Positions 1 to 59,388 of a DNA stretch of 59,388 nucleotides are shown here, in pieces. The notes below the pieces were generated by a model, which saw only the letters and a list, made by a program, of their open reading frames with translations, was not told the DNA's origin and searched no databases. The translations under genes and the position numbers were made by a program. Positions within the stretch are counted from its first letter, which is position 1. Every line of letters begins with the position of its first letter. Source of the stretch: Betaproteobacteria bacterium RIFCSPLOWO2_02_64_14 (GTDB lineage: Bacteria > Pseudomonadota > Gammaproteobacteria > Burkholderiales > SG8-41); contig MEQT01000085.1 of assembly GCA_001770325.1 (NCBI GenBank), positions 3,801 to 63,188 of the forward strand, in the 5' to 3' direction.

Positions 1-467
1 ACGTCACCGCCGCGCCCGGCCTTCGCGCGCGCGATGAGCCGGTAGGTCGTCTCCGTGCTGAACGCATTCTGGAATCGCGCGGGAACATCGGCCTCGATCG
101 CGGCAATCCCGGAACACTGAAGTTGGCGTCTTGAGACTGCGAACCCGCACAGGCGGCGCACCGCCAGAAGGCGCGTAGAATTCGCGGCTACCGACAGCGA
201 ATTCGCCACCATGTAGATGCTGAGGCACACGAACGCGATGCCGCACAGCATGAACGGCGCGATCAACCCTCCGATGAGCGCCAGTATCAGCAGGCCATAT
301 GGGACCGGCACGCCAGGCGGCACCAGCGCGTACACCGCGGCAAGCGGTAATACGGTGCACAGCACACCGAACGCGCCGAGCGCCAGCGCGGTGCCGGCGT
401 CGCGCAGAGGCGGAAAATAGAGCTCGATGCCGTCGGATGTACGCGTGCGCTGCAGTGTGGCATCCAC
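1..467 (-). CDS. Hypothetical integral membrane protein, N-terminal part only (gene runs off the left edge)
   Basis: Not in the supplied ORF track (no stop in window). Hand translation of the minus strand from GTG at 467 gives an uninterrupted ~155-codon frame (VDATLQRTRTSDGIELYFPPLRDAGTALALGAFGVLCTVLPLAAVYALVPPGVPVPYGLLILALIGGLIAPFMLCGIAFVCLSIYMVANS...). It has G/C-rich third positions and 2-3 hydrophobic helices, and AAGGA lies ~12 nt upstream. Start codon uncertain. The tracked ORF 4..501(-) is a different, Arg-rich frame. Confidence 0.45.
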   Translation of the reverse strand, partial: MDATLQRTRTSDGIELYFPPLRDAGTALALGAFGVLCTVLPLAAVYALVPPGVPVPYGLLILALIGGLIAPFMLCGIAFVCLSIYMVANSLSVAANSTRLLAVRRLCGFAVSRRQLQCSGIAAIEADVPARFQNAFSTETTYRLIARAKAGRGGD

Positions 468-504
468 CCGGCTGATTATCCTTGAATGCGCTGCTCACCA
501 CCGA

Positions 505-1908
505 TCAGCCGGCGGCCAGTTCGATTACGCGGGAGCCGCCATGCGGCTTGGCGAGGAACCGCGTCAGGATCTTGTAGGTATCGAGATCGAAAGTCGGCCG
601 CGGCGGGCATTCCTGCAGATCGTGCAACTCCTGTTCCGAGCGCGCCGTGCCGAGGTGGCACCAGCGATCCAGCACGATGACATCGGTGCGGCTGCGGCCG
701 GGGGTTGCTTCGCGCACCGCAATGCGGCCCTTGAACGGCCAGGGCCGCATGCGCAGGGTGGCGAGCACCTGCGCCAGACGCAGCGCATGGCTCGTGCGGG
801 TTTCCTCTCCGACGCAGGCGCCACGGCAGCGCTTCAGCTGGTAGGCGAAGCACGGCCCCTTGCGGTTTTCCAGGCCGAGCAGGATAGGGCACAGGCCGTG
901 GGCCGTCGCGATCTCGCGCATGGCTTCGAGCGCGCTCGCGCGCGAGCGGAACAGGCCATGCAGATCGGCAAACTGCGAGGGATCGAGGTCGCGCGCCGAT
1001 ACCACCTGCGGACGGGCGTCCGGGTCGTCAGGACGCCACTGCCAGGAGCACAGTTCGGTGGTGCGGCGCAGCCGGCGGTTGTATACAGGCGCCAACTGCT
1101 TGACGAGGCGTGCCTCTTCGATCAACGCTCCGAGCTCACCGCCGGTTTCTATCCAGTCGATGCGCGTGATCTCGCGGGCGATGCGCATGTCGCGGCTGTC
1201 GCGATGGTCGCCCGAGAAATGGGACATCACGCGCGCGCGCAGGTTGATGCTCTTCCCGACGTAAAGCACCACGTTGTTCTCGCCGTGGAAGACGTAAACC
1301 CCGGGGGCCTCGGGGATATCGTCGTACGTGTTTCCGGGCAGCCCCGCGGGAACGGTCGGGGTCCTGACCAGTTCCGCGACCGCCGCGGTGATCGTCGACG
1401 GCGCGCGCTCGCGCTGCCAGCGTTGCACGAGTTGCCACAGCGCGCGCGCGTCGCCGAGCGCGCGGTGGCGCGCGCCGCATTCGATGTCGTGGCGGGCCAG
1501 CAGCGCGTCGAGGTTGTGCCGCGCGTGCTGCGGGTAGAGCTTGCGCGAGAGCCGCACCGTGCACAGCACCCGTGAGGTGTAGCGGATGCCGGCTCGCTGG
1601 AATTCGTTGCGCAGAAACCCGTAATCGAAGCGCGCATTGTGAGCGACGAGAAGCCTGCCTTCGATCCGCCCGAGGAGATCGCGGCTGATCTCCGGAAAGG
1701 TCGGCGCCAGCACCACCATGTCGTTGGTGATGCCGGTGAGCGCCTGGATCGCGGGCGGGATGCTGACGCCGGGATTGACGAGCGTCGACCACTCGCCGAC
1801 CAGGTGGCCACGGTCGACTTCCACGATGCCGATCTCGGTGACGTGATCGTACGTTGCGGTGGCGCCGGTGGTTTCGAGATCGACGAAGATAACACGTTCG
1901 TTCAGCAC
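505..1908 (-). CDS. DnaQ-like 3'-5' exonuclease (DEDD) fused to a GIY-YIG (UvrC/Cho-like) nuclease domain
   Basis: N-terminus has FVDLETTG ... HNARFDYGFL ... HRALGDA (Exo I/II/III motifs of the epsilon family). The middle has PGVYVFHGENNVVLYVGKSINLRARVMSHF ... LIEEARLVKQLAPVYN (GIY-YIG pattern). GTG start at 1908. Confidence 0.8.
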   Translation of the reverse strand: MLNERVIFVDLETTGATATYDHVTEIGIVEVDRGHLVGEWSTLVNPGVSIPPAIQALTGITNDMVVLAPTFPEISRDLLGRIEGRLLVAHNARFDYGFLRNEFQRAGIRYTSRVLCTVRLSRKLYPQHARHNLDALLARHDIECGARHRALGDARALWQLVQRWQRERAPSTITAAVAELVRTPTVPAGLPGNTYDDIPEAPGVYVFHGENNVVLYVGKSINLRARVMSHFSGDHRDSRDMRIAREITRIDWIETGGELGALIEEARLVKQLAPVYNRRLRRTTELCSWQWRPDDPDARPQVVSARDLDPSQFADLHGLFRSRASALEAMREIATAHGLCPILLGLENRKGPCFAYQLKRCRGACVGEETRTSHALRLAQVLATLRMRPWPFKGRIAVREATPGRSRTDVIVLDRWCHLGTARSEQELHDLQECPPRPTFDLDTYKILTRFLAKPHGGSRVIELAAG

Positions 1909-1917
1909 GGGAAGACC

Positions 1918-2029
1918 GGTGAACAGTGAACAGCGAACAGAATGCGGTCAAAGGCGTGAGCCGTGATCCGTGATCCGATGGGAAATCGGACCGGATTTGT
2001 CGGTTCACGGCTCACGAATCGCGGATCAC
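1918..2029. repeat. Heptamer tandem arrays with inverted arms (array A)
   Basis: GGTGAAC AGTGAAC AGCGAAC AGAATGC (1918-1945). GTGAGCC GTGATCC GTGATCC (1956-1976). The inverted set is GGTTCAC GGCTCAC GAATCGC GGATCAC (2002-2029). The last unit contains the iclR-family stop codon (TGA on the minus strand, 2026-2028). Confidence 0.9.
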
Positions 2030-2793
2030 TGCTTTTGGTGGCCGATGGCGCGGGAAATTATCTCCGCCGTCTGGCGCACCTGCACCGCCCACGCCCTGTT
2101 GAGCCGATCCGACGGAGCGGAGACCGACAGGCCCGCCACCAGGCGGCCCTCGTCGTTATGGATGCCGGCGCCGATGCAGGAGACACCTTTCTCGGCTTCC
2201 TCGTCGTCGACGGCGTAGCCCTGCTCCCGCACCCGTTCCAGTTCCTGCGCCAGCCGCGCCGGATCGGTGAGCGTGTTCCCGGTGTACCTGGGCAGCCCGG
2301 TGCGTTTTGCATAGAGCGCGGATTTCTCCGGCCCGTCCTCGGCGAGAAACAGCTTGCCGACCGCGGTAATGTGCAGCGGCGCGCGGGCGCCGATGATCTG
2401 CACGACGCGCATCATCGAGCTGTTGCCCGCGGTGCGTTCGATGTAGACCATTTCGTCGTCGTGGCGCAGCGATAGATGCACTGTCTCGCCGAGCTGTTGC
2501 TGCAGGTTTTGCATGAACGGCAGCGCCTCCTGCCGGATGCTGATGCGGGATTTCACCAGGTTGCCGAGTTCGAGCAGCCGGATGCCGAGCCGGTAGGTGC
2601 CGGGTTCGATGCGATCGACGAGGCGATTCTCCACCATGACTCCGAGAATGCGATGGGCGGTCGAAGGATGGAGCTGAGTCTCGAGCGCCAGCTGCTTCAG
2701 ATTGACCGGCGTGCCATGCCCGGCAAGAGTATCGATGAGGTGCATCATGCGGGAGATGACCTGGATCGACGACTTGGCTGGTTTGGCGGGCAT
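2026..2793 (-). CDS. IclR-family transcriptional regulator
   Basis: N-terminal wHTH (SRMMHLIDTLAGHGTPVNLKQLALETQLHPSTAHRIL) plus a C-terminal IclR effector-domain pattern (VHLSLRHDDEMVYIER..., GVSCIGAGI). Confidence 0.85.
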   Translation of the reverse strand: MPAKPAKSSIQVISRMMHLIDTLAGHGTPVNLKQLALETQLHPSTAHRILGVMVENRLVDRIEPGTYRLGIRLLELGNLVKSRISIRQEALPFMQNLQQQLGETVHLSLRHDDEMVYIERTAGNSSMMRVVQIIGARAPLHITAVGKLFLAEDGPEKSALYAKRTGLPRYTGNTLTDPARLAQELERVREQGYAVDDEEAEKGVSCIGAGIHNDEGRLVAGLSVSAPSDRLNRAWAVQVRQTAEIISRAIGHQKQ

Positions 2794-2961
2794 GCGGGCG
2801 GGGAAAGGGGGAAATGGTTCCTGATTTTATATGATGAAATTTGGCCGGACAACCGCGGAACGGGTGGTATTGCCGGTGGACCATGCCGGACGAAAAAATG
2901 CCGCTTACTCCAGACAGGTCGTTTTGGCTAAACTTGCACGATCAGCGATTGGCAAAGAGTC

Positions 2962-3492
2962 ATGACGAACCGGGCGCGCAGCCTCACTTCCACCCCCGTC
3001 GCCGAGACGGGCGGCAAGAACTACATCACTCCGCGCGGGTACACCCGCCTCAAGGCGGAGCTGCTGCAACTGCTTGACCGGGAGCGTCCGGAACTGGTGC
3101 GGACCGTGGCATGGGCCGCGTCCAACGGCGATCGTTCGGAAAACGGCGACTACATCTACGGCAAGAAACGATTGCGTGAAATCGACCGCCGCATACGCTA
3201 TCTCACAAAGCAGCTCGATACGGCGGAAGTCGTCGACCCCGCCCGGCGCGGCGACACGGACCGGATTTTTTTCGGCGCCACTGTCGTTTATCTGAATGAC
3301 AGCGGATCGAGCCAGACGGTCACGATCACCGGCAAGGACGAGGCCGATCCCCGGCGCGGCGAGGTGAGCTGGTTGTCGCCGGTCGCGCGCGCGCTCATGC
3401 GGCGCCGCGCGGGAGACGTCGCGCTTCTCGCGACGCCGGCGGGTGAGGAGCAGCTCGAAATCCTCGAAGTGCGTTACGAGTCGGTAACGTGA
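2962..3492 (+). CDS. greB: Transcription elongation factor GreB
   Basis: [62 protein letters not shown] closely matches the remembered E. coli GreB (TREGYEKLKQEL...[33 protein letters not shown]). About 18-aa N-terminal extension. Confidence 0.9.
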   Translation: [176 protein letters not shown]

Positions 3493-3574
3493 CGGACCCG
3501 GGTTCGTATTCGAGGGACGATGACATAAACGCGCGGGGGCGTCACGCTCCCAGTGTCCACGCGCCGGGGCGCAT

Positions 3575-4552
3575 ATGACCGTATCCTTCTTCACCGCCGC
3601 CTTGTCGACGTGGCGCGCGACCCATGCCCCGCTCGCAGAGGCATCGGGCGCGGAGAATCTGGATGACGCGGTGGTCAAGTTAAGCATCAAGGCCGCGCCC
3701 GGCGCGCGCACTGCAGAGACGCTGGGGGCGGAGCGGGAAGGCACGGGCGTCGTGATCGGTGCCGAGGGCCTTGTGGTCACGATCGGTTATCTGATACTGG
3801 AAGCGGGCTCGATCCTGGTGGTGGCGCCCGACGGGCGGGTTTTTCCCGCCACCGTGGTGGGTTACGATCACGCGACCGGCTTCGGCGTGCTGCGCACCGC
3901 GCGCGATGTTGCCCGCAGGCCGTTCGAATTGGGTGAGTCTTCGAGCGTGAAGGAACTCGCGACGCTCACGGTCGCCGCGCACGCCGCTGCCGGCGGCGTG
4001 TCGCATGCTTGCGTGGTATCGCGGCGGCGCTTTACCGGCTGGTGGGAGTACATGATCGACAGCGCGATCTTCACCTCCCCGCCACGCTACGAGCACAGCG
4101 GTGCGGCATTGGTCGACTCCGCCGGCCGGCTGGTCGGAATTGCCTCGCTGTGGGTCGGCGATGCGGTGGACCTCGGCGTCGCGTTTCCCGGGAACATGTT
4201 TGTGCCGATCGACCTGCTCAAACCGTCACTCGCCGAACTTGCCTCGGGCCGGCGCACGCAGGCACCGCGGCCCTGGCTCGGCGTGTATTCCGAGGAGGTG
4301 GAGGGACACGTGGTGGTGACGCGGGTGTTGGCCGGCGCCCCTGCGGACAAGGCGGGGTTGCGGCGCGGCGACGTGATCCTCGGGGTGGGTGGTCAGTCGA
4401 TCGGCGGGCAGAGCCAGTTCTACAGCAGGCTCTGGGCAGCGGGCGCGGCGGGCACGGAAATCACGCTGCACGTCGTTCGCGACCGCGCGGTGCGGCAGAT
4501 CCAGGTGCGGTCGGTTGACCGGATGGAATTCCTGTTGCCGTGGCGCATCTAG
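3575..4552 (+). CDS. Trypsin-like (S1C/HtrA-like) domain protein with C-terminal PDZ domain; catalytic triad apparently non-canonical
   Basis: GTGVVIGAEGLVVT..., ...HSGAALVDSAGRLVGI (serine-protease fold motifs). PDZ-like VVVTRVLAGAPADKAGLRRGDVILGVGGQSI. No obvious signal peptide. Confidence 0.7.
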   Translation: MTVSFFTAALSTWRATHAPLAEASGAENLDDAVVKLSIKAAPGARTAETLGAEREGTGVVIGAEGLVVTIGYLILEAGSILVVAPDGRVFPATVVGYDHATGFGVLRTARDVARRPFELGESSSVKELATLTVAAHAAAGGVSHACVVSRRRFTGWWEYMIDSAIFTSPPRYEHSGAALVDSAGRLVGIASLWVGDAVDLGVAFPGNMFVPIDLLKPSLAELASGRRTQAPRPWLGVYSEEVEGHVVVTRVLAGAPADKAGLRRGDVILGVGGQSIGGQSQFYSRLWAAGAAGTEITLHVVRDRAVRQIQVRSVDRMEFLLPWRI

Positions 4553-4556
4553 AACC

Positions 4557-4646
4557 GGTCAACCGTGACCAGTGACCGGCGATCGGCAAGGTCGGTGATC
4601 CATATGCCGTGCTGCACGAATAGCGCGTTGCCGGTCACCAGGTGAC
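4557..4646 (+). repeat. Heptamer array B plus downstream palindrome
   Basis: GGTCAAC CGTGACC AGTGACC GGCGATC ... GGTGATC (4557-4599) starts 4 nt after the protease-like gene stop. GTCACC-A-GGTGAC perfect palindrome at 4634-4646. Confidence 0.8.
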
Positions 4647-4673
4647 GAGGCGACGCCGCAGGAAAACCAGCGC

Positions 4674-5666
4674 ATGAAGCAGACCCTTGCCTTGACCCTC
4701 GCCCTGTGCGCATCTCTCGCGGCGGTGACGCCTGGCGCAGGCCGCGCGGCGATGGCTGCGGATCAAGGTCTCTCGATCACGCGGTCCGCACCCCATGCTC
4801 TTTATGCCGACCGCTTTGCGTATACCGGACAGGTTGCTGCCGCCGAGCAGCCTCGCCTGAATGCGACGGCAACCACGCGGGACGCATCCCCAACGCCGCA
4901 ACAGTTGCGGGTACGGAACGCCGTGTTGATCGCCGGCAGCAGCTTTCTGGTCGGGGCCTATGGGTTGCACAAGTGGTGGAACGACGGCTTCACCGGAGAC
5001 TTCCGGACCGTGGGCGAAGACTGGTTCGGGCAGGGCACGCCCTACGGCGGCGCGGACAAGCTTGGCCATGCCTTTTTTGCCTATGCCGGAACGAGGCTGC
5101 TCACGCTGGGTTTCGAAGGAGTGGGCAACGATCGCGATCGCGCGCTCAAACTCGGCGCCTGGACCACCCTGGGCATCATGACGGCGGTTGAGGTGCTGGA
5201 CGGCTACTCCAGGCAATACAAGTTCAGCAAGGAAGACGCGATCATGAACGTCGCCGGAACGGCATTCGGGTATCTGCTGGAAAGTAACCCCGGTCTGGAC
5301 CGGTTGCTCGATTTTCGATTGCTCTACAAGCGGTCTGCCGGCAAGTTCGATCCTGGCGGTGATTACTCCGGACAAAAGTACCTGCTCGCCGTGAAGGCGA
5401 GCGGAATTCCTGCGCTGCGTGAAAATCCACTGCTCCGTTATTTCGAGTTGGCGGCGGGTTACGGTACGCGCGGCTACGAGAGCGCCCCGGGAGTGGAGCG
5501 AAGCCGGCATTTGTATTTCGGCATCTCGTTGAATCTTTCCGAAATACTGGGGCAGACCGTATTCCGTGGTGCGAGCGAACGCAGCCGCGCGCAGCGCGCG
5601 ACGGACCTTTTCTTCGAGTTCATTCAGGTGCCGGGCACTGCGGCGCTCGCTGATCACCGCTTGTAA
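4674..5666 (+). CDS. Secreted/lipoprotein-like protein, DUF2279(YfiM)-like (function unknown)
   Basis: Signal peptide MKQTLALTLALCASLAAV.... GGADKLGHAFFAY motif, remembered from DUF2279 lipoproteins. Family assignment tentative. Confidence 0.6.
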   Translation: MKQTLALTLALCASLAAVTPGAGRAAMAADQGLSITRSAPHALYADRFAYTGQVAAAEQPRLNATATTRDASPTPQQLRVRNAVLIAGSSFLVGAYGLHKWWNDGFTGDFRTVGEDWFGQGTPYGGADKLGHAFFAYAGTRLLTLGFEGVGNDRDRALKLGAWTTLGIMTAVEVLDGYSRQYKFSKEDAIMNVAGTAFGYLLESNPGLDRLLDFRLLYKRSAGKFDPGGDYSGQKYLLAVKASGIPALRENPLLRYFELAAGYGTRGYESAPGVERSRHLYFGISLNLSEILGQTVFRGASERSRAQRATDLFFEFIQVPGTAALADHRL

Positions 5667-5714
5667 CCGGTGCTGCGGACACTGTAGCCGTTCAACGAGC
5701 TTTGCGGTGATTCT

Positions 5715-6425
5715 TCACCGGCGCGCGCGGATGCGCCGGGTGCCGAAGCTTGCGTCCGGGCGCGCGCCGCGTGCGGGAATCCGGACAGAGCGCCCGCGCG
5801 CGGCATGCACGGGGTGCTGCAGCCCTTCGAGAAACAGGTCGACGAGCTGCTCGGCATCCCGCTTGAGCGGAGAGCCGTCGGGGTCCATGACCGACTTGCC
5901 GATCAACCCGTCGAGCAGCGCGTGCAGACCAAGCGCGGCGCGGCGCGCATCCAATCCTTTCGGCAGTTGGCCGCGCGCGATGGCGGCCTTGAGGCCTTTT
6001 TCAATGCCCGCAAGACAGCCCGCCTGCATTTCGTTCAATCGCTTCCACACCGGGCGCATCTCGTCCACGTACTCGCACTTGTGGAACACGATGTGGAACA
6101 CCCGGCGCGCCTGCGGGTCCTCGCATGTGCGCCGCAGGATGGCCACCATCATGCCCCTGATGCTCGCGAGGGGATCAGCCGCGGCGCCGTGATCGACCCG
6201 GCACGGCGCGTCTTCCATGGGCAGCGTTACGCGCGCCACCATCTTGCAGAAGAGATCCGCCTTGTCCTGGAAATGCCAATAAATCGCGCCACGCGTGACG
6301 CCCGCCGCGGCCGCGATGTCGGCAAGCGAGGTGCGCGAAACCCCCCGCTCGCTGAATACCCGCTCCGCGGTGTCGAGGATGACATTGCGCGTCTCGAGTG
6401 CCTCGTCTTTCGTGCGTCTTACCAC
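5715..6425 (-). CDS. TetR/AcrR-family repressor, divergent from the RND efflux operon
   Basis: ILDTAERVFSERGVSRTSLADIAAAAGVTRGAIYWHFQDKADLF is a canonical TetR HTH. Divergent to the MFP/RND genes. Confidence 0.9.
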   Translation of the reverse strand: MVRRTKDEALETRNVILDTAERVFSERGVSRTSLADIAAAAGVTRGAIYWHFQDKADLFCKMVARVTLPMEDAPCRVDHGAAADPLASIRGMMVAILRRTCEDPQARRVFHIVFHKCEYVDEMRPVWKRLNEMQAGCLAGIEKGLKAAIARGQLPKGLDARRAALGLHALLDGLIGKSVMDPDGSPLKRDAEQLVDLFLEGLQHPVHAARGRSVRIPARGARPDASFGTRRIRARR

Positions 6426-6532
6426 GTGGTGACCATCCTTTGCGGGATGCGGTTGCGCACCACCTCCCGTCCGGTATTTTCGGAAAGTTGAGTCAGCAGC
6501 AGGGGCAGCACGCCGTTCACTGCTCCCGGCTC

Positions 6533-6560
6533 TTTACATACATACAAGATTGTATGTAAA
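6533..6560. promoter_or_regulatory. Candidate TetR operator: perfect 10-bp inverted repeat TTTACATACA-N8-TGTATGTAAA
   Basis: AT-rich palindrome in the 182-nt divergent intergenic region, 48 nt upstream of the MFP start. Confidence 0.6.
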
Positions 6561-6607
6561 CTGGCCGCCTTCTGCAAGCTTGTCCGGCCACAGAAATCGG
6601 AACGAAC

Positions 6608-7807
6608 ATGACGAAATCCAGCTTCTTGCAGTCCGGCCCGGTGCTGCGCGCGGTTTTGGTGCCGGCCATTATCCTGCTCGCGGCGGGCTGCAAGCCCGCT
6701 GCGGGCCCGCCGGGCGGATTCCCGCCACCGGTGGTCTCGGTCACTGTGGTCGAGGCGAAGGACGTGCCGGTGACCTACGAGTACGTGGCGCAGACCGCGG
6801 GCTATCGCGAGGTCGAAGTGCGCGCGCGGGTGACGGGGATCCTGCTCAAGCGCAACTACAGGGAGGGCGTGACCGTGAAGCGGGGTGAGTCGCTGTTCAC
6901 GATCGATCCCGCGCCGTTCCAGGTCGCGCTTGCCCGGGCGGAGGCGGATGTCGGCGTCGCCGAGGCCCGCCTCGCACAGGCGAAGCGCGAAGCGGCGCGG
7001 TTGAGGCCGGTATTGGAAGCGCGCGCGGTGAGCCGCAAGGAACTCGACGATGCCCTGTCCGCCGAGCAGGTCGCGGAGGCCGAGCTGAAGGTCGCCCGCG
7101 CGCGGGTGGCCGAGGCGAACTTGAATCTCGACTACACGCGGGTCGAGGCGTCGATCTCCGGGATCGCGGGCCGTGCAGCGGTGTCAGAAGGCACGCTCGT
7201 CTCGGGGCCCAACGTGCTGCTCACCACGGTCACGCAGATCGATCCGATGTACGCGCTCTTCGGCATTCCGGACCGCGAGCATCTCGCGATACGGCGCGAC
7301 GTCGAGGCCGGGCGGCTGAAGCTGCCGGAGGGCGGGCGCTTCAAGGCCGCCGTGAAGCTCGCCGACGGCAGCCTCTACAAGCTTGCCGGGGCCCTCAATT
7401 TCACCGACGTTCGGGTGAGCACGCAGACAGGCACCAGCGAAGCCCGCGCGGAGTTTCCCAATGGCGGGGGCATGCTGCGCGCCGGTGAGTTCGTGCGCGT
7501 CGTGCTGACGGGCGCAGTGCGTCCCGGCGTGATCGTCGTGCCGCAGCGCGCGGTGCTGGAAAGTCCCAAGGGCAAGTTCGTCTACGTCGTCAACGCAGAG
7601 GGGAGGGCTGAGGCGCGTCCCACGGAAGTCGGCGACTGGACCGGTGCCGGCTGGATCATCAACAGCGGGCTCAAGGCGGGCGACCGGGTCATCGTCGATG
7701 GCGTGATGAAAATCGGCCCCGGCGCGCCGGTGAAGGTCGCCGATGCGACCGCCACACCACCGGCTGTGCCGGCACCCGTCCTCGACGAGGAGGGGAAACA
7801 ACAGTGA
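6608..7807 (+). CDS. RND efflux periplasmic adaptor (membrane fusion protein, AcrA/MexA family)
   Basis: Lipoprotein-type signal (LLAAGC), coiled-coil hairpin region, typical MFP beta-barrel motifs. Stop overlaps the RND start (GTGA). Confidence 0.9.
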   Translation: MTKSSFLQSGPVLRAVLVPAIILLAAGCKPAAGPPGGFPPPVVSVTVVEAKDVPVTYEYVAQTAGYREVEVRARVTGILLKRNYREGVTVKRGESLFTIDPAPFQVALARAEADVGVAEARLAQAKREAARLRPVLEARAVSRKELDDALSAEQVAEAELKVARARVAEANLNLDYTRVEASISGIAGRAAVSEGTLVSGPNVLLTTVTQIDPMYALFGIPDREHLAIRRDVEAGRLKLPEGGRFKAAVKLADGSLYKLAGALNFTDVRVSTQTGTSEARAEFPNGGGMLRAGEFVRVVLTGAVRPGVIVVPQRAVLESPKGKFVYVVNAEGRAEARPTEVGDWTGAGWIINSGLKAGDRVIVDGVMKIGPGAPVKVADATATPPAVPAPVLDEEGKQQ

Positions 7808-10800
7808 TCTCGCGCTTTTTCATCGACCGGCCGATTTTCGCGGCCGTGCTGTCGGTCTTCATCGTGATCGCGGGACTTGCCTCGATGCGCGTGCTGCCGA
7901 TCGCCCAGTACCCCGAGATCGCGCCGCCGGTGGTCACCGTGCGCGCGGTGTATCCCGGCGCCTCCGCCCAGGTGCTCGAACAGACGGTGGCGGCGCCGCT
8001 CGAGAACCAGATCAACGGTGTCGAGAACATGCTCTACATGAGCTCCACTTCGGCGGCGAACGGGGTTGTGGAGATCCAGGTGACCTTCGAGATCGGCGCC
8101 GACATCGACACCGCCGCGTTGAACGTCAACAACCGCGTGAAGCAGGCCGAGCCGCGCCTGCCGCAGGAGGTGCGCCGGCAGGGCGTGACGGTGGAGAAGG
8201 GTTCGTCCTCGTTCCTGCAGGTGCTGGCGTTCTACTCGCCGGACGGCAGCCGCGACGATCTCTTCATCTCGAACTACGTCACGTTGAACGTGCTCGACGC
8301 GTTGAAACGCATCCCCGGCACGACCAACGTGCAGATCTTCGGCGCCAAGGATTACGCGATGCGCGTCTGGGTGCGGCCCGACCGCCTTGCGCAGCTGAAG
8401 CTCACGCCCGGCGACCTGGTGCGCGCATTGAACGAACAGAACGCGCAGTTCGCGGCCGGCAAGATAGGACAATCGCCGACCGGCGGCGCGCAGGAGCTGG
8501 TGTACACGATCACCACGCAGGGGCGCCTCGCCGAGCCCGCGGAGTTCGAGAACATCGTGTTGCGCGCCAATCCCGACGGTTCGGTGCTGAAACTCAAGGA
8601 CGTGGCGCGCGTCGAACTGGGTTCGAAGGACTACGAATTCATCGGCCGCGTGAACGGCAAACAGGCGACGCTGGTCGGCATCTTTCTGCAGCCGGGCGCC
8701 AACGCGATCGCGACCGCGGGGCGCGTCAAGCAGGCGATGGACGGACTTGCGCAGCGCTTTCCGCCGGGCCTCGAGCACTCGGTGGTCTACGACACCACGC
8801 GCTTCGTGGAGGTCTCGATACGCGAGGTGGTGATCACCCTCGCCGAGGCCATGGCGCTGGTGTTCCTCGTGGTGTTCGTGTTCCTGCAGAACTGGCGCGC
8901 GACCCTGATTCCGTTCGCTGCGGTGCCGGTGTCGCTGATCGGCACTTTCGCCGGGCTGTTCCTGCTCGGCTACTCGATCAACACGCTGACGCTATTCGGC
9001 ATGGTGCTCGCCATCGGCATCGTGGTCGACGACGCCATCGTCGTCCTGGAAAATGTCGAGCGCATCATGTACGAGGAGCATCTCGATGCGCGCGAGTCGG
9101 CGATCAAGGCGATGCGCGAAGTCACCAGCCCGATCATTGCCATCGTGTTGACGCTCACCGCGGTGTTCGTGCCGATCGCCTTCCTCGGGGGGCTCACGGG
9201 CGAGCTCTACCGCCAGTTCGCGGTGACGATCTCGATCGCGGTGGTGATCTCCGGCCTGGTGGCGCTCACGCTCACGCCCAGCCTGTGCGTGCTGATCCTC
9301 AAACGCGAGCACCGGCAGCCCGGACGTTTTTTCCGCCGGTTCAACGACTGGTTCCATCGTGTGACGGGGCGCTACGTGGATGGCGTGACGTGGATGCTGC
9401 GCCGCGGGGCCGTGGCGCTCGTTCTGTTCATCGGCATGGTGGCGATCGCCACCGGACTGTGGCGCGCCACGCCGGGATCGCTCGTGCCCGACGAAGACCA
9501 GGGATACTACATCGCCGCGGTGTTCCTGCCCGACGGCTCGACGCTGGAACGCACCGACAGGGTGGTGAGCGAGGTGCTCGATATCATCAAGTCCAACCCC
9601 GCCAACGAGAACGCGGTGGCCTTTACCGGCTTCGACTTCCTCGGCGGGAGCTTTCGCAACAGCGCCGCGACGATCTTCGTCACGCAGAAGCATTGGGACG
9701 AGCGGCAGATCGCGACGCCGCAGCTCGTGGGCGAGTTCTTCATGAAGACGGCGCACATCAAGGAGGCTCTGGTGCTCGCCTTCGGGCCGCCTCCGATCTT
9801 TGGCCTTGGCAATGCCGGCGGTTTCGAGTTCTACCTGCAGAATCGTGGCGAGGGTGGTGCCGGACGGCTCTTCGAAGTGACGCAACAGTTGCTCGGCGCG
9901 GTGGCCAAGGATCCGATGTTCGGGCAGGTCAACACGCTATGGCGCGCCAATGTGCCGCAGCTCTACGTGGAGACCGACCGCGAGAAGGCGAAGACGCTGG
10001 GCGTGCCGGTGGACGAACTCTACAACACGCTCGCGGCGACGCTCGGCACATTCTACGTCAACGACTTCAACAAATACGGCCGCACCTGGCAGGTGCTGAT
10101 GTCGGCCGAACCCGCTTACCGCAAGCGACCCGACGATGTCGGCGCGGTGTACGTGCGCTCGGATCAGGGACGCATGGTGCCGCTGTCCTCGCTCGCGAAG
10201 GTGAACTACTCATCCGGTCCGGATTCGCTCGAACGCTTCAACAATCTCCCGGCGGTGAAGATCTTCGGCTCGACACAGCCCGGCTACAGCTCGGGCCAGG
10301 CGATCGAGCGCATGGAGAAGATCGCGCGCGAGACGCTGCCGCCGGAATTCAGCTTCGACTGGGGCGGCGCCTCGTTCCAGGAGAAGCGCTCCGGCGGCAC
10401 GTCGCTGCTCGCGCTGGGTCTCGCGGCGCTCATGGTGTTCCTCATCCTCGCCGCGCAGTACGACCGCTGGTCGCTGCCGCTCGCCGTGCTGCTCGCGTTG
10501 CCGTTCGGGACGTTCGGCGCGCTGGCTGCGATCGGCATCAATAATCTGCTGCCGATGCCGTACCACCTGGCGCAGGGCGTGCCATGGCTGCAGGGGCTGC
10601 TCTCACCGCTTGCCGGCATCGCCCGGCTCTCCAACGACGTCTATTTCCAGATCGGGCTGGTGACGCTGCTCGGCCTGGCGGCGAAGAACGCGATCCTGAT
10701 CGTCGAGTACGCGGTGTTGAAGAAACACGAGGGCTTCACCACCTCGGCCGCCGCGATCGAGGCCGCCCGGCTGCGTTTCCGGCCAATCCTCATGACCTCG

Positions 10801-11088
10801 CTCGCGTTCATCCTCGGGGTCATGCCGCTTGCGCTTTCGACTGGTGCCGGAGCCGGGGCACGCCACTCGGCCGGGACCGGCGTGATGGGCGGCATGCTGG
10901 CGGCGACGTTCCTCGCGATCTTTTTCATCCCGTGGTTCTTCAAGATGATCGTGGACCGCAAGCTCTCGGATGCGCGGTCGACGGTCGAGATCGAGGACGA
11001 GGTCCGGCATCACCGTGAAACGGCGCAGCGTGCAGCCCGCACGCCGCACCACCACCCCCTGGCGACGGGAGGCGGCGATGCGGGCTAG
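7804..11088 (+). CDS. RND multidrug efflux permease (AcrB/MexB, HAE1 family) with extra loop insertion and C-terminal tail
   Basis: MISRFFIDRPIFAAVLSVFIVIAG..., ...NDVYFQIGLVTLLGLAAKNAILIVEYA..., RLRFRPILMTSLAFILGVMPLALSTGAGAG. 1094 aa. Confidence 0.95.
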   Translation: MISRFFIDRPIFAAVLSVFIVIAGLASMRVLPIAQYPEIAPPVVTVRAVYPGASAQVLEQTVAAPLENQINGVENMLYMSSTSAANGVVEIQVTFEIGADIDTAALNVNNRVKQAEPRLPQEVRRQGVTVEKGSSSFLQVLAFYSPDGSRDDLFISNYVTLNVLDALKRIPGTTNVQIFGAKDYAMRVWVRPDRLAQLKLTPGDLVRALNEQNAQFAAGKIGQSPTGGAQELVYTITTQGRLAEPAEFENIVLRANPDGSVLKLKDVARVELGSKDYEFIGRVNGKQATLVGIFLQPGANAIATAGRVKQAMDGLAQRFPPGLEHSVVYDTTRFVEVSIREVVITLAEAMALVFLVVFVFLQNWRATLIPFAAVPVSLIGTFAGLFLLGYSINTLTLFGMVLAIGIVVDDAIVVLENVERIMYEEHLDARESAIKAMREVTSPIIAIVLTLTAVFVPIAFLGGLTGELYRQFAVTISIAVVISGLVALTLTPSLCVLILKREHRQPGRFFRRFNDWFHRVTGRYVDGVTWMLRRGAVALVLFIGMVAIATGLWRATPGSLVPDEDQGYYIAAVFLPDGSTLERTDRVVSEVLDIIKSNPANENAVAFTGFDFLGGSFRNSAATIFVTQKHWDERQIATPQLVGEFFMKTAHIKEALVLAFGPPPIFGLGNAGGFEFYLQNRGEGGAGRLFEVTQQLLGAVAKDPMFGQVNTLWRANVPQLYVETDREKAKTLGVPVDELYNTLAATLGTFYVNDFNKYGRTWQVLMSAEPAYRKRPDDVGAVYVRSDQGRMVPLSSLAKVNYSSGPDSLERFNNLPAVKIFGSTQPGYSSGQAIERMEKIARETLPPEFSFDWGGASFQEKRSGGTSLLALGLAALMVFLILAAQYDRWSLPLAVLLALPFGTFGALAAIGINNLLPMPYHLAQGVPWLQGLLSPLAGIARLSNDVYFQIGLVTLLGLAAKNAILIVEYAVLKKHEGFTTSAAAIEAARLRFRPILMTSLAFILGVMPLALSTGAGAGARHSAGTGVMGGMLAATFLAIFFIPWFFKMIVDRKLSDARSTVEIEDEVRHHRETAQRAARTPHHHPLATGGGDAG

Positions 11089-12511
11089 ACTTGTTGCTTT
11101 CGCCGCCACTGCGGCGCTAATCGCCGGTTGCGCGGTCGGTCCCGCGTACGAGCGCCCTACATCGGAACTTCCGGCGGCCTGGAAAGACGTTCCCTTCCAG
11201 GGTATGAGCGCAACCGGCGATAGGTGGTGGACGCTGTACGGCGATCCGTCGCTCGACAAGCTCGTCGACGAGGCGCTCGCGCACAACCAGAACCTCGTGC
11301 TGGCGGCGGCACGCCTTGCCGAAGCGCGCGCGTTGGCACGCGTGGCCGATGCCGCGCTCGTGCCGTTAGTGGACGCCACCGCGCAACGCGACCGCCTGCG
11401 CTCGTCCGAGCGCTCGTCGTTTCCGCCGCCGCCCGGCATCCCCATCGAGCGCAACACCTACCGCGCACAGATCAACATCGCTTACGAAATTGACCTGTGG
11501 GGGCGTCTGGGCAGCGCCAGCAGGGCCGCCTACGCCGATCTCCTTGCAAGCGAGGCTGCGCAGGAGACGGTGCGCATTTCGCTCGTGACCGACACGGTGC
11601 GTTCTTATTTCGGGCTGCTCGCGCTCGACGCGCAGATCGAGGCGACCCGTCGCTCGCTGGCCCTGCGCGAGGACAATCTCCGGCTGCAGTCAATCCGGCA
11701 GCAGGCGGGGCTCATCGGCGACTTCGACCTGCGGCAGCTGGAAGCGGAAGTGGCGGCGGCGCGCGCGCAACTGCCGGCGCTCGAGCGCAGCCGCACTGCC
11801 GAGGAAGCGGCGCTCGCGGTGCTGCTCGGCCGCAGTCCGCGCGGCATCACCGAGGATGCCATCGCGCGGCCGCCCGAACGCGGCGAGCCGCCGGCGCCGG
11901 TCGTGCCCGAGGGCTTGCCCGCGGACCTGTTGCTGCGGCGGCCGGACGTCGTCACGGCCGAGCAACGCCTGATTGCCGCCAATGCGCGCATCAGCGCGGC
12001 GCGTGCGGCGCTGTTCCCGCGCATCACGTTGACCGGCTATCTCGGCAGTGAAAGCGCGGCGCTCGCGGATCTCCTTTCGGGTCCTTCGCGCATCTGGCAG
12101 CTCGCGTTTGCGCTCGCGCAGCCGATCTTCCAGGGCGGAAGGCTCTTCGGCGAGATCGAGGCGATCGAGGCTCGCGAGCGCCAGGCGCTCGCGCAGTATC
12201 AGAACACGCTGCAGGAAGCTTTCCGCGAAGTGCGCCAGGCGCTCGCCGCGCAGACCCGCTCCCGGGAAATCTTCGAGGCTGAAAGCGCGCGTGCTGCGGC
12301 CCTGAGGGACGCGCTGCGCCTTGCCCGCATCCGCTATGAAAACGGGCTCGTCAGCCAGCTCGAGGTACTCGACGCCGAGCGCAACCTGCTCGGCGCGGAA
12401 CTGAACCGCCTGGAGGCGCTGCGCGCCCAGCGCGCGGCGGTCGCCGATCTCGTCAAGGCGCTGGGCGGCGGATGGACTGGCCTTGATCCTGTCGCAGCCG
12501 TGCGGAAATAG
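11078..12511 (+). CDS. RND efflux outer-membrane factor lipoprotein (NodT/OprM family)
   Basis: MRARLVAFAATAALIAGC lipobox, then the typical GPAYERP...W motif. ATG at 11078 is chosen over the tracked 10970 start, which lies inside the RND gene. 11-nt overlap with the RND stop. Confidence 0.9.
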   Translation: MRARLVAFAATAALIAGCAVGPAYERPTSELPAAWKDVPFQGMSATGDRWWTLYGDPSLDKLVDEALAHNQNLVLAAARLAEARALARVADAALVPLVDATAQRDRLRSSERSSFPPPPGIPIERNTYRAQINIAYEIDLWGRLGSASRAAYADLLASEAAQETVRISLVTDTVRSYFGLLALDAQIEATRRSLALREDNLRLQSIRQQAGLIGDFDLRQLEAEVAAARAQLPALERSRTAEEAALAVLLGRSPRGITEDAIARPPERGEPPAPVVPEGLPADLLLRRPDVVTAEQRLIAANARISAARAALFPRITLTGYLGSESAALADLLSGPSRIWQLAFALAQPIFQGGRLFGEIEAIEARERQALAQYQNTLQEAFREVRQALAAQTRSREIFEAESARAAALRDALRLARIRYENGLVSQLEVLDAERNLLGAELNRLEALRAQRAAVADLVKALGGGWTGLDPVAAVRK

Positions 12512-12609
12512 CACCACGTCTCGTTGGGCGGCCACCACTGCAGAGCCGAGCGGGGTCGTACGCTTACTTCCGTTATCGTCTCGCCCTTGCTTCGGGCGTG
12601 GTTTGCGTA

Positions 12610-12643
12610 AGGAATTTGTCGGAACGAAGGGCGGCAAATTCCT
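12610..12643. terminator. Hairpin between convergent genes (AGGAATTTG-N16-CAAATTCCT)
   Basis: Perfect 9-bp stem. No clear U-tract. The right arm overlaps the stop codon of the ComA-family gene. Confidence 0.35.
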
Positions 12644-13415
12644 AACGTGCGATGATCGAGTAATCCACCGCGCGCCCGATGCCGCGGCGGAATCCTTCCA
12701 GGCGCAGCACCTGTCCCGGCGTGATGTTGGCGAGATTGACTTCGGGGCCGAAGGTTTTCACCAGATCGGCGTGCTGCTGCGGGAAGCGGTAGGGATCGGC
12801 CTCGATCAGCAGGCGGTCGAACCACGGTTGCGCCTTGAGCGCGGAAATCGCGTCGGGCCGCGCCGCCACCAGCATGTCGAAGTCGCTCTGTTCGACAATC
12901 AGATGCTCGACACCATGGCGTCCGACGGCTTCGACGACCGCGCCCAGTTCGTCGATCGCGAGTGGTTCGGTCGGATTCTTGCGGCCGAACTCGTACTTGA
13001 TGTAGATGCCACGCTTGCGGAAGCGCTCGATCATGCGGGCGCGCTCGTCGGGTGTGAGCGAGACGTAGTTCTCGGAGATTTCCAGTCCGCCGATGTCGAG
13101 GTCGAGCAGCAGCCGTTCCAGGCCGTCGAGTTCGTTCTTCTGCCACGCGTACTCAAAGAGAATGCCGCCGGCGAACGGGGTCACGCCGTAATCGCGATAG
13201 GTGCGTGCTGCGGCCTTGACGATTTCCGGCGGCAGCAACAACGCATTGAGCGCATAGATCTTGGCGTAGTCGATGTATTCGGCGCACGCCTCCAGTACGT
13301 TGCGGATGCCCTCGGGCGCGCCGGTCCAGCCGAAAGTATCCGGACCGAAGTCGATCATCGAGGTGATGCCGCGCGTGCGCGGCTTGGCGGAGCGGGACGG
13401 GAGGGAGAGCGTCAT
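12642..13415 (-). CDS. Phosphosulfolactate synthase (ComA) family protein, divergent member
   Basis: GGILFEYA, LEISEN, VNLANI and LEGFRRGIG align with remembered M. jannaschii ComA motifs (GGTLFEYA, VEISDG, VNLANI, LETLRRGLRG). Start overlaps the sulfatase stop (ATGA). Confidence 0.7.
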   Translation of the reverse strand: MTLSLPSRSAKPRTRGITSMIDFGPDTFGWTGAPEGIRNVLEACAEYIDYAKIYALNALLLPPEIVKAAARTYRDYGVTPFAGGILFEYAWQKNELDGLERLLLDLDIGGLEISENYVSLTPDERARMIERFRKRGIYIKYEFGRKNPTEPLAIDELGAVVEAVGRHGVEHLIVEQSDFDMLVAARPDAISALKAQPWFDRLLIEADPYRFPQQHADLVKTFGPEVNLANITPGQVLRLEGFRRGIGRAVDYSIIAR

Positions 13416-14785
13416 GATTGGGGCTTCGAGGCGGCGGGCACGTAATCGTCCGGCGCACCGGGCGGTATCGGCGGGTGAATTTTGAGACTCTGCTGGAATT
13501 CATGGATGAGTACGCGCAGGGGCCGGCGCACCCAGCTTGCCTGGGTTCCGACGTCGGTTTCCTCCTTGGGGTCCTGGACGAGGTTGAAGATCCATGGCGT
13601 CTCGAGGTGGTTCGGTCCCGTGTTGGGTTCGGGCTCCCACACGATGTGCATCTTCCAGTCACGCCACTTCGCTGCGCGCAGTTCGTCCTTGATGTAATAG
13701 ACGAAGCCTTCACGGTTCGATTTCGCCTGCCAGCCGCGGAAGAAATCGAGCTGGTCCACGCCATCGAGAGGCCGGTCCGCGGGAACACTGGCGCCAACGA
13801 TGCGCGCGAGCGTCGCATAAAGGTCGGCGACGTGCACGATCTCGTTCGACACGCCGCCCGCGGAAATCTCGCCCGGCCAGCGGATCAGGAACGGCGCACG
13901 CAATGCACCTTCCATCGCCGTGTGATAGGTGCCTCGCCACGGACCCGCGGTGCCGCGCCATGGGCGGCGAAACTCGGGTCCGTTGTCGCTTGCGAAGATT
14001 ACGAGCGTGTCGGTCGTAATCCTTAATGTGTCAAGCGCATCCAGAATCTGTCCAACGTGGTGGTCCATTTCCACCATTGAGTCAGCGAAATCCCCGGCGC
14101 CGGTGCGCCCCGCGAATTCATGGTGCGGGATGGTGGGATAGTGTAATTGCGTGAGCGGCAGGTAGGCGAAAAAGGATTTCTGCGCCTTCACCTGCCGGCG
14201 CATGAAATCGATCGTGCGTGTCACCAGCTCCGAGTCGATCTTCCTGCGCATCTCCAGGTCATAGACGACGGCGTTCTTCACAGGCTCGCCGTGGCGCCCC
14301 TCCATCACGTACGGCATGGGCACCACCGTGGGGTCGAAGCTGGGAGATGCGGTGAACATGCTCTCGTTGGTGGTGCGCGGGATGCCGAACCATTCGTCGA
14401 AGCCGCGCTCGGTGGGATAGCGCCCGGGACGGTCGCCGAGATGCCACTTGCCGTAGATGGCGGTGGCGTAATGCTGGCCGGAGATGAGTTGCGCGAGCGT
14501 GATCTCCCACGGGACGATGCCCTGCGGCAAGCCCGCGGGCACCGATTGCAGCGCGCCGGTACGGATCGGGTGCCGCCCGGTCATGAGCGCGGAGCGCGTC
14601 GGCACGCAGTCGCTCTCGACGTTGAAGTTGGTGAGCCGCAGGCCTTCCGCCGCAAGCGCGTCGATGCGCGGCGTGGGCGCGCCGCGAAGAATTCCACCGC
14701 CATAGCAACCCAGCTCACCCCAGCCGAGGTTATCGGCGAGGATCAGAACGATGTTGGGCGATGAAGACTTTCGGCGTTGCGCCAT
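13412..14785 (-). CDS. Arylsulfatase (Cys-type, formylglycine-dependent), no signal peptide
   Basis: PNIVLILADNLGWGELGCYGG ... CVPTRSALMTGR (C-x-P-x-R FGly motif). Confidence 0.9.
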   Translation of the reverse strand: MAQRRKSSSPNIVLILADNLGWGELGCYGGGILRGAPTPRIDALAAEGLRLTNFNVESDCVPTRSALMTGRHPIRTGALQSVPAGLPQGIVPWEITLAQLISGQHYATAIYGKWHLGDRPGRYPTERGFDEWFGIPRTTNESMFTASPSFDPTVVPMPYVMEGRHGEPVKNAVVYDLEMRRKIDSELVTRTIDFMRRQVKAQKSFFAYLPLTQLHYPTIPHHEFAGRTGAGDFADSMVEMDHHVGQILDALDTLRITTDTLVIFASDNGPEFRRPWRGTAGPWRGTYHTAMEGALRAPFLIRWPGEISAGGVSNEIVHVADLYATLARIVGASVPADRPLDGVDQLDFFRGWQAKSNREGFVYYIKDELRAAKWRDWKMHIVWEPEPNTGPNHLETPWIFNLVQDPKEETDVGTQASWVRRPLRVLIHEFQQSLKIHPPIPPGAPDDYVPAASKPQS

Positions 14786-14952
14786 GAGGATCGTGGTGAG
14801 CGACGGATCAAGCGCATCCTAGCACGGCGGCGGGTGGGCTTTCTGCGATAATGTCCGGTACGCCCTTGACAAGAAGTGATGCGCGCGAAGTGCCAGCGCA
14901 AAGCGCTTGGCATGTCGATTGCTTCGGTAGCCTGGGCTTCGGGGTGAGATCA

Positions 14953-15912
14953 ATGACGAGAAAATTCACGCTTGCGGTACTGATCTTCGGACTGTATTCC
15001 GCGGTGTTTGCGCAGAGCTGGCCGACGCGGCCGATTCGCGTGCTGGTCGGTTTCGCGCCAGGCGGGACGACGGACGTGTCCGCGCGGATCGTGAGCGACA
15101 TCGTATCGAAGGAACTCGGGCAGTCGGTAGTAATCGAGAACCGGCCCGGAGGCGCAGGAAGCATCGTCATCGAGACGCTCATCCGCGGCGCCGCGGATGG
15201 ACACACCATCGTCATCGGGTCCGATTCGTCCTTCTACCAGCCGGTGTTGAGACCGTCGCTGTCCTACCGGGCCGAACGTGACCTGCGCCCGGTCACGATC
15301 CTGACCAACCAGCCGATCGTGATCGCGGTTCATCCCGCGCCCGGGTGGAAATCCATCGCCGACCTCTTGAAGGCGGCCAGGGCGCGGCCCGGGGAAATCT
15401 CGTATGCGCTGTCATCCGCGACCGGCACCCAGGCCGTTGCCGCCGGCGTGTTCTTGCAGATGGCCAAAGTGAAGATGGTGGGCGTCCCGTACAAGGGCGG
15501 CGGTCAGGCGGTCGTGGACCTGGTGAGTGGGCAGGTACCGGTCGCCGTGCTCGGCTCCGCACCCCTCGTGCCACAGGCGAAGGCGGGCAGGATCAGGCTG
15601 ATCGCGGTGACGTCCCGGGCGCGCGCCAAGGCGCTTTCCGACGTGCCAACGCTTGCCGAATTGGGATTTCCCGACATGGACATGTCACAGTGGTTCGGCG
15701 CGGTTGCGCCCAAGGGCGTTCCGGACGGGGTCGTGGCCCGGCTTTCGGCCGCCTTCAACAAGGCGCTCTCGGATCCCAAGATCGTGCAGCGGTTGTTCAA
15801 TACCGGCCTGGATGTGGTGGGTGGATCGCCAGAGGAGATGGGGCGGCGCATGAGCGTTGAAACCCGCATCTGGGCGAAAGCCGCCAAGGAAGCCGGACTT
15901 GGTGAGAAGTAA
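14953..15912 (+). CDS. Bug-family (TctC-like) tripartite tricarboxylate transporter substrate-binding protein
   Basis: MTRKFTLAVLIFGLYSAVFAQSWPTRPIRVLVGFAPGGTTDV is the hallmark Bug N-terminus. ATG at 14953 is preferred to the tracked 14851. Confidence 0.9.
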   Translation: MTRKFTLAVLIFGLYSAVFAQSWPTRPIRVLVGFAPGGTTDVSARIVSDIVSKELGQSVVIENRPGGAGSIVIETLIRGAADGHTIVIGSDSSFYQPVLRPSLSYRAERDLRPVTILTNQPIVIAVHPAPGWKSIADLLKAARARPGEISYALSSATGTQAVAAGVFLQMAKVKMVGVPYKGGGQAVVDLVSGQVPVAVLGSAPLVPQAKAGRIRLIAVTSRARAKALSDVPTLAELGFPDMDMSQWFGAVAPKGVPDGVVARLSAAFNKALSDPKIVQRLFNTGLDVVGGSPEEMGRRMSVETRIWAKAAKEAGLGEK

Positions 15913-15992
15913 TCCGCGCCGATGCGCGCGGGCCTTCTGGAAAGCCGGCTGATGCGAGGAATCGCCGACTTTTCCGGATCGAGGGAGATCGT

Positions 15993-17537
15993 ATGAGCGC
16001 GAAGCGTCCCAATATCCTGCTCATCACGTCGGACCAGCAGCGCGCGGACTGCAATGGCTTCGAAAACCCGCGCATCCGCACCCCGCATACCGACGGCCTT
16101 GCACGCGCGGGCACGCGCTTTGCCGCGTGCATCACGCCCAACCTCGTATGCCAGCCCTCGCGCGCGTCGATCCTGACGGGGCTGCTGCCGCTGACCCACG
16201 GCGTATGGGACAACGGTGTCGATCTCGATCCACGGGTTGGTGAGCAGGGGTTCGCAGGCACGCTGGCGCGCGCAGGCTACCAGACGGCATTCATCGGCAA
16301 GGCGCACTTCTCGACCAAATCGACCTTCGCGCCGACCGGCACACCGGAATGCAACAAGAGCCAGGCGCAATACGGGCCGAACTGGTTCGGCCCGTATATG
16401 GGATTCGAGCATGTCGAATTGTGTGTCCTGGGTCATCTTCATCGCACGCGCAAGCTCGAACGCCCGCCGGTGGGTCATTATGAAAGATGGCTGGTGGCGC
16501 GCGGCAGCGACGAGGAAGGCATCAAGCGCTGGGCGCAGGACACCCGCGCCGGCACCGGCGCGGCACAGACCTGGTATTCCGCGCTCCCGGTTGCCTGGCA
16601 CAACACCACCTGGGCCGGCGACCGCGCCATCGACTGGCTCGTGCGGCAGAGAGACACGCGACAACCGTTCTGCGCCTGGGTGTCTTTTCCCGACCCGCAC
16701 CACCCGTTCGACTGCCCCGAACCGTGGAGCCGGATGTACGACCCGAAGGACATGGTCCTGCCGGCGCATCGCGTGCGCGACCTGGGGCGCCGTCCGTGGT
16801 GGCACAAGGCGTCGCTCGAGAACAAGCCGCAGCTCACCGATCCGGAGATGCTCAAGTTCCGCGCCGAAGGCTCGCGCGTGCCCGACCAGAGCGACGCGCA
16901 ACTGGCGGAGATGACCGCCAACTACTACGGCATGATCTCGCTCATCGATCACAACGTCGGCCGCATTCTCACGGCGCTCGACGATCTGGGGATCGCGGAG
17001 GATACGCTGGTGGTGTATACCACCGATCATGGCGAGATGCTGGGCAATCACGGGCTCTACCTGAAAGGCCCGACGCCCTACGAGGATCTTCTGCGCGTGA
17101 CGATGGTGGCGCGCGGACCCGGAGTTGCGAAGGGCGCAGCGATCGCCGAGCCGGTGTCGACGCTGGATCTCGCGGCGACGTTCTACGATGCGGCTGGAGA
17201 ATCGGCGCCGCGGGCGCTGCAGGGCCGCAGCCTTGTGCGGCTGCTCCGTGGCGATGCGGAAACACGCGACCTCGCCTGGAGCGAGTGGCACGTGCATCCC
17301 TCGCGCTGCGGGGTGCCGCTCAAGCTGAGAACCGTGCGCACCCGTACGCACAAGTGCACGTTCGAGCTGGAATCCGGCGCCGGTGAACTCTACGATCTCG
17401 CCAATGATCCGGGTGAAATGAACAATCTGTTCGACGATCCAGGCTATGCTGCCGTGCGCAAGGAACTCCACGCCATGATGCGCGCGCGGCCGGGAAAGGT
17501 GCGCGAGGACCTGCCGGAGCCGATCGGCATGGCCTGA
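15993..17537 (+). CDS. Sulfatase (Cys-type), no signal peptide
   Basis: PNILLITSDQQRAD ... CQPSRASILTG (C-x-P-S-R motif). Confidence 0.9.
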   Translation: MSAKRPNILLITSDQQRADCNGFENPRIRTPHTDGLARAGTRFAACITPNLVCQPSRASILTGLLPLTHGVWDNGVDLDPRVGEQGFAGTLARAGYQTAFIGKAHFSTKSTFAPTGTPECNKSQAQYGPNWFGPYMGFEHVELCVLGHLHRTRKLERPPVGHYERWLVARGSDEEGIKRWAQDTRAGTGAAQTWYSALPVAWHNTTWAGDRAIDWLVRQRDTRQPFCAWVSFPDPHHPFDCPEPWSRMYDPKDMVLPAHRVRDLGRRPWWHKASLENKPQLTDPEMLKFRAEGSRVPDQSDAQLAEMTANYYGMISLIDHNVGRILTALDDLGIAEDTLVVYTTDHGEMLGNHGLYLKGPTPYEDLLRVTMVARGPGVAKGAAIAEPVSTLDLAATFYDAAGESAPRALQGRSLVRLLRGDAETRDLAWSEWHVHPSRCGVPLKLRTVRTRTHKCTFELESGAGELYDLANDPGEMNNLFDDPGYAAVRKELHAMMRARPGKVREDLPEPIGMA

Positions 17538-17541
17538 AGGA

Positions 17542-17576
17542 CAATGCGGAATGATGAATGCTGAATTATGAATGCG
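17542..17576 (+). repeat. Heptamer array C (GAATGNN x5)
   Basis: CAATGCG GAATGAT GAATGCT GAATTAT GAATGCG, starting 4 nt after the sulfatase stop. Same unit family as array H at 59168. Confidence 0.9.
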
Positions 17577-17620
17577 GGGCGAGATGGTTTCCAGGATAGT
17601 GGCCCGATCACCCGGAGGAG

Positions 17621-18382
17621 GTGACCGAATTTGAGACAGGTTCTACCTCGGTGAAAGTCGCGCTGTTCGTCACCTGTCTCGTCGATCTGATGCGTCCGCG
17701 CATCGGATTTGCGGCGCTGAGACTGCTCGAAGCGGCCGGCTGTGATGTCGTCGTGCCCCGCGCCCAGACCTGTTGCGGCCAGCCCGGCTACAACTCGGGA
17801 GATCGGAAGTCGGCACTGGCGCTCGCGCGCAAGGTGCTCGGAGAGTTCGAAGAATGCGATTACGTCGTCGCGCCCTCGGGATCGTGCGCCGGCATGATCC
17901 GCACGCATTATCCCGATTTGTTTGCGGACGATCCGGCGGCGTTGGGACGGGTCGAACGTTTGTGCGATCGCACCTACGAACTCACCGACTTCCTGGTGAA
18001 CGTGGTCAAGCTCGAACGCGTGCCCGGTGTCTTCCGGGGGACAGTCACGTATCACGATTCCTGTTCGGGACTGCGCGAGTTGGGAGTCAAGGCGCAGCCG
18101 CGCGCACTGCTGGCCAGGGTGCCGGGCCTCGTCGTCAAGGAGATGGAGGAATGTGAAACTTGCTGCGGCTTCGGCGGCACGTTTGCGGTCAAGTTCGGGG
18201 ACATTTCCTCGCACATCGCCGAACGCAAGTGCGCGAACATCGCGGCGAGCGGGGCGAACGCCGTGGTGCTCGGCGATCTCGGCTGCATGCTCAACATCGA
18301 AGGCCGGCTGCGGCGGCGCGGCGACATCGAAACCCGGGTATGGCATGTGGCGGAAGTGCTCGCCGGCACGGGCGACGCATGA
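17621..18382 (+). CDS. lutA: L-lactate utilization protein LutA (CCG-domain Fe-S oxidoreductase)
   Basis: VALFVTCLVDLMRP ... AQTCCGQPGYNSG ... YHDSCSGLRELG ... ETCCGFGG (two CCG motifs). GTG start preceded by GGAGGAG. Confidence 0.85.
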   Translation: MTEFETGSTSVKVALFVTCLVDLMRPRIGFAALRLLEAAGCDVVVPRAQTCCGQPGYNSGDRKSALALARKVLGEFEECDYVVAPSGSCAGMIRTHYPDLFADDPAALGRVERLCDRTYELTDFLVNVVKLERVPGVFRGTVTYHDSCSGLRELGVKAQPRALLARVPGLVVKEMEECETCCGFGGTFAVKFGDISSHIAERKCANIAASGANAVVLGDLGCMLNIEGRLRRRGDIETRVWHVAEVLAGTGDA

Positions 18383-18472
18383 CGGATGACATGACATACC
18401 CGCGCGGCGCGGCGAAACACCCGCCGCAGTGTCGGCCGTGTGACACCGGGAGCAGCACGATGATCAAGGCGA

Positions 18473-18543
18473 AACGCAGAAGGCGGAAGAGAGAACGCAG
18501 AAGTGTTGGGGGCAATTCATCCTTCATCCTTCATCCTTCATCC
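18473..18543 (+). repeat. Heptamer array D in the lutA-lutB spacer
   Basis: Degenerate AACGCAG AAGGCGG AAGAGAG AACGCAG AAGTGTT (18473-18507), then perfect TTCATCC x4 (18516-18543), ending 12 nt before the lutB start. GCATGAC GGATGAC ATGAC units (18377-18397) overlap the lutA stop and are roughly inverse to TTCATCC. Confidence 0.85.
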
Positions 18544-18555
18544 TTGTGGTAATCC

Positions 18556-19986
18556 ATGCAGGTCACTTCTTCGCAGTTCAAGCAGACGGCGCGGGTCAAG
18601 CTCACCGATCCCCGATTGCAGGCCGCGCTCCGGAAGCTGCAAGGTAACTTCGTCAAGGGGCGCGCTGACCGCATTGCCGAACTCGACAACTTCGAGGACA
18701 TACGCGACGCGGCTGCGGCGATACGCGACCGGGCGCTCGCGCACCTCGATCGGTACTTGGAGGAATTCGAGAACAACGCGACGGCGCGCGGCGCGATAGT
18801 GCATTGGGCCGAGACCGCGGCCGACGTGAACCGCATCGTGTGCGAAATCGCAGCGCGCCACGGTGTGCGCCGGATCGCGAAGTCGAAGTCGATGGTTACC
18901 GAGGAGTGCGGGCTCAACGATGCGCTGGAAGCAGCCGGTTACGAAGTCGTCGAAACCGATCTCGGCGAGTACATCCTGCAGCTTGCGCACGAGCATCCGT
19001 CGCACATTGTGGCACCGGTGGTGCACAAGAGCCGGGACGAGGTGTCGGACCTGTTCGCGGCAAAGCACGGCCAGCCGCGCAAGTCAGACATCGCGGAACT
19101 CACGCGCGAAGCGCGGCTCATGCTGCGTCCCCGGTTTCTGGCGGCCGACATGGGGGTCACCGGCGCGAATTTCCTCATCGCGGAGACCGGCTCGACGCTG
19201 ATCGTGACCAACGAGGGCAACGGCCGGATGGTCACCACGCTGCCGCGCGTGCACGTCGCGATCACCGGCATCGAGAAGGTGGTGCCGACGCTGGAGGATG
19301 TCGCGACGCTCCTGCGCCTGTTGCCGCGCCACGGCACGGGGCAAGCGGTGACCAACTACATTTCGCTGACGACCGGGGTGCGCGGCAAGGACGAGAGCGA
19401 CGGTCCGGAGCATTTTCACGTCATCCTGGTGGACGCCGGACGCACCCGGCTCCTCGGCACGGATTTGCAGCCGATGTTGCGCTGCATCCGCTGCGGCGCC
19501 TGCATGAATCACTGCCCGGTGTACCAGAGCATTGGCGGCCACGCCTACGGGTGGGTGTACCCCGGACCCATGGGGTCGGTGCTGACGCCGAGTTACGTCG
19601 GGCTCGAAAACGCGCTCGATCTCCCGCACGCGGCGACCCTGTGCAATCAGTGCGGTGTCGTGTGCCCGGTGAAGATTCCGTTGCCCGAACTTCTGCGCAA
19701 GCTTCGCGAGCAACAGTTCGAGCGCCGGCTGCGCCCGGCGGCGGAAAGAATGGGGCTCGCGCTTTGGGGACGGATCGCACAGCGTCCAGCGCTCTATGCG
19801 TTCGCCGCGCGTATCGCAGCGAAAATCCTCGCATGGATCGGCGGCAGGGAGAAATTGGTCCACAGCCTGCCGTTTGCGGGCGGATGGACCGGGGGCCGGG
19901 ATCTGCCGGCGCCGGAGGGCAGAACTTTCAGGGATTTGTACGCCAGGAGGGGAGCGACGAGAGAAGAGAGTGGAGAGATCAAGTGA
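18556..19986 (+). CDS. lutB: L-lactate utilization protein LutB (4Fe-4S cluster-binding)
   Basis: LutB-type N-terminus, plus CIRCGACMNHCPVY and CNQCGVVCPVKIP ferredoxin motifs. Confidence 0.9.
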   Translation: MQVTSSQFKQTARVKLTDPRLQAALRKLQGNFVKGRADRIAELDNFEDIRDAAAAIRDRALAHLDRYLEEFENNATARGAIVHWAETAADVNRIVCEIAARHGVRRIAKSKSMVTEECGLNDALEAAGYEVVETDLGEYILQLAHEHPSHIVAPVVHKSRDEVSDLFAAKHGQPRKSDIAELTREARLMLRPRFLAADMGVTGANFLIAETGSTLIVTNEGNGRMVTTLPRVHVAITGIEKVVPTLEDVATLLRLLPRHGTGQAVTNYISLTTGVRGKDESDGPEHFHVILVDAGRTRLLGTDLQPMLRCIRCGACMNHCPVYQSIGGHAYGWVYPGPMGSVLTPSYVGLENALDLPHAATLCNQCGVVCPVKIPLPELLRKLREQQFERRLRPAAERMGLALWGRIAQRPALYAFAARIAAKILAWIGGREKLVHSLPFAGGWTGGRDLPAPEGRTFRDLYARRGATREESGEIK

Positions 19987-19993
19987 AGCGAAC

Positions 19994-20028
19994 GTCGTCT
20001 TTCGTCTTTCGTCTGTCGTCTCTCGTCA
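19994..20028 (+). repeat. Heptamer array E (TCGTCTN x5) filling the lutB-lutC spacer
   Basis: GTCGTCT TTCGTCT TTCGTCT GTCGTCT CTCGTCA, from 7 nt after the lutB stop to 4 nt before the lutC start. Confidence 0.9.
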
Positions 20029-20032
20029 GCTC

Positions 20033-20680
20033 ATGAGCGCTCGCGACCGCATCCTGGGCCGGATCCGCGCCGCACAGGGAAAAGCGCCGGTGGCGAGTCC
20101 GCAGGAGCGCGCTGTGGTCGCGTCGTACATCGGCGCGCGCGCGCCAGGTCCCTGCCCGAGCCTCGATTGGGATCCCGCCGTGCGGTTTCGCGAACGGGTG
20201 CTCGCGCTATCGAGCACTTATGAGGACGTCGGCGCGATCGAGGACGCGCCGCGGGCAGTGGCGCATTATCTTCGCGGGCAGGCCTTGCCGCTCACGGCCG
20301 TCTGCTGGCCTGAACTATCCAGTCTCCCATGGCAGGAAGCGGGTCTCGTGGTCGAGACGCGTGCGGCGCGCGGCGACGATCTCGTCGGCATCACCGGCGC
20401 ATACTGCGCCATCGCCGAAACCGGAACGCTGCTGCTGCTCTCGGGCCCGCGCACGCCGGCGGCGGCGAGCCTGCTTCCGGAGACGCACATCGCGTTGGTG
20501 CGGGCGAATTGCATCGTGCATACGATGGAGGACGCATGGGCGCTCGTGCGTGAAGAGCACGGTATGCCGCCGCGCGCGGTGAATTTCGTGTCGGGCCCGT
20601 CGCGCACCGCCGACATCGAACAGACTTTGACACTGGGCGCACACGGGCCGTACCGTGTGCACGTGGTACTGGTTCGTTAA
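20033..20680 (+). CDS. lutC: L-lactate utilization protein LutC
   Basis: MSARDRILGRIR... and position after lutAB, with the LUD-domain pattern (GITGAYCAIAETGTLLL). ATG at 20033 is chosen over the tracked 19796. Confidence 0.8.
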   Translation: MSARDRILGRIRAAQGKAPVASPQERAVVASYIGARAPGPCPSLDWDPAVRFRERVLALSSTYEDVGAIEDAPRAVAHYLRGQALPLTAVCWPELSSLPWQEAGLVVETRAARGDDLVGITGAYCAIAETGTLLLLSGPRTPAAASLLPETHIALVRANCIVHTMEDAWALVREEHGMPPRAVNFVSGPSRTADIEQTLTLGAHGPYRVHVVLVR

Positions 20681-20750
20681 AGGCTGCCCGCTGAGCGTTG
20701 CGCGGCCACGCGGGGCGCCAGGCCGAGAGCAAGGCGATTGCCGCAGCGGA

Positions 20751-22253
20751 TCAGTCGGCAGGGGACGAACCCCCGGGCGCTGTCCGCTCCGCGATAAGGG
20801 CGTAATACAGCTCTGCATAACGCCGGGCCGGGGCCTGCCAGCTGAAGTCCTTGCGCATGCCATTCAACTGCAGCGCGCGCCACGCCGCCGAATCGTTGCG
20901 TGCTGCGAGCGCCCGATCGATCGCCCCGTACAATGCGGCTCCCGTGGGCTCGTGAAATACGAAGCCGGTCGCGGTTCCGTCCGCGAGAGTATGGGCGTTG
21001 CAGTCGGTAACGGTGTCGGCAAGCCCGCCGGTCGCGCGCACCACGGGCGGCGTGCCGTAGCGCATGCTGTAGAGCTGGTTCAGGCCGCACGGCTCGAAGC
21101 GCGAGGGCATGACGAAGATGTCGGCCGCCGCCTCGACCACGTGGGCAAGCGCTTCGTCGTAGCCGATCGTTACCGCGACCTGCCGCCGATATTCTTCCGC
21201 CAGCGCGCGCCACACGCGCTCGAGCTCCGGTTCGCCTGCACCGAGCACGACCAGTTGCACGGGATGCGCTGCAAGCCGGGGCACGATCTGCGCGAGCAGG
21301 TCGAGCCCCTTCTGCTGCACGACCCGGCTCACGACCCCGAGCAGCGGGATCTCTTCGTACACCTCGAATCCGAAGCGTGCCTGCAACGCGAGCTTGTTGG
21401 CGCGCTTGCGAGTGAGGTGGGCGGCGTCGTAGCGCTGCGCCAGCAGGGGATCGGTTGCCGGGTCCCACACAGTGGTGTCGATGCCGTTGAGGATGCCCGA
21501 GAGGTGCGGGCTGCGGTGCCGCAGCAGACCGTCCATGCCGCAGCCCAGCTCGGGCGTCTGGATCTCCCGCGCGTAGGTCGGGCTCACGGTGGATATCCTG
21601 TCGGCGTAATGGATGCCGGCCTTCAGGAACGATAGATTGCCGTAGTACTCGACGCCTTCGCTCGAGAATGCTTGCGGGGGCAGCCCGAGTGCGGACAACG
21701 TGGCAGGCGGAAAGATGCCCTGGAACGCGGCATTGTGGATCGTCATCAGGCTCGCACTGCGGGGCGGGCGCGCAAAGTTGAGGTAGGCGGGCGCGAGCCC
21801 CGCCGGCCAGTCGTGGCACTGCACGACATCCGGCATCCAGTCGAGAGGGGTATCCGCGCTGCCGAGCAGCGCCGCGATGCGGGAAAGGAGCCCGAACCGC
21901 AGGTGGTTATCAGGCCAGTCACGGCCCTGCCCGTCCTGATAGACGCCGCCGGGGCGCTCGTAACAGGGGGGACAATCGATGAGGAAGAGCGGCGCCGTTG
22001 CGGGCAACTCAGCGAAAAGCAGCCGTGCCGGAGCGAAGTCACCATCGAAGTGCAGATCAGCGGCGACCGGCCGTGCCCCTTTGCAGGCGGCACGCAGTCC
22101 CGGATAAGCCGGCACCAGGAGGCGCGCGTCGACGCCACTCGCGCGCAACGCCACCGGGAGCGCTGCGGAGACGTCACCCAGGCCGCCGCTCTTCGCCCAT
22201 GGCGCAAGCTCCGGGGTCACGCACAGCACCCGGGGCGGTTCTCTGGAAGTCAT
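20751..22253 (-). CDS. glgA: Glycogen (alpha-glucan) synthase GlgA
   Basis: LCVTPELAPWAKSGGLGDVSAALPVAL..GVDARLLVPAYPG matches the GlgA N-terminal KTGGL-type motif. GT5/GT-B C-terminus. Confidence 0.9.
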   Translation of the reverse strand: MTSREPPRVLCVTPELAPWAKSGGLGDVSAALPVALRASGVDARLLVPAYPGLRAACKGARPVAADLHFDGDFAPARLLFAELPATAPLFLIDCPPCYERPGGVYQDGQGRDWPDNHLRFGLLSRIAALLGSADTPLDWMPDVVQCHDWPAGLAPAYLNFARPPRSASLMTIHNAAFQGIFPPATLSALGLPPQAFSSEGVEYYGNLSFLKAGIHYADRISTVSPTYAREIQTPELGCGMDGLLRHRSPHLSGILNGIDTTVWDPATDPLLAQRYDAAHLTRKRANKLALQARFGFEVYEEIPLLGVVSRVVQQKGLDLLAQIVPRLAAHPVQLVVLGAGEPELERVWRALAEEYRRQVAVTIGYDEALAHVVEAAADIFVMPSRFEPCGLNQLYSMRYGTPPVVRATGGLADTVTDCNAHTLADGTATGFVFHEPTGAALYGAIDRALAARNDSAAWRALQLNGMRKDFSWQAPARRYAELYYALIAERTAPGGSSPAD

Positions 22254-22301
22254 GCAACCCGCGTTGCCTGGGAATCTATCGGGCCCACGGCCGGCAGAGG
22301 G

Positions 22302-24890
22302 CTACAGCCACCGCATCATGCCCATCTCGAACCGGTGGGTGAGCAGCTCGTGATGCGGATAGACGCGGATGCGATATTCGAGTTTGCCGCACAGCTCGGG
22401 CGTGAGCTCCGCCACGAACAGATGCTCCTTGCCGCCGCCTGCGGGTCCTGCGTGCTGCAGCCGGTAGGAACGCACGCGATCCTCAGCAAGGTGGCCGGGC
22501 CGGCCGATCAACATCTCGACCACGACGTCAGACGGCGCGAGGTTGTCGAGATTGACGGCCACCGCGGCCTGCATCGCCTCGCCAAACCGGATGCGGCGCA
22601 GCGCCTCGTCATGCCGCCGCACCGATACGTTGTTCCACGCTGCGCGCACCTTGGCCTTCCATGCCGCCACCTCGCGCGCGCCACCGTATGCCTGCTGCAC
22701 GTAGCGCTGGCCCTGCTTCGCAGCCGGCACGTAAAAGCGCGCCAGATACTCGCTCAGCATCCGAGCGGTGTTGAAGCGTGGCAGGAGCGTCACCAGCGAG
22801 CGCTTGGCCATGCCGACCCAGCCGGCCGAGTACCCGGCCGGGCCGCGGTTGTAATAGAGGGGAATCACGTAATCCTGCAGGAGCTCGTACAGGGAACGCA
22901 ACTCGTCCTGGTCGCGGCGCTCCGCGCTGGGCGCACCCGTGGCCGGCTTGATCGCCCAGCCGTTGCTGCCGTCATAGCCTTCTTCCCACCAGCCGTCGAG
23001 CACCGACAGGTTGATGACGCCGTTCATGCCTGCCTTCATGCCGGAAGTGCCGGAGGCTTCCATCGGGTAGGTCGGGTTGTTGAGCCAGACATCCACGCCG
23101 GAAACCAGCCGGCGCGCGAAGTGCAGATCGTAGCCCTCGACGAGCAGGATGCGGCCCTCGAATTCGGGCAGCTGGGAGATCTCGTCTATCTGGCGAATCA
23201 GGTCCTTGCCGGGCTGGTCGGCGGGGTGCGCCTTGCCGGCGAAGATGAACAACACCGGCCGCTCCCGGTCGGAGACCACTTCGCGCAGTGCCTTCAGATC
23301 ATTGAAGAGCAGGGTTGCCCGCTTGTAGGTCGCGAAGCGGCGCGCGAAGCCGATGGTCAGGATGTTGGGGTTGTCGGGGTCCGCGAGCCGCAGCAGGCGG
23401 TCGAGATGCGCTTCCGAACCGTGATTACGCCTGATGCGTTCGGCGATACGATGGCGCACCAGGTAGAGCAATTGCGACTTGAGCGACTGGCGCACGCTCC
23501 AGAACAGGTGGTCCGGGATCGAGTGCACGCGCGACCAGCACGCGGCATCCGTGAGGCGTTCGCTCCAGCCGTGACCGAGATAGCTGTCGAAAAGATCGTG
23601 CCAGTCGGTTGCCAGGAACGTCGGCACGTGCACCGCGTTGGTGACGTAGCCCACGGGATTCTCTTCGGGCTCGATCTGCGACCATAGCGGCGCGCAGATG
23701 CCGGCCGAGACGCTGCCATGAATCCGGCTTACGCCGTTGTGGAAGCGGGATCCCCTGACGGCGAGAGCGGTCATGTTGAAGTCCTGCGACTCTCCCACGC
23801 GCCCCAGCGCGAGCAACTGATCCATGGCGATCCCGAGATCGCCGCAACAGGACTCGAAATAGCGCTGGATGATTTCCGCGTCGAAGTGATCGTGGCCCGC
23901 CGGCACGGCGGTATGCGTGGTGAATACGGTGTTCGCGGCGACCGTCTCCAGCGCGCTCGCGAAGTCGAGTCCATCGCGGGTGAGCGCGCGGATGCGCTCC
24001 AGGACCTGGAACGCCGGATGGCCCTCGTTGATATGCCAGACGGTGGGGCTCAAACCGAGTTCACGCAGCGCCCGCACGCCGCCGATGCCGAGGATCATTT
24101 CCTGCTCGATCCGCGTCGTCCGATCGCCGCCGTAGAGGCGGTGTCCGATATCGCGGTCATGTGGCCGGTTCTCTTCCAGATCGGTGTCGAGCAGGTACAG
24201 CTTCACGTGCCCCGCGTGCGCCTGCCATACCTTCGCGAGCACGGTGCGACCGGGCAGTTCCACGGGGACGCACAGATCGCCGCCACCGGGGCGTCCGATC
24301 GCGGTGATGGGCAGGTCCTCGAAATCCGAGTCCGTGTGGATCGCCTCCTGGTTGCCCTGGCTGTCGATCGTCTGGCGAAAATAACCCTGGCGGTAGAGCA
24401 GCCCCACGCTCACGAACGGAAGCCGCATGTCGCTCGCCGCCTTGCAATGGTCGCCGGCCAGGATGCCGAGTCCACCGGAGTAGATCGGGAGGCTCTCGTG
24501 GAAGCCGAACTCGGCGCAGAAGTACGCGATGAGATCGTGCTCCCCGAGTCCCGTGTGGTTGCTTCGTACCGGACCGCTTTGATAGGTGTCGAATGCTGAC
24601 AGCACGCGGTTGTACGAGCCGAGAAATGCCGGATCGTCCTTCGCTTCATTGAGGCGCCGTTGATCGACGCGTTTGAGGAATGCCTTGGGGCTATGGCCTA
24701 CCGCGTGCCACAGCGCCGGGTGCAGACCGGAGAAAAGCGCCCGCGTGGGGCGGTTCCAGCTGTACCAGAGATTGTTCGCGAGATCCTCGAGCCGGGCGAG
24801 GCGCTCCGGCAAGCGGGGATTGACTTCGATCTGATAGGTGGTTCCGGGCATGATCGTTGGGTTATCGGCGGCGTCGCGTGCAGCCGACAA
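22302..24890 (-). CDS. glgP: Alpha-glucan phosphorylase (GT35, DUF3417-type GlgP)
   Basis: FCAEFGFHESLPIYSGGLGILAGDH and MEASGTSGMKAGMNG (PLP lysine motif). The tracked start is TTG at 24890. ATG at 24851 (MPGTTYQIEV...) is an equally plausible start. Confidence 0.9.
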   Translation of the reverse strand: MSAARDAADNPTIMPGTTYQIEVNPRLPERLARLEDLANNLWYSWNRPTRALFSGLHPALWHAVGHSPKAFLKRVDQRRLNEAKDDPAFLGSYNRVLSAFDTYQSGPVRSNHTGLGEHDLIAYFCAEFGFHESLPIYSGGLGILAGDHCKAASDMRLPFVSVGLLYRQGYFRQTIDSQGNQEAIHTDSDFEDLPITAIGRPGGGDLCVPVELPGRTVLAKVWQAHAGHVKLYLLDTDLEENRPHDRDIGHRLYGGDRTTRIEQEMILGIGGVRALRELGLSPTVWHINEGHPAFQVLERIRALTRDGLDFASALETVAANTVFTTHTAVPAGHDHFDAEIIQRYFESCCGDLGIAMDQLLALGRVGESQDFNMTALAVRGSRFHNGVSRIHGSVSAGICAPLWSQIEPEENPVGYVTNAVHVPTFLATDWHDLFDSYLGHGWSERLTDAACWSRVHSIPDHLFWSVRQSLKSQLLYLVRHRIAERIRRNHGSEAHLDRLLRLADPDNPNILTIGFARRFATYKRATLLFNDLKALREVVSDRERPVLFIFAGKAHPADQPGKDLIRQIDEISQLPEFEGRILLVEGYDLHFARRLVSGVDVWLNNPTYPMEASGTSGMKAGMNGVINLSVLDGWWEEGYDGSNGWAIKPATGAPSAERRDQDELRSLYELLQDYVIPLYYNRGPAGYSAGWVGMAKRSLVTLLPRFNTARMLSEYLARFYVPAAKQGQRYVQQAYGGAREVAAWKAKVRAAWNNVSVRRHDEALRRIRFGEAMQAAVAVNLDNLAPSDVVVEMLIGRPGHLAEDRVRSYRLQHAGPAGGGKEHLFVAELTPELCGKLEYRIRVYPHHELLTHRFEMGMMRWL

Positions 24891-24972
24891 TATTCTTCAA
24901 GCGCGCCGACCGCTCAACGCTGCCCAAAGCGCCGCCGCACAGGGAACTTCTGCCATCCGCGCCACCTCTATC

Positions 24973-25001
24973 ATTATAAGCCATTGCTCCGGCACGGAAA
25001 A
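24973..25001 (-). promoter_or_regulatory. Candidate sigma70-type promoter for glgP-glgA (perfect TATAAT -10 on minus strand)
   Basis: The reverse complement of 24973-24978 is TATAAT, rare in this GC-rich DNA. Only a weak -35 (TTTTCC) at 17-nt spacing. 83-120 nt upstream of the glgP start candidates. Confidence 0.3.
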
Positions 25002-25191
25002 AACATCGGACCTCTCTCGATAACGGGCATCACGCGACCATTATTGAGATAGGTTCTGCTCCCGGGCATCATCGCGGATTGTATAGACTCGCGCCAGCGG
25101 ATGGAGCAATCGCCGGGTCGGCGCAGTCAGCGGGCGCATTTGTTCGCGCCGGCAGCGCGCGCTGGTGGATAATGCCGATGGAAAGGGGAAC

Positions 25192-26688
25192 ATGGCGCAA
25201 AGACGGGATCGGCTGATCGTGGTATCGAACCGCCTGCCGTTCGTATTCCGCTGCGGCGACAATGGACGCTGGCATCTCGAGGCGGGCGGCGGGGGTCTGA
25301 TAACGGCGCTGCTACCGGTGCTGCGTAACCGCGGCGGCGTGTGGATAGGCTGGCCCGGCGGCGCCGAGGATGCGCCCGACTTGAGCGCCGAACTGGCGGC
25401 AGCGGGCGCGGACGCGGGGTACACCTTGCAGGCGGTGCCGCTCACGGCGGAGGAGGTGCGCAACTTCTACGAGGGTTTTGCGAACGAGATCATCTGGCCG
25501 CTCTTCCACGACATGCAGCTGCTGTGCAATTTCGACCCGGCCTACTGGCGCACCTACCGGGAGGTCAATCGCAAGTACGCGCGGATCGTGGACGCGGCGG
25601 CGAGCCCCCGCGACTTCGTCTGGGTGCACGACTATCACCTGATGAACGTGGCTGCCGATCTGCGCGCGCTCGGCTGCAGATCGCGCCTCGGTTTTTTCCT
25701 GCATATCCCCTTTCCTTCGCCCGACATCTACCTCAAGTTGCCCTGGCGCAAGGAACTGCTGGAAGCCCTGCTGCACTACGACCTCATCGGATTCCAGACC
25801 ACGCGTGACCGGCGCAATTTTCTGCAATGCGTGCGGGTGCTGCTGGAGGATACGGAAATCGAAGGCCGTGGACAGGTTCTACAGGTCGCCGCCGCCGGGC
25901 GCAGGGTGCGGGTCGGGCACTTTCCAATCAGCATCGACTTCAATGCCTTCATGGGGCAGGCATCCGCGCTCGAAGTGGCCGCGCGGGCGGCCGAGTTGCA
26001 CAAGCTGCTGCCCAAACGCAAGCTGATACTGGGCATCGATCGCCTCGACTACACCAAGGGAATTCCGCTGCGATTGAAGGCCTTTCACACGGTCCTGACG
26101 CGCTATCCCGAGTTGCGCGAGCGCATCTCGCTGATCCAGGTGGTGGTGCCGAGCCGCGAGGACATTCGCGAGTACACCGACTTGAAGACCGAGATCGAAC
26201 AGCTGGTCGGAAAAATCAACGGCAGCTTCGTGGATCCGGGAGGCTGGGTGCCGGTGTGGTACGTCTATCGCAGCCTGTCGCGGCTCGATTTGCTCGCGTA
26301 TTACCGCGCCGCAGACATCGCGCTGGTGACGCCGCTGAGGGACGGGATGAATCTGGTGGCGAAGGAGTATTGCGCCTGCAGCATCGAGGAGGACTGCACG
26401 CTGATCCTGTCGGAGTTCGCCGGTGCGGCCGAGCAGCTCGCGCGCGGGGCGATTCTCGTCAACCCGTATGACGTCGAAGGCGTCGCCGACGCGATTCATC
26501 GCGCGTTCCGCATGGGCGAGGAGGAACGGCAGGCGCGCATGCGTGGCATGCGCCGGTCGATCCGCAGGCAGGACGTGTTCTGGTGGGTGGACTCGTTCCT
26601 GCGCGCGGCGATCGCGAAGGATCTGCGCGCTTTCCCGGGACTGGCGGGCGCGGGCGACGAACCGCATGCCGAGTACATATCGGTTTGA
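25192..26688 (+). CDS. otsA: Trehalose-6-phosphate synthase OtsA (GT20)
   Basis: [11 protein letters not shown]...[23 protein letters not shown]...VWVHDYHL...[11 protein letters not shown]...[13 protein letters not shown] at 25192 (AAGGGGA RBS) is preferred to GTG at 25165. Confidence 0.9.
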
Positions 26689-26701
26689 GGCATCGGGCCG
26701 C

Positions 26702-28642
26702 ATGAGGCGTGTGACGCAATCCCGTTCGCGATCGGGCGCGGCAGGCCGGGAGGATTCCCTCACGGACCACGATGTCTACCTTTTCAAGGAGGGCAGCCAC
26801 GGGCGGCTGCACGAGAAGCTCGGCTGCCACCCCGCGGGCGGCCGTGACGGGGGCGGCGCGCGATTCGCGGTCTGGGCGCCCAACGCAGAGTCGGTTTCGG
26901 TGATCGGCGAGTTCAACGATTGGAATCCGGATCGCAACGTCCTGCAGGTGCGCGATGACGGCTCCGGAATCTGGGAAGGCGTCGTCGCCGATGTGGAGCG
27001 CGGTGCGCGCTACAAGTACCGTGTGCTCTCGCGCGCCAGCGGCACCGTCTGCGACAAGGCCGACCCGTTCGCGTTCTGCGCGCAGCAGCCCCCGGACACC
27101 GCATCGCGCGTCTGGACGCTGGAGTACGAGTGGGGCGACGGCGGGTGGATGGATGCGCGGCGCGCGCGCAACGCACTCGATGCGCCGATCGCGATCTACG
27201 AAGTCCATGCCGGATCGTGGAGGCGCAGGGACGGCGAACCGCTCGCTTACCGCGCGCTCGCGCACGAGCTTGCGGACTACGTCCTCAGGATGGGATTTAC
27301 GCACGTCGAGCTGATGCCGCTTACCGAGCACCCGTTCTATGGTTCCTGGGGCTATCAGACGACAGGATATTTCGCTCCGACCGCGCGCTACGGCAGCCCG
27401 CAGGATTTCATGTACCTGGTGGATCACCTTCACCGGAACGGCATCGGCGTCATCCTCGACTGGGTGCCGTCGCATTTCCCGACGGATCCTCACGGGCTCG
27501 CTTGTTTCGACGGCACGCATCTCTACGAGCACGCCGACCCCAAGCAGGGGTTTCATCCGGAATGGAATTCGAGCATATTCAACTACGGCCGCAATGAAGT
27601 GCGCGGCTTCCTGCTCTCTTCCGCGCTGTTCTGGCTGGACCGGTACCACGTGGACGGACTGCGGGTGGACGGTGTCGCCTCGATGCTCTACCTGGACTAC
27701 GCGCGCAGGGAAGGCGAGTGGGTTCCCAACCGCTACGGCGGCCGGGAGAACCTGGATGCGGTCGAATTCCTGAGGACGCTCAACCAGGCGGTCTACCGCG
27801 ATCATCCCGATGCCGTGACGATCGCCGAGGAGTCCACCGCCTGGCCGATGGTTTCGCGCCCGACGTATCTCGGCGGACTGGGCTTCGGCATGAAGTGGAA
27901 CATGGGCTGGATGCACGATACGCTCGCCTACGTGCGGGAAGACCCCATCCACCGCAGGTACCACCATGGCCGCCTCACGTTCTCCCTGATCTACGCGTTT
28001 AACGAGAACTTCGTGCTGCCGCTGTCGCACGACGAAGTGGTGCATGGCAAGGGTTCGCTCGTGGGCAAGATGCCGGGCGACACGTGGCAGCAGTTCGCCG
28101 GCCTGCGCGCCCTCTACGGATACATGTGGACGCACCCGGGCAAGAAGCTGCTGTTCATGGGAGGCGAGTTCGGCCAGCGGCGCGAGTGGACGCATGACGG
28201 AGAACTCGAGTGGTGGGTCACGGACCTGCCGGAGCATGCCGGACTGCAGCGCTGGATCGCGGATCTGAATCGCTTCTATCGCTCCGAGCCCGCGCTGTTC
28301 GAGCTGGATTTTTCGCCCGAAGGCTTCGAGTGGATAGACTGCAACGATGCGGAGATGAGCGTGATCACCTTTCTGCGCAAGCCGCGCGCGGGTGGCGAGG
28401 CGCTGATCGTCGCGTGCAACTTCACGCCGGTGCCGCGAACCAATTACGTGGTTGGCGCGCCTTGGGGCGGCGCGTGGCGGGAGTGCCTGAACAGCGACGC
28501 GCGCGAGTATGACGGCGCCGGCTGGGGCAACCTGGGGGGAGTCGAGGCGGTCCCGGTGGGCGCCCACGGCCGCCCCTGGTCGCTCAACCTCACTCTGCCT
28601 CCGCTTGCCATCGTCGTGCTGAAGCGGCGGCCGCATGCCTGA
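26702..28642 (+). CDS. glgB: 1,4-alpha-glucan branching enzyme GlgB
   Basis: GH13_9 motifs: [47 protein letters not shown]. Start trimmed to ATG 26702, after the otsA stop. Confidence 0.9.
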
Positions 28643-30644
28643 GCGCGGGAAAAACGGCGCGCCGGTCGATGGCCGAGTGCGTGCGGTCATCGATGCGGTG
28701 TTCCCCGCGGTGGACGGCGGACGCTTCGCCGTGAAACGCGCCTGCGACGAGCCCTTGGTGGTGGAAGCGGACTGCTTCACCGACGGGCACGATGCGCTGC
28801 GCGTACTGGCGCGCTGGCGCGCCGAGGACGCACCCGCATGGCAGGAAACGGAGATGACGCACGTTGGCAACGACCGCTGGCGCGGAGCGTTTACCGTGGA
28901 CAACCCGGGGCGCTATCGGTATACCGTCACGGCGTGGGTGGATCATTTTCTGTCGTGGCGCAACGAATTTGCGCGACGCGAGGACCCTGGGGATATGATC
29001 ATCGCCGCGCAGGTGGGTGCCGGTTTGATCCGGGAGGCGGCCGAGCGTGCCAGGGCTGCGGATCGCAAACGCCTGAACGAGTGGGCGCATCGTCTGACCA
29101 CGGAAGGCGATGCCTTGAAACTTCGTACCGTCGCGCTCGATGACGAGCTGGCGCAACTCGCGGCGCGTTACCCCGACCTCGCACTCGCCGCAACCTGGCC
29201 GGCCGACATGCCGCTCGTCGTCGACCGCATGCGCGCCCGCTACAGCACGTGGTACGAGATGTTTCCGCGCTCGAGCGCGCCGGAGCCGGGACGCCACGGC
29301 ACGTTCCACGACTGCGAGGCGCTGCTCGCCTACGTGGCGGAGCTGGGTTTCGACGTGCTCTATCTGCCGCCCATTCACCCCGTCGGGCGCGGCATGCGCA
29401 AGGGAAAGAACAACACGCTCGGCGCCGGCCCCGATGACGTCGGCAGCCCGTGGGCGATTGGCGCGGCGGAGGGCGGGCACAAGGCAGTGCATCCGGCGCT
29501 CGGCACGATCGGGGATTTCCGCAGGCTCGTCGCCACGGCGCATGGATACGGCATCGAAATCGCGCTCGACTTCGCGCTTCAGTGCGCCCCGGACCACCCG
29601 TACGTGAAGGAACACCCGCAATGGTTCCGCTGGCGCCCCGATGGCCGCGTGCAATACGCTGAAAATCCGCCGAAGCGCTACCAGGACATCTACCCGTTCA
29701 ACTTCGAGAGCGATGACTGGCGCGCCCTGTGGCAGGAACTGAAGAGCGTGATGGACTTCTGGATCGGCGAGGGCGTGAAAATTTTCCGGGTCGATAACCC
29801 CCACACCAAGACATTTGCCTTCTGGGAGTGGGCCATTGCCGAAATCAAGGGTGCCCATCCGGAGGTCATCTTTCTGGCGGAGGCGTTCACGCGCCCGAAG
29901 GTGATGCACCGGCTGGCGAAGCTCGGATTCACGCAGTCGTACACTTATTTTGCGTGGCGCAATACCAGGCACGAGCTCACCGAGTACTTCACCGAACTCG
30001 CGCACGGCTCCGGCCGCGAGTACTTCCGCCCCAACGTGTGGCCGAACACCCCCGACATACTCACCGAAGCGCTGCAGTTCGGCGGGCGCCCCGCCTTCAT
30101 GGCGCGCCTCGTGCTCGCGGCGACGCTCGCCGCGAGCTACGGCATCTATGGGCCGGCGTACGAGTTGATGGAAAACACACCGCGCGAGTCCGGCAGCGAA
30201 GAGTACCTGGATTCCGAGAAATATCAGCTGCGGCACTGGGATCGGGAGCGGCCCGACAGCCTGCGCGCGTTTGTCGCGCTGCTGAACCGCATCCGCCGCG
30301 AAAATCCGGCGCTGCAATCGGACCACAGCCTGCGTTTTTTCCCCACCGACAACGAACAGTTGATCTGCTACGCCAAGATCGACCAGGCGCGCGACAATGC
30401 GATCGTGACCGTGGTCAATCTCGACGCGAAAAACACGCATTCGGGGTGGGTCGATCTCGATCTTGCGGCGCTCGGCATCGACGCGCAGCACCCGTACCAG
30501 ATGCACGACCTGCTCACCGGGGCGCGCTACCTGTGGGAAGGCGCGCGCAATTTCGTGCAACTCGACCCGGCCCGAGTGCCGGCGCACGTGTTCCGCGTGC
30601 GGCGGCGGGTGCACCGCGAGCAGGACTTCGATTACTTTGCATGA
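28635..30644 (+). CDS. glgE: Alpha-1,4-glucan:maltose-1-phosphate maltosyltransferase GlgE
   Basis: GlgE-type N-terminal domain ([17 protein letters not shown]), [30 protein letters not shown]. 8-nt overlap with glgB. Confidence 0.9.
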
Positions 30645-30657
30645 GCGCCGAAATCGA

Positions 30658-33996
<3,339 letters not shown>

Positions 33997-34035
33997 AACG
34001 CCGCAATTTGCGGCACTCTCAGGAAGGAGGTGGCT

Positions 34036-34716
34036 ATGGAAAAGGTTGACATGTTGTTCGAACCGGTGCGCGCTTTGCTGTACGAGGTCGGGCAGTTTCT
34101 GCCGAAACTCGCGTTGGCGCTGCTGGTGGTGACCGTCGGGTGGATGCTCGCGCGGCTGGCGCGGTTCGCCGTGGTCAAGGCCCTGCGCGCGGTGAACTTC
34201 AACGTGCTCACCGAGCGCGCGGGGATGGAAGCGTTCCTCCAGCAGGGCGGTATCGAGAGCAGCACCACCGACATCTTCGGCGCGCTCGCCTACTGGGTGG
34301 TGATCCTCGCGGCACTCATCATCGCGTTCAACGGCCTCGGCTTGACCTATATCACCGATCTCCTGGGTCAGGTGGTGCTGTTCGTGCCCAAGGTGATCGT
34401 GGCATTGCTGATCCTTGCCTTCGGCGCGTATTTCGCGCGTTTCATCGGCCAGACGGTCATCACGTACTGCAGGAACGTCGGAGTGCAGGATGCGGAGCTC
34501 CTCGGCCGGCTCGCCCAGTACGCGATACTCGCGTTCGTGGTGCTGATCGCGCTCGACCAGGTGAAGGTGGGTGGCGAGATCGTCCGCCAGAGCTTCCTCA
34601 TCATTCTCGCGGGCGTGGTGTTCGCGCTTGCGCTCGCATTCGGCATCGGCGGCCAGAAGTGGGCGGCCGGCCTCCTCGAGCGCTGGTGGCCGGGGCCCGG
34701 CAGCGAGGACAGGTAA
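34036..34716 (+). CDS. Small multi-pass membrane protein, 'conserved TM helix' (MscS N-terminal-module-like) repeat protein
   Basis: Four to five hydrophobic helices with repeated ...ALLILAFGAYFARF.../...VVTVGWMLARLARF... pattern. GGAGG lies 6-8 nt before ATG 34036 (the tracked GTG 34030 abuts the RBS). Confidence 0.6.
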   Translation: MEKVDMLFEPVRALLYEVGQFLPKLALALLVVTVGWMLARLARFAVVKALRAVNFNVLTERAGMEAFLQQGGIESSTTDIFGALAYWVVILAALIIAFNGLGLTYITDLLGQVVLFVPKVIVALLILAFGAYFARFIGQTVITYCRNVGVQDAELLGRLAQYAILAFVVLIALDQVKVGGEIVRQSFLIILAGVVFALALAFGIGGQKWAAGLLERWWPGPGSEDR

Positions 34717-34738
34717 CGCACGCGAAAGAGAAGACGGC

Positions 34739-36877
<2,139 letters not shown>

Positions 36878-36903
36878 TACGTGTGGAATCGGGCGGTGAT
36901 AAG

Positions 36904-39129
36904 GTGAACGGCACCGCGCTCGGCCGGCTAAGCGGACTTGCCGGCATTGCACCCGAATACCACGACATCTGGGGCAGGCTGCACCGTGCCCCGGACGACA
37001 CGCGCCTTGCCCTGCTGCGTGCAATGGGTATCGTCGCCGATTCCGCAGGGGTGGAAAGCGCGCTCAAGGCGCGCGAGGACGCGCCGTGGCAGCGCGGACT
37101 GCCCCCCGTCGTCGTGCAGCGCGAGGACGCGATGCCGTATCGCTGGGCGATCTGCTGCGAGGAGCGGCACGGCAGCCAGGCGCACCGGTGGAAGCTTGCG
37201 CTGGAATCCGGAGAAGTGCGCGAGGGCGAGTTCCATCCCTGCGGGCTGGCGCAGCTTGCCGAACGCGCGATCGACGGCGTGCACTATCTCAAGGCGGAAT
37301 TCGAATGGCGCGAGCGCCTGCCGCCCGGCTATCACCGTTTCACGCTGCAGGGGCCGGATGCAACCCCCTCCCTTCTGGTATTGATCATCGCGCCGGGACG
37401 CTGCCACGTGCCGGCGTGTCTCGAAGGTGGAGGCCGCGTCTGGGGTGCGGCGCTGCAGCTTTATGCCGTGCGCAGCAGGCGTAACTGGGGTATCGGTGAC
37501 TTCACCGACCTGCGCGACGCGATCGAGATCGCCGGCCGCGCCGGCGCGGGCATCGTCGGTGTCAATCCGCTGCACGCGCTTTTTCCCCATGACCCGGACC
37601 GCGCAAGCCCCTACAGCCCGTCGAGCCGCATCTATCTCAACGCGCTCTACCTCGACGTGGAAGCGGTACCGGAGTTCACCGAATGCGAAGCCGCGAGGGT
37701 GGCGGTGGCCGCACCCGGATTTCAGGCGCGGCTGCAGGCGCTGCGCTGCGCGGAACGGGTGGACTACCGCGGCGTAGCCGAGGCCAAGTTCTCGACGCTG
37801 CGCGTCATTTACCGCCACTTTCGCGAATGCCACCTCGTGCCACGCAGCCGCAGGAGCGAGGCGTTTCTCGCGTTCCAGCGCGGCGGCGGCGAGCCGCTAT
37901 TGCGCTTCGCCCTCTTTCAGGCGCTGCAGGAGGACTTTCACGCGCGTGACGAGGCGATCCGGGGCTGGCCCGCGTGGCCCGAAGCGTATTGCGACCCGGT
38001 GTCGCCGCCGGTGCGTGAGTACCTGGCGTCGAACCGCGAGCGCGTCGAGTTCCACGCCTGGCTGCAATGGCTCGCTGACGAGCAACTCGCGGCCTGCGCC
38101 CGGCGCGCCGTCGAGCTTGGACTCGGTGTGGGTCTCTACCAGGATCTTGCGGTTTCGGTGGATCGTGAAGGCGCCGACGCGTGGAGCGGGCAGAACGCCC
38201 ATGCCGCGGCGGCGAGCATTGGCTCGCCTCCTGATGATTTTCACCTGAATGGCCAGAATTGGGGCCTGTTACCGCTCATACCCGAAGCGCTGGCCGAGTC
38301 GGCGTACGCTCCCTTCGTTGCCGCGTTGCGCGCCGCCATGCGGCATGCGGGCGCACTGCGCCTGGACCATGTGATGGGCCTCATGCGGCTCTACTGGATT
38401 CCGCCGGGCAGTCCGTCTGCCGACGGCGCTTACGTTCATTATCCGCTGTCCGATCTGCTCGGAGTGCTCGCGCTGGAAAGCCGGCGCAATTGTTGTCTGG
38501 TGATCGGCGAGGATTTGGGTACCGTTCCCGACGCCGTGCGCGAGGCGCTCGCACCCCTTGGGGTGCTGTCATACCGGCTGCTGCTGTTCGAGAAGGAAGG
38601 CGATGGCAATTACAGGGCGCCGGCGGCGTATCCCGCACAGGCGCTTGTCGCGGTGAGTACGCACGACCTGCCTACGCTCAAGGGCATGTGGCTCGGGCGC
38701 GACCTCGAGCTGCGCGCGCAACTCGCGCTTTATCCCTCTGCCGAGGAGCGCAAACGGCAGGTAGCCGAGCGTGCGCGCGACCGCAGCCGGCTCCTGATGG
38801 CCCTGGAGCGGGAAGGCCTGCTGCCGGCCGGCGTCACGGTGGATCCGGTGTCGGCGCCGGATATGACGCCCGAACTTGCGCGCGCGATTCATGTTTTCCT
38901 CGCCCGCAGTCCGCCGCGCGTGATGATGGTGCAGATGGAAGACGTGCTGGAGCAGAGCGAACAGGTCAATCTGCCCGGGACCACGAGTGAGTATCCCAAC
39001 TGGCGTCGCAAGCTGCCGCTCGATCTCGAGGACTGGGGCGCGGATGCACGCGTGGCGGCTCTCGCTGAGGCGTTGCGCCGAGAGCGCGGGGCGGGCGCGC
39101 AACAAATGCTCTCGAATCAGTCACTTTGA
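36904..39129 (+). CDS. malQ: 4-alpha-glucanotransferase (amylomaltase) MalQ
   Basis: GH77 motifs: WGIGDFTDL, NPLHA, SPYSPSSR, ALRLDHVMGL, IGEDLGTVP, THDLPT. The start is uncertain (GTG 36904 or GTG 36883). Confidence 0.85.
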   Translation: MNGTALGRLSGLAGIAPEYHDIWGRLHRAPDDTRLALLRAMGIVADSAGVESALKAREDAPWQRGLPPVVVQREDAMPYRWAICCEERHGSQAHRWKLALESGEVREGEFHPCGLAQLAERAIDGVHYLKAEFEWRERLPPGYHRFTLQGPDATPSLLVLIIAPGRCHVPACLEGGGRVWGAALQLYAVRSRRNWGIGDFTDLRDAIEIAGRAGAGIVGVNPLHALFPHDPDRASPYSPSSRIYLNALYLDVEAVPEFTECEAARVAVAAPGFQARLQALRCAERVDYRGVAEAKFSTLRVIYRHFRECHLVPRSRRSEAFLAFQRGGGEPLLRFALFQALQEDFHARDEAIRGWPAWPEAYCDPVSPPVREYLASNRERVEFHAWLQWLADEQLAACARRAVELGLGVGLYQDLAVSVDREGADAWSGQNAHAAAASIGSPPDDFHLNGQNWGLLPLIPEALAESAYAPFVAALRAAMRHAGALRLDHVMGLMRLYWIPPGSPSADGAYVHYPLSDLLGVLALESRRNCCLVIGEDLGTVPDAVREALAPLGVLSYRLLLFEKEGDGNYRAPAAYPAQALVAVSTHDLPTLKGMWLGRDLELRAQLALYPSAEERKRQVAERARDRSRLLMALEREGLLPAGVTVDPVSAPDMTPELARAIHVFLARSPPRVMMVQMEDVLEQSEQVNLPGTTSEYPNWRRKLPLDLEDWGADARVAALAEALRRERGAGAQQMLSNQSL

Positions 39130-39301
39130 CGCGGAAACTTATCCTCCGTTTACCGGTCACATTTGGGGTTTACGCTTCCGCGGCAGAGTCCGGGTTTATG
39201 GGACGGAAGAATACTCGCGAGTTCAGTGCCCGCCGTGCACGCTGCGTATAAACACTTTGGGCCGCCCTCACCATCGTTCGCTGCAAGGACCGAATGACGC
39301 C

Positions 39302-40096
39302 ATGAGAGTACTGACCGCAAGCCTCGACCTGCACGGATTCCTCGCCCGGATCGCCGCGGCGCGCGAGCGAGTGTTGATGCTTGATTACGATGGCACGCTG
39401 GCGCCGTTTCAGGTGCGCCCCGAACGCGCATTGCCGTATCCCGGCGTGACCGGCGCGCTCGGGGAACTGATGAACGATGGCGGAACTCGGGTGGTGATCA
39501 TCAGCGGCCGCAGCGCCGCCGAACTCGTTCCGCTGCTCGCGCTCGCGCGGCACCCGGAGATCTGGGGCTGCCACGGCTGGGAACGCCTGCTGCCCGACGG
39601 CGAGCTCAGGGCGCAGCGCCTGTCGGCGCACGAAGCGGCGACGTTGGAGGACGCAGAGCGTGCGGCACGTGACCTCCCGTCGGGCGGCGCGCGCATCGAG
39701 CGCAAGCCGGCAAGCATCGCGCTGCACTGGCGGGGGCTTCCGGCGCTGCATATAGCGCGAGTCCGGAAGCAGGTTGAAGCGGCCTGGTCGGCGCTCGCTG
39801 AGCACGACGGCATGGAACTGCTGTCGTTCGACGGGGGCATCGAACTGCGCGCGCGGGGCTGCAACAAGCAGCACGCCGTCAAAGCGGTGTTGTCCGAGAC
39901 CGGACCGGACAGCGCGATCGCCTATTTGGGTGATGACGTGACCGACGAGGACGCCTTTGCGGTGATGAAGCTCCGCGGCATCGGAGTCCTGGTGCGTCCG
40001 GAATGCCGGGAAACGGTGGCCGACGTATGGATACGTCCGCCGCGCGAACTGCTTGCCTTTCTCGGCCACTGGAGGACGGGGAGGAGAATCGCGTGA
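39302..40096 (+). CDS. otsB: Trehalose-6-phosphate phosphatase OtsB (HAD family)
   Basis: LMLDYDGTLAP (DxDGT motif), VVIISGRS, YLGDDVTDEDAF. Start trimmed to ATG 39302. Confidence 0.85.
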   Translation: MRVLTASLDLHGFLARIAAARERVLMLDYDGTLAPFQVRPERALPYPGVTGALGELMNDGGTRVVIISGRSAAELVPLLALARHPEIWGCHGWERLLPDGELRAQRLSAHEAATLEDAERAARDLPSGGARIERKPASIALHWRGLPALHIARVRKQVEAAWSALAEHDGMELLSFDGGIELRARGCNKQHAVKAVLSETGPDSAIAYLGDDVTDEDAFAVMKLRGIGVLVRPECRETVADVWIRPPRELLAFLGHWRTGRRIA

Positions 40097-41157
40097 ATCT
40101 GCTGTTTCAGGCGTGGCACGCGAATGGGCTCTACGAGTGGACGAATGCCTCGGCGATCGCGGGCGCCGTGCTGTTGGCCCTGATTGGAGCCAAGTCCGTG
40201 GCCGTGCGGGGGTCGATGGCGCTCTCCCGGCGCATTACGACCTCCTTCAACGACGAAATCGTGCAGGTGATCGCCGCGACCCGGGTCTGGCTGCTTGCGC
40301 CGCTGGCCGTCTACGCCGGTGCTTCGGCGGTCGAATTGCCGGACAAGCTCGATCAGCTGGTGGATACGATTGTGGTGCTGGCGCTCATGCTGCAGGCCGC
40401 GGTGTGGGTGAACCGTTTCGTCCGGGGCAGTTTCGAGCGGCAGGTCTCAACGCGCCGAGGTACGGACGGCGAAGGGGTCACCACGCTCACGCTGCTTGGC
40501 GTCGCCGCGCGCGCTTTCATATGGGTCATCACCGGGCTGCTGATCCTCAATCACCTGAGGTTCGATATCACTGCCCTCATTGCGGGGCTGGGAATCGGGG
40601 GAGTGGCCATTGCGCTCGCGGTACAGAACATTCTCGGCGACCTGTTCGCCTCGCTGTCGATCGTGCTCGACAAGCCCTTCATCGTCGGTGATTTCATAGT
40701 GGTGGGCGAGCTGCGCGGCACCGTCGAACACATAGGCATCAAGACCACGCGCGTGCGCAGCCTCGACGGTGAGCTGATCGTGTTTTCCAACGCCGACCTC
40801 CTGAAGAGCCGTATTCGCAACTTCAAGCGCATGCACGAACGGCGCATTGCGTTTTCCGTGGGAGTGACCTACCAGACGCCGTATGACAGGGCGGCGCGCA
40901 TACCAGCCCTGCTTCGGGCTGCGGTGGAAGGCGTCGGGGGAACGCGCTTCGATCGTGCGCACTTCGCGGCGTACGGAGACTTTGCGCTGAAGTACGAGGT
41001 TGTCTACTACGTGCTGAGCCCCGAATTCAATGTCTACATGGACGTGCAACAGGCGATCAACCTGGAGATCTTCCGTCGCTTCGCCGACGCCGGCATCGAA
41101 TTCGCCTATCCGACCCAGACGCTCTTCGTGCAAGGTGGCGTGCCGGCGGCGGCGTGA
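40093..41157 (+). CDS. Mechanosensitive ion channel (MscS family)
   Basis: IALAVQNILGDLFASLSIVLDKPFIVGDFIVVGELRGTVEHIGIKTTRVRSLDGELIVFSN is the MscS TM3/beta-domain signature. GTG 40093 follows GGAGGAG and overlaps the otsB stop (GTGA). Confidence 0.85.
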   Translation: MNLLFQAWHANGLYEWTNASAIAGAVLLALIGAKSVAVRGSMALSRRITTSFNDEIVQVIAATRVWLLAPLAVYAGASAVELPDKLDQLVDTIVVLALMLQAAVWVNRFVRGSFERQVSTRRGTDGEGVTTLTLLGVAARAFIWVITGLLILNHLRFDITALIAGLGIGGVAIALAVQNILGDLFASLSIVLDKPFIVGDFIVVGELRGTVEHIGIKTTRVRSLDGELIVFSNADLLKSRIRNFKRMHERRIAFSVGVTYQTPYDRAARIPALLRAAVEGVGGTRFDRAHFAAYGDFALKYEVVYYVLSPEFNVYMDVQQAINLEIFRRFADAGIEFAYPTQTLFVQGGVPAAA

Positions 41158-41326
41158 TGACCTCGACGCGTCGCGCCGGGCGCGGGCCGGTCGGTGCCGG
41201 TTGACGAAAGCGTGACACAATAGCGTTCATGCGCTCTCGTCCCCGAGCCGTATCGCCGGCTGCGCGGGCGAGGGACCTCATTTTTTGGGCGCGCTCTGGA
41301 ATGACCACGCTCCTGGCCGACGGGGC

Positions 41327-42535
41327 ATGACCGCACATAATTATCTTCCTTCACTGCCGCTCGCGGCGAGCCCGGTGCTGCTGTTCGGGCTGCTGCTGCT
41401 CGCCGGGTTCGCGGGCGGCGAGATCGCGCAGCGCCTGCTCAGGCTGCCGCGCATCACCGGCTACGTTCTCGTGGGAATTGCCCTGGGGGCGAGCGGATTG
41501 GGCGTGATCGACCGCAACGTCGCGCGCGAGCTGCAGATTTTCGTGGACATCGCGCTCGGACTGATCCTGTTCGAGCTCGGACGGCGCCTCGATTTCGACT
41601 GGCTGCGGCGTGACCTCTGGTTCGCCGCAACGGCCGTCGCCGAAAGCGTGTTGTCCTTCGGGTGCATCTACTTCGCGCTCATCTATTTCGATATCGAGCC
41701 GCTGTATGCGGCGGTGGCGGCGGCGATCGGCGTGTCCACGTCGCCGGCGGTCGTGATGCTCGTCGCCCAGGAACTGCGCGCCGAGGGCCAGGTAACCGAG
41801 CGCGCGCTCAACCTTGTCGCTATCAACAGCGTTGCCGCCTTCATGCTCGCCACCATCCTGCTGTCGTGGCTGCACCATGAGTACCGCGCCGGATGGATCA
41901 CGGTGGTATCGCACCCTCTGTATCTGCTCGCGGGGTCGGTATTGCTGGGCTACTTCCTGTCGTGGGCGGCGATCCTGAGCGCGCGCTGGCTCGGCAAGCG
42001 CGAGGAACTGCAGACCGTGTTGCTGCTCGCGCTCATTCTGCTCGGCGTGGGTGGTGCCGTGGCGCTGAAGTTCTCCGTGTTGCTCGCGCTGCTTGCTTTC
42101 GGCGTGATGGTGAAGAACATGGACGAAAAATACGACCTGATGGTGGTCGACAGCGGCCGGGTAGGGCAGATGTTTTTCGTCGTGCTGTTCGTCGCGACCG
42201 GAGCCACGCTGCAGTTGAGCGAGTTCATGGCCGGTTGGGCGATCGGCATCGCTTTCATACTGGCGCGCTTTGCTGGCAAGTCGGCCGCCGTGCTGGGACT
42301 TGCCTACTTCAGCGGGGTGCGGCGCGGCAGCGCAGGGTTGCTGGCGCTGGCGTTGACACCGATGTCGGGACTCGCGATCGTGATGATGTACGGCGGGACG
42401 GGGCTTTATCCGGATTTCGCCGCAAGACTGGCCGCGATCGTGCTGCCGGCCGTGCTGATACTCGAACTCGTCGGGCCGCTCGCGGTGCATTTTGCGCTCC
42501 GGACGGCCGGCGAGGCTGGTGAAGGCGCCGCATGA
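41327..42535 (+). CDS. Cation:proton antiporter (CPA2/Kef-type membrane domain, no obvious RCK/KTN domain)
   Basis: About 12 hydrophobic segments. LLLLAGFAGGEIAQRLLRLPRITGYVLVGIALG is a typical Na+/H+ exchanger-family N-terminus. ATG 41327 is preferred to the tracked TTG 41285. Confidence 0.8.
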   Translation: MTAHNYLPSLPLAASPVLLFGLLLLAGFAGGEIAQRLLRLPRITGYVLVGIALGASGLGVIDRNVARELQIFVDIALGLILFELGRRLDFDWLRRDLWFAATAVAESVLSFGCIYFALIYFDIEPLYAAVAAAIGVSTSPAVVMLVAQELRAEGQVTERALNLVAINSVAAFMLATILLSWLHHEYRAGWITVVSHPLYLLAGSVLLGYFLSWAAILSARWLGKREELQTVLLLALILLGVGGAVALKFSVLLALLAFGVMVKNMDEKYDLMVVDSGRVGQMFFVVLFVATGATLQLSEFMAGWAIGIAFILARFAGKSAAVLGLAYFSGVRRGSAGLLALALTPMSGLAIVMMYGGTGLYPDFAARLAAIVLPAVLILELVGPLAVHFALRTAGEAGEGAA

Positions 42536-43671
42536 GCGAAGACGCGATGGACTTCAAGCCGTCGGCGGCGTGTTCGATCGGCGTCGAGCTCGAAGTGCAG
42601 ATACTCAATCCCCGCGACTACAACCTTGCGCGCGATGCCGCGGACCTGCTCGGGCTGCTCGACAAGACGCCACACCCCGGGGCGGTCAAGCCCGAGATTA
42701 CGGAAAGCATGGTGGAACTCAACAGCTCGGTCCACCACTACTACGCCACGCTGGCCGACGAACTCGGGAAGATCCGCGATGCGGTCGCGCGGGCGGCGGC
42801 GCGGCTTAACCTGCGCATCGCCGGCGGGGGATCGCATCCGTTCCATAAATGGGCCGAGCGGCGCATCTATCCCACGGAGCGCTTCAAGCACCTCCTCGAG
42901 GTTTACGGTTATCTCGCCAAACAGTTCACGATCTTCGGCCAGCACGTGCACGTCGGCGTGCCGAACGGCGACGAAGCGCTCTACCTCGCGCACATCCTGT
43001 CGCGTTACGTGCCGCACTTCATCGCGTTGTCGGCGTCCTCGCCCTACCAGCAGGGCGAGGACACGTCCTACCAATCCTCCAGGCTCAATACAGTGAGCGC
43101 GTTTCCGCTCTCGGGCCAGGTGCCGTTCGTACAGTCCTGGAGCGAATTCCTGGATTACTTCAGCCGGATGCGCGCGTTCGGCATCGTGGAGAGCATGAAG
43201 GACTTCTACTGGGACATCCGCCCCAAACCGGAGTACGGCACGGTAGAGATCAGGGTGTTCGATACGCCGCTCACCGTCGAACGCGCCGCGCTTCTCGCCG
43301 CGTACGTGCAGGCGCTCGCGCGCTACATTCTCAACGAAAGGCCGTTTCCACCCTCGCGCGACATGTACGAACTCTACAACTATAATCGCTTCCAGGCATG
43401 CCGTTACGGACTCCAGGGCAAGCTGGTGGATGCCTACAGCCGGAAACACGAGCCGATACGGGACGACATACTCGACACCCTGCGGGTGATTGCGCCCCAC
43501 GCGGGTGCGCTCGGCTCCGGCGACGCGCTGGCGCAGCTCGCGGAGAGCATCGAGGCGAACCGCACCGACGCGGTGTGGCTGCGTGAAGCGTACCGTAGCC
43601 GCGGTTCGCTCAACGACGTGGCGCGCATGCAGAGCGAACTGTGGATGGGCAAGGCACTGCTCACGACTTGA
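42532..43671 (+). CDS. ybdK: Carboxylate-amine ligase YbdK (glutamate-cysteine ligase family 2)
   Basis: IGVELEVQILN...PEITESMVELNS...LRIAGGGSHPF...FGQHVHVGV...YWDIRP...GTVEIRVFD is the GCS2 pattern. ATGA overlap with the antiporter gene. Confidence 0.8.
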   Translation: MSEDAMDFKPSAACSIGVELEVQILNPRDYNLARDAADLLGLLDKTPHPGAVKPEITESMVELNSSVHHYYATLADELGKIRDAVARAAARLNLRIAGGGSHPFHKWAERRIYPTERFKHLLEVYGYLAKQFTIFGQHVHVGVPNGDEALYLAHILSRYVPHFIALSASSPYQQGEDTSYQSSRLNTVSAFPLSGQVPFVQSWSEFLDYFSRMRAFGIVESMKDFYWDIRPKPEYGTVEIRVFDTPLTVERAALLAAYVQALARYILNERPFPPSRDMYELYNYNRFQACRYGLQGKLVDAYSRKHEPIRDDILDTLRVIAPHAGALGSGDALAQLAESIEANRTDAVWLREAYRSRGSLNDVARMQSELWMGKALLTT

Positions 43672-43675
43672 GACG

Positions 43676-44542
43676 ATGTTTCAGGAAAGCAATCTGCCGC
43701 AACCAGCGCCGCAGCCCGGACCGCTGAAGATCGGCGTCTCGCCGCGCTTCCTGCGCAGGGTCCCGCCGCAACTCGGCTTCAGGGGCAAGACCCTGCAGTA
43801 CCTGGAACAATCGGTCGCGCACTGGCTGATGACGGCCGACGCGCTGGTGTTCATGATTCCGTCGATCGAGGGCGGCGGCTTGCTGCGCCGGAGCAGCATC
43901 CGCGTCGCCGACTACGTGGCTGAACTCGACGCCCTGGTGCTGCAGGGCGGGGCGGACGTGAGCCCGCTCACGTATGGCGAGCAGCCGATCAGACCCGAAT
44001 GGAATGGCGATCGCATCCGCGACATGTATGAGATCGACCTCCTGCAGGAATTCGTCGCCGCCGGCAAACCGGTGCTCGGCATCTGCCGCGGATTGCAACT
44101 CATCAACGTCGCCTTCGGTGGCACGCTCTATCAGGACATCGACGCCCAGCGCGGCAATCCCCGCGTCCACCACAACCCGGAAGCCTACGACCAGAATTTC
44201 CACCGGATCGCCTTCACGCCAGACTCGGGTCTGGCGCAACTCTATCCGAATATCGGCACCGTTAGAGTGAACAGCATCCATCACCAGGCGGTCAAAACGC
44301 TGGGGAAGGACCTGGTCGCGGAAGCGATGTCGGTTCCGGACGGGATCGTGGAAGCCATACGCTGGCAGGGGGCGAGTTTCGTGGTGGGCGTTCAATGGCA
44401 CCCGGAGTTTCACGACCCCGCCAATCCCGATCTGCTGGACGGCAATGCGCTCTTGCTCGCATTTCTCGATCAGGCGGAAAAAGTGCGCGATCGCCACGCC
44501 GGGTTACCGGCCGGGCCGCCACCTGCTCTGCAACGAGGCTAG
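43676..44542 (+). CDS. Class-I glutamine amidotransferase / gamma-glutamyl hydrolase (peptidase C26, PuuD-like)
   Basis: PVLGICRGLQLINVAFGGTLYQDI ... SIHHQAV ... VGVQWHPE (Cys-His-Glu triad context). Start trimmed to ATG 43676. Confidence 0.8.
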   Translation: MFQESNLPQPAPQPGPLKIGVSPRFLRRVPPQLGFRGKTLQYLEQSVAHWLMTADALVFMIPSIEGGGLLRRSSIRVADYVAELDALVLQGGADVSPLTYGEQPIRPEWNGDRIRDMYEIDLLQEFVAAGKPVLGICRGLQLINVAFGGTLYQDIDAQRGNPRVHHNPEAYDQNFHRIAFTPDSGLAQLYPNIGTVRVNSIHHQAVKTLGKDLVAEAMSVPDGIVEAIRWQGASFVVGVQWHPEFHDPANPDLLDGNALLLAFLDQAEKVRDRHAGLPAGPPPALQRG

Positions 44543-44595
44543 AATGCATGCGTGCACCGGTATATGATGGTCCGGTGCTGGATCGGTGGGTGGCT

Positions 44596-46002
44596 ATGTA
44601 CCGCGTGCTTGCGTTGCTGTGTATTTCGATGCTGGCCGGCGCCTCGACCGCCGTGGCGGCTGATGCACCACAGCCTGTCGTGGTTCTCAGCCTCGTGGGG
44701 GCGGTCAGTCCGGCGACTGCCGACTATGTCGTGCGCGGCCTGAAGAAGGCGGCGGACCGGGGGGCGGGTCTCGTCGTGCTCAAGCTCGACACCCCCGGCG
44801 GACTCGATACCTCGATGCGCGGCATCATCAAGGCGATCCTCGCCTCGCCGGTACCGGTTGCGACCTACGTGGCGCCAGAGGGCGCGCGGGCCGCGAGCGC
44901 CGGCACCTTTATCCTCTACGCCAGCCACATCGCGGCGATGGCTCCGGCCACCAACCTCGGGGCTGCAACGCCCGTGCCGATCGGCATCGCGCCCAGTGGC
45001 GAGCCCGACAAACCGGCCACTAAACCCAAGACGGGAAAGCGCGGCAGCAAGACTGAAAAGCAGGAGGACGACGCCAAGGGCGACGCTGCGCCCAAGGGCA
45101 ATCTGACGCAGAAGCAGATCCATGATGCTGCCGCCTACATCCGCAGCCTGGCGCAACTGCGCGGCCGCAACATCGAGTGGGCCGAGCGGGCGGTGCGCGA
45201 CGCGGTGAGCCTGTCGGCCGACGAGGCGCAGCGCATGAAGGTGATCGATATCGTCGCGGGCGGGGTGCCCGATCTGCTCAAGCAGGTGAACGGACGAAAA
45301 GTCACGATACAGGGCGTGGAGCGCACGCTCGCGACGGACGGCGCCGAACTGGTCGCGATCGATCCCGACTGGCGCAGCCAGGTGCTCACCGTGATCACCG
45401 ATCCCAGCATCGCGCTGATCCTGATGATGATCGGCATCTACGGACTCATATTCGAGTTCTCGAACCCGGGATTCGTCGCCCCCGGCGTGATCGGCGCGAT
45501 CTGCCTGCTGCTTGCGCTGTTCGCGTTTCAGTTGCTCCCCGTCAACTACGCCGGGCTCGGACTGATCCTGCTGGGGCTCGCGTTCATCGTCGCGGAGGCA
45601 TTCCTGCCCAGCTTCGGTGCACTGGGCATCGGCGGTGCCGCGGCATTGATCATCGGTTCGGTGATCCTGTTCGAGCCGCAGGAAGGCGGCTACCGCGTCC
45701 CGCTGCCGTTCATCGTGACGCTCGGCGTGGTGAGCGCCGGGATCGTGTTCTCCATCGTCGCGATGGCGGCACGGGTGCGCAAGCGCATGGTCGTGAGCGG
45801 CGCCGAGTACCTGCTTGGCGCGCCGGGTATCGTGCTGGAGGACATGCAGGCGGAGGGATGGGCGCGCGTGCAGGGAGAGCGATGGCGTATCGTGAGCGGT
45901 GCGCCGCTCGAGCGGGGGCAGGCTGTACGCGTGGTTGGCATTGACGGATTGACACTGCACGTCGAGCCGGCTGCCGCGCAATCAATCGGAGGTGCGAGAT
46001 GA
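44596..46002 (+). CDS. NfeD-family membrane-bound ClpP-class serine protease
   Basis: Signal peptide [22 protein letters not shown]. ClpP-like [17 protein letters not shown]...[17 protein letters not shown]. Multiple TM helices and a C-terminal NfeD OB domain ([13 protein letters not shown]). Start choice 44596 versus 44548 is uncertain. Confidence 0.85.
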
Positions 46003-46772
46003 TCTGGGACTTTGGCATCGGCGGCGTGGTGATTCTCGTTGCGATCCTCGTGGTCGCGTCGTTTCGCATCCTGCGCGAGTATCAGCGCGGCGTGGTGTTC
46101 ATGCTGGGCCGCTTCTGGAGGGTCAAGGGCCCGGGGCTGATCGTCATCATCCCCGGCATCCAGCAGATGGTGCGGGTGGATCTGCGCACGGTGGTGATGG
46201 ACGTGCCGACCCAGGACGTGATCACGCGCGACAACGTGTCAGTCAAAGTCAACGCCGTCATCTATTTCCGCGTCATCGACCCGCAGAAGGCGATCATCCA
46301 GGTCGAGAACTTCCTTGAGGCGACAAGCCAGCTCGCGCAGACCACGCTACGCGCCGTGCTCGGCAAGCACGAACTCGATGAACTGCTCGCCGAGCGCGAC
46401 AAGCTCAACATGGACATCCAACAGATCCTGGACGCGCAGACCGATGCCTGGGGGATCAAGGTGGCGAACGTCGAGATCAAGCACGTCGATATCGACCAGT
46501 CGATGGTGCGCGCCATTGCCCAGCAGGCGGAGGCGGAACGGACCCGGCGCGCCAAGGTGATCCACGCCGAAGGGGAGTTGCAGGCCGCCGAGAAGTTGCT
46601 GCAGGCGGCTCAGATGCTGGCGCGCCAGCCGCAGGCGATGCAGTTGCGCTATCTGCAGACGCTGGGGAGCATCGCCGGCGACAAGAGCTCGACCATCGTG
46701 TTTCCGGTGCCGCTGGATCTGCTGGCGTCCTTCATGGAACTTGCCAAGTCGAAGGCGAATACCCCGGGCTGA
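45999..46772 (+). CDS. SPFH/Band-7 (stomatin-like) protein, NfeD partner
   Basis: [40 protein letters not shown]...[20 protein letters not shown] is the stomatin/SPFH signature. ATGA overlap with nfeD. Confidence 0.9.
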
Positions 46773-46879
46773 TGCAACACGGTTTCGTGCGGGCGCCTGC
46801 TCAATCTGATTCAAGTGCCGCCGCGGCGATCTCCACAAAGACGCTTTTACGCCGATGCGGTCGGGTAAAGGAGCGAGCC

Positions 46880-47740
46880 ATGTCGTGTGACGGAGGGCGT
46901 GTGCGTGCCGGCTGGATGGTGGCGGCGCTGCTGGCGGCCGTCGCGATGCAATCCTTCGCGGCCGAGCGCGGGAGCGTACCGGTCGTTTCCGGCGGCGTGG
47001 GGGAAGACTCGGTGGCGCGCTTGCAGGCGCGTGAAAAGGAGTTCAACCTCAAGCTCGTGTTCGCGCTGGTCGAAGGCAATTACCTGGCGGACGTGGGTGT
47101 GACGATCAGCAACGCGGCAGGGAGGAGGCTGGTACAGCACGTGACCGACGGGCCGATATTCATGGCGCGACTGCCTGCGGGGACCTACGTGGTCACCGCG
47201 AGCTATAACGGCAACGCGCAGACAAGGACGGTTACGTTGCGCGGTGACAGGCTGCTTACCGAGTACCTGCGCTGGCCGGGCGATCCGCGGGTCGATTTTC
47301 CCGGTCCCGTGGACGGACGCAAGGGCGAGACCGCGCAGCGTCCCGGCGCCGCGACCACGGCCGTCGCGCCTCGGCAAGACATGGCTCCGGCGGGGATTGC
47401 ATTTATATCGGGCGGCATCGGCGAGGCGGCGCAGGCGCGGCTTCTCGCGCGGGAGAAGGAATTCAATCTGAAGCTCGTGTTTACGCTCGTCGAGGGTAAC
47501 TACGTCTCCGACGTGGGCGTTGACGTGAAGGACGCATCGGGCAGGACCGTGATATCGCACGTCACCGAGGGGCCATTCTTCCTCGCCAGGCTCCCGGCGG
47601 GCACCTATTCCCTGACGGCGGCCTACGGCGGGCAGAGCCAGGCACGCAAGGTGACCGTCGTGGCCGGACATCTGCGCACCGAATACCTCCGCTGGAAGAG
47701 CAATCCCCAGGCCGACACCGTGCTGCCACCCGAGCGTTGA
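46880..47740 (+). CDS. Secreted protein made of two tandem ~125-aa repeats, each ending in a carboxypeptidase-regulatory-like beta-sandwich
   Basis: Repeat 1: VSGGVGEDSVARLQAREKEFNLKLVFALVEGNYLADVGV...ARLPAGTYVVTASYNG...TEYLRW. Repeat 2: ISGGIGEAAQARLLAREKEFNLKLVFTLVEGNYVSDVGV...ARLPAGTYSLTAAYGG...TEYLRW. Signal peptide present. Confidence 0.65.
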   Translation: MSCDGGRVRAGWMVAALLAAVAMQSFAAERGSVPVVSGGVGEDSVARLQAREKEFNLKLVFALVEGNYLADVGVTISNAAGRRLVQHVTDGPIFMARLPAGTYVVTASYNGNAQTRTVTLRGDRLLTEYLRWPGDPRVDFPGPVDGRKGETAQRPGAATTAVAPRQDMAPAGIAFISGGIGEAAQARLLAREKEFNLKLVFTLVEGNYVSDVGVDVKDASGRTVISHVTEGPFFLARLPAGTYSLTAAYGGQSQARKVTVVAGHLRTEYLRWKSNPQADTVLPPER

Positions 47741-47875
47741 TCGTGGGTTCACGGGTAGGCGCCCAACTTCGCCGCGGGTGAGCGATCGCGGGTGCGCCCG
47801 GGCATCGGTGTTCCGATGCGCATGCGAAGGCGAGCTGCGGCGCGGCATCGCTCGGCTGGATCTCCTGTAAACCTA

Positions 47876-48892
47876 ATGGAGCAATTGATCTCTGTCTGGC
47901 TCCAGTTCGTCCTGTGCGTGGCGCTTATCGGCGTTGCCGGTGTGCGCCTGTCGCGCTACGGCGACATCATTGCCGAAAAAACGCGCACGGGCGGGACGTG
48001 GATCGGGATGGTGCTGCTCGCAACCGTCACCTCCCTGCCCGAGCTGGTTACAGGTGTGAGCGCAGTGACGGTTGCGGACGTTCCCAACATCGCAGTCGGC
48101 GACGTACTGGGCAGTTGCGTGTTCAATCTTGCGATCCTCATCGTGCTCGACTTCCTGCACCGCGACGAATCGGTCTATACACGGGCCAGCCAGGGACACA
48201 TCCTGTCGGCTGCGTTCGGCATCCTGCTCATCGGCATGGTGGGTTTCAGCCTGCTGCTCGAGCAGCAGGGCCGGATGGGCAGGGTCGCCCACGTCGGCTT
48301 CTACACCCCTGCCATCGTCCTGCTCTACCTCCTCGCGATGCGCACCGTTTTCCGTTATCAAAAGCACGAGATGGCGTCGTTTTTCGAACAGCGCGCGGAT
48401 CGTTATCCCGGCGTGACGTTGCGTCAGGCAGTGCGCGGTTACGCCATCGCGGCGCTGGTCGTGCTCGCGGCAGGAAGCGGGCTGCCGTTTGTTGGTGGCC
48501 GGATGGCCGAAGCGATGGGATGGCACGAGTCTTTCGTGGGGACGCTCTTCGTGGCGTTTGCGACTTCCGTGCCGGAACTGGCGGTGACCCTTGCGGCGCT
48601 GCGCATCGGGGCCCTCGACATGGCGATCGGCAACGTTCTCGGCAGCAATCTCTTCGATATCCTCATCATAGCCGTGGACGACGTTTTCTTTGTGAGGGGA
48701 TCGATACTGGCGCACGTGGCGTCGGCACATTTCGCTTCCGTGATCTCCGCGATGATGATGACCGGCATCGTCATCGTCGGGCTGCTCTACCGCCCGCGCC
48801 GCAGGCTCTTCAGGACCGTGGGCTGGGCGAGCCTTTTTCTGCTCGCCATCTACCTGGTGAACGCGTGGGTGCTGTACCAGCATGGCCAATAA
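47876..48892 (+). CDS. Sodium/calcium exchanger family (CaCA, YrbG-like) membrane protein
   Basis: Two alpha-repeat motifs (ATVTSLPELVTGVSAV..; GTLFVAFATSVPELAVTLAAL ... GNVLGSNLFDI). Start trimmed to ATG 47876. Confidence 0.8.
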   Translation: MEQLISVWLQFVLCVALIGVAGVRLSRYGDIIAEKTRTGGTWIGMVLLATVTSLPELVTGVSAVTVADVPNIAVGDVLGSCVFNLAILIVLDFLHRDESVYTRASQGHILSAAFGILLIGMVGFSLLLEQQGRMGRVAHVGFYTPAIVLLYLLAMRTVFRYQKHEMASFFEQRADRYPGVTLRQAVRGYAIAALVVLAAGSGLPFVGGRMAEAMGWHESFVGTLFVAFATSVPELAVTLAALRIGALDMAIGNVLGSNLFDILIIAVDDVFFVRGSILAHVASAHFASVISAMMMTGIVIVGLLYRPRRRLFRTVGWASLFLLAIYLVNAWVLYQHGQ

Positions 48893-48915
48893 CACGTAAT
48901 GGCCGGCGTGCGTGA

Positions 48916-48924
48916 TGCTAGAAT
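48916..48924 (+). promoter_or_regulatory. Candidate extended -10 promoter element TGcTAGAAT
   Basis: 31 nt upstream of the GTG start at 48955. No convincing -35. Confidence 0.3.
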
Positions 48925-48954
48925 CCGTGCCCTCGGATCGCGGAGGACAAGCAA

Positions 48955-50382
48955 GTGAGATATGCGAGCACGGTTCGCGCGTACCGCCTCGGCGCGGGCG
49001 CGCGCTTGCTTTTCGGCGCCTGTTGTACGCTTGCACCGGCGACGGGGTGGGGCGCGGTCGAGGGGCCGGCTGTGCTGGGTATTCCCGTGGACTTCATCCT
49101 GTTTGGCGCAACCCTGATCGGCGTCGCGCTCTTCCACCATCATACCTTGCGCGTCGCGCTCACGGGCCTCGCAGTCATCACCGTATACAAACTCTTCTTC
49201 ACCGGTTTCAAGTCCGGGCCGGGCCTTGCGGGACTCGCCGTGCACATGCAGCACGAGTGGGTGATCCTCACCAATCTGTTGTGCCTCCTGGTGGGCTTCG
49301 CGCTGTTGTCGCGCCATTTCGAGGAGAGCCGAATTCCGGACGTCTTGCCGCGCTTTCTGCCCGACGACTGGAAGGGCGCTTTTTTTCTGCTTGTCATCAT
49401 ATGGGTGCTGTCGGGATTTCTCGACAACATCGCGGCAGCCCTGATCGGCGGCACCATCGCGGCCAGCGTGTTCAGGCAAAAGGTGCACATCGGGTATCTG
49501 GCCGCGATCGTCGCGGCCTCCAATGCGGGCGGCGCAGGAAGCGTGGTCGGGGACACGACCACCACCATGATGTGGCTCGACGGCGTGAGTCCGCTCGCCG
49601 TGCTGGATGCCTACGTCGCGGCGTTCGCGGCGTTGCTCGTCTTCGGGATTCCGGCTGCGCTGCAGCAGCACCGATACTCGCCCATCCGCAAGGATCCGCA
49701 GCGAGGCGTGCACGTGGACTGGTATCGCGTGGGGATCGTGGCGGCGATCCTGGTTTCAGCCATCGCGACCAACGTGACCGTCAACCTGAAGTTCAAGCAC
49801 CTCGCGGATTATTTCCCGTTCATCGGCGTCGCGGTGTGGGTAGCGATCTTTGCTTGCGTGCCGTTGCGCAAGCCTGAATGGAAGCTGGTGCCGGAGGCGT
49901 TCAAGGGGAGCATTTTTCTGCTGTCGCTGGTGACGTGCGCCTCGATGATGCCGGTGGAAAAACTGCCGGCTGCCTCCTGGCCGACGACGCTCGGACTGGG
50001 TTTCCTCTCCTCGATCTTCGACAACATTCCGCTCACTGCGCTGGCGCTGAAGCAGGGCGGCTACGACTGGGGCATGCTGGCGTTCGCGGTCGGCTTCGGC
50101 GGTTCGATGATCTGGTTCGGTTCCAGCGCCGGCGTGGCGGTGTCCAATATCTTTCCCGAAGCGAAATCGGTGTGGCAGTGGCTGCGGCACGGCTGGCACA
50201 TCGCCGTCGGCTACGTCGTCGGGTTCATGGTCATGCTGGTGCTGGTGGGATGGCATCCGCAGGAGAAGCACAAAGTGTCCGCCATGGATTCAATGCTCCC
50301 GAGCGGCGTGGTCGGCGCACGGCTTGGTGGAGGAACCCCCCCGGCTCCGCCGGCGTCAGGAAAGTTGTTCCGCGGCAGCTGA
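48955..50382 (+). CDS. ArsB/NhaD-superfamily permease (NhaD-type Na+/H+ antiporter-like)
   Basis: About 11-12 TM segments. FLDNIAAALIGG ... SNAGGAGSVVGDTTTTMMW ... FDNIPLTALAL motifs are typical of the NhaD/citrate-transporter fold. GTG start. Confidence 0.7.
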   Translation: MRYASTVRAYRLGAGARLLFGACCTLAPATGWGAVEGPAVLGIPVDFILFGATLIGVALFHHHTLRVALTGLAVITVYKLFFTGFKSGPGLAGLAVHMQHEWVILTNLLCLLVGFALLSRHFEESRIPDVLPRFLPDDWKGAFFLLVIIWVLSGFLDNIAAALIGGTIAASVFRQKVHIGYLAAIVAASNAGGAGSVVGDTTTTMMWLDGVSPLAVLDAYVAAFAALLVFGIPAALQQHRYSPIRKDPQRGVHVDWYRVGIVAAILVSAIATNVTVNLKFKHLADYFPFIGVAVWVAIFACVPLRKPEWKLVPEAFKGSIFLLSLVTCASMMPVEKLPAASWPTTLGLGFLSSIFDNIPLTALALKQGGYDWGMLAFAVGFGGSMIWFGSSAGVAVSNIFPEAKSVWQWLRHGWHIAVGYVVGFMVMLVLVGWHPQEKHKVSAMDSMLPSGVVGARLGGGTPPAPPASGKLFRGS

Positions 50383-50409
50383 TGCCGCGATACCTGCCAG
50401 GAGGAAAAC

Positions 50410-50835
50410 ATGCTAAAGGCGCTTGTCCCAATCGATGGATCCAGGAACTCGGTGCGCGCGATCCGGCACCTGATCGATCTGGTCAGGGAGCGCGAACCGA
50501 TGGAAATCCACTTGCTCAATGTCCAGGAGGCCGCCGATGCCTGGGAGGTCCGGCGGTTTCTGAAGGCCAACGAAATCCGCCGCCGGCAACTGGAACACGG
50601 CAAGCAACGGCTGAAGGACGCGGAGGCCCTGCTCGACCGCGCCGGGATCCGTTACCAATCGCACGTTCTGATCGGCGATGTTGCGGCCACCATCGCGCGG
50701 TTGGCCAAACGTCAACGCTGCGACAAGATCATCATGGGGACGCGCGGCATGGGAACGGTGGGCAGCCTCATCCTTGGCTCGGTGGCGACCAAGGTGATAC
50801 ACCTTTCGCAGATTCCGGTCACGCTCGTCAAGTAG
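50410..50835 (+). CDS. Universal stress protein (UspA family)
   Basis: LVPIDGSRNS... and C-terminal IIMGTRGMGTVGSLILGSVATKVIHLSQIPVTLVK (ATP-binding G-2x-G-9x-G(S/T) motif). Confidence 0.9.
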   Translation: MLKALVPIDGSRNSVRAIRHLIDLVREREPMEIHLLNVQEAADAWEVRRFLKANEIRRRQLEHGKQRLKDAEALLDRAGIRYQSHVLIGDVAATIARLAKRQRCDKIIMGTRGMGTVGSLILGSVATKVIHLSQIPVTLVK

Positions 50836-50874
50836 AACACGGGGTTGCACCGGGCGCCGGGCTTGATTTCGCCC

Positions 50875-50883
50875 GGGGGGGGG
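50875..50883 (+). repeat. G9 homopolymer tract in the usp-TRAP intergenic region
   Basis: gccc-GGGGGGGGG-tat, read directly from the sequence. Confidence 0.95.
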
Positions 50884-50903
50884 TATACGATTGCCACGCA
50901 GTA

Positions 50904-50961
50904 GCATGGCATTGCGAATCGTGAAATGCTCCCCGCGAACCGGCCCCACTCAATGCCATGC
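50904..50961. promoter_or_regulatory. Perfect 11-bp inverted repeat GCATGGCATTG-N36-CAATGCCATGC upstream of the TRAP operon
   Basis: Read directly. Flanked by a direct repeat AGTAGCAT (50900-50907 and 50974-50981). 63 nt upstream of the SBP start. Confidence 0.5.
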
Positions 50962-51023
50962 CGCACGAAGCTGAGTAGCATTACCGGAAGCCTTCCCCTG
51001 TAACCAGCCCATTGGAGGAGAGA

Positions 51024-52229
51024 ATGACAAACAAGTCAGTCACGGATAACAGTGCCGACAGCAAATCTAGCTCGTCCCGCCGCAAGTTCCTGACAGGCGC
51101 GACCGCCGTGGCCGCGACATCCGTGCTCGCAGCGTGCGCTCCGGAGGCGCCGAAGCCCGCGCCCAAGGCCGAAACCAAGCCAGCGGCGCCGGCAGTGGCG
51201 GTGAAGCCTTCTACCATCGTGCTCAAGATGCAGGGGGCATGGGGCGCCAAGGACATCTTCAACGAGATGGCCGAGCAGTACGTCAAGCGCGTCAACGATA
51301 TGGCTGGCGGGCGCCTGCGCATCGACTACCTGGTCGCCGGCGCGGTGGTGAAGGCGTTCGAGGTGATGGACGCCACCAGCAAGGGTGTGCTCGACGCAGC
51401 CCATTCCGTGCCCGTGTACTGGTACGGCAAGCACAAGGCGGCGTCGCTCTTCGGCACGGGACCGGTGTTCGGCAACGACGCGCACCACACGATTGCATGG
51501 TTCTACGAGGGCGGCGGGCAGGCGCTCTACAACGAGCTGGTGCAGAAGACCCTGGGACTCAACGTGGTTGGCTTCCTGAATTTCCCGATGCCGACCCAGC
51601 CGTTCGGCTGGTTCAAGAACCCGATCAAGAATGCGGCGGGGCTGAAAGGCCTCAAGTACCGCACCGTGGGCCTCGCGGCCGACCTGTTCCAGGCGATGGG
51701 CGCGAAAGTGACGCAGCTGCCGGGCGGCGAGATCGTGCCGGCCCTCGAGAGGGGCGTGATCGACGCCTTCGAATTCAACAATCCAACCTCGGACATGCGA
51801 TTCGGCGCTCAGGACGTCATCAAGAACTTCATGATGGGGAGCTATCACCAGGCGTCCGAATGCTTCGAGATCGTCTTCAACAAGACGAAGTTCGACGCGC
51901 TGCCTGCCGATCTCAGGGCGATCCTAAGGACCGGCGTCGAGGCGGTGAACTCGGCGAACTTCTGGCTCGCGATGGAAAACTACTCGCGCGATCTGCAGGT
52001 CCTGAAAGACAAGCACAAGGTCAACGTGCTCCGCACGCCGGACAGCATCATGCTCGAGCAACTCAAGGCATGGGACCAGCTGACGGCGGAGCTGAGCAAG
52101 GACCCGATTAACAAGAAGATCATCGATTCGCAGAGAGCGTGGTACCAGCGCGTCGTTTACTACGAGCAGTTCAACGCCGCCAACTATAAGCTCGCCTACG
52201 AGCACGTGTACAAGACCAAGTTGTTCTGA
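51024..52229 (+). CDS. TRAP transporter substrate-binding protein (DctP superfamily, FcbT1/COG4663-like) with Tat-type signal
   Basis: SRRKFLTGATAVAATSVLAAC signal. GGAGGAG RBS before ATG 51024 (tracked TTG 51012). Followed by TRAP small and large permeases. Confidence 0.85.
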   Translation: MTNKSVTDNSADSKSSSSRRKFLTGATAVAATSVLAACAPEAPKPAPKAETKPAAPAVAVKPSTIVLKMQGAWGAKDIFNEMAEQYVKRVNDMAGGRLRIDYLVAGAVVKAFEVMDATSKGVLDAAHSVPVYWYGKHKAASLFGTGPVFGNDAHHTIAWFYEGGGQALYNELVQKTLGLNVVGFLNFPMPTQPFGWFKNPIKNAAGLKGLKYRTVGLAADLFQAMGAKVTQLPGGEIVPALERGVIDAFEFNNPTSDMRFGAQDVIKNFMMGSYHQASECFEIVFNKTKFDALPADLRAILRTGVEAVNSANFWLAMENYSRDLQVLKDKHKVNVLRTPDSIMLEQLKAWDQLTAELSKDPINKKIIDSQRAWYQRVVYYEQFNAANYKLAYEHVYKTKLF

Positions 52230-52259
52230 TTGCCCCGAAGCTCCACAGTTTTTCGGATC

Positions 52260-52294
52260 ATGGGGCGGCACCGCGAGGTACCGCCCCATTTTTC
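52260..52294 (+). terminator. Rho-independent terminator/attenuator between TRAP SBP and permease genes
   Basis: ATGGGGCGGCACC-GCGA-GGTACCGCCCCAT (12 of 13 bp paired, GNRA loop) followed by TTTTT. Confidence 0.75.
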
Positions 52295-52313
52295 TGCAAT
52301 TTCCGGGTAACCC

Positions 52314-52916
52314 ATGGTCAAGCGATTCATCTACGGCGTCGACCAGCTGAGCAAGACGATCGGCCACGCCTTCGCGTGGTGCATCGTGATTCTCACGCTG
52401 GGCACCTCGTACGAAGTGTTCGTGCGTTACGCACTGAACAATCCCACGAGCTGGGCGTTCGACTTCAGCTACACGATGTACGGCGCCATGTTTTTCATGG
52501 CCGGGGCCTACACGCTTTCGCGCGGCGCGCACGTGCGGGCCGACATGTTCTATCGCCTGTGGCAGCCGCGCACCCAGGCGGCGATCGAGTTGACGCTCTA
52601 CATCCTGTTCTTCTTTCCGGGTATCCTTGCCCTCGTGATTTCGGGCTGGAGCTACGGCTTTGACTCGATGAGCATCCGCGAGGTGAGCGTCAACAGTCCG
52701 GCCGGCGTTCCCATCTGGCCGCTGAAGATGCTGATTCCCTTCGGCGCGGGGCTGCTCGCGCTGCAGGGTGTAGCCGAGGTCCTGCGCTGCATCGTCTGCC
52801 TCCGCGAGAACCGCTGGTCGCCGCGCCTGCATGACGTCGAAGAGCTGGAGAAGCAGCTGATCGAGCAGCATGCAAGAGCCGCGATGCAGGAGACGCAGCA
52901 GGGAGCGGCGCGATGA
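52314..52916 (+). CDS. TRAP transporter small permease (DctQ-like)
   Basis: Four TM helices, ~200 aa, between the SBP and the large permease. ATGA overlap with the next gene. Confidence 0.85.
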   Translation: MVKRFIYGVDQLSKTIGHAFAWCIVILTLGTSYEVFVRYALNNPTSWAFDFSYTMYGAMFFMAGAYTLSRGAHVRADMFYRLWQPRTQAAIELTLYILFFFPGILALVISGWSYGFDSMSIREVSVNSPAGVPIWPLKMLIPFGAGLLALQGVAEVLRCIVCLRENRWSPRLHDVEELEKQLIEQHARAAMQETQQGAAR

Positions 52917-54259
52917 GCGGTCCGGTGATCGCCCTGATCATGCTGGGGATCCTGGTCCTGACGATCATGATCGGATTTCCGGTCGCCTTCACGCTGATGG
53001 CGCTGGGGGTGGGATTCGGTTATTACGCGTATTTCCAGGCGGGCCAGGCGTTTTTCGACAACCGGGTGTTCTACCTGCTCACGCAGAACACCTTCACCGT
53101 GCTGAACAACGACGTGCTGGTGGCGGTTCCGCTGTTCCTGTTCATGGGCTACATGATCGAGCGCTCCGGCATTCTGGACAGCCTGTTTTTCAGCATACAG
53201 GTCGCGCTCAGGCGCGTTCCCGGGTCGCTGGCCATCGCGACGCTGATCACCTGCGCGCTGTTCGCCACGGCGACAGGGATAGTCGGCGCGGTGGTGACGC
53301 TGATGGGGCTGCTCGCCTTTCCGGCGATGCTCAAGGCCGGCTACGATGTCCGCCTCGCCTCCGGCGTCGTGTGCGCCGGCGGCTGCCTGGGCATCATGAT
53401 CCCGCCGTCGATCCTGCTGATCGTGTACGGCGCCATGGCCGGCCTGTCGGTCGTCCAGTTATACGCGGCAGCGATCTTCCCGGGGCTGCTGCTCGCCGGG
53501 ATGTACATCGTGTTCGTCACGATCCTGGCGATCGCCAAGCCGAAGCTTGCTCCGCGCCTGCCCAAGGAGCAGACCGACGTCCCGACGTTGCAGGTGGTCG
53601 CGATGCTGGCCAAATCGTTCGTGCCGCTTGCGGGCATGGTGATGTGTGTGCTGGGAGCGATCATGTTCGGCCTGGCCACGCCGACCGAGGCCGCGGCAGT
53701 TGGCGCCCTTGGCTCGGTAATGCTGGCGGCGGCTTACCGCCAGTTCACGTGGGGGCGGCTCAAGGAATCGGTGTACCTGACCGCGCGTACGTCCGCGATG
53801 GTGTGTTTTCTTTTCGTCGGCTCGGCGACCTTTGCCGGGGTGTTCAGCTATCTCGGTGGCGAGGGCATCATCAAGGAGTTCGTGCTTGACCTCCAGCTCA
53901 ACCCGGTGACGTTCCTCATCATTTCACAGTTCATCATTTTCCTGCTGGGCTGGCCGCTCGAGTGGACCGAGATCATCATCATCTTCGTGCCGATCTTCCT
54001 GCCGCTGTTGCCGCACTTCCAGATCGATCCGCTGCTCTTCGGCATCCTGGTGGCGCTGAATCTGCAGACGGCGTTTCTGTCACCGCCGGTGGCGATGGCC
54101 GCCTACTACCTCAAGGGCATCGCGCCGCCGCAGGTGCTGCTCACGGAAATCTTCTGGGGCTGCCTGCCGTTCCTGTTCATCGTGCTGGTATCGATGCTGG
54201 TGGTGTACGTGTGGCCCGGGATTTCGCTCTGGCTGCCGCGCGCGATCTACGGCAACTGA
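52913..54259 (+). CDS. TRAP transporter large permease (DctM-like)
   Basis: About 12 TM segments, 448 aa. Typical DctM motifs (PLFLFMGYMIERSGI, GIMIPPSILLIVYG). Confidence 0.9.
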   Translation: MSGPVIALIMLGILVLTIMIGFPVAFTLMALGVGFGYYAYFQAGQAFFDNRVFYLLTQNTFTVLNNDVLVAVPLFLFMGYMIERSGILDSLFFSIQVALRRVPGSLAIATLITCALFATATGIVGAVVTLMGLLAFPAMLKAGYDVRLASGVVCAGGCLGIMIPPSILLIVYGAMAGLSVVQLYAAAIFPGLLLAGMYIVFVTILAIAKPKLAPRLPKEQTDVPTLQVVAMLAKSFVPLAGMVMCVLGAIMFGLATPTEAAAVGALGSVMLAAAYRQFTWGRLKESVYLTARTSAMVCFLFVGSATFAGVFSYLGGEGIIKEFVLDLQLNPVTFLIISQFIIFLLGWPLEWTEIIIIFVPIFLPLLPHFQIDPLLFGILVALNLQTAFLSPPVAMAAYYLKGIAPPQVLLTEIFWGCLPFLFIVLVSMLVVYVWPGISLWLPRAIYGN

Positions 54260-54263
54260 CGGG

Positions 54264-55601
54264 ATGGATACCTCGCGGCTTAACTGGCTCTCGGCGGCGG
54301 ACATGGCGCGCGCGGTGCGCGACGGCGCAATAAGCGCAGTGGAACTGGCGGAGGCGTGTCTTGCGAGGGTGCGGGAAGTCGATGCCGAAGTACAGGCCTG
54401 GGCCTACCTGGATCCGGAACACGTGCTCAGACAGGCACACGTGCTCGACGACCAACGCCGGCATGGCATGGCAGCCGGCCCGCTGCACGGGGTGCCGGTC
54501 GGGATAAAGGACATCATCGACACCGCCGACATGCCGACTGAGGACGGAACGGTGCTGCACGCCGGTCGCATGCCCGACAACGATGCGACGGTGGTGTCGT
54601 GGCTCCGGGCTGCCGGCGCGGTCATCATGGGCAAGACCGTCACCACGGAGCTCGCCACTTACTCACCGGGCAAGACGCGTAATCCGCACGACCCGGGGCA
54701 CACTCCCGGCGGCTCATCGAGCGGCTCAGCGGCCGCCGTCGCGGCCGGAATGGTGCCGCTCGCGATCGGCAGCCAGACCAACGGCTCGGTGATCCGGCCC
54801 GCTGCGTTCTGCGGCGTGTACGGCTTCAAGCCGACGCACGGACTCGTGCCGCGCCACGGCGTGCTCAGGCAGTCGCGGACGCTCGATCAGCTCGGCGTGT
54901 TCGCGCGCACCATCGAGGACGTGGCTCTCGTAACCGAGCAGCTTGTCGGTTACGACGGGCGCGACCCGGACACGCGGCCTCGTGCGCGATTTCCCTTTGC
55001 GTCCGTGGCTGCGGATGAGCCACCGCTCCCACCGTTGCTTGCATTCGCGAAATCGCCGATCTGGGAGCGCGCCGAGGAGGAAACGAAAGAGGCGCTGGCG
55101 GAACTGACTGCGGAACTTGGCGACCGTGTCGAAGAGCTTGACCTTGGAGACGCGGCACGCGAAGCATGGGACTGGCACCGAACCATCATGGAAGCAGAGA
55201 TGGCGGCGAGCTTCGACCTTGAATGGGAAAAGGGGCGCGACCGCCTTTCGGACTCGCTCCGGAACCAGCTTGCACGCGGACGGGAAGTCCGGGCCCTCGA
55301 CTATCAGAAAGCGCTGGCTCGTATCCCGCTGCTCAACGACGGTTTCGAGGAGATCTTTCTGCGCTACGATGCGATCCTTACGCCCGCTGCAGCGGGCACG
55401 GCGCCGGAAGGTCTCGGATCGACGGGCGACCCGGCATTCTGCACGCTGTGGACGCTCGCCGGGATGCCGGCGCTCAATCTGCCGCTGATGCGCGGCGCGA
55501 ATGGCCTGCCGCTCGGCGTCCAGCTTGTCGGCGAGCGGGGAAGCGACGCACGCCTGCTGCGCACCGCGCGCTGGCTCGTGGCGCATGTCGCAGCGAGCTG
55601 A
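54264..55601 (+). CDS. Amidase (amidase-signature family)
   Basis: GVPVGIKDIIDTADMPT ... GKTVTTELA ... PGGSSSGSAAAVAAGMVPLAIGSQTNGSVIRPAAFCGVYGFKPT (AS sequence with a Ser-cisSer-Lys context). Confidence 0.9.
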   Translation: MDTSRLNWLSAADMARAVRDGAISAVELAEACLARVREVDAEVQAWAYLDPEHVLRQAHVLDDQRRHGMAAGPLHGVPVGIKDIIDTADMPTEDGTVLHAGRMPDNDATVVSWLRAAGAVIMGKTVTTELATYSPGKTRNPHDPGHTPGGSSSGSAAAVAAGMVPLAIGSQTNGSVIRPAAFCGVYGFKPTHGLVPRHGVLRQSRTLDQLGVFARTIEDVALVTEQLVGYDGRDPDTRPRARFPFASVAADEPPLPPLLAFAKSPIWERAEEETKEALAELTAELGDRVEELDLGDAAREAWDWHRTIMEAEMAASFDLEWEKGRDRLSDSLRNQLARGREVRALDYQKALARIPLLNDGFEEIFLRYDAILTPAAAGTAPEGLGSTGDPAFCTLWTLAGMPALNLPLMRGANGLPLGVQLVGERGSDARLLRTARWLVAHVAAS

Positions 55602-55621
55602 TACGGGAACAGGAGAGCGAT

Positions 55622-55789
55622 ATGCCATTTAAGATCTTCGCGGGTGTCGTCGCAGTGCTGCTACTCGTCAGTTTCGTCATGCCGTATGTGCTGAAGATGA
55701 AGGACATCGCGCTCGCGGTCGTCGTCATGATCGGCGTTTCGATGATGGCTGTCGACCTCTGGCAGTCGCTGAAATCGAAAGAGGACTGA
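55622..55789 (+). CDS. Small (55-aa) two-helix membrane protein, function unknown
   Basis: MPFKIFAGVVAVLLLVSFVMPYVLKMKDIALAVVVMIGVSMMAVDLWQSLKSKED. AGGAGA RBS 6 nt upstream. Extracted from the longer tracked ORF 55223..55789. Confidence 0.55.
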   Translation: MPFKIFAGVVAVLLLVSFVMPYVLKMKDIALAVVVMIGVSMMAVDLWQSLKSKED

Positions 55790-55881
55790 CCGCAATCGGC
55801 GGCGCATCCGCGCGCGAGCAAGGCGCGGCACCCGGCGCCTCCGGCTGATTCAGCACCGTTATCGAGAGGGTCACGAGTCCT

Positions 55882-57144
55882 GTGCCGGCCGCCGCACCCA
55901 GCCTGAGGTGGCTGGTATTCGCTCTCGGCGCAGCGGCGTTCTTCCTGTCGTTTTTTCACCGCGTTGCCCCGGGCGCGCTCGCGGAGGAGCTCACCGCCTC
56001 CTTCGCGGTGAGCGGCGCAACACTCGGTGCGCTCGCGGCAACGTATTTCTACGTGTATTCGGCGATGCAAGTGCCGACCGGTGTGCTGGTCGACACGCTG
56101 GGTCCGCGGCGCGTGCTGACTGCGGGAGGCGTCATCGCAGGCGTAGGTTCGATCATATTTGGCGGGGCCGAATCCGTCGTGACTGCCGCGCTTGGACGCA
56201 CGTTGACGGGACTGGGGGTATCCGTCGCCTTCGTCTGCCTGCTCAAACTCAACGCGAGCTGGTTCGAGGAGCGGCGCTTCGCCACAATGAGCGGCTTCGG
56301 CAACGTCATGGGAATCGTGGGCGCGCTGCTGGCAACCGCCCCGCTCGCGTGGCTCATCACGGTGGTGTCGTGGCGCAGCGTATTCGTGGCAATCGGCATT
56401 GCGTCCCTCGGGGTGTCCGCCGCGACGTGGTTCCTGGTGCGCGACCATCCGGAATGCGAAGGGTTGCCTCAGGGACGTCCGGCGCCACCGCAGACCGAAC
56501 GGTGGTGGCAGGGCCTCGGAGAAATCATGCGCAACCGGGCGACATGGCCCGCCTTCTGGGTCACGTTCGGCATCTCGGGGAGCTATATGAGTTTCATCGG
56601 GCTGTGGGCCGCGCCGTTTTTTCGACAGGCTTACGGCATGTCGGCGATCGCGGCGAACCGGCACACGAGCGTCATGATCGTAGCGTCGGCGATCTCGCTT
56701 GCCACGCTGGGCGTGTTGTCTGACCATCTGCGCCGCCGCCGCCTCCTGATCACCGGATCCGCCATGATGTATCTCGGCTGCTGGGCGTCCTGGTTCACCG
56801 GCATCGCTCCGGGCCACACCTATCTCATGGCGGCTATCACCGGTCTGTGCATGACCGGCTTTTCGCTGGCATGGGCCTGCGCGAAGGAGGTCAATCGTCC
56901 GCGCTACGCCGGGATGGCCATCAGCGTGGCCAACACCGGCGGTTTTCTCGCTGCCGGCATCCTGCAGCCGCTCGTAGGCTGGGTGCTGGATGCGAGCGCC
57001 GGCGGCGTGGCGAATGCCACGACCCTGGACCATTTTCGACCCGCACTTGCCACCCTCGCGTCGTTTACCTTCATCGGGTTCGCCGGCTCGCTGTTTATCC
57101 GCGAGACGCATTGTCGTAACATTTGGGTGGAGAACGGGCGGTAA
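55882..57144 (+). CDS. MFS transporter
   Basis: 12 predicted TM segments. DTLGPRRVL-type loop 2-3 motif. GTG start. Confidence 0.85.
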   Translation: MPAAAPSLRWLVFALGAAAFFLSFFHRVAPGALAEELTASFAVSGATLGALAATYFYVYSAMQVPTGVLVDTLGPRRVLTAGGVIAGVGSIIFGGAESVVTAALGRTLTGLGVSVAFVCLLKLNASWFEERRFATMSGFGNVMGIVGALLATAPLAWLITVVSWRSVFVAIGIASLGVSAATWFLVRDHPECEGLPQGRPAPPQTERWWQGLGEIMRNRATWPAFWVTFGISGSYMSFIGLWAAPFFRQAYGMSAIAANRHTSVMIVASAISLATLGVLSDHLRRRRLLITGSAMMYLGCWASWFTGIAPGHTYLMAAITGLCMTGFSLAWACAKEVNRPRYAGMAISVANTGGFLAAGILQPLVGWVLDASAGGVANATTLDHFRPALATLASFTFIGFAGSLFIRETHCRNIWVENGR

Positions 57145-57242
57145 GCAGTGAGCAGTGAGCAGTGAGCGGTAAGCAGTAAGCGGTAAGCGGTAAGCGGTGA
57201 GTGGTGAACGGTGAATGGTGAACGGTGAATGGTGAACGGTGG
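57138..57242 (+). repeat. Heptamer array F, 15 consecutive units (longest in the window)
   Basis: GCGGTAA GCAGTGA x3 GCGGTAA GCAGTAA GCGGTAA x2 GCGGTGA GTGGTGA ACGGTGA ATGGTGA ACGGTGA ATGGTGA ACGGTGG. The first unit contains the MFS stop codon TAA (57142-57144). Confidence 0.95.
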
Positions 57243-57281
57243 ATGGCCTGGCGCATTGACGTATTCCAATCAAGGTAGAGA

Positions 57282-58277
57282 ATGAAACCAAAGATACTGG
57301 TTACGCGGGAGGTATTCGACGAGACGCTCGCATACCTCGCGCAGGCCTGCGAAGTCGAGTCCAACCAGAACGACGCGGCGCTGACGCCCGAAGCCCTCAG
57401 GCAGCGGCTGCGCGACAAGCGTGGCGTCATGTGCTGCCTCACCGACCGTATCGATGCCGCGCTGCTCGCGGAGGCGCAGCAGCTTAAGGTGGTCGCGAAC
57501 ATTGCGGTGGGTTATAACAACATCGACGTGGCGGCGTGCACCGCCCGCGGCGTGATGGCGACCAACACGCCCGGCGTTCTCGATGACAGCACCGCGGACC
57601 TCGCCTGGGCGTTGATGCTCGCCGCTGCGCGGCGGCTGACCGAGGTCGAAAGTTACATCCGCGGCGGTGAGTGGACCGGCTGGCGGTTGAAACAATGGCT
57701 GGGTGTGGATGTGCATCACGCCACGCTCGGCATCGTCGGCATGGGACGCATCGGGCAGGTCATCGCCAGGCGCGCAGCGGGTTTCGACATGCGCGTCGTC
57801 TATCACAACCGGAACCGGCTCGCGCCCGACATCGAGCAGCGGCTCAACGCCGCCTATGTCACGAAGGACGAACTTCTCCGGCAATCCGACTTCGTGGTGC
57901 TGCAGGTGCCGTATTCTCCGGAAACGCACCATCTCATCGGGGCGGCGGATCTGAAGCGCATGAAGCCGACCGCGATACTGGTCAATTCCACGCGCGGCGG
58001 CGTGGTCGACGATGCCGCGCTGGTCGACGCCCTGAAAGCCGGCACGATCCGCGCCGCAGGCCTCGACGTATTCGAGAACGAGCCCCGCCTTCATCCCGGA
58101 TTCCTTGGCCTGCGCAACGTGGTGCTCGCGCCCCATGTCGGTAGTTCGACCGAAGCGACGCGCCGTGCGATGGCGATGACGGCGGCGAAGAACCTGGTTG
58201 CGGCGCTCGCTGGCGCAACGCCACCCAATCTCCTGAACCCCGAATCACGAGCCACGAGTCACGAGCCACGTACGTGA
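57282..58277 (+). CDS. D-isomer-specific 2-hydroxyacid dehydrogenase (glyoxylate/hydroxypyruvate/2-ketogluconate reductase-like)
   Basis: GIVGMGRIGQVIARRA (NAD fold), ILVNSTRGGVVDDAAL, GLDVFENEP, VLAPHVGSST. Confidence 0.9.
   Translation: MKPKILVTREVFDETLAYLAQACEVESNQNDAALTPEALRQRLRDKRGVMCCLTDRIDAALLAEAQQLKVVANIAVGYNNIDVAACTARGVMATNTPGVLDDSTADLAWALMLAAARRLTEVESYIRGGEWTGWRLKQWLGVDVHHATLGIVGMGRIGQVIARRAAGFDMRVVYHNRNRLAPDIEQRLNAAYVTKDELLRQSDFVVLQVPYSPETHHLIGAADLKRMKPTAILVNSTRGGVVDDAALVDALKAGTIRAAGLDVFENEPRLHPGFLGLRNVVLAPHVGSSTEATRRAMAMTAAKNLVAALAGATPPNLLNPESRATSHEPRT
58246..58273 (+). repeat. Heptamer array G inside the last codons of the dehydrogenase gene
   Basis: CACGAGC CACGAGT CACGAGC CACGTAC encodes the tail ...SRATSHEPRT and ends 1 nt before the stop codon (58275-58277). 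Confidence 0.85.
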
Positions 58278-58287
58278 GGCACGCGCA

Positions 58288-59187
58288 ATGAAACTCGGAT
58301 TCATCGGTCTTGGCGTCATGGGACGCCCGATGGCGTTGAATCTCATGAAGCACGGGCACGAAATGGGTGTCTACGCGCGGCGCGCGGAGGCGGTGGCCCC
58401 GCTCGTGGCGGCGGGCGCGGTGCGCTACGCGACGCCGGCGGAGCTTGCTCCGAATGCGGAGATCACGTTCACCATGGTCACGAATTCGCGCGATGTCGAG
58501 GAGGTGGTGCTCGGCGAGCAGGGCGTGATACACGGCGCGCGTGAGGGCAGCGTGCTGGTCGATATGGAGACGATTTCGCCGGCGGTGGCGCGCGCTGTCG
58601 CAGCGGCCCTCGAGGCGAAAGGGATCGCCATGCTCGATGCGCCGGTATCCGGCGGGCCGATGGGCGCCGCGCAGGCCACGCTCTCGATCATGGCGGGCGG
58701 CAAGGCGGAAGTTTTCGAGCGAGTGAAGCCGCTCCTCGCGTGCATGGGCAAGACGATCTTGCACATGGGTGCGAGCGGCGCCGGACAGATTACCAAGGCG
58801 TGCAATCAGCTTGCCTTGCTGGTGAATGCCCAGGGAACGGCCGAAGCGATGACGCTGGCGCATGCCTGCGGTCTCGATCCCGCCAGGGTGCGCGAGGTGC
58901 TGCTCGGCGGGGTTGCGGCGAGCCGGGTGCTCGAACTCTTCGGCGAGCGCATGGTCACGCGCGATTTCTCCGCCGGCATCGAGGCGCGCCTCTATCACAA
59001 GGATCTTCACATCGCGCTTGGTCTCGCGCATGAGGCCGGCCTCGCGCATGAGGCCGGCCTCGCGGTGCCTGCTGCGGCCCTCACCATGCAGAGCGTCAAC
59101 GCCCTGATCGGACGAGGGGAGGGCGGGAGCGATCTTTCCGCCTTGATCAAAGTGGTGGAGGGCATGCGAATGCGGAATGCGGAATGA
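58288..59187 (+). CDS. NAD(P)-dependent 3-hydroxyacid dehydrogenase family (2-hydroxy-3-oxopropionate/tartronate semialdehyde reductase-like)
   Basis: MKLGFIGLGVMGRPMALNL, DAPVSGG, KACNQL, KDLHIAL are HIBADH/GarR-family motifs. Confidence 0.85.
   Translation: MKLGFIGLGVMGRPMALNLMKHGHEMGVYARRAEAVAPLVAAGAVRYATPAELAPNAEITFTMVTNSRDVEEVVLGEQGVIHGAREGSVLVDMETISPAVARAVAAALEAKGIAMLDAPVSGGPMGAAQATLSIMAGGKAEVFERVKPLLACMGKTILHMGASGAGQITKACNQLALLVNAQGTAEAMTLAHACGLDPARVREVLLGGVAASRVLELFGERMVTRDFSAGIEARLYHKDLHIALGLAHEAGLAHEAGLAVPAAALTMQSVNALIGRGEGGSDLSALIKVVEGMRMRNAE
59023..59064 (+). repeat. Perfect 18-bp in-frame tandem duplication (CTCGCGCATGAGGCCGGC x2 + CTCGCG)
   Basis: Encodes LAHEAG-LAHEAG-LA within the reductase. 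The copies at 59023-59040 and 59041-59058 are identical. Confidence 0.95.
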
Positions 59188-59265
59188 TGAATGCGGAACA
59201 AATGTTGACGGACGCAGTACTCGATTCATTATTCATCATTCCGCGTTCATCATTCATCATTCGAA
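59161..59265. repeat. Heptamer array H: GAATGNN units, spacer, and inverted ATTCATN units (long hairpin)
   Basis: GAATGCG GAATGCG GAATGAT GAATGCG (59168-59195; the reductase stop TGA is at 59185-59187). Inverted ATTCATT ATTCATC ATTCCGC GTTCATC ATTCATC ATTCGAA (59224-59265). 59182-59198 pairs with 59239-59255 over 17 bp with one G-U position. Confidence 0.9.
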
Positions 59266-59275
59266 TGGGCCATCC

Positions 59276-59388
59276 ATGAGCTTCACCACCATCGACCAAG
59301 CCACCCCCCGCCTTCAACGCTCGGAGCTGGCCGTGCCGGCCTCGACGACGGCACTGTTCGAGAAGGCGGCGTACTCAGCCGCGGATGT
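59276..59388 (+). CDS. HpcH/HpaI aldolase-citrate lyase beta family, malyl-CoA lyase-like; first 37 codons plus a partial codon (runs off the right edge)
   Basis: Hand translation gives MSFTTIDQATPRLQRSELAVPASTTALFEKAAYSAADV. This resembles remembered Mcl N-termini (MSF..I.QATPRL.RSELAVPGS...F.EK.A.S.ADV). Not in the ORF track (no stop). Confidence 0.5.
   Translation, partial: MSFTTIDQATPRLQRSELAVPASTTALFEKAAYSAAD

Follow-up and report, generated by a model that had tools for sequence, protein, structure and literature searches.

Stop-codon-anchored heptanucleotide repeat arrays in an uncultured groundwater lineage of the Burkholderiales

Heptanucleotide repeats in other bacteria

The heptanucleotide STRR units of cyanobacteria are CCCCAGT, TTGGTCA and CAACAGT, two of which presumably lie one mismatch from the AGTGACC- and AGTGAAC-type units reported here. 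REP, BIME and REPIN elements are hairpin-forming intergenic repeats that follow stop codons between co-directional genes in many copies per genome, some of them at most 15 nt from the stop, and REPs combine a genome-wide conserved palindrome of 20–40 nt with an associated RAYT transposase. The arrays in the 59,388-nt stretch of DNA analysed here (the window) are also hairpin-forming intergenic repeats after stops and between co-directional genes, but unlike those elements they have arms of tandem heptamers, a locus-specific sequence and length steps of 7 nt. The view of a preliminary description, that they are neither CRISPR nor classical REP elements and resemble the cyanobacterial STRR, is upheld. 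As summarised in PMC4692102, the STRR heptamers of Calothrix PCC 7601 likewise form tandem arrays dispersed in non-coding DNA, in a different phylum and with different unit sequences.

Whether proteobacteria hold an equivalent had been left open, and equivalents have in fact been published for Burkholderia, B. pseudomallei and Xanthomonas. Heptamers are the commonest class among LSSR of 5–11 nt, with Burkholderia spp. among the richest genomes (Mrazek, Guo & Shah 2007, as cited in PMC4679880). In B. pseudomallei, arrays of 6–9-bp motifs are mostly intergenic, often have a motif common to several loci and mutate at >1e-5 per locus per generation (PMC1853098). As summarised in PMC4679880, PMC4692102 and PMC1853098, these repeats resemble the present ones in their short head-to-tail units (typically 4–10), dominance of heptamers, mostly intergenic position, patchy distribution across lineages, recurrence of motifs without shared flanks and hypervariable copy number. 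The host here is an uncultured groundwater lineage of the order Burkholderiales, and the arrays show stop contact and an inverted-pair architecture, neither of which is described in those LSSR summaries.

The Xanthomonas repeat (GGGANTN)n occurs at ~186 loci per genome, 89–93% of them intergenic, with mean distances of 28 nt to the upstream ORF and 160 nt to the downstream ORF (Rehm et al. 2015, PMC4692102). It resembles the present arrays in lying mostly between co-directional and rarely between divergent ORFs, in forming 70–75 convergent inverted pairs with stem-loop potential and in varying in length and sequence between close species; most arrays are transcribed, and no function was found (PMC4692102). 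Unlike this repeat and the Nostoc repeat GGGGA(C/T)T, whose G-tract units form G-quadruplexes (PMC4692102), the present units are built on an RTGA, GAATG or ACGA core without G-tracts, and the upstream gene often uses their stop. The TAACTGA repeats of marine Beggiatoaceae, cyanobacteria and Bacteroidetes are also stop-bearing in the forward direction, overlap ORF ends by at most 18 nt, lie within ORFs in reverse orientation only and occur at many loci per genome, often before genes without a canonical ribosome-binding site (MacGregor 2015, PMC4679880). They consist, however, of one conserved unit in sets of 2–6 copies, with one inverted repeat only, and are anchored at the start codon downstream, with their end most commonly 1 nt short of it (PMC4679880), whereas the present arrays come in many variants of the unit, reach 15 copies, are anchored on the upstream stop and often form inverted pairs. 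In Haemophilus influenzae, the transcribed (ATCTTTC)n array of hmw1A and a purine-rich opposite arm form a long imperfect RNA hairpin of variable copy number just upstream of the start codon (PMC12721329), a make-up also seen at loci 4 and 5 of the window. That hairpin belongs to one contingency locus only, in the 5'-UTR of an adhesin gene of a pathogen, and its processing by RNase III is proven experimentally (PMC12721329), whereas those here, predicted from sequence, lie at many loci between housekeeping genes. The presence of such arrays in this lineage is new, while microsatellites of this kind were already known from Burkholderia, Xanthomonas, cyanobacteria and Beggiatoa.

Period-7 arrays and their contact with stop codons

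All eight loci of the preliminary description were found where it had placed them (Table 1), and its claim of a window-wide family of period-7 arrays is borne out by run counts and by a gap-by-gap lag scan. At a score of ≥10, the window contains nine self-match runs (s[i]=s[i+7]) at period 7, 0–1 runs at each other period from 4 to 13, and eight runs at period 14, the harmonic of 7; in block-shuffled sequence, period-7 runs averaged 0.21 and never exceeded 2. Lag-7 scores of 0.68–0.89 were confined to the seven gaps named earlier; none of the 23 remaining gaps in the scan rose above 0.54 at lag 7. Locus 2 barely qualifies as an array (lag 7 = 0.68 vs lag 8 = 0.61). Every period-7 run lies either in one of seven co-directional intergenic gaps or on the last codons of one gene. 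The arrays are real, strictly of period 7 and lineage-restricted, and their positions are transcribed gaps between co-directional genes.

Table 1. Position, units and gene context of the array elements
Element	Position	Strand	Units	Context
Locus 1, 5' arm	2002–2029	−	GTGATCC GCGATTC GTGAGCC GTGAACC (− strand reading)	first-unit TGA (2028–2026) is the stop of an IclR-family gene (2026–2793, −)
Locus 1, 3' arm	1956–1976	−	GGATCAC GGATCAC GGCTCAC (− strand reading)	pairs with 5' arm
Locus 1, outer array	1919–1939	−	TGTTCGC TGTTCAC TGTTCAC (− strand reading)	10 nt short of GTG start (1908) of Cho-like exonuclease gene; pairs with bases surrounding the IclR stop
Locus 2	4557–4646	+	GGTCAAC CGTGACC AGTGACC GGCGATC (weak, GTGACC-type)	begins 4 nt past TAG stop of protease/PDZ gene; partner GGTCACC AGGTGAC follows, giving an imperfect hairpin
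Locus 3	17543–17577	+	AATGCGG AATGATG AATGCTG AATTATG AATGCGG	lone array; begins 5 nt past sulfatase gene stop
Locus 4a	18377–18397	+	GCATGAC GGATGAC ATGACAT (weak)	overlaps lutA stop (18380–18382)
Locus 4b	18466–18502	+	AAGGCGA AACGCAG AAGGCGG AAGAGAG AACGCAG	degenerate, purine-rich; looks like a decayed partner of the 4c array
Locus 4c	18516–18545	+	TTCATCC x4.3 (perfect)	10 nt short of lutB ATG (18556)
Locus 5, purine arm	19956–19990	+	GACGAGA GAAGAGA GTGGAGA GATCAAG TGAAGCG	encodes final lutB codons and stop (19984–19986); faces TCGTCTT array
Locus 5, pyrimidine arm	19995–20027	+	TCGTCTT x4.7	5 nt short of lutC ATG (20033)
Locus 6	57138–57246	+	GCGGTAA / GCAGTGA / GGTGAAY (~15 units)	lone array; first-unit TAA (57142–57144) is the MFS gene stop
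Locus 7	58246–58273	+	CACGAGC CACGAGT CACGAGC CACGTAC	encodes C-terminal tail (..SRATSHEPRT*) of 2-hydroxyacid dehydrogenase
Locus 8, 5' arm	59161–59198	+	GCGAATG CGGAATG CGGAATG ATGAATG CGGAAC	fourth-unit TGA (59185–59187) is the stop of NAD_binding_2 dehydrogenase gene
Locus 8, 3' arm	59224–59265	+	ATTCATT ATTCATC ATTCCGC GTTCATC ATTCATC ATTCGAA	~10 nt short of HpcH/HpaI aldolase ATG; stem base takes in part of that ATG

Contact with stops was judged on our own gene map together with JGI/ENA gene calls, and both agree with the proposal that the arrays are stop-anchored in sense orientation. The stop lies within a unit at loci 1, 6 and 8, stop and array start are 4–5 nt apart at 4552 and 17537, and at six loci the upstream gene takes its last codons or its stop from array units. 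The locus 7 array encodes the last 8–10 residues of its dehydrogenase, with the stop after the array, and the proteins of relatives terminate ~8 residues sooner. The earlier statement that the arrays are not coding is therefore only partly right, as several genes draw their C-terminal residues and their stop from array units. Similarly, stops in all three frames are provided by TGA- or TAA-bearing units and by no others; TCGTCTT and CACGAGC units contain no stop codon. Since arrays at five loci also reach to within 5–15 nt of the next start codon, they span the entire gap there. The flanking genes (IclR, Cho-like nuclease, protease, lipoprotein, sulfatase, lutABC, MFS and dehydrogenases) are mutually unrelated, so there is no tie to gene function.

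Unit families recur at several window loci. Of the proposed links, the one through GAATG, from 17543 to 59176, is real, with 22 of 23 nt identical (59176–59198) against 0.03 matches expected by chance, but the one through ACGA, from 19994 to 58246, amounts to no more than a 4-nt resemblance. Two elements of the related locus L006 have a common 31-nt core, which together with the recurrence of units hints at copying between loci.

Inverted pairs, turnover and arrays beyond the window

Inverted partners had been noted at some loci, and convergent inverted array pairs with predicted hairpins of 33–46 pairs are present at four. RNA folding gave z-scores of −5.0 for locus 1 (1909–2035; MFE −50.1 kcal/mol), −3.7 for locus 8 (59150–59280; MFE −49.8), −2.4 for locus 2 (4550–4675) and −1.5 for locus 5 (19940–20035), and indicated no hairpin at 17535, 18410 or 57135. 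The hairpins have no U-tract and are thus not intrinsic terminators. In 8/8 elements the sense-strand fold is at least as stable as the antisense fold, through G-U pairs.

Hairpin loci and short arrays are identical across 5–10 assemblies. The longest array, locus 6, changes length by whole 7-nt units between populations: its segment of 200 nt in the window measures 172, 165 (four assemblies) or 137 nt elsewhere, with differences that are multiples of 7 throughout and near-identical flanks. The related loci L002, L005, L006 and L019 have an in-frame ATGA overlap at the same MFS/dehydrogenase junction, where the window has a 137-nt gap that is mostly array. From such comparisons, the arrays appear to have been inserted into junctions that are tight in array-less relatives, including ATGA stop/start overlaps. 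At 95% protein identity, L001 has other units at this junction (GGTGAYC, then GGTCACT x12) and an array-encoded C-terminus unlike that of the window; different units despite such identity indicate fast array turnover. Among 80 related loci, arrays were found in only L001 and L006, both from groundwater Burkholderiales genomes.

Arrays of the GTGANC type are common in metagenomes, and for this unit family the bias to gene 3' ends and sense orientation persists outside the window. Neither of the tests by which the preliminary description was to be refuted, a lack of such bias and absence of the arrays from independent assemblies, thus went against it. Among 219 de-duplicated arrays, none in sense and 18 in antisense orientation lay within an ORF. 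An upstream stop was ≤20 nt away for 63/91 sense arrays (69%), as against ~20% of antisense arrays (16/81) and control heptamers (21/95). Overlap offsets of −4, −11 and −18 correspond to use of the TGA of unit 1, 2 or 3 as the stop, and the first-unit TGA is used in 17/32 cases, more than one third. Arrays that do not overlap the stop start 2–16 nt after it, with 70–400 nt free before the next gene, and lie ≤20 nt from it in 27/55 cases vs 8/73 in antisense. Anchoring extends to some stop-free arrays, for example (GAGTGCA)n and those of window loci 5 and 7. Partners were convergent in 31 cases and divergent in 4.

Origin and retention of the arrays

We place a probability of roughly 0.6 on the arrays being hypermutable heptanucleotide simple-sequence repeats, of the class called LSSR in proteobacteria and STRR in cyanobacteria, that are driven by slippage and tolerated at stops. 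Strand slippage, possibly aided by transcription, would create the arrays and turn them over; they would survive at sites that tolerate a 7-nt indel, on a stop codon or immediately behind it, and would be lost from coding sequence, from promoter regions and in antisense orientation across a stop. Because a TGA- or TAA-bearing unit closes all three frames within 21 nt, an array may replace the last codons and native stop of a gene, and retention at gene ends would be owed in part to the harmlessness of stop-bearing units there. This tolerance filter alone is insufficient, since non-overlapping arrays hug the stop despite the free space beyond, stop-free arrays are anchored too, and first-unit TGA is used above the one-third level. 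The recurrence of unit families and the shared L006 core also count against slippage with tolerance, as does the stability of the sense folds. For the H. influenzae hmw heptamer, copy-number change required transcription, the RNA hairpin and RNase III, and its authors doubt simple polymerase slippage (PMC12721329).

Convergent arrays of complementary units, with the GTGA type ahead of the TCAC type, would let the transcript form an imperfect hairpin of 33–55 pairs that reaches across the intercistronic region, from the upstream stop almost to the next start. Such a hairpin is most likely a by-product able to serve as an RNase III or exonuclease-barrier structure, and the paired arrays probably function as RNA structures between cistrons. 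That the paired arrays were selected as such, as double-stranded stems with the 5' arm on the stop and the 3' arm before the next start, is a tentative and on balance unlikely proposal. On this view, the expression ratio of neighbouring cistrons would depend on RNase III cleavage, on a block to 3'-exonucleases or on translational coupling, in which the terminating ribosome melts the stem base, and copy number would serve as a tuning knob. It would fit the predicted stems of 33–55 pairs (z −3.7 to −7.2 for loci 1 and 8, two L006 elements and L001), the stem bases of loci 1, 5 and 8, which pair the last codons or stop of the first gene with the 5–15 nt that precede the start of the second, the excess of convergent partners, the sense-strand fold advantage, the invariance of hairpin loci beside a variable lone array, and the experimental precedent of hmw1A, whose expression is controlled by the RNase III-processed hairpin (PMC12721329). 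Against this, 3/8 loci are lone arrays without a fold signal, the pairing at locus 4 has decayed, the weak Shine-Dalgarno signals 3' of the arrays are ordinary for this window, terminator function is excluded by the missing U-tract, closer relatives have no element at the same junctions, and no regulatory effect emerged from the work on Xanthomonas (PMC4692102).

It is improbable that the arrays are arms of small non-autonomous mobile elements (REPIN/MITE-like), copied past stops by a transposase encoded elsewhere. The two L006 elements, 2 kb apart, do carry their 31-nt palindromic core in opposite orientations with inverted arrays on the flanks, orthologous junctions of the window and L001 hold different elements, and for 36% of B. 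pseudomallei arrays the motif is duplicated elsewhere without its flanks (PMC1853098). The window hairpin loops, however, are unrelated to one another and to the L006 core, which was found in L006 only among 520 loci; neither conserved termini nor target-site duplications were seen, length differences are whole heptamers within the array, and no transposase-like gene occurs among window genes with a family look-up (most of 6.6–55.9 kb is unannotated). The 22 of 23 nt common to loci 3 and 8 favour copying, but with only two unit variants a shared three-unit order is not very improbable.

A role as all-frame stop pads, in which TGA or TAA every 7 nt catches ribosomes that pass the leaky UGA or shift frame close to a gene's end in a GC-rich genome, where out-of-frame stops are rare, is highly improbable. 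Sense-strand TGA or TAA in units of loci 1, 2, 3, 6 and 8, frequent use of the first unit's TGA as the stop and the strong sense-orientation bias at stops would be expected of it, but three units suffice and arrays reach 15–20, stops are missing from loci 5 and 7 as well as from some of the anchored control arrays, arrays of this kind also occur in contigs of 33–40% GC, where stops abound, and close relatives manage without arrays.

A short-read metagenomic assembly artefact is refuted. Assembly does suffer from repeats, as an N-run across locus 2 in one scaffold and several contigs that terminate in arrays show, but arrays also occur in two other species, and those of the window recur, base for base, in 5–10 independent JGI and ENA assemblies per locus (10 for locus 1, seven for locus 6, six for loci 4–5).

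Period-7 arrays and their gene context

Period 7 dominates the tandem repetition of the window. Tandem Repeats Finder (TRF) returned period-7 rows of 3–9 copies each at the positions collected in the table below. Self-matching gave nine runs of period 7 and eight of its harmonic 14, as against zero to one for each of periods 4–6 and 8–13, and a control shuffled in 200-nt blocks averaged 0.21 period-7 runs. A lag scan (lags 3–12) covered 30 of the 43 inter-gene junctions of the gene map, those with a gap of at least 25 nt; the lag-7 value was 0.68–0.89 in exactly seven gaps, all of them named in the preliminary description, and at most 0.54 in the remaining gaps scanned. The weakest array is that of locus 2, with 0.68 at lag 7 versus 0.61 at lag 8, and the eighth locus, outside the seven array-rich gaps, sits on the final codons of one gene. 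The preliminary description of head-to-tail 7-nt arrays at eight loci is thus borne out: the sequence at the loci reads as had been stated, and the TRF, self-match and lag scans agree.

Period-7 arrays of the window, their flanking genes, form, stop contact and predicted folding
Locus	Array near	TRF period-7 rows	Upstream gene	Downstream gene	Form	Contact with upstream stop	RNA fold z-score
1	1918	1919, 1955	IclR regulator	Cho-like nuclease	convergent inverted pair	TGA or TAA of an array unit is the stop	-5.0
2	4557		protease/PDZ	DUF2279 lipoprotein	convergent inverted pair	array begins 4–5 nt past stop	-2.4
3	17542	17549	sulfatase	lutA	lone direct array	array begins 4–5 nt past stop	~0
4	18377	18516	lutA	lutB	looks like a decayed convergent pair		~0
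5	19994	19995	lutB	lutC	convergent inverted pair	final protein residues encoded by array units	-1.5
6	57138	57138–57246	MFS transporter	2-hydroxyacid dehydrogenase	lone direct array	TGA or TAA of an array unit is the stop	~0
7	58246	58246	2-hydroxyacid dehydrogenase	NAD-binding dehydrogenase	lone direct array	final protein residues encoded by array units	
8	59161	59164, 59224	NAD-binding dehydrogenase	HpcH aldolase	convergent inverted pair	TGA or TAA of an array unit is the stop	-3.7

The gene map of the window is GC3-based and agrees with JGI/ENA gene calls on contigs with identical proteins. The flanking genes are co-directional at all eight loci and have no function in common. Arrays occupy about 7 of 23 co-directional gaps versus 0 of 7 divergent or convergent ones (gaps of at least 25 nt), a sample too small for significance alone. 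At loci 1, 4, 5, 7 and 8 the repeats also reach to 5–15 nt from the next start codon and therefore make up practically the whole intercistronic spacer; the pyrimidine arrays of loci 1, 4, 5 and 8 abut that start codon. Shine-Dalgarno pairing downstream of the arrays is weak, and equally weak in many other window genes, the start calls being imperfect. The product of the gene at 505–1908 on the minus strand is Cho-like, with GIY-YIG, UvrC_M and Cho_C domains joined to an RNase_T exonuclease domain. The start codon of this gene is GTG, its Shine-Dalgarno pairing is predicted to be weak, and a heptamer array lies 10 nt upstream of the start. Truncation of genes by arrays, with a dead 3' remnant left behind, was rejected for the window, as homologue alignments reach to within 0–8 residues of where the MFS and dehydrogenase proteins end.

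In the convergent pairs a purine-rich arm of GTGA, GAATG or GAGA type comes first and its complement second, and the predicted hairpins are imperfect, with 33–46 pairs. GGTGAAY, AGTGAGC and GGTAAGC units are common to loci 1, 2 and 6, GATGAAT and GCGGAAT units are found at loci 3 and 8 (which are identical over 22 of 23 nt) and GGATGAA units at locus 4. The units of loci 1, 2, 3, 4, 6 and 8 are one or two substitutions apart and have an RTGA core in common. The kinship suggested between loci 5 and 7 comes down to 4 nt. In L126 and L131, two loci fetched from other collections, arrays of up to 16 copies shade from GTGAACC into ATGAACC units, in each of which a start codon (ATG) overlaps a stop codon (TGA); the same holds for the GATGAAT units of the window.

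Copy number and turnover among assemblies and relatives

Exact-protein look-ups identified 22 contigs from JGI and ENA assemblies. Loci 1, 2, 3, 4, 5, 7 and 8 were identical across assemblies or one SNP apart. At locus 6, a 15-unit array, the segment between the same two anchors measures 200 nt in the window; four assemblies have 165 nt there, and two others have 172 and 137 nt, the differences all being multiples of 7. An assembly artefact, one of the smaller rivals, is countered by this recurrence: the arrays are present in independent assemblies and locus 6 changes in steps of 7, and so the arrays are not artefacts and the long array behaves as a microsatellite. The window also carries an in-frame 18-bp tandem duplication at 59023–59064 (CTCGCGCATGAGGCCGGC x2.3) within the NAD_binding_2 dehydrogenase gene. 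Both other assemblies whose sequence was read have one copy fewer, and the protein has 293 residues in five of five complete gene calls elsewhere versus 299 in the window; the copy number of this duplication therefore varies within the population.

Scanning genomes with the dehydrogenase protein yielded 80 loci, only two of which bear period-7 arrays: L001, from a groundwater betaproteobacterial MAG (JACQGN01; 95% protein identity), and L006, a related groundwater Burkholderiales locus (MAG JACQOI01; 77% identity). In L001 the units of the locus 6 array come in another order, and downstream of the dehydrogenase gene there is a different element composed of GGTGAYC units, a loop and then GGTCACT x12. 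The C terminus of the 2-hydroxyacid dehydrogenase is repeat-encoded in both, ending in ..NPESRATSHEPRT in the window (58246–58277) versus ..NPQAKGARGVTGDR in L001 (4385–4450); in array-free relatives the protein ends in ..NPEAxxx. L006 carries two hairpin elements (z = -6.7 and -7.2), which follow the dehydrogenase gene and the NAD-binding dehydrogenase gene. These elements (5020–5140 and 7030–7145), 2 kb apart, have a 31-nt palindromic core (GGAAAAAGCGTACTATGCTTCGCTATTAACC) in common, in opposite orientation. A mobile element ranks among the smaller rivals: the core is absent from the other 519 of the 520 loci fetched, and no RAYT (Y1 transposase) gene was seen among the window genes whose families were looked up, within 59 kb of genome.

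Array-free relatives have compact junctions, and the MFS stop and dehydrogenase start overlap as ATGA in L002, L005, L006 and L019; the corresponding junction of the window (57142–57284) is a 137-nt gap that is mostly array. The arrays are thus lineage-specific additions to junctions that used to be tight, and their turnover is fast. Growth of arrays by duplication of an ATGA/GTGA stop-start overlap, attractive in view of the ATGA of the relatives, is not supported, because a 35-nt unrelated spacer with its own ribosome-binding site separates array and start. Five other 4-nt gene overlaps occur in the window, at 7804, 13412, 40093, 42532 and 45999.

Stop anchoring of GTGANC arrays beyond the window

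Arrays of GTGANCN units are widespread. A scan of a metagenome collection with four such units detected at least 120 contigs, with GC contents from 33% to 71%, and a scan of a viral collection likewise at least 120, as compared to 87 viral contigs for the control heptamer GAGTNCN and 91 for TGGANCN. Heptamer arrays are therefore common across many types of unit; as to whether the GTGA core is uniquely prone to form arrays, these figures allow 'at least as common' only. One viral-collection contig of 44 kb (IMGVR_UViG_3300039307_000285; L230, L262 and L275) carries at least 10 separate GTGANC x4 arrays, and several further viral contigs carry 3–5 GTGANC arrays each.

Distances to stops were counted with one simple and crude gene caller on all sets, after removal of arrays with shared flanks. 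Among the matches listed, GTGANC arrays downstream of a gene and in its sense orientation lie within 20 nt of the upstream stop in 63 of 91 cases, with a median distance of 2–5 nt, as against 16 of 81 in antisense (p = 5e-11); for control heptamer arrays the count is 21 of 95 (p = 1e-10). An ORF that runs into a sense TGA array is bound to end there, and the counts are hence also given with overlaps excluded, where 27 of 55 sense versus 8 of 73 antisense arrays among the matches listed lie within 20 nt (p = 2e-6). Where a gene runs into an array, its stop is the TGA of the first unit in 17 cases, of the second in 6 and of the third in 8, and convergent partners outnumber divergent ones by 31 to 4, again among the matches listed. 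The preliminary description had anchored the arrays on upstream stops in sense orientation and proposed tabulating distance and orientation to the nearest stop; in this tabulation both features held beyond the window, at least for GTGANC units. Arrays within ORFs are all antisense among the matches listed, including 18 of 18 de-duplicated GTGANC arrays within long ORFs (L093–L332), which would encode heptad-like peptide repeats if these putative ORFs are real.

Known repeat classes and the nature of the arrays

Several known element classes were compared with the window arrays. Rfam 15 at its gathering threshold gave no matches over the whole window. No array is an intrinsic terminator: no U-tract follows any of the hairpins, and a consensus terminator scan places no terminator at any array. 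The consensus promoter scan produced two promoter-like matches within arrays, which is chance level. The units are 7 nt long and directly abutting, versus the 23–50-nt repeats and unique spacers of similar length of a CRISPR array, and loops and arms differ among the loci, which excludes the single conserved palindrome of REP/REPIN elements. In a phase-variable contingency locus, unit changes of an SSR in a promoter, 5'-UTR or 5' coding region switch a gene on or off; in the window, copy number varies at locus 6, and the arrays follow stops and are flanked by housekeeping genes, though the pyrimidine arrays at four loci abut the next start. The window arrays fit the heptanucleotide LSSR/STRR class on every defining feature that was tested: head-to-tail short units beyond chance, dominance of period 7 over other unit lengths, mainly non-coding placement (seven co-directional gaps or the last codons of a gene) and copy-number polymorphism in whole units at locus 6, the shorter arrays being invariant.

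The window arrays differ in unit sequence from each named heptamer family. Heptanucleotides are described as the most abundant long-SSR class in most bacterial genomes, with four Burkholderia genomes within the ten richest in long SSRs, and polymerase slippage with a 7-nt contact was suggested by the authors (Mrazek 2007, as cited in PMC4679880 and PMC4692102). In B. pseudomallei, motifs of 6–9 bp are preponderant in arrays of 4–10 units, which are mostly intergenic and fast-mutating, and the motif is duplicated elsewhere for 36% of arrays (PMC1853098). The Xanthomonas (GGGANTN)n repeats comprise ~186 loci, 89–93% of them intergenic, at mean distances of 28 nt to the upstream and 160 nt to the downstream ORF; they lie mostly between co-directional ORFs, form 70–75 convergent pairs and vary between species, and the study found no function for them (PMC4692102). 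The window arrays resemble these in their proximity to the upstream ORF end, co-directional ORFs and convergent inverted pairs, but the Xanthomonas and Nostoc repeats are G-quadruplex units with G3-4 tracts, and no unit with a GGG tract repeated four times occurs at any window locus. In Beggiatoaceae, the TAACTGA repeats are forward-oriented heptamers that carry a stop and can overlap ORF ends by up to 18 nt (PMC4679880); they are anchored to start codons, whereas the window arrays sit on the upstream stop, and TAACTGA units are absent from all eight loci.

The most likely reading of the window arrays, to which we assign a probability of about 0.6, is that they are hypermutable heptanucleotide microsatellites. 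Period specificity, polymorphism in 7-nt steps, lineage restriction, insertion into tight junctions and fast exchange of arrays at orthologous sites are all observed. Slippage would create and resize the arrays, and selection would purge them save where a 7-nt indel does no harm; a sense TGA- or TAA-bearing unit would be uniquely harmless at a gene end because every frame would be terminated within 21 nt. Long RNA hairpins would form where complementary arrays face each other; the cell probably tolerates them and perhaps employs them as RNase III or exonuclease-barrier structures.

Four observations fit the microsatellite reading poorly. Among the matches listed, arrays without contact to the stop are still anchored, as are a few stop-free arrays, and the stop is supplied by the first unit more often than chance; in 8 of 8 elements the sense-strand fold equals or exceeds its antisense counterpart in stability; and unit families, as well as one core, are found at more than one locus. 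Together these keep a functional or RNA-dependent reading open. The strongest of the rivals, which we nevertheless consider rather unlikely, is that selection maintains the hairpin forms as intercistronic regulators. Rather more doubtful is a broader proposal in which RTGA-core arrays are selected, cross-phylum, transcription-oriented cis-elements of cistron boundaries, seeded on stops and with heritable tuning in 7-nt steps. Lone arrays or convergent hairpins would then settle the fate of ribosome and mRNA at the boundary through RNase III cleavage, translational coupling or uncoupling, or all-frame termination. A precedent for the hairpin forms is the H. influenzae (ATCTTTC)n repeat, one arm of a 5'-UTR hairpin processed by RNase III, whose copy-number change needed transcription, the hairpin and RNase III (PMC12721329); RNA-dependent expansion of this kind, as for the hmw repeat, would explain the strand bias. 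An all-frame stop pad is a smaller rival that accords with the stop-bearing units; the TCGTCTT units of locus 5 and the CACGAGC units of locus 7 are without a stop codon.

The window provides a clean natural example in which array units also serve as stop codons, hairpin and lone forms are neighbours and population-level variation in 7-nt steps is visible in public assemblies. Stop anchoring depends on orientation and unit type, which pure neutral slippage does not fully predict. If the arrays are neutral, their value is limited to strain-typing markers and a warning for annotation that in many genes the C-terminal residues and the stop come from repeats and are unstable. Heptamer repeats also break or gap short-read assemblies: an N run in an ENA scaffold (ERZ28563641; L515, ~1150–1245) covers exactly the locus 2 hairpin, and the L001 sequence terminates within its GGTCACT array.

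What the first reader, a model, noticed from the sequence alone, without database searches (positions are those of the whole stretch)
57138..57242. Fifteen-unit heptamer array between the MFS gene and the 2-hydroxyacid dehydrogenase gene
The array is 105 nt of uninterrupted period-7 repeat. The consensus drifts along its length: GCAGTGA -> GCGGTAA -> GCGGTGA -> (A/G)(C/T)GGTGA. This gradient is what stepwise slippage or duplication with mutation would produce. The MFS stop TAA is inside unit 1. Every unit but the last carries TGA or TAA. There is no inverted partner, so this one is not a hairpin. GG dinucleotides recur every 7 nt in the right half (weak two-tetrad G4 potential). It ends 40 nt before the next start codon, so it occupies the space where that gene's promoter or UTR must be. 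Spurious ORFs on both strands translate it into heptad-like peptides (…FTIHRSPFTVHHSPLTAYR…).
Basis: seen in the sequence. Interest (0 to 1): 0.55.

Follow-up and report, generated by a model that had tools for sequence, protein, structure and literature searches.

The report
Hypervariable stop-anchored heptamer repeat array
The 105-base stretch is a real seven-base tandem repeat that grew out of the transporter gene's stop codon and changes copy number between near-identical strains, but it is one of about 260 such repeats in this genome and belongs to a class already described in other bacteria.

Summary
Window 57138-57242 holds 15 head-to-tail heptamers, and the MFS stop codon (TAA, 57142-57144) lies in unit 1. 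The array has no inverted partner, no RNA structure beyond chance and no G-quadruplex potential.

Five independent assemblies of this junction carry 15, 13, 11, 10 and 10 units, every length difference is a multiple of 7, and one 10-unit locus has flanks 99.3-99.8% identical to this genome. More distant relatives have no array: there the MFS stop and the dehydrogenase start overlap (ATGA) or lie 15-27 nt apart.

The array is not unique. This 3.9-Mb uncultured Burkholderiales genome has 262 period-7 arrays, and no other period comes close. Their units form a loose TGA-R-S-R-N family. Arrays cluster on stop codons with the TGA strand as sense, and neighbouring arrays always pair purine arm first. 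Genus-mates range from about 300 pattern matches to none, and that range tracks whether this junction carries an array.

The same pattern is published for Xanthomonas and Nostoc (Rehm 2015), and heptamer excess for Burkholderia (Mrazek 2007).

Verdict: a slippage-generated, probably near-neutral simple sequence repeat inside an operon. It is a new member of a known kind and of modest interest.

The parts
55882..57144 (+). MFS transporter gene. Its last four coding bases and its stop codon form unit 1 of the array.
   Evidence: ORF list; Pfam MFS_1, E 1.3e-39
57138..57242 (+). The heptamer array: 15 units with the purine/TGA-bearing strand as the sense strand. Its period-14 substructure indicates slippage steps of two units.
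   Evidence: copy number 15/13/11/10/10 across assemblies
57142..57144 (+). MFS stop codon TAA inside unit 1. Copy-number change downstream of it cannot alter the MFS protein.
   Evidence: the stop also lies in the first unit in L002, L004, L011 and L101-L103
57243..57281 (+). Unique 39-nt segment between the array and the dehydrogenase start, carrying a Shine-Dalgarno-like AAGG/GAG stretch. It is nearly invariant among the five assemblies, so the geometry between ribosome-binding site and ATG does not depend on copy number.
   Evidence: The promoter-like hit at 57256-57283 overlaps the ATG and cannot serve this gene.
57282..58277 (+). D-isomer-specific 2-hydroxyacid dehydrogenase gene, the downstream cistron
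   Evidence: Pfam 2-Hacid_dh_C, E 3.1e-59, and 2-Hacid_dh, E 7.1e-31
58241..58270 (+). A second heptamer array of the same family, in the stop-free orientation, lying inside the last codons of the dehydrogenase gene
59164..59262 (.). Family context: a convergent pair of heptamer arrays. The purine arm (59164-59198) holds the next gene's stop codon and the pyrimidine arm is at 59224-59262.

Best explanation
The array is a heptanucleotide simple sequence repeat generated and kept in flux by replication slippage. It was seeded by the terminal heptamer of the MFS gene (last coding bases plus stop codon) at what was originally a tightly coupled MFS-dehydrogenase junction within an operon.

Shown: it is a true period-7 array; copy number changes in steps of 7 or 14 nt between near-identical strains; the edges are stable and the interior turns over; relatives without the array have overlapping or closely spaced genes; the genome holds about 260 such arrays, and whether this junction carries an array tracks each genome's overall load.

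Inferred: units are gained and lost by slipped-strand mispairing, sometimes two units at a time. G/A transitions arise in single units and are then copied into blocks, which produces the apparent gradient. The array persists because it sits at the one place in the operon where changes of 7 nt are invisible: the first unit already ends the MFS protein, TGA or TAA recurs in all three frames, and the dehydrogenase keeps its own ribosome-binding site in a unique 39-nt segment. The array is transcribed as an intercistronic spacer. Its main consequence is loss of the ancestral stop/start coupling, not a dedicated function. Why seven bases and why this lineage remain unexplained, as they do in the literature.
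For: - Array statistics: lag-7 identity 0.85, and 83/98 matches against at most 49 in shuffles. TRF reports periods 7 and 14.
- Polymorphism: 15 units here, 13 in G007 (flanks 96%), 11 in L101, 10 in L102, and 10 in L103 (flanks 99.3-99.8%). Distances from the left flank to the ATG context are 165, 151, 137, 130 and 130 nt, all differing by multiples of 7.
- Ancestral state: six family-level relatives have spacers of 15-27 nt measured from the end of the protein alignment, and read in frame their MFS stop overlaps the dehydrogenase start. Four of ten more distant syntenic loci have the ATGA overlap.
- Graded series at the same junction: a remnant of about 3 units (G008), 4 units (G003), about 11 (G002), then 10-15.
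- Genome-wide trait: 213 period-7 arrays with at least 4 copies, against at most 14 for any other period, and 262 merged arrays.
- Stop anchoring: 88 of 258 arrays start within -40 to +10 nt of the stop of the gene reading into them, against about 14 expected. 98 of 262 start within -60 to +15 nt.
- Trans-acting or genome-wide cause: counts of the five-TGA pattern in the genus are 302, 277, 195, 115, 49, 38, 1, 0 and 0. The genomes with units at this junction are the rich ones, and G001 and G006 (0 matches) have no array there.
- No sign of a structured or catalogued element: fold z = 0.19, no inverted partner, no Rfam match, no terminator in the spacer.
- Literature: heptanucleotide repeats are the most abundant long-SSR class, Burkholderia is among the richest, and polymerase slippage was proposed (Mrazek 2007 as summarised in PMC4679880). 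The same positional pattern and length variation occur in Xanthomonas and Nostoc, and no function was found (PMC4692102).
Against: - Unit sequences are far from random, which pure slippage of arbitrary sequence does not predict. 79% carry TGA on exactly one strand, against 18% of random intergenic heptamers. Arrays are 49% GC against 62% for intergenic DNA, and are strongly purine/pyrimidine asymmetric.
- The orientation rules are strict: stop-proximal arrays are sense in 67/79 cases, start-proximal arrays are antisense in 74/106, and opposed pairs are 33 purine-then-pyrimidine against 0 the reverse. These may reflect seeding at stop codons plus selection on reading frames, but a sequence-specific process or function is not excluded.
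- An array has persisted or recurred at this junction across genus-level divergence (MFS C-terminus only about 57% identical in G002).
- Neutrality is inferred. No expression data exist for this uncultured organism.
- Gene calls used for the genome-wide statistics came from my own crude codon-usage caller. Start positions are approximate, and the <=15 nt distances to starts are partly produced by my start re-assignment.
- Copy numbers come from short-read metagenome assemblies, which can collapse repeats.
Confidence: 0.8

Rival explanations
1. The array is a functional intercistronic element. As part of the mRNA it sets the level of dehydrogenase translation relative to the MFS gene, for example by uncoupling re-initiation, by presenting repeated GGUGA Shine-Dalgarno-like motifs as ribosome standby or pause sites, or by binding a protein once per seven nucleotides. 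Copy-number change would tune that level.
For: The array replaces an ancestral overlapping stop/start junction, so coupling must have changed. The non-random TGA-R-S-R-N unit family and the strict orientation rules hint at constraint. An array recurs at this junction in several diverged genus-mates. MacGregor 2015 proposed translational regulation for TAACTGA heptamers and notes that cold-shock proteins bind one heptamer each.
Against: Copy number differs by 50% between strains with flanks over 99% identical, which argues against a tuned length. In spacers between co-oriented genes, arrays are about equally often sense and antisense (61 against 49), so no single RNA-level reading fits the family. 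No HutP or CsrA homologue is found in this genome, which is 90.8% complete. Genus-mates with no arrays at all run the same operon with overlapping genes. Rehm 2015 found no regulatory role for the analogous repeats.
Confidence: 0.1
2. The array is the surviving half of a convergent heptamer-array pair, an imperfect long hairpin spanning the spacer from stop to start like the one at 59164-59262, whose pyrimidine arm has decayed. Any role it had would have been that of the hairpin.
For: About a third of arrays (88 of 262) sit in pairs, and 33 of the 34 pairs with both orientations called have the purine arm first, next to the stop, as this array does. The same window has two such pairs. Rehm 2015 reports 70-75 convergent pairs per Xanthomonas genome.
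Against: No complementary arm is detectable between 57243 and 57281 or anywhere within 56800-57600, and the fold is no better than shuffles. None of the five assemblies or the genus-mates with arrays at this junction shows a partner arm made of heptamers.
Confidence: 0.05
3. The array is a phase-variation (contingency) switch. Slippage changes promoter spacing or reading frame and so turns a flanking gene on and off.
For: The array is hypervariable in copy number, which is the defining mechanism of contingency loci.
Against: The array lies after the MFS stop and 39 nt before the dehydrogenase start, so no reading frame is affected. No promoter elements flank it, and the only promoter-like hit lies downstream of it and overlaps the ATG. 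The flanking genes are a transporter and a metabolic dehydrogenase, not surface or restriction genes. With about 260 arrays at metabolic genes genome-wide, the pattern does not fit. Rehm 2015 reached the same conclusion for Xanthomonas.
Confidence: 0.03
4. The array is a non-B DNA or RNA element (G-quadruplex or triplex) that acts through its structure, like the G4-forming GGGAATC repeats of Xanthomonas.
For: GG recurs every 7 nt in most units and the strands are purine/pyrimidine asymmetric. The related published repeats form G4 in vitro.
Against: There is no run of three G. A G-quadruplex-aware fold finds none. The purine strand is interrupted by T and C in every unit, so it is not a triplex-type mirror homopurine tract. 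Most unit families in this genome lack G-runs.
Confidence: 0.02

Closest known systems
Heptameric intergenic repeats of Xanthomonas (GGGAATC) and Nostoc (GGGGA(C/T)T), Rehm et al. 2015, PMC4692102
   Same: Seven-base tandem units, hundreds per genome, about 90% intergenic and mostly between co-oriented genes. They lie within 50 bp of the stop codon, or overlapping it, on the coding strand, and on the non-coding strand upstream of starts. They form convergent inverted pairs. Length and sequence vary between close relatives. They are not tied to surface genes and no function was found. All of these hold in this genome.
   Different: Here there is no single unit but a loose family (56 canonical classes, consensus TGA-R-S-R-N). 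There are no G3 tracts and so no G4 potential. The lineage is different, an uncultured Burkholderiales genus. This particular array is solo, not paired.
Long simple sequence repeats with 5-11 nt units (LSSR5-11), Mrazek, Guo and Shah 2007, as summarised in PMC4679880
   Same: The heptanucleotide class is the most abundant. These repeats occur in free-living bacteria with larger genomes, with Burkholderia among the richest. They are attributed to a general tendency to expand by polymerase slippage rather than to function. This genome shows the same dominance of period 7.
   Different: I could not read the original paper, so I cannot say whether stop-codon anchoring or TGA phasing was noted there.
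TAACTGA direct repeats of marine Beggiatoaceae, cyanobacteria and Bacteroidetes, MacGregor 2015, PMC4679880
   Same: Intergenic heptamer tandem repeats whose unit carries stop triplets (TAA and TGA), with 169-265 sets per genome and often no canonical ribosome-binding site nearby.
   Different: Those are one fixed unit, mostly 2-6 copies, placed just upstream of start codons in forward orientation, with horizontal spread suspected. Here the units are diverse, the array has 15 copies and it is anchored on a stop codon.
Cyanobacterial STRR heptanucleotide repeats (Calothrix PCC 7601), cited in Rehm 2015; the unit sequences are from my own memory and were not checked
   Same: Tandemly amplified heptanucleotides in intergenic DNA with no known function.
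   Different: A few fixed units in heterocystous cyanobacteria. No stop-anchoring is known to me.
Phase-variable contingency loci (1-5 nt repeats in Haemophilus, Neisseria and Moraxella)
   Same: Slipped-strand mispairing changes copy number at high rate.
   Different: Those repeats lie inside reading frames or between promoter elements of surface or restriction genes and switch expression. This array lies after a stop codon in a metabolic operon and cannot shift a frame.

Membership tests
Heptanucleotide simple sequence repeat (LSSR5-11 class) | Head-to-tail iteration of one short unit, longer than chance allows | tested here: met
   15 units; 83/98 lag-7 matches against at most 49 in 100 shuffles; TRF scores 73-90
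Heptanucleotide simple sequence repeat (LSSR5-11 class) | Copy number varies between related genomes in whole units | tested here: met
   15/13/11/10/10 units; all length differences multiples of 7; flanks up to 99.8% identical
Heptanucleotide simple sequence repeat (LSSR5-11 class) | Genome-wide excess of period 7 over other periods | tested here: met
   213 arrays with at least 4 copies at period 7, against at most 14 at any other period
Xanthomonas/Nostoc-type intergenic heptamer repeats (Rehm 2015) | Located within 50 bp of, or overlapping, the stop codon, with the G/purine-rich strand as coding strand | tested here: met
   The stop codon is in unit 1. Genome-wide, 67/79 stop-proximal arrays are sense.
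Xanthomonas/Nostoc-type intergenic heptamer repeats (Rehm 2015) | Frequent convergent inverted pairs | tested here: inconclusive
   Met for the genome (33 convergent pairs, 0 divergent) but not for this array, which has no partner
Xanthomonas/Nostoc-type intergenic heptamer repeats (Rehm 2015) | G3-4 tracts able to form G-quadruplexes | tested here: not met
   No GGG run; a G-quadruplex-aware fold finds none
Phase-variation contingency locus | Repeat lies within a reading frame or between the -35 and -10 promoter elements, so that unit changes switch expression | tested here: not met
   The array lies after the stop and 39 nt before the next ATG. No promoter-like site spans it.
REP/MITE-like palindromic element or intrinsic terminator | Stable stem-loop (plus a T-run for a terminator) | tested here: not met
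   Fold z = 0.19; no inverted repeat involving the array; no terminator-like site in 57144-57282
Known structured RNA family (Rfam) | Match to a covariance model | tested here: not met
   Only a chance miRNA hit elsewhere, E 0.98

The most novel reading that the evidence does not exclude
The heptamer arrays of this lineage, this one included, are not passive slippage debris. They would be the product of a lineage-specific, sequence-selective process that builds and maintains TGA-phased arrays outward from stop codons, always with the purine arm first in pairs. Candidates are a replication or repair factor, or a protein that binds single-stranded nucleic acid once per seven nucleotides. The arrays would then act as all-frame translational insulators or hairpin spacers between cistrons. 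The on/off distribution within one genus (about 300 pattern matches in some species, none in others) would make the responsible factor findable by comparative genomics. That would address the open question of why seven-base repeats dominate in many bacteria.
Probability: 0.1. Interest if true: 0.65.

Novelty: new member of a known kind. Interest (0 to 1): 0.3.

Why it matters
For this locus, very little: the array probably only loosens the coupling of two operon genes. It does have practical uses. It is a ready-made strain-typing marker for an uncultured groundwater and soil Burkholderiales lineage. It also warns annotators, because arrays of this kind create false ORFs, false N-terminal extensions and odd C-terminal tails.

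The wider value is comparative. One genus contains species with hundreds of stop-anchored heptamer arrays and species with none, while all five genomes checked (array-rich and array-free) carry an intact MutS-family gene and Pol I 5'-nuclease. That contrast is a clean natural experiment for asking what makes seven-base repeats expand. The question has been open since Mrazek 2007 and was not resolved by Rehm 2015.

Tried and rejected
- **Structured RNA:** the Rfam scan of 56500-59388 gave nothing, and the RNA fold is no better than shuffles.
- **Hairpin partner:** none found.
- **G-quadruplex:** no G3 runs, and none predicted.
- **Promoter in or after the array:** there is only a 9/12 match whose second hexamer ends on the start codon, so it was rejected as this gene's promoter.
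- **Terminator in the spacer:** none.
- **Mismatch-repair loss as the cause:** MutS is intact (open frames of 876-899 aa) in array-rich G000, G007 and G079 and in array-free G001.
- **Flap-nuclease difference:** one Pol I 5'-nuclease domain in each of the five genomes.
- **Periodic RNA-binding readers:** no HutP and no CsrA in this genome, which is 90.8% complete, so absence is not proven.
- **Orientation relative to transcription as a simple rule:** rejected, at 61 sense against 49 antisense in co-oriented spacers. The rule that holds is position-dependent: sense at stops, antisense at starts.
- **Not attempted:** orientation relative to replication (the genome is in 304 contigs with no origin known), and a gene presence/absence comparison of array-rich and array-free genus-mates (only the window's own genome can be laid out for scripts).
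- **Unpublished genomes:** G014 and G050 were flagged as unpublished. No specific claim rests on them. G050 contributes only one genome to the 52-of-151 tally, and G014 only a dehydrogenase hit at a contig edge.
Full report
**1. The observation**

Window 57138-57242 is an uninterrupted array of 15 seven-base units. Tandem Repeats Finder reports it at period 7 and, in both halves, at period 14 with 87-94% matches. Identity at lag 7 is 0.85, against 0.18-0.28 at other lags. 83 of 98 positions match at lag 7, the highest value anywhere in the window, and 100 shuffles of the window never exceeded 49.

14 of 15 units carry TGA or TAA. The upstream ORF (55882-57144, Pfam MFS_1, E 1.3e-39) ends with TAA at 57142-57144, inside unit 1. 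The downstream ORF (57282-58277, D-2-hydroxyacid dehydrogenase domains, E 3.1e-59 and 7.1e-31) starts 39 nt after the array.

**2. What the array is not**

- There is no inverted partner within 56800-57600.
- The RNA fold of 57120-57290 is no better than shuffles (z = 0.19).
- There is no Rfam match.
- No terminator-like site lies in the spacer. The only promoter-like site (57256-57283) has its second hexamer on the start codon, so it cannot drive this gene.

**3.

A scan of metagenome contigs with the 24-nt left flank found three further assemblies.

| Locus | Units | Flank identity to this genome |
|---|---|---|
| This genome | 15 | - |
| G007 (L002) | 13 | about 96% |
| L101 | 11 | right flank 100%, left flank 91.5% |
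| L102 | 10 | 95% and 99.6% |
| L103 | 10 | 99.3-99.8% |

The distance from the left flank to the ATG context is 165, 151, 137, 130 and 130 nt, so all differences are multiples of 7. The first three units are the same in all five loci (the first four in four of them) and the 39-nt segment after the array is nearly invariant, while the interior order of unit variants differs. This is the signature of slipped-strand gain and loss within a repeat. The period-14 substructure and the 14-nt differences indicate that two units can move at once. Copy numbers come from short-read assemblies, which could collapse repeats, but five assemblies with clean flanks and whole-unit differences make an artefact unlikely.

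**4. History of the junction**

- Six relatives of the same family have no array. Their spacer measured from the end of the protein alignment is 15-27 nt, and read in frame the MFS stop overlaps the dehydrogenase start (ATGA, or TGATG in one).
- Among ten more distant syntenic loci, four have the ATGA overlap and only the G007 record has the array.
- The ancestral state is therefore a translationally coupled operon junction.
- Genus-mates show a graded series at the same place: a remnant of about 3 units in G008, 4 units in G003, about 11 units of a CCGGTGA/TCAGTGA variant in G002, and 10-15 units in this species cluster. A genome of another genus (G019) has a period-8 array there.
- In every case the first unit contains the MFS stop. 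I infer that the terminal heptamer (last coding bases plus stop) was the seed and that the array grew downstream from it.

**5. The array is one of a genome-wide family**

The genome has 3.94 Mb in 304 contigs, is 64% GC, and is a metagenome-assembled genome of an uncultured Burkholderiales/Betaproteobacteria lineage by the titles of its nearest records.

- It has 267 TRF rows at period 7. There are 213 arrays with at least 4 copies at period 7, against at most 14 for any other period. Merging gives 262 arrays, with median length 31 nt and eight of 100 nt or more.
- Units fall into 56 canonical classes but share a template. 79% carry TGA on exactly one strand, against 18% of random intergenic heptamers. 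Arrays are 49% GC against 62% for intergenic DNA, and are strongly purine/pyrimidine asymmetric.
- Phased on TGA, the consensus is T-G-A-(A/G)-(G/C)-(A/G)-N. The finding's units are typical members.

**6. Positional rules**

I called genes with a crude codon-usage caller of my own. Stop positions are reliable, but start positions are approximate.

- 88 of 258 arrays begin within -40 to +10 nt of the stop codon of the gene reading into them, against about 14 expected for random intergenic placement. 48 of them contain the stop. 98 of 262 begin within -60 to +15 nt, often with the gene's TGA in phase with the repeat.
- Most arrays first scored as genic lie in the 5' extension of a longest-ORF call (45 of 82) or at the stop (17 of 82).
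- Arrays nearest a stop have the purine/TGA strand as sense in 67 of 79 cases. Arrays nearest a start are antisense in 74 of 106. Their small distances to starts are partly produced by my start re-assignment.
- Neighbouring arrays form 33 pairs reading purine arm then pyrimidine arm, none the reverse, and one co-oriented pair. 88 of 262 arrays are in pairs.
- The same window shows a convergent pair at 59164-59262, another starting at 1919, and an array inside the last codons of the dehydrogenase gene at 58241-58270.

The finding's array obeys the rules as a solo, sense, stop-anchored member.

**7. Distribution among relatives**

A pattern of five TGAs at period 7 matches 52 of 151 genomes sampled across the order, very unevenly. 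Within the genus the counts are 302 (G007), 277 (G003), 195 (G008), 115 (this genome), 49 (G002, 73% complete), 38 (G005), 1 (G004), 0 (G006) and 0 (G001, 100% complete).

The genomes with units at the MFS-dehydrogenase junction are the rich ones, and G001 and G006 have none there. So the state of this locus follows a genome-wide propensity, which argues against selection specific to this locus. MutS is intact in rich and poor genomes alike, each has one Pol I 5'-nuclease domain, and no HutP or CsrA homologue is found in this genome. The cause of the propensity is unknown.

**8. Comparison with what is known**

- MacGregor 2015 (PMC4679880) summarises Mrazek et al. 2007: among long repeats with 5-11 nt units, heptanucleotides are the most abundant class in most genomes, four Burkholderia species are among the ten richest, and slippage linked to the polymerase footprint was proposed.
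- Rehm et al. 2015 (PMC4692102) describe GGGAATC repeats in Xanthomonas and GGGGA(C/T)T repeats in Nostoc. They are about 90% intergenic and mostly between co-oriented ORFs. They lie within 50 bp of the stop or overlapping it on the coding strand, and upstream of ORFs on the non-coding strand. They form 70-75 convergent pairs per genome and vary in length between close species. The authors judged a phase-variation role unlikely and could identify no regulatory role.
- Every one of those features is reproduced here. The differences are the diverse TGA-phased unit family, the lack of G4 potential and the lineage.

I therefore file the finding as a new member of a known kind.

**9. Mechanism and confidence**

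Shown:
- A real period-7 array.
- Whole-unit copy-number change between near-identical strains.
- Stable edges and a variable interior.
- An ancestral coupled junction.
- Membership of a genome-wide, lineage-specific family.

Inferred:
- Replication slippage is the generator.
- The stop-containing heptamer was the seed.
- Variant blocks arise by copying of point mutations.
- The array is tolerated because the first unit ends the MFS protein and the dehydrogenase keeps its own ribosome-binding segment.
- The array is transcribed as an intercistronic spacer.
- The main effect is loss of stop/start coupling.

I put 0.8 on this package. The SSR and polymorphism part is close to certain. The near-neutrality part is about 0.65-0.7, because the non-random unit family and the strict orientation rules are not fully explained by slippage alone. 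Rivals are a tuning element for downstream translation (0.10), a decayed half of a convergent pair (0.05), a phase-variation switch (0.03) and a non-B structure (0.02).

**10. Caveats**

- The organism is uncultured, so no expression or read-level data were available.
- Gene calls are my own approximation.
- Two genomes in the comparative tallies are unpublished (G014, G050), and no specific claim rests on them.
- Earlier first-reader notes from this scan had already flagged stop-anchored heptamer arrays and opposed pairs in this window and elsewhere in this genome. I treated them as leads, and my genome-wide counts agree with them.

Noticed in passing
window 58241-58270: A heptamer array (units like CGAGCCA/CGAGTCA, the stop-free orientation of the same family) lies inside the last ten or so codons of the 2-hydroxyacid dehydrogenase gene. 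The protein's C-terminal tail is therefore repeat-encoded, and the stop follows at 58275-58277.
   Followed up: partly
window 59164-59198 and 59224-59262: A convergent pair of heptamer arrays fills the next intergenic spacer. The purine arm contains the stop codon of the 58288-59187 gene, and the pyrimidine arm ends shortly before the next gene. It is one of 33 such pairs in the genome, all with the purine arm first.
   Followed up: partly
window 1919-2029: Another opposed set of heptamer arrays (GTGAACA/GTGATCC units followed by their reverse complements) lies between two minus-strand genes.
   Followed up: no
L101 against window 55600-57200: Metagenome contig L101 is identical to the window on both sides (54782-55400 and 57400-58400), but the MFS gene between them is about 8% diverged. 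The diverged patch ends at the heptamer array, which suggests a recombination tract bounded by the repeat.
   Followed up: partly
window 59023-59064: A perfect 18-nt tandem repeat (2.3 copies, in frame) lies inside the 58288-59187 reductase gene. The 59000-59200 bin, which also holds the 59164 heptamer array, carries 22 mismatches or gaps in L101 and L103 against the window, so one or both repeats also vary between strains.
   Followed up: no
L007 (G019), MFS-dehydrogenase junction: A genome of another genus has a period-8 array (about five GTGAACGG-like units) at the same junction, so the stop-anchored repeat there is not strictly limited to seven bases.
   Followed up: no
genus-mates G001, G004, G006 against G003, G007, G008: Within one genus, species carry either hundreds of matches to the five-TGA period-7 pattern or essentially none (302, 277, 195 against 0, 1, 0). 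All five genomes checked (G000, G001, G007, G079, G129) have a MutS-family match and one Pol I 5'-nuclease domain. This is a sharp natural contrast for finding what drives heptamer expansion.
   Followed up: partly
window 55474-57291, minus strand: A 605-aa open frame runs antisense through the whole MFS gene and the array. It is a shadow ORF typical of high-GC DNA, extended by the stop-free strand of the repeat, and could mislead automatic annotation.
   Followed up: no
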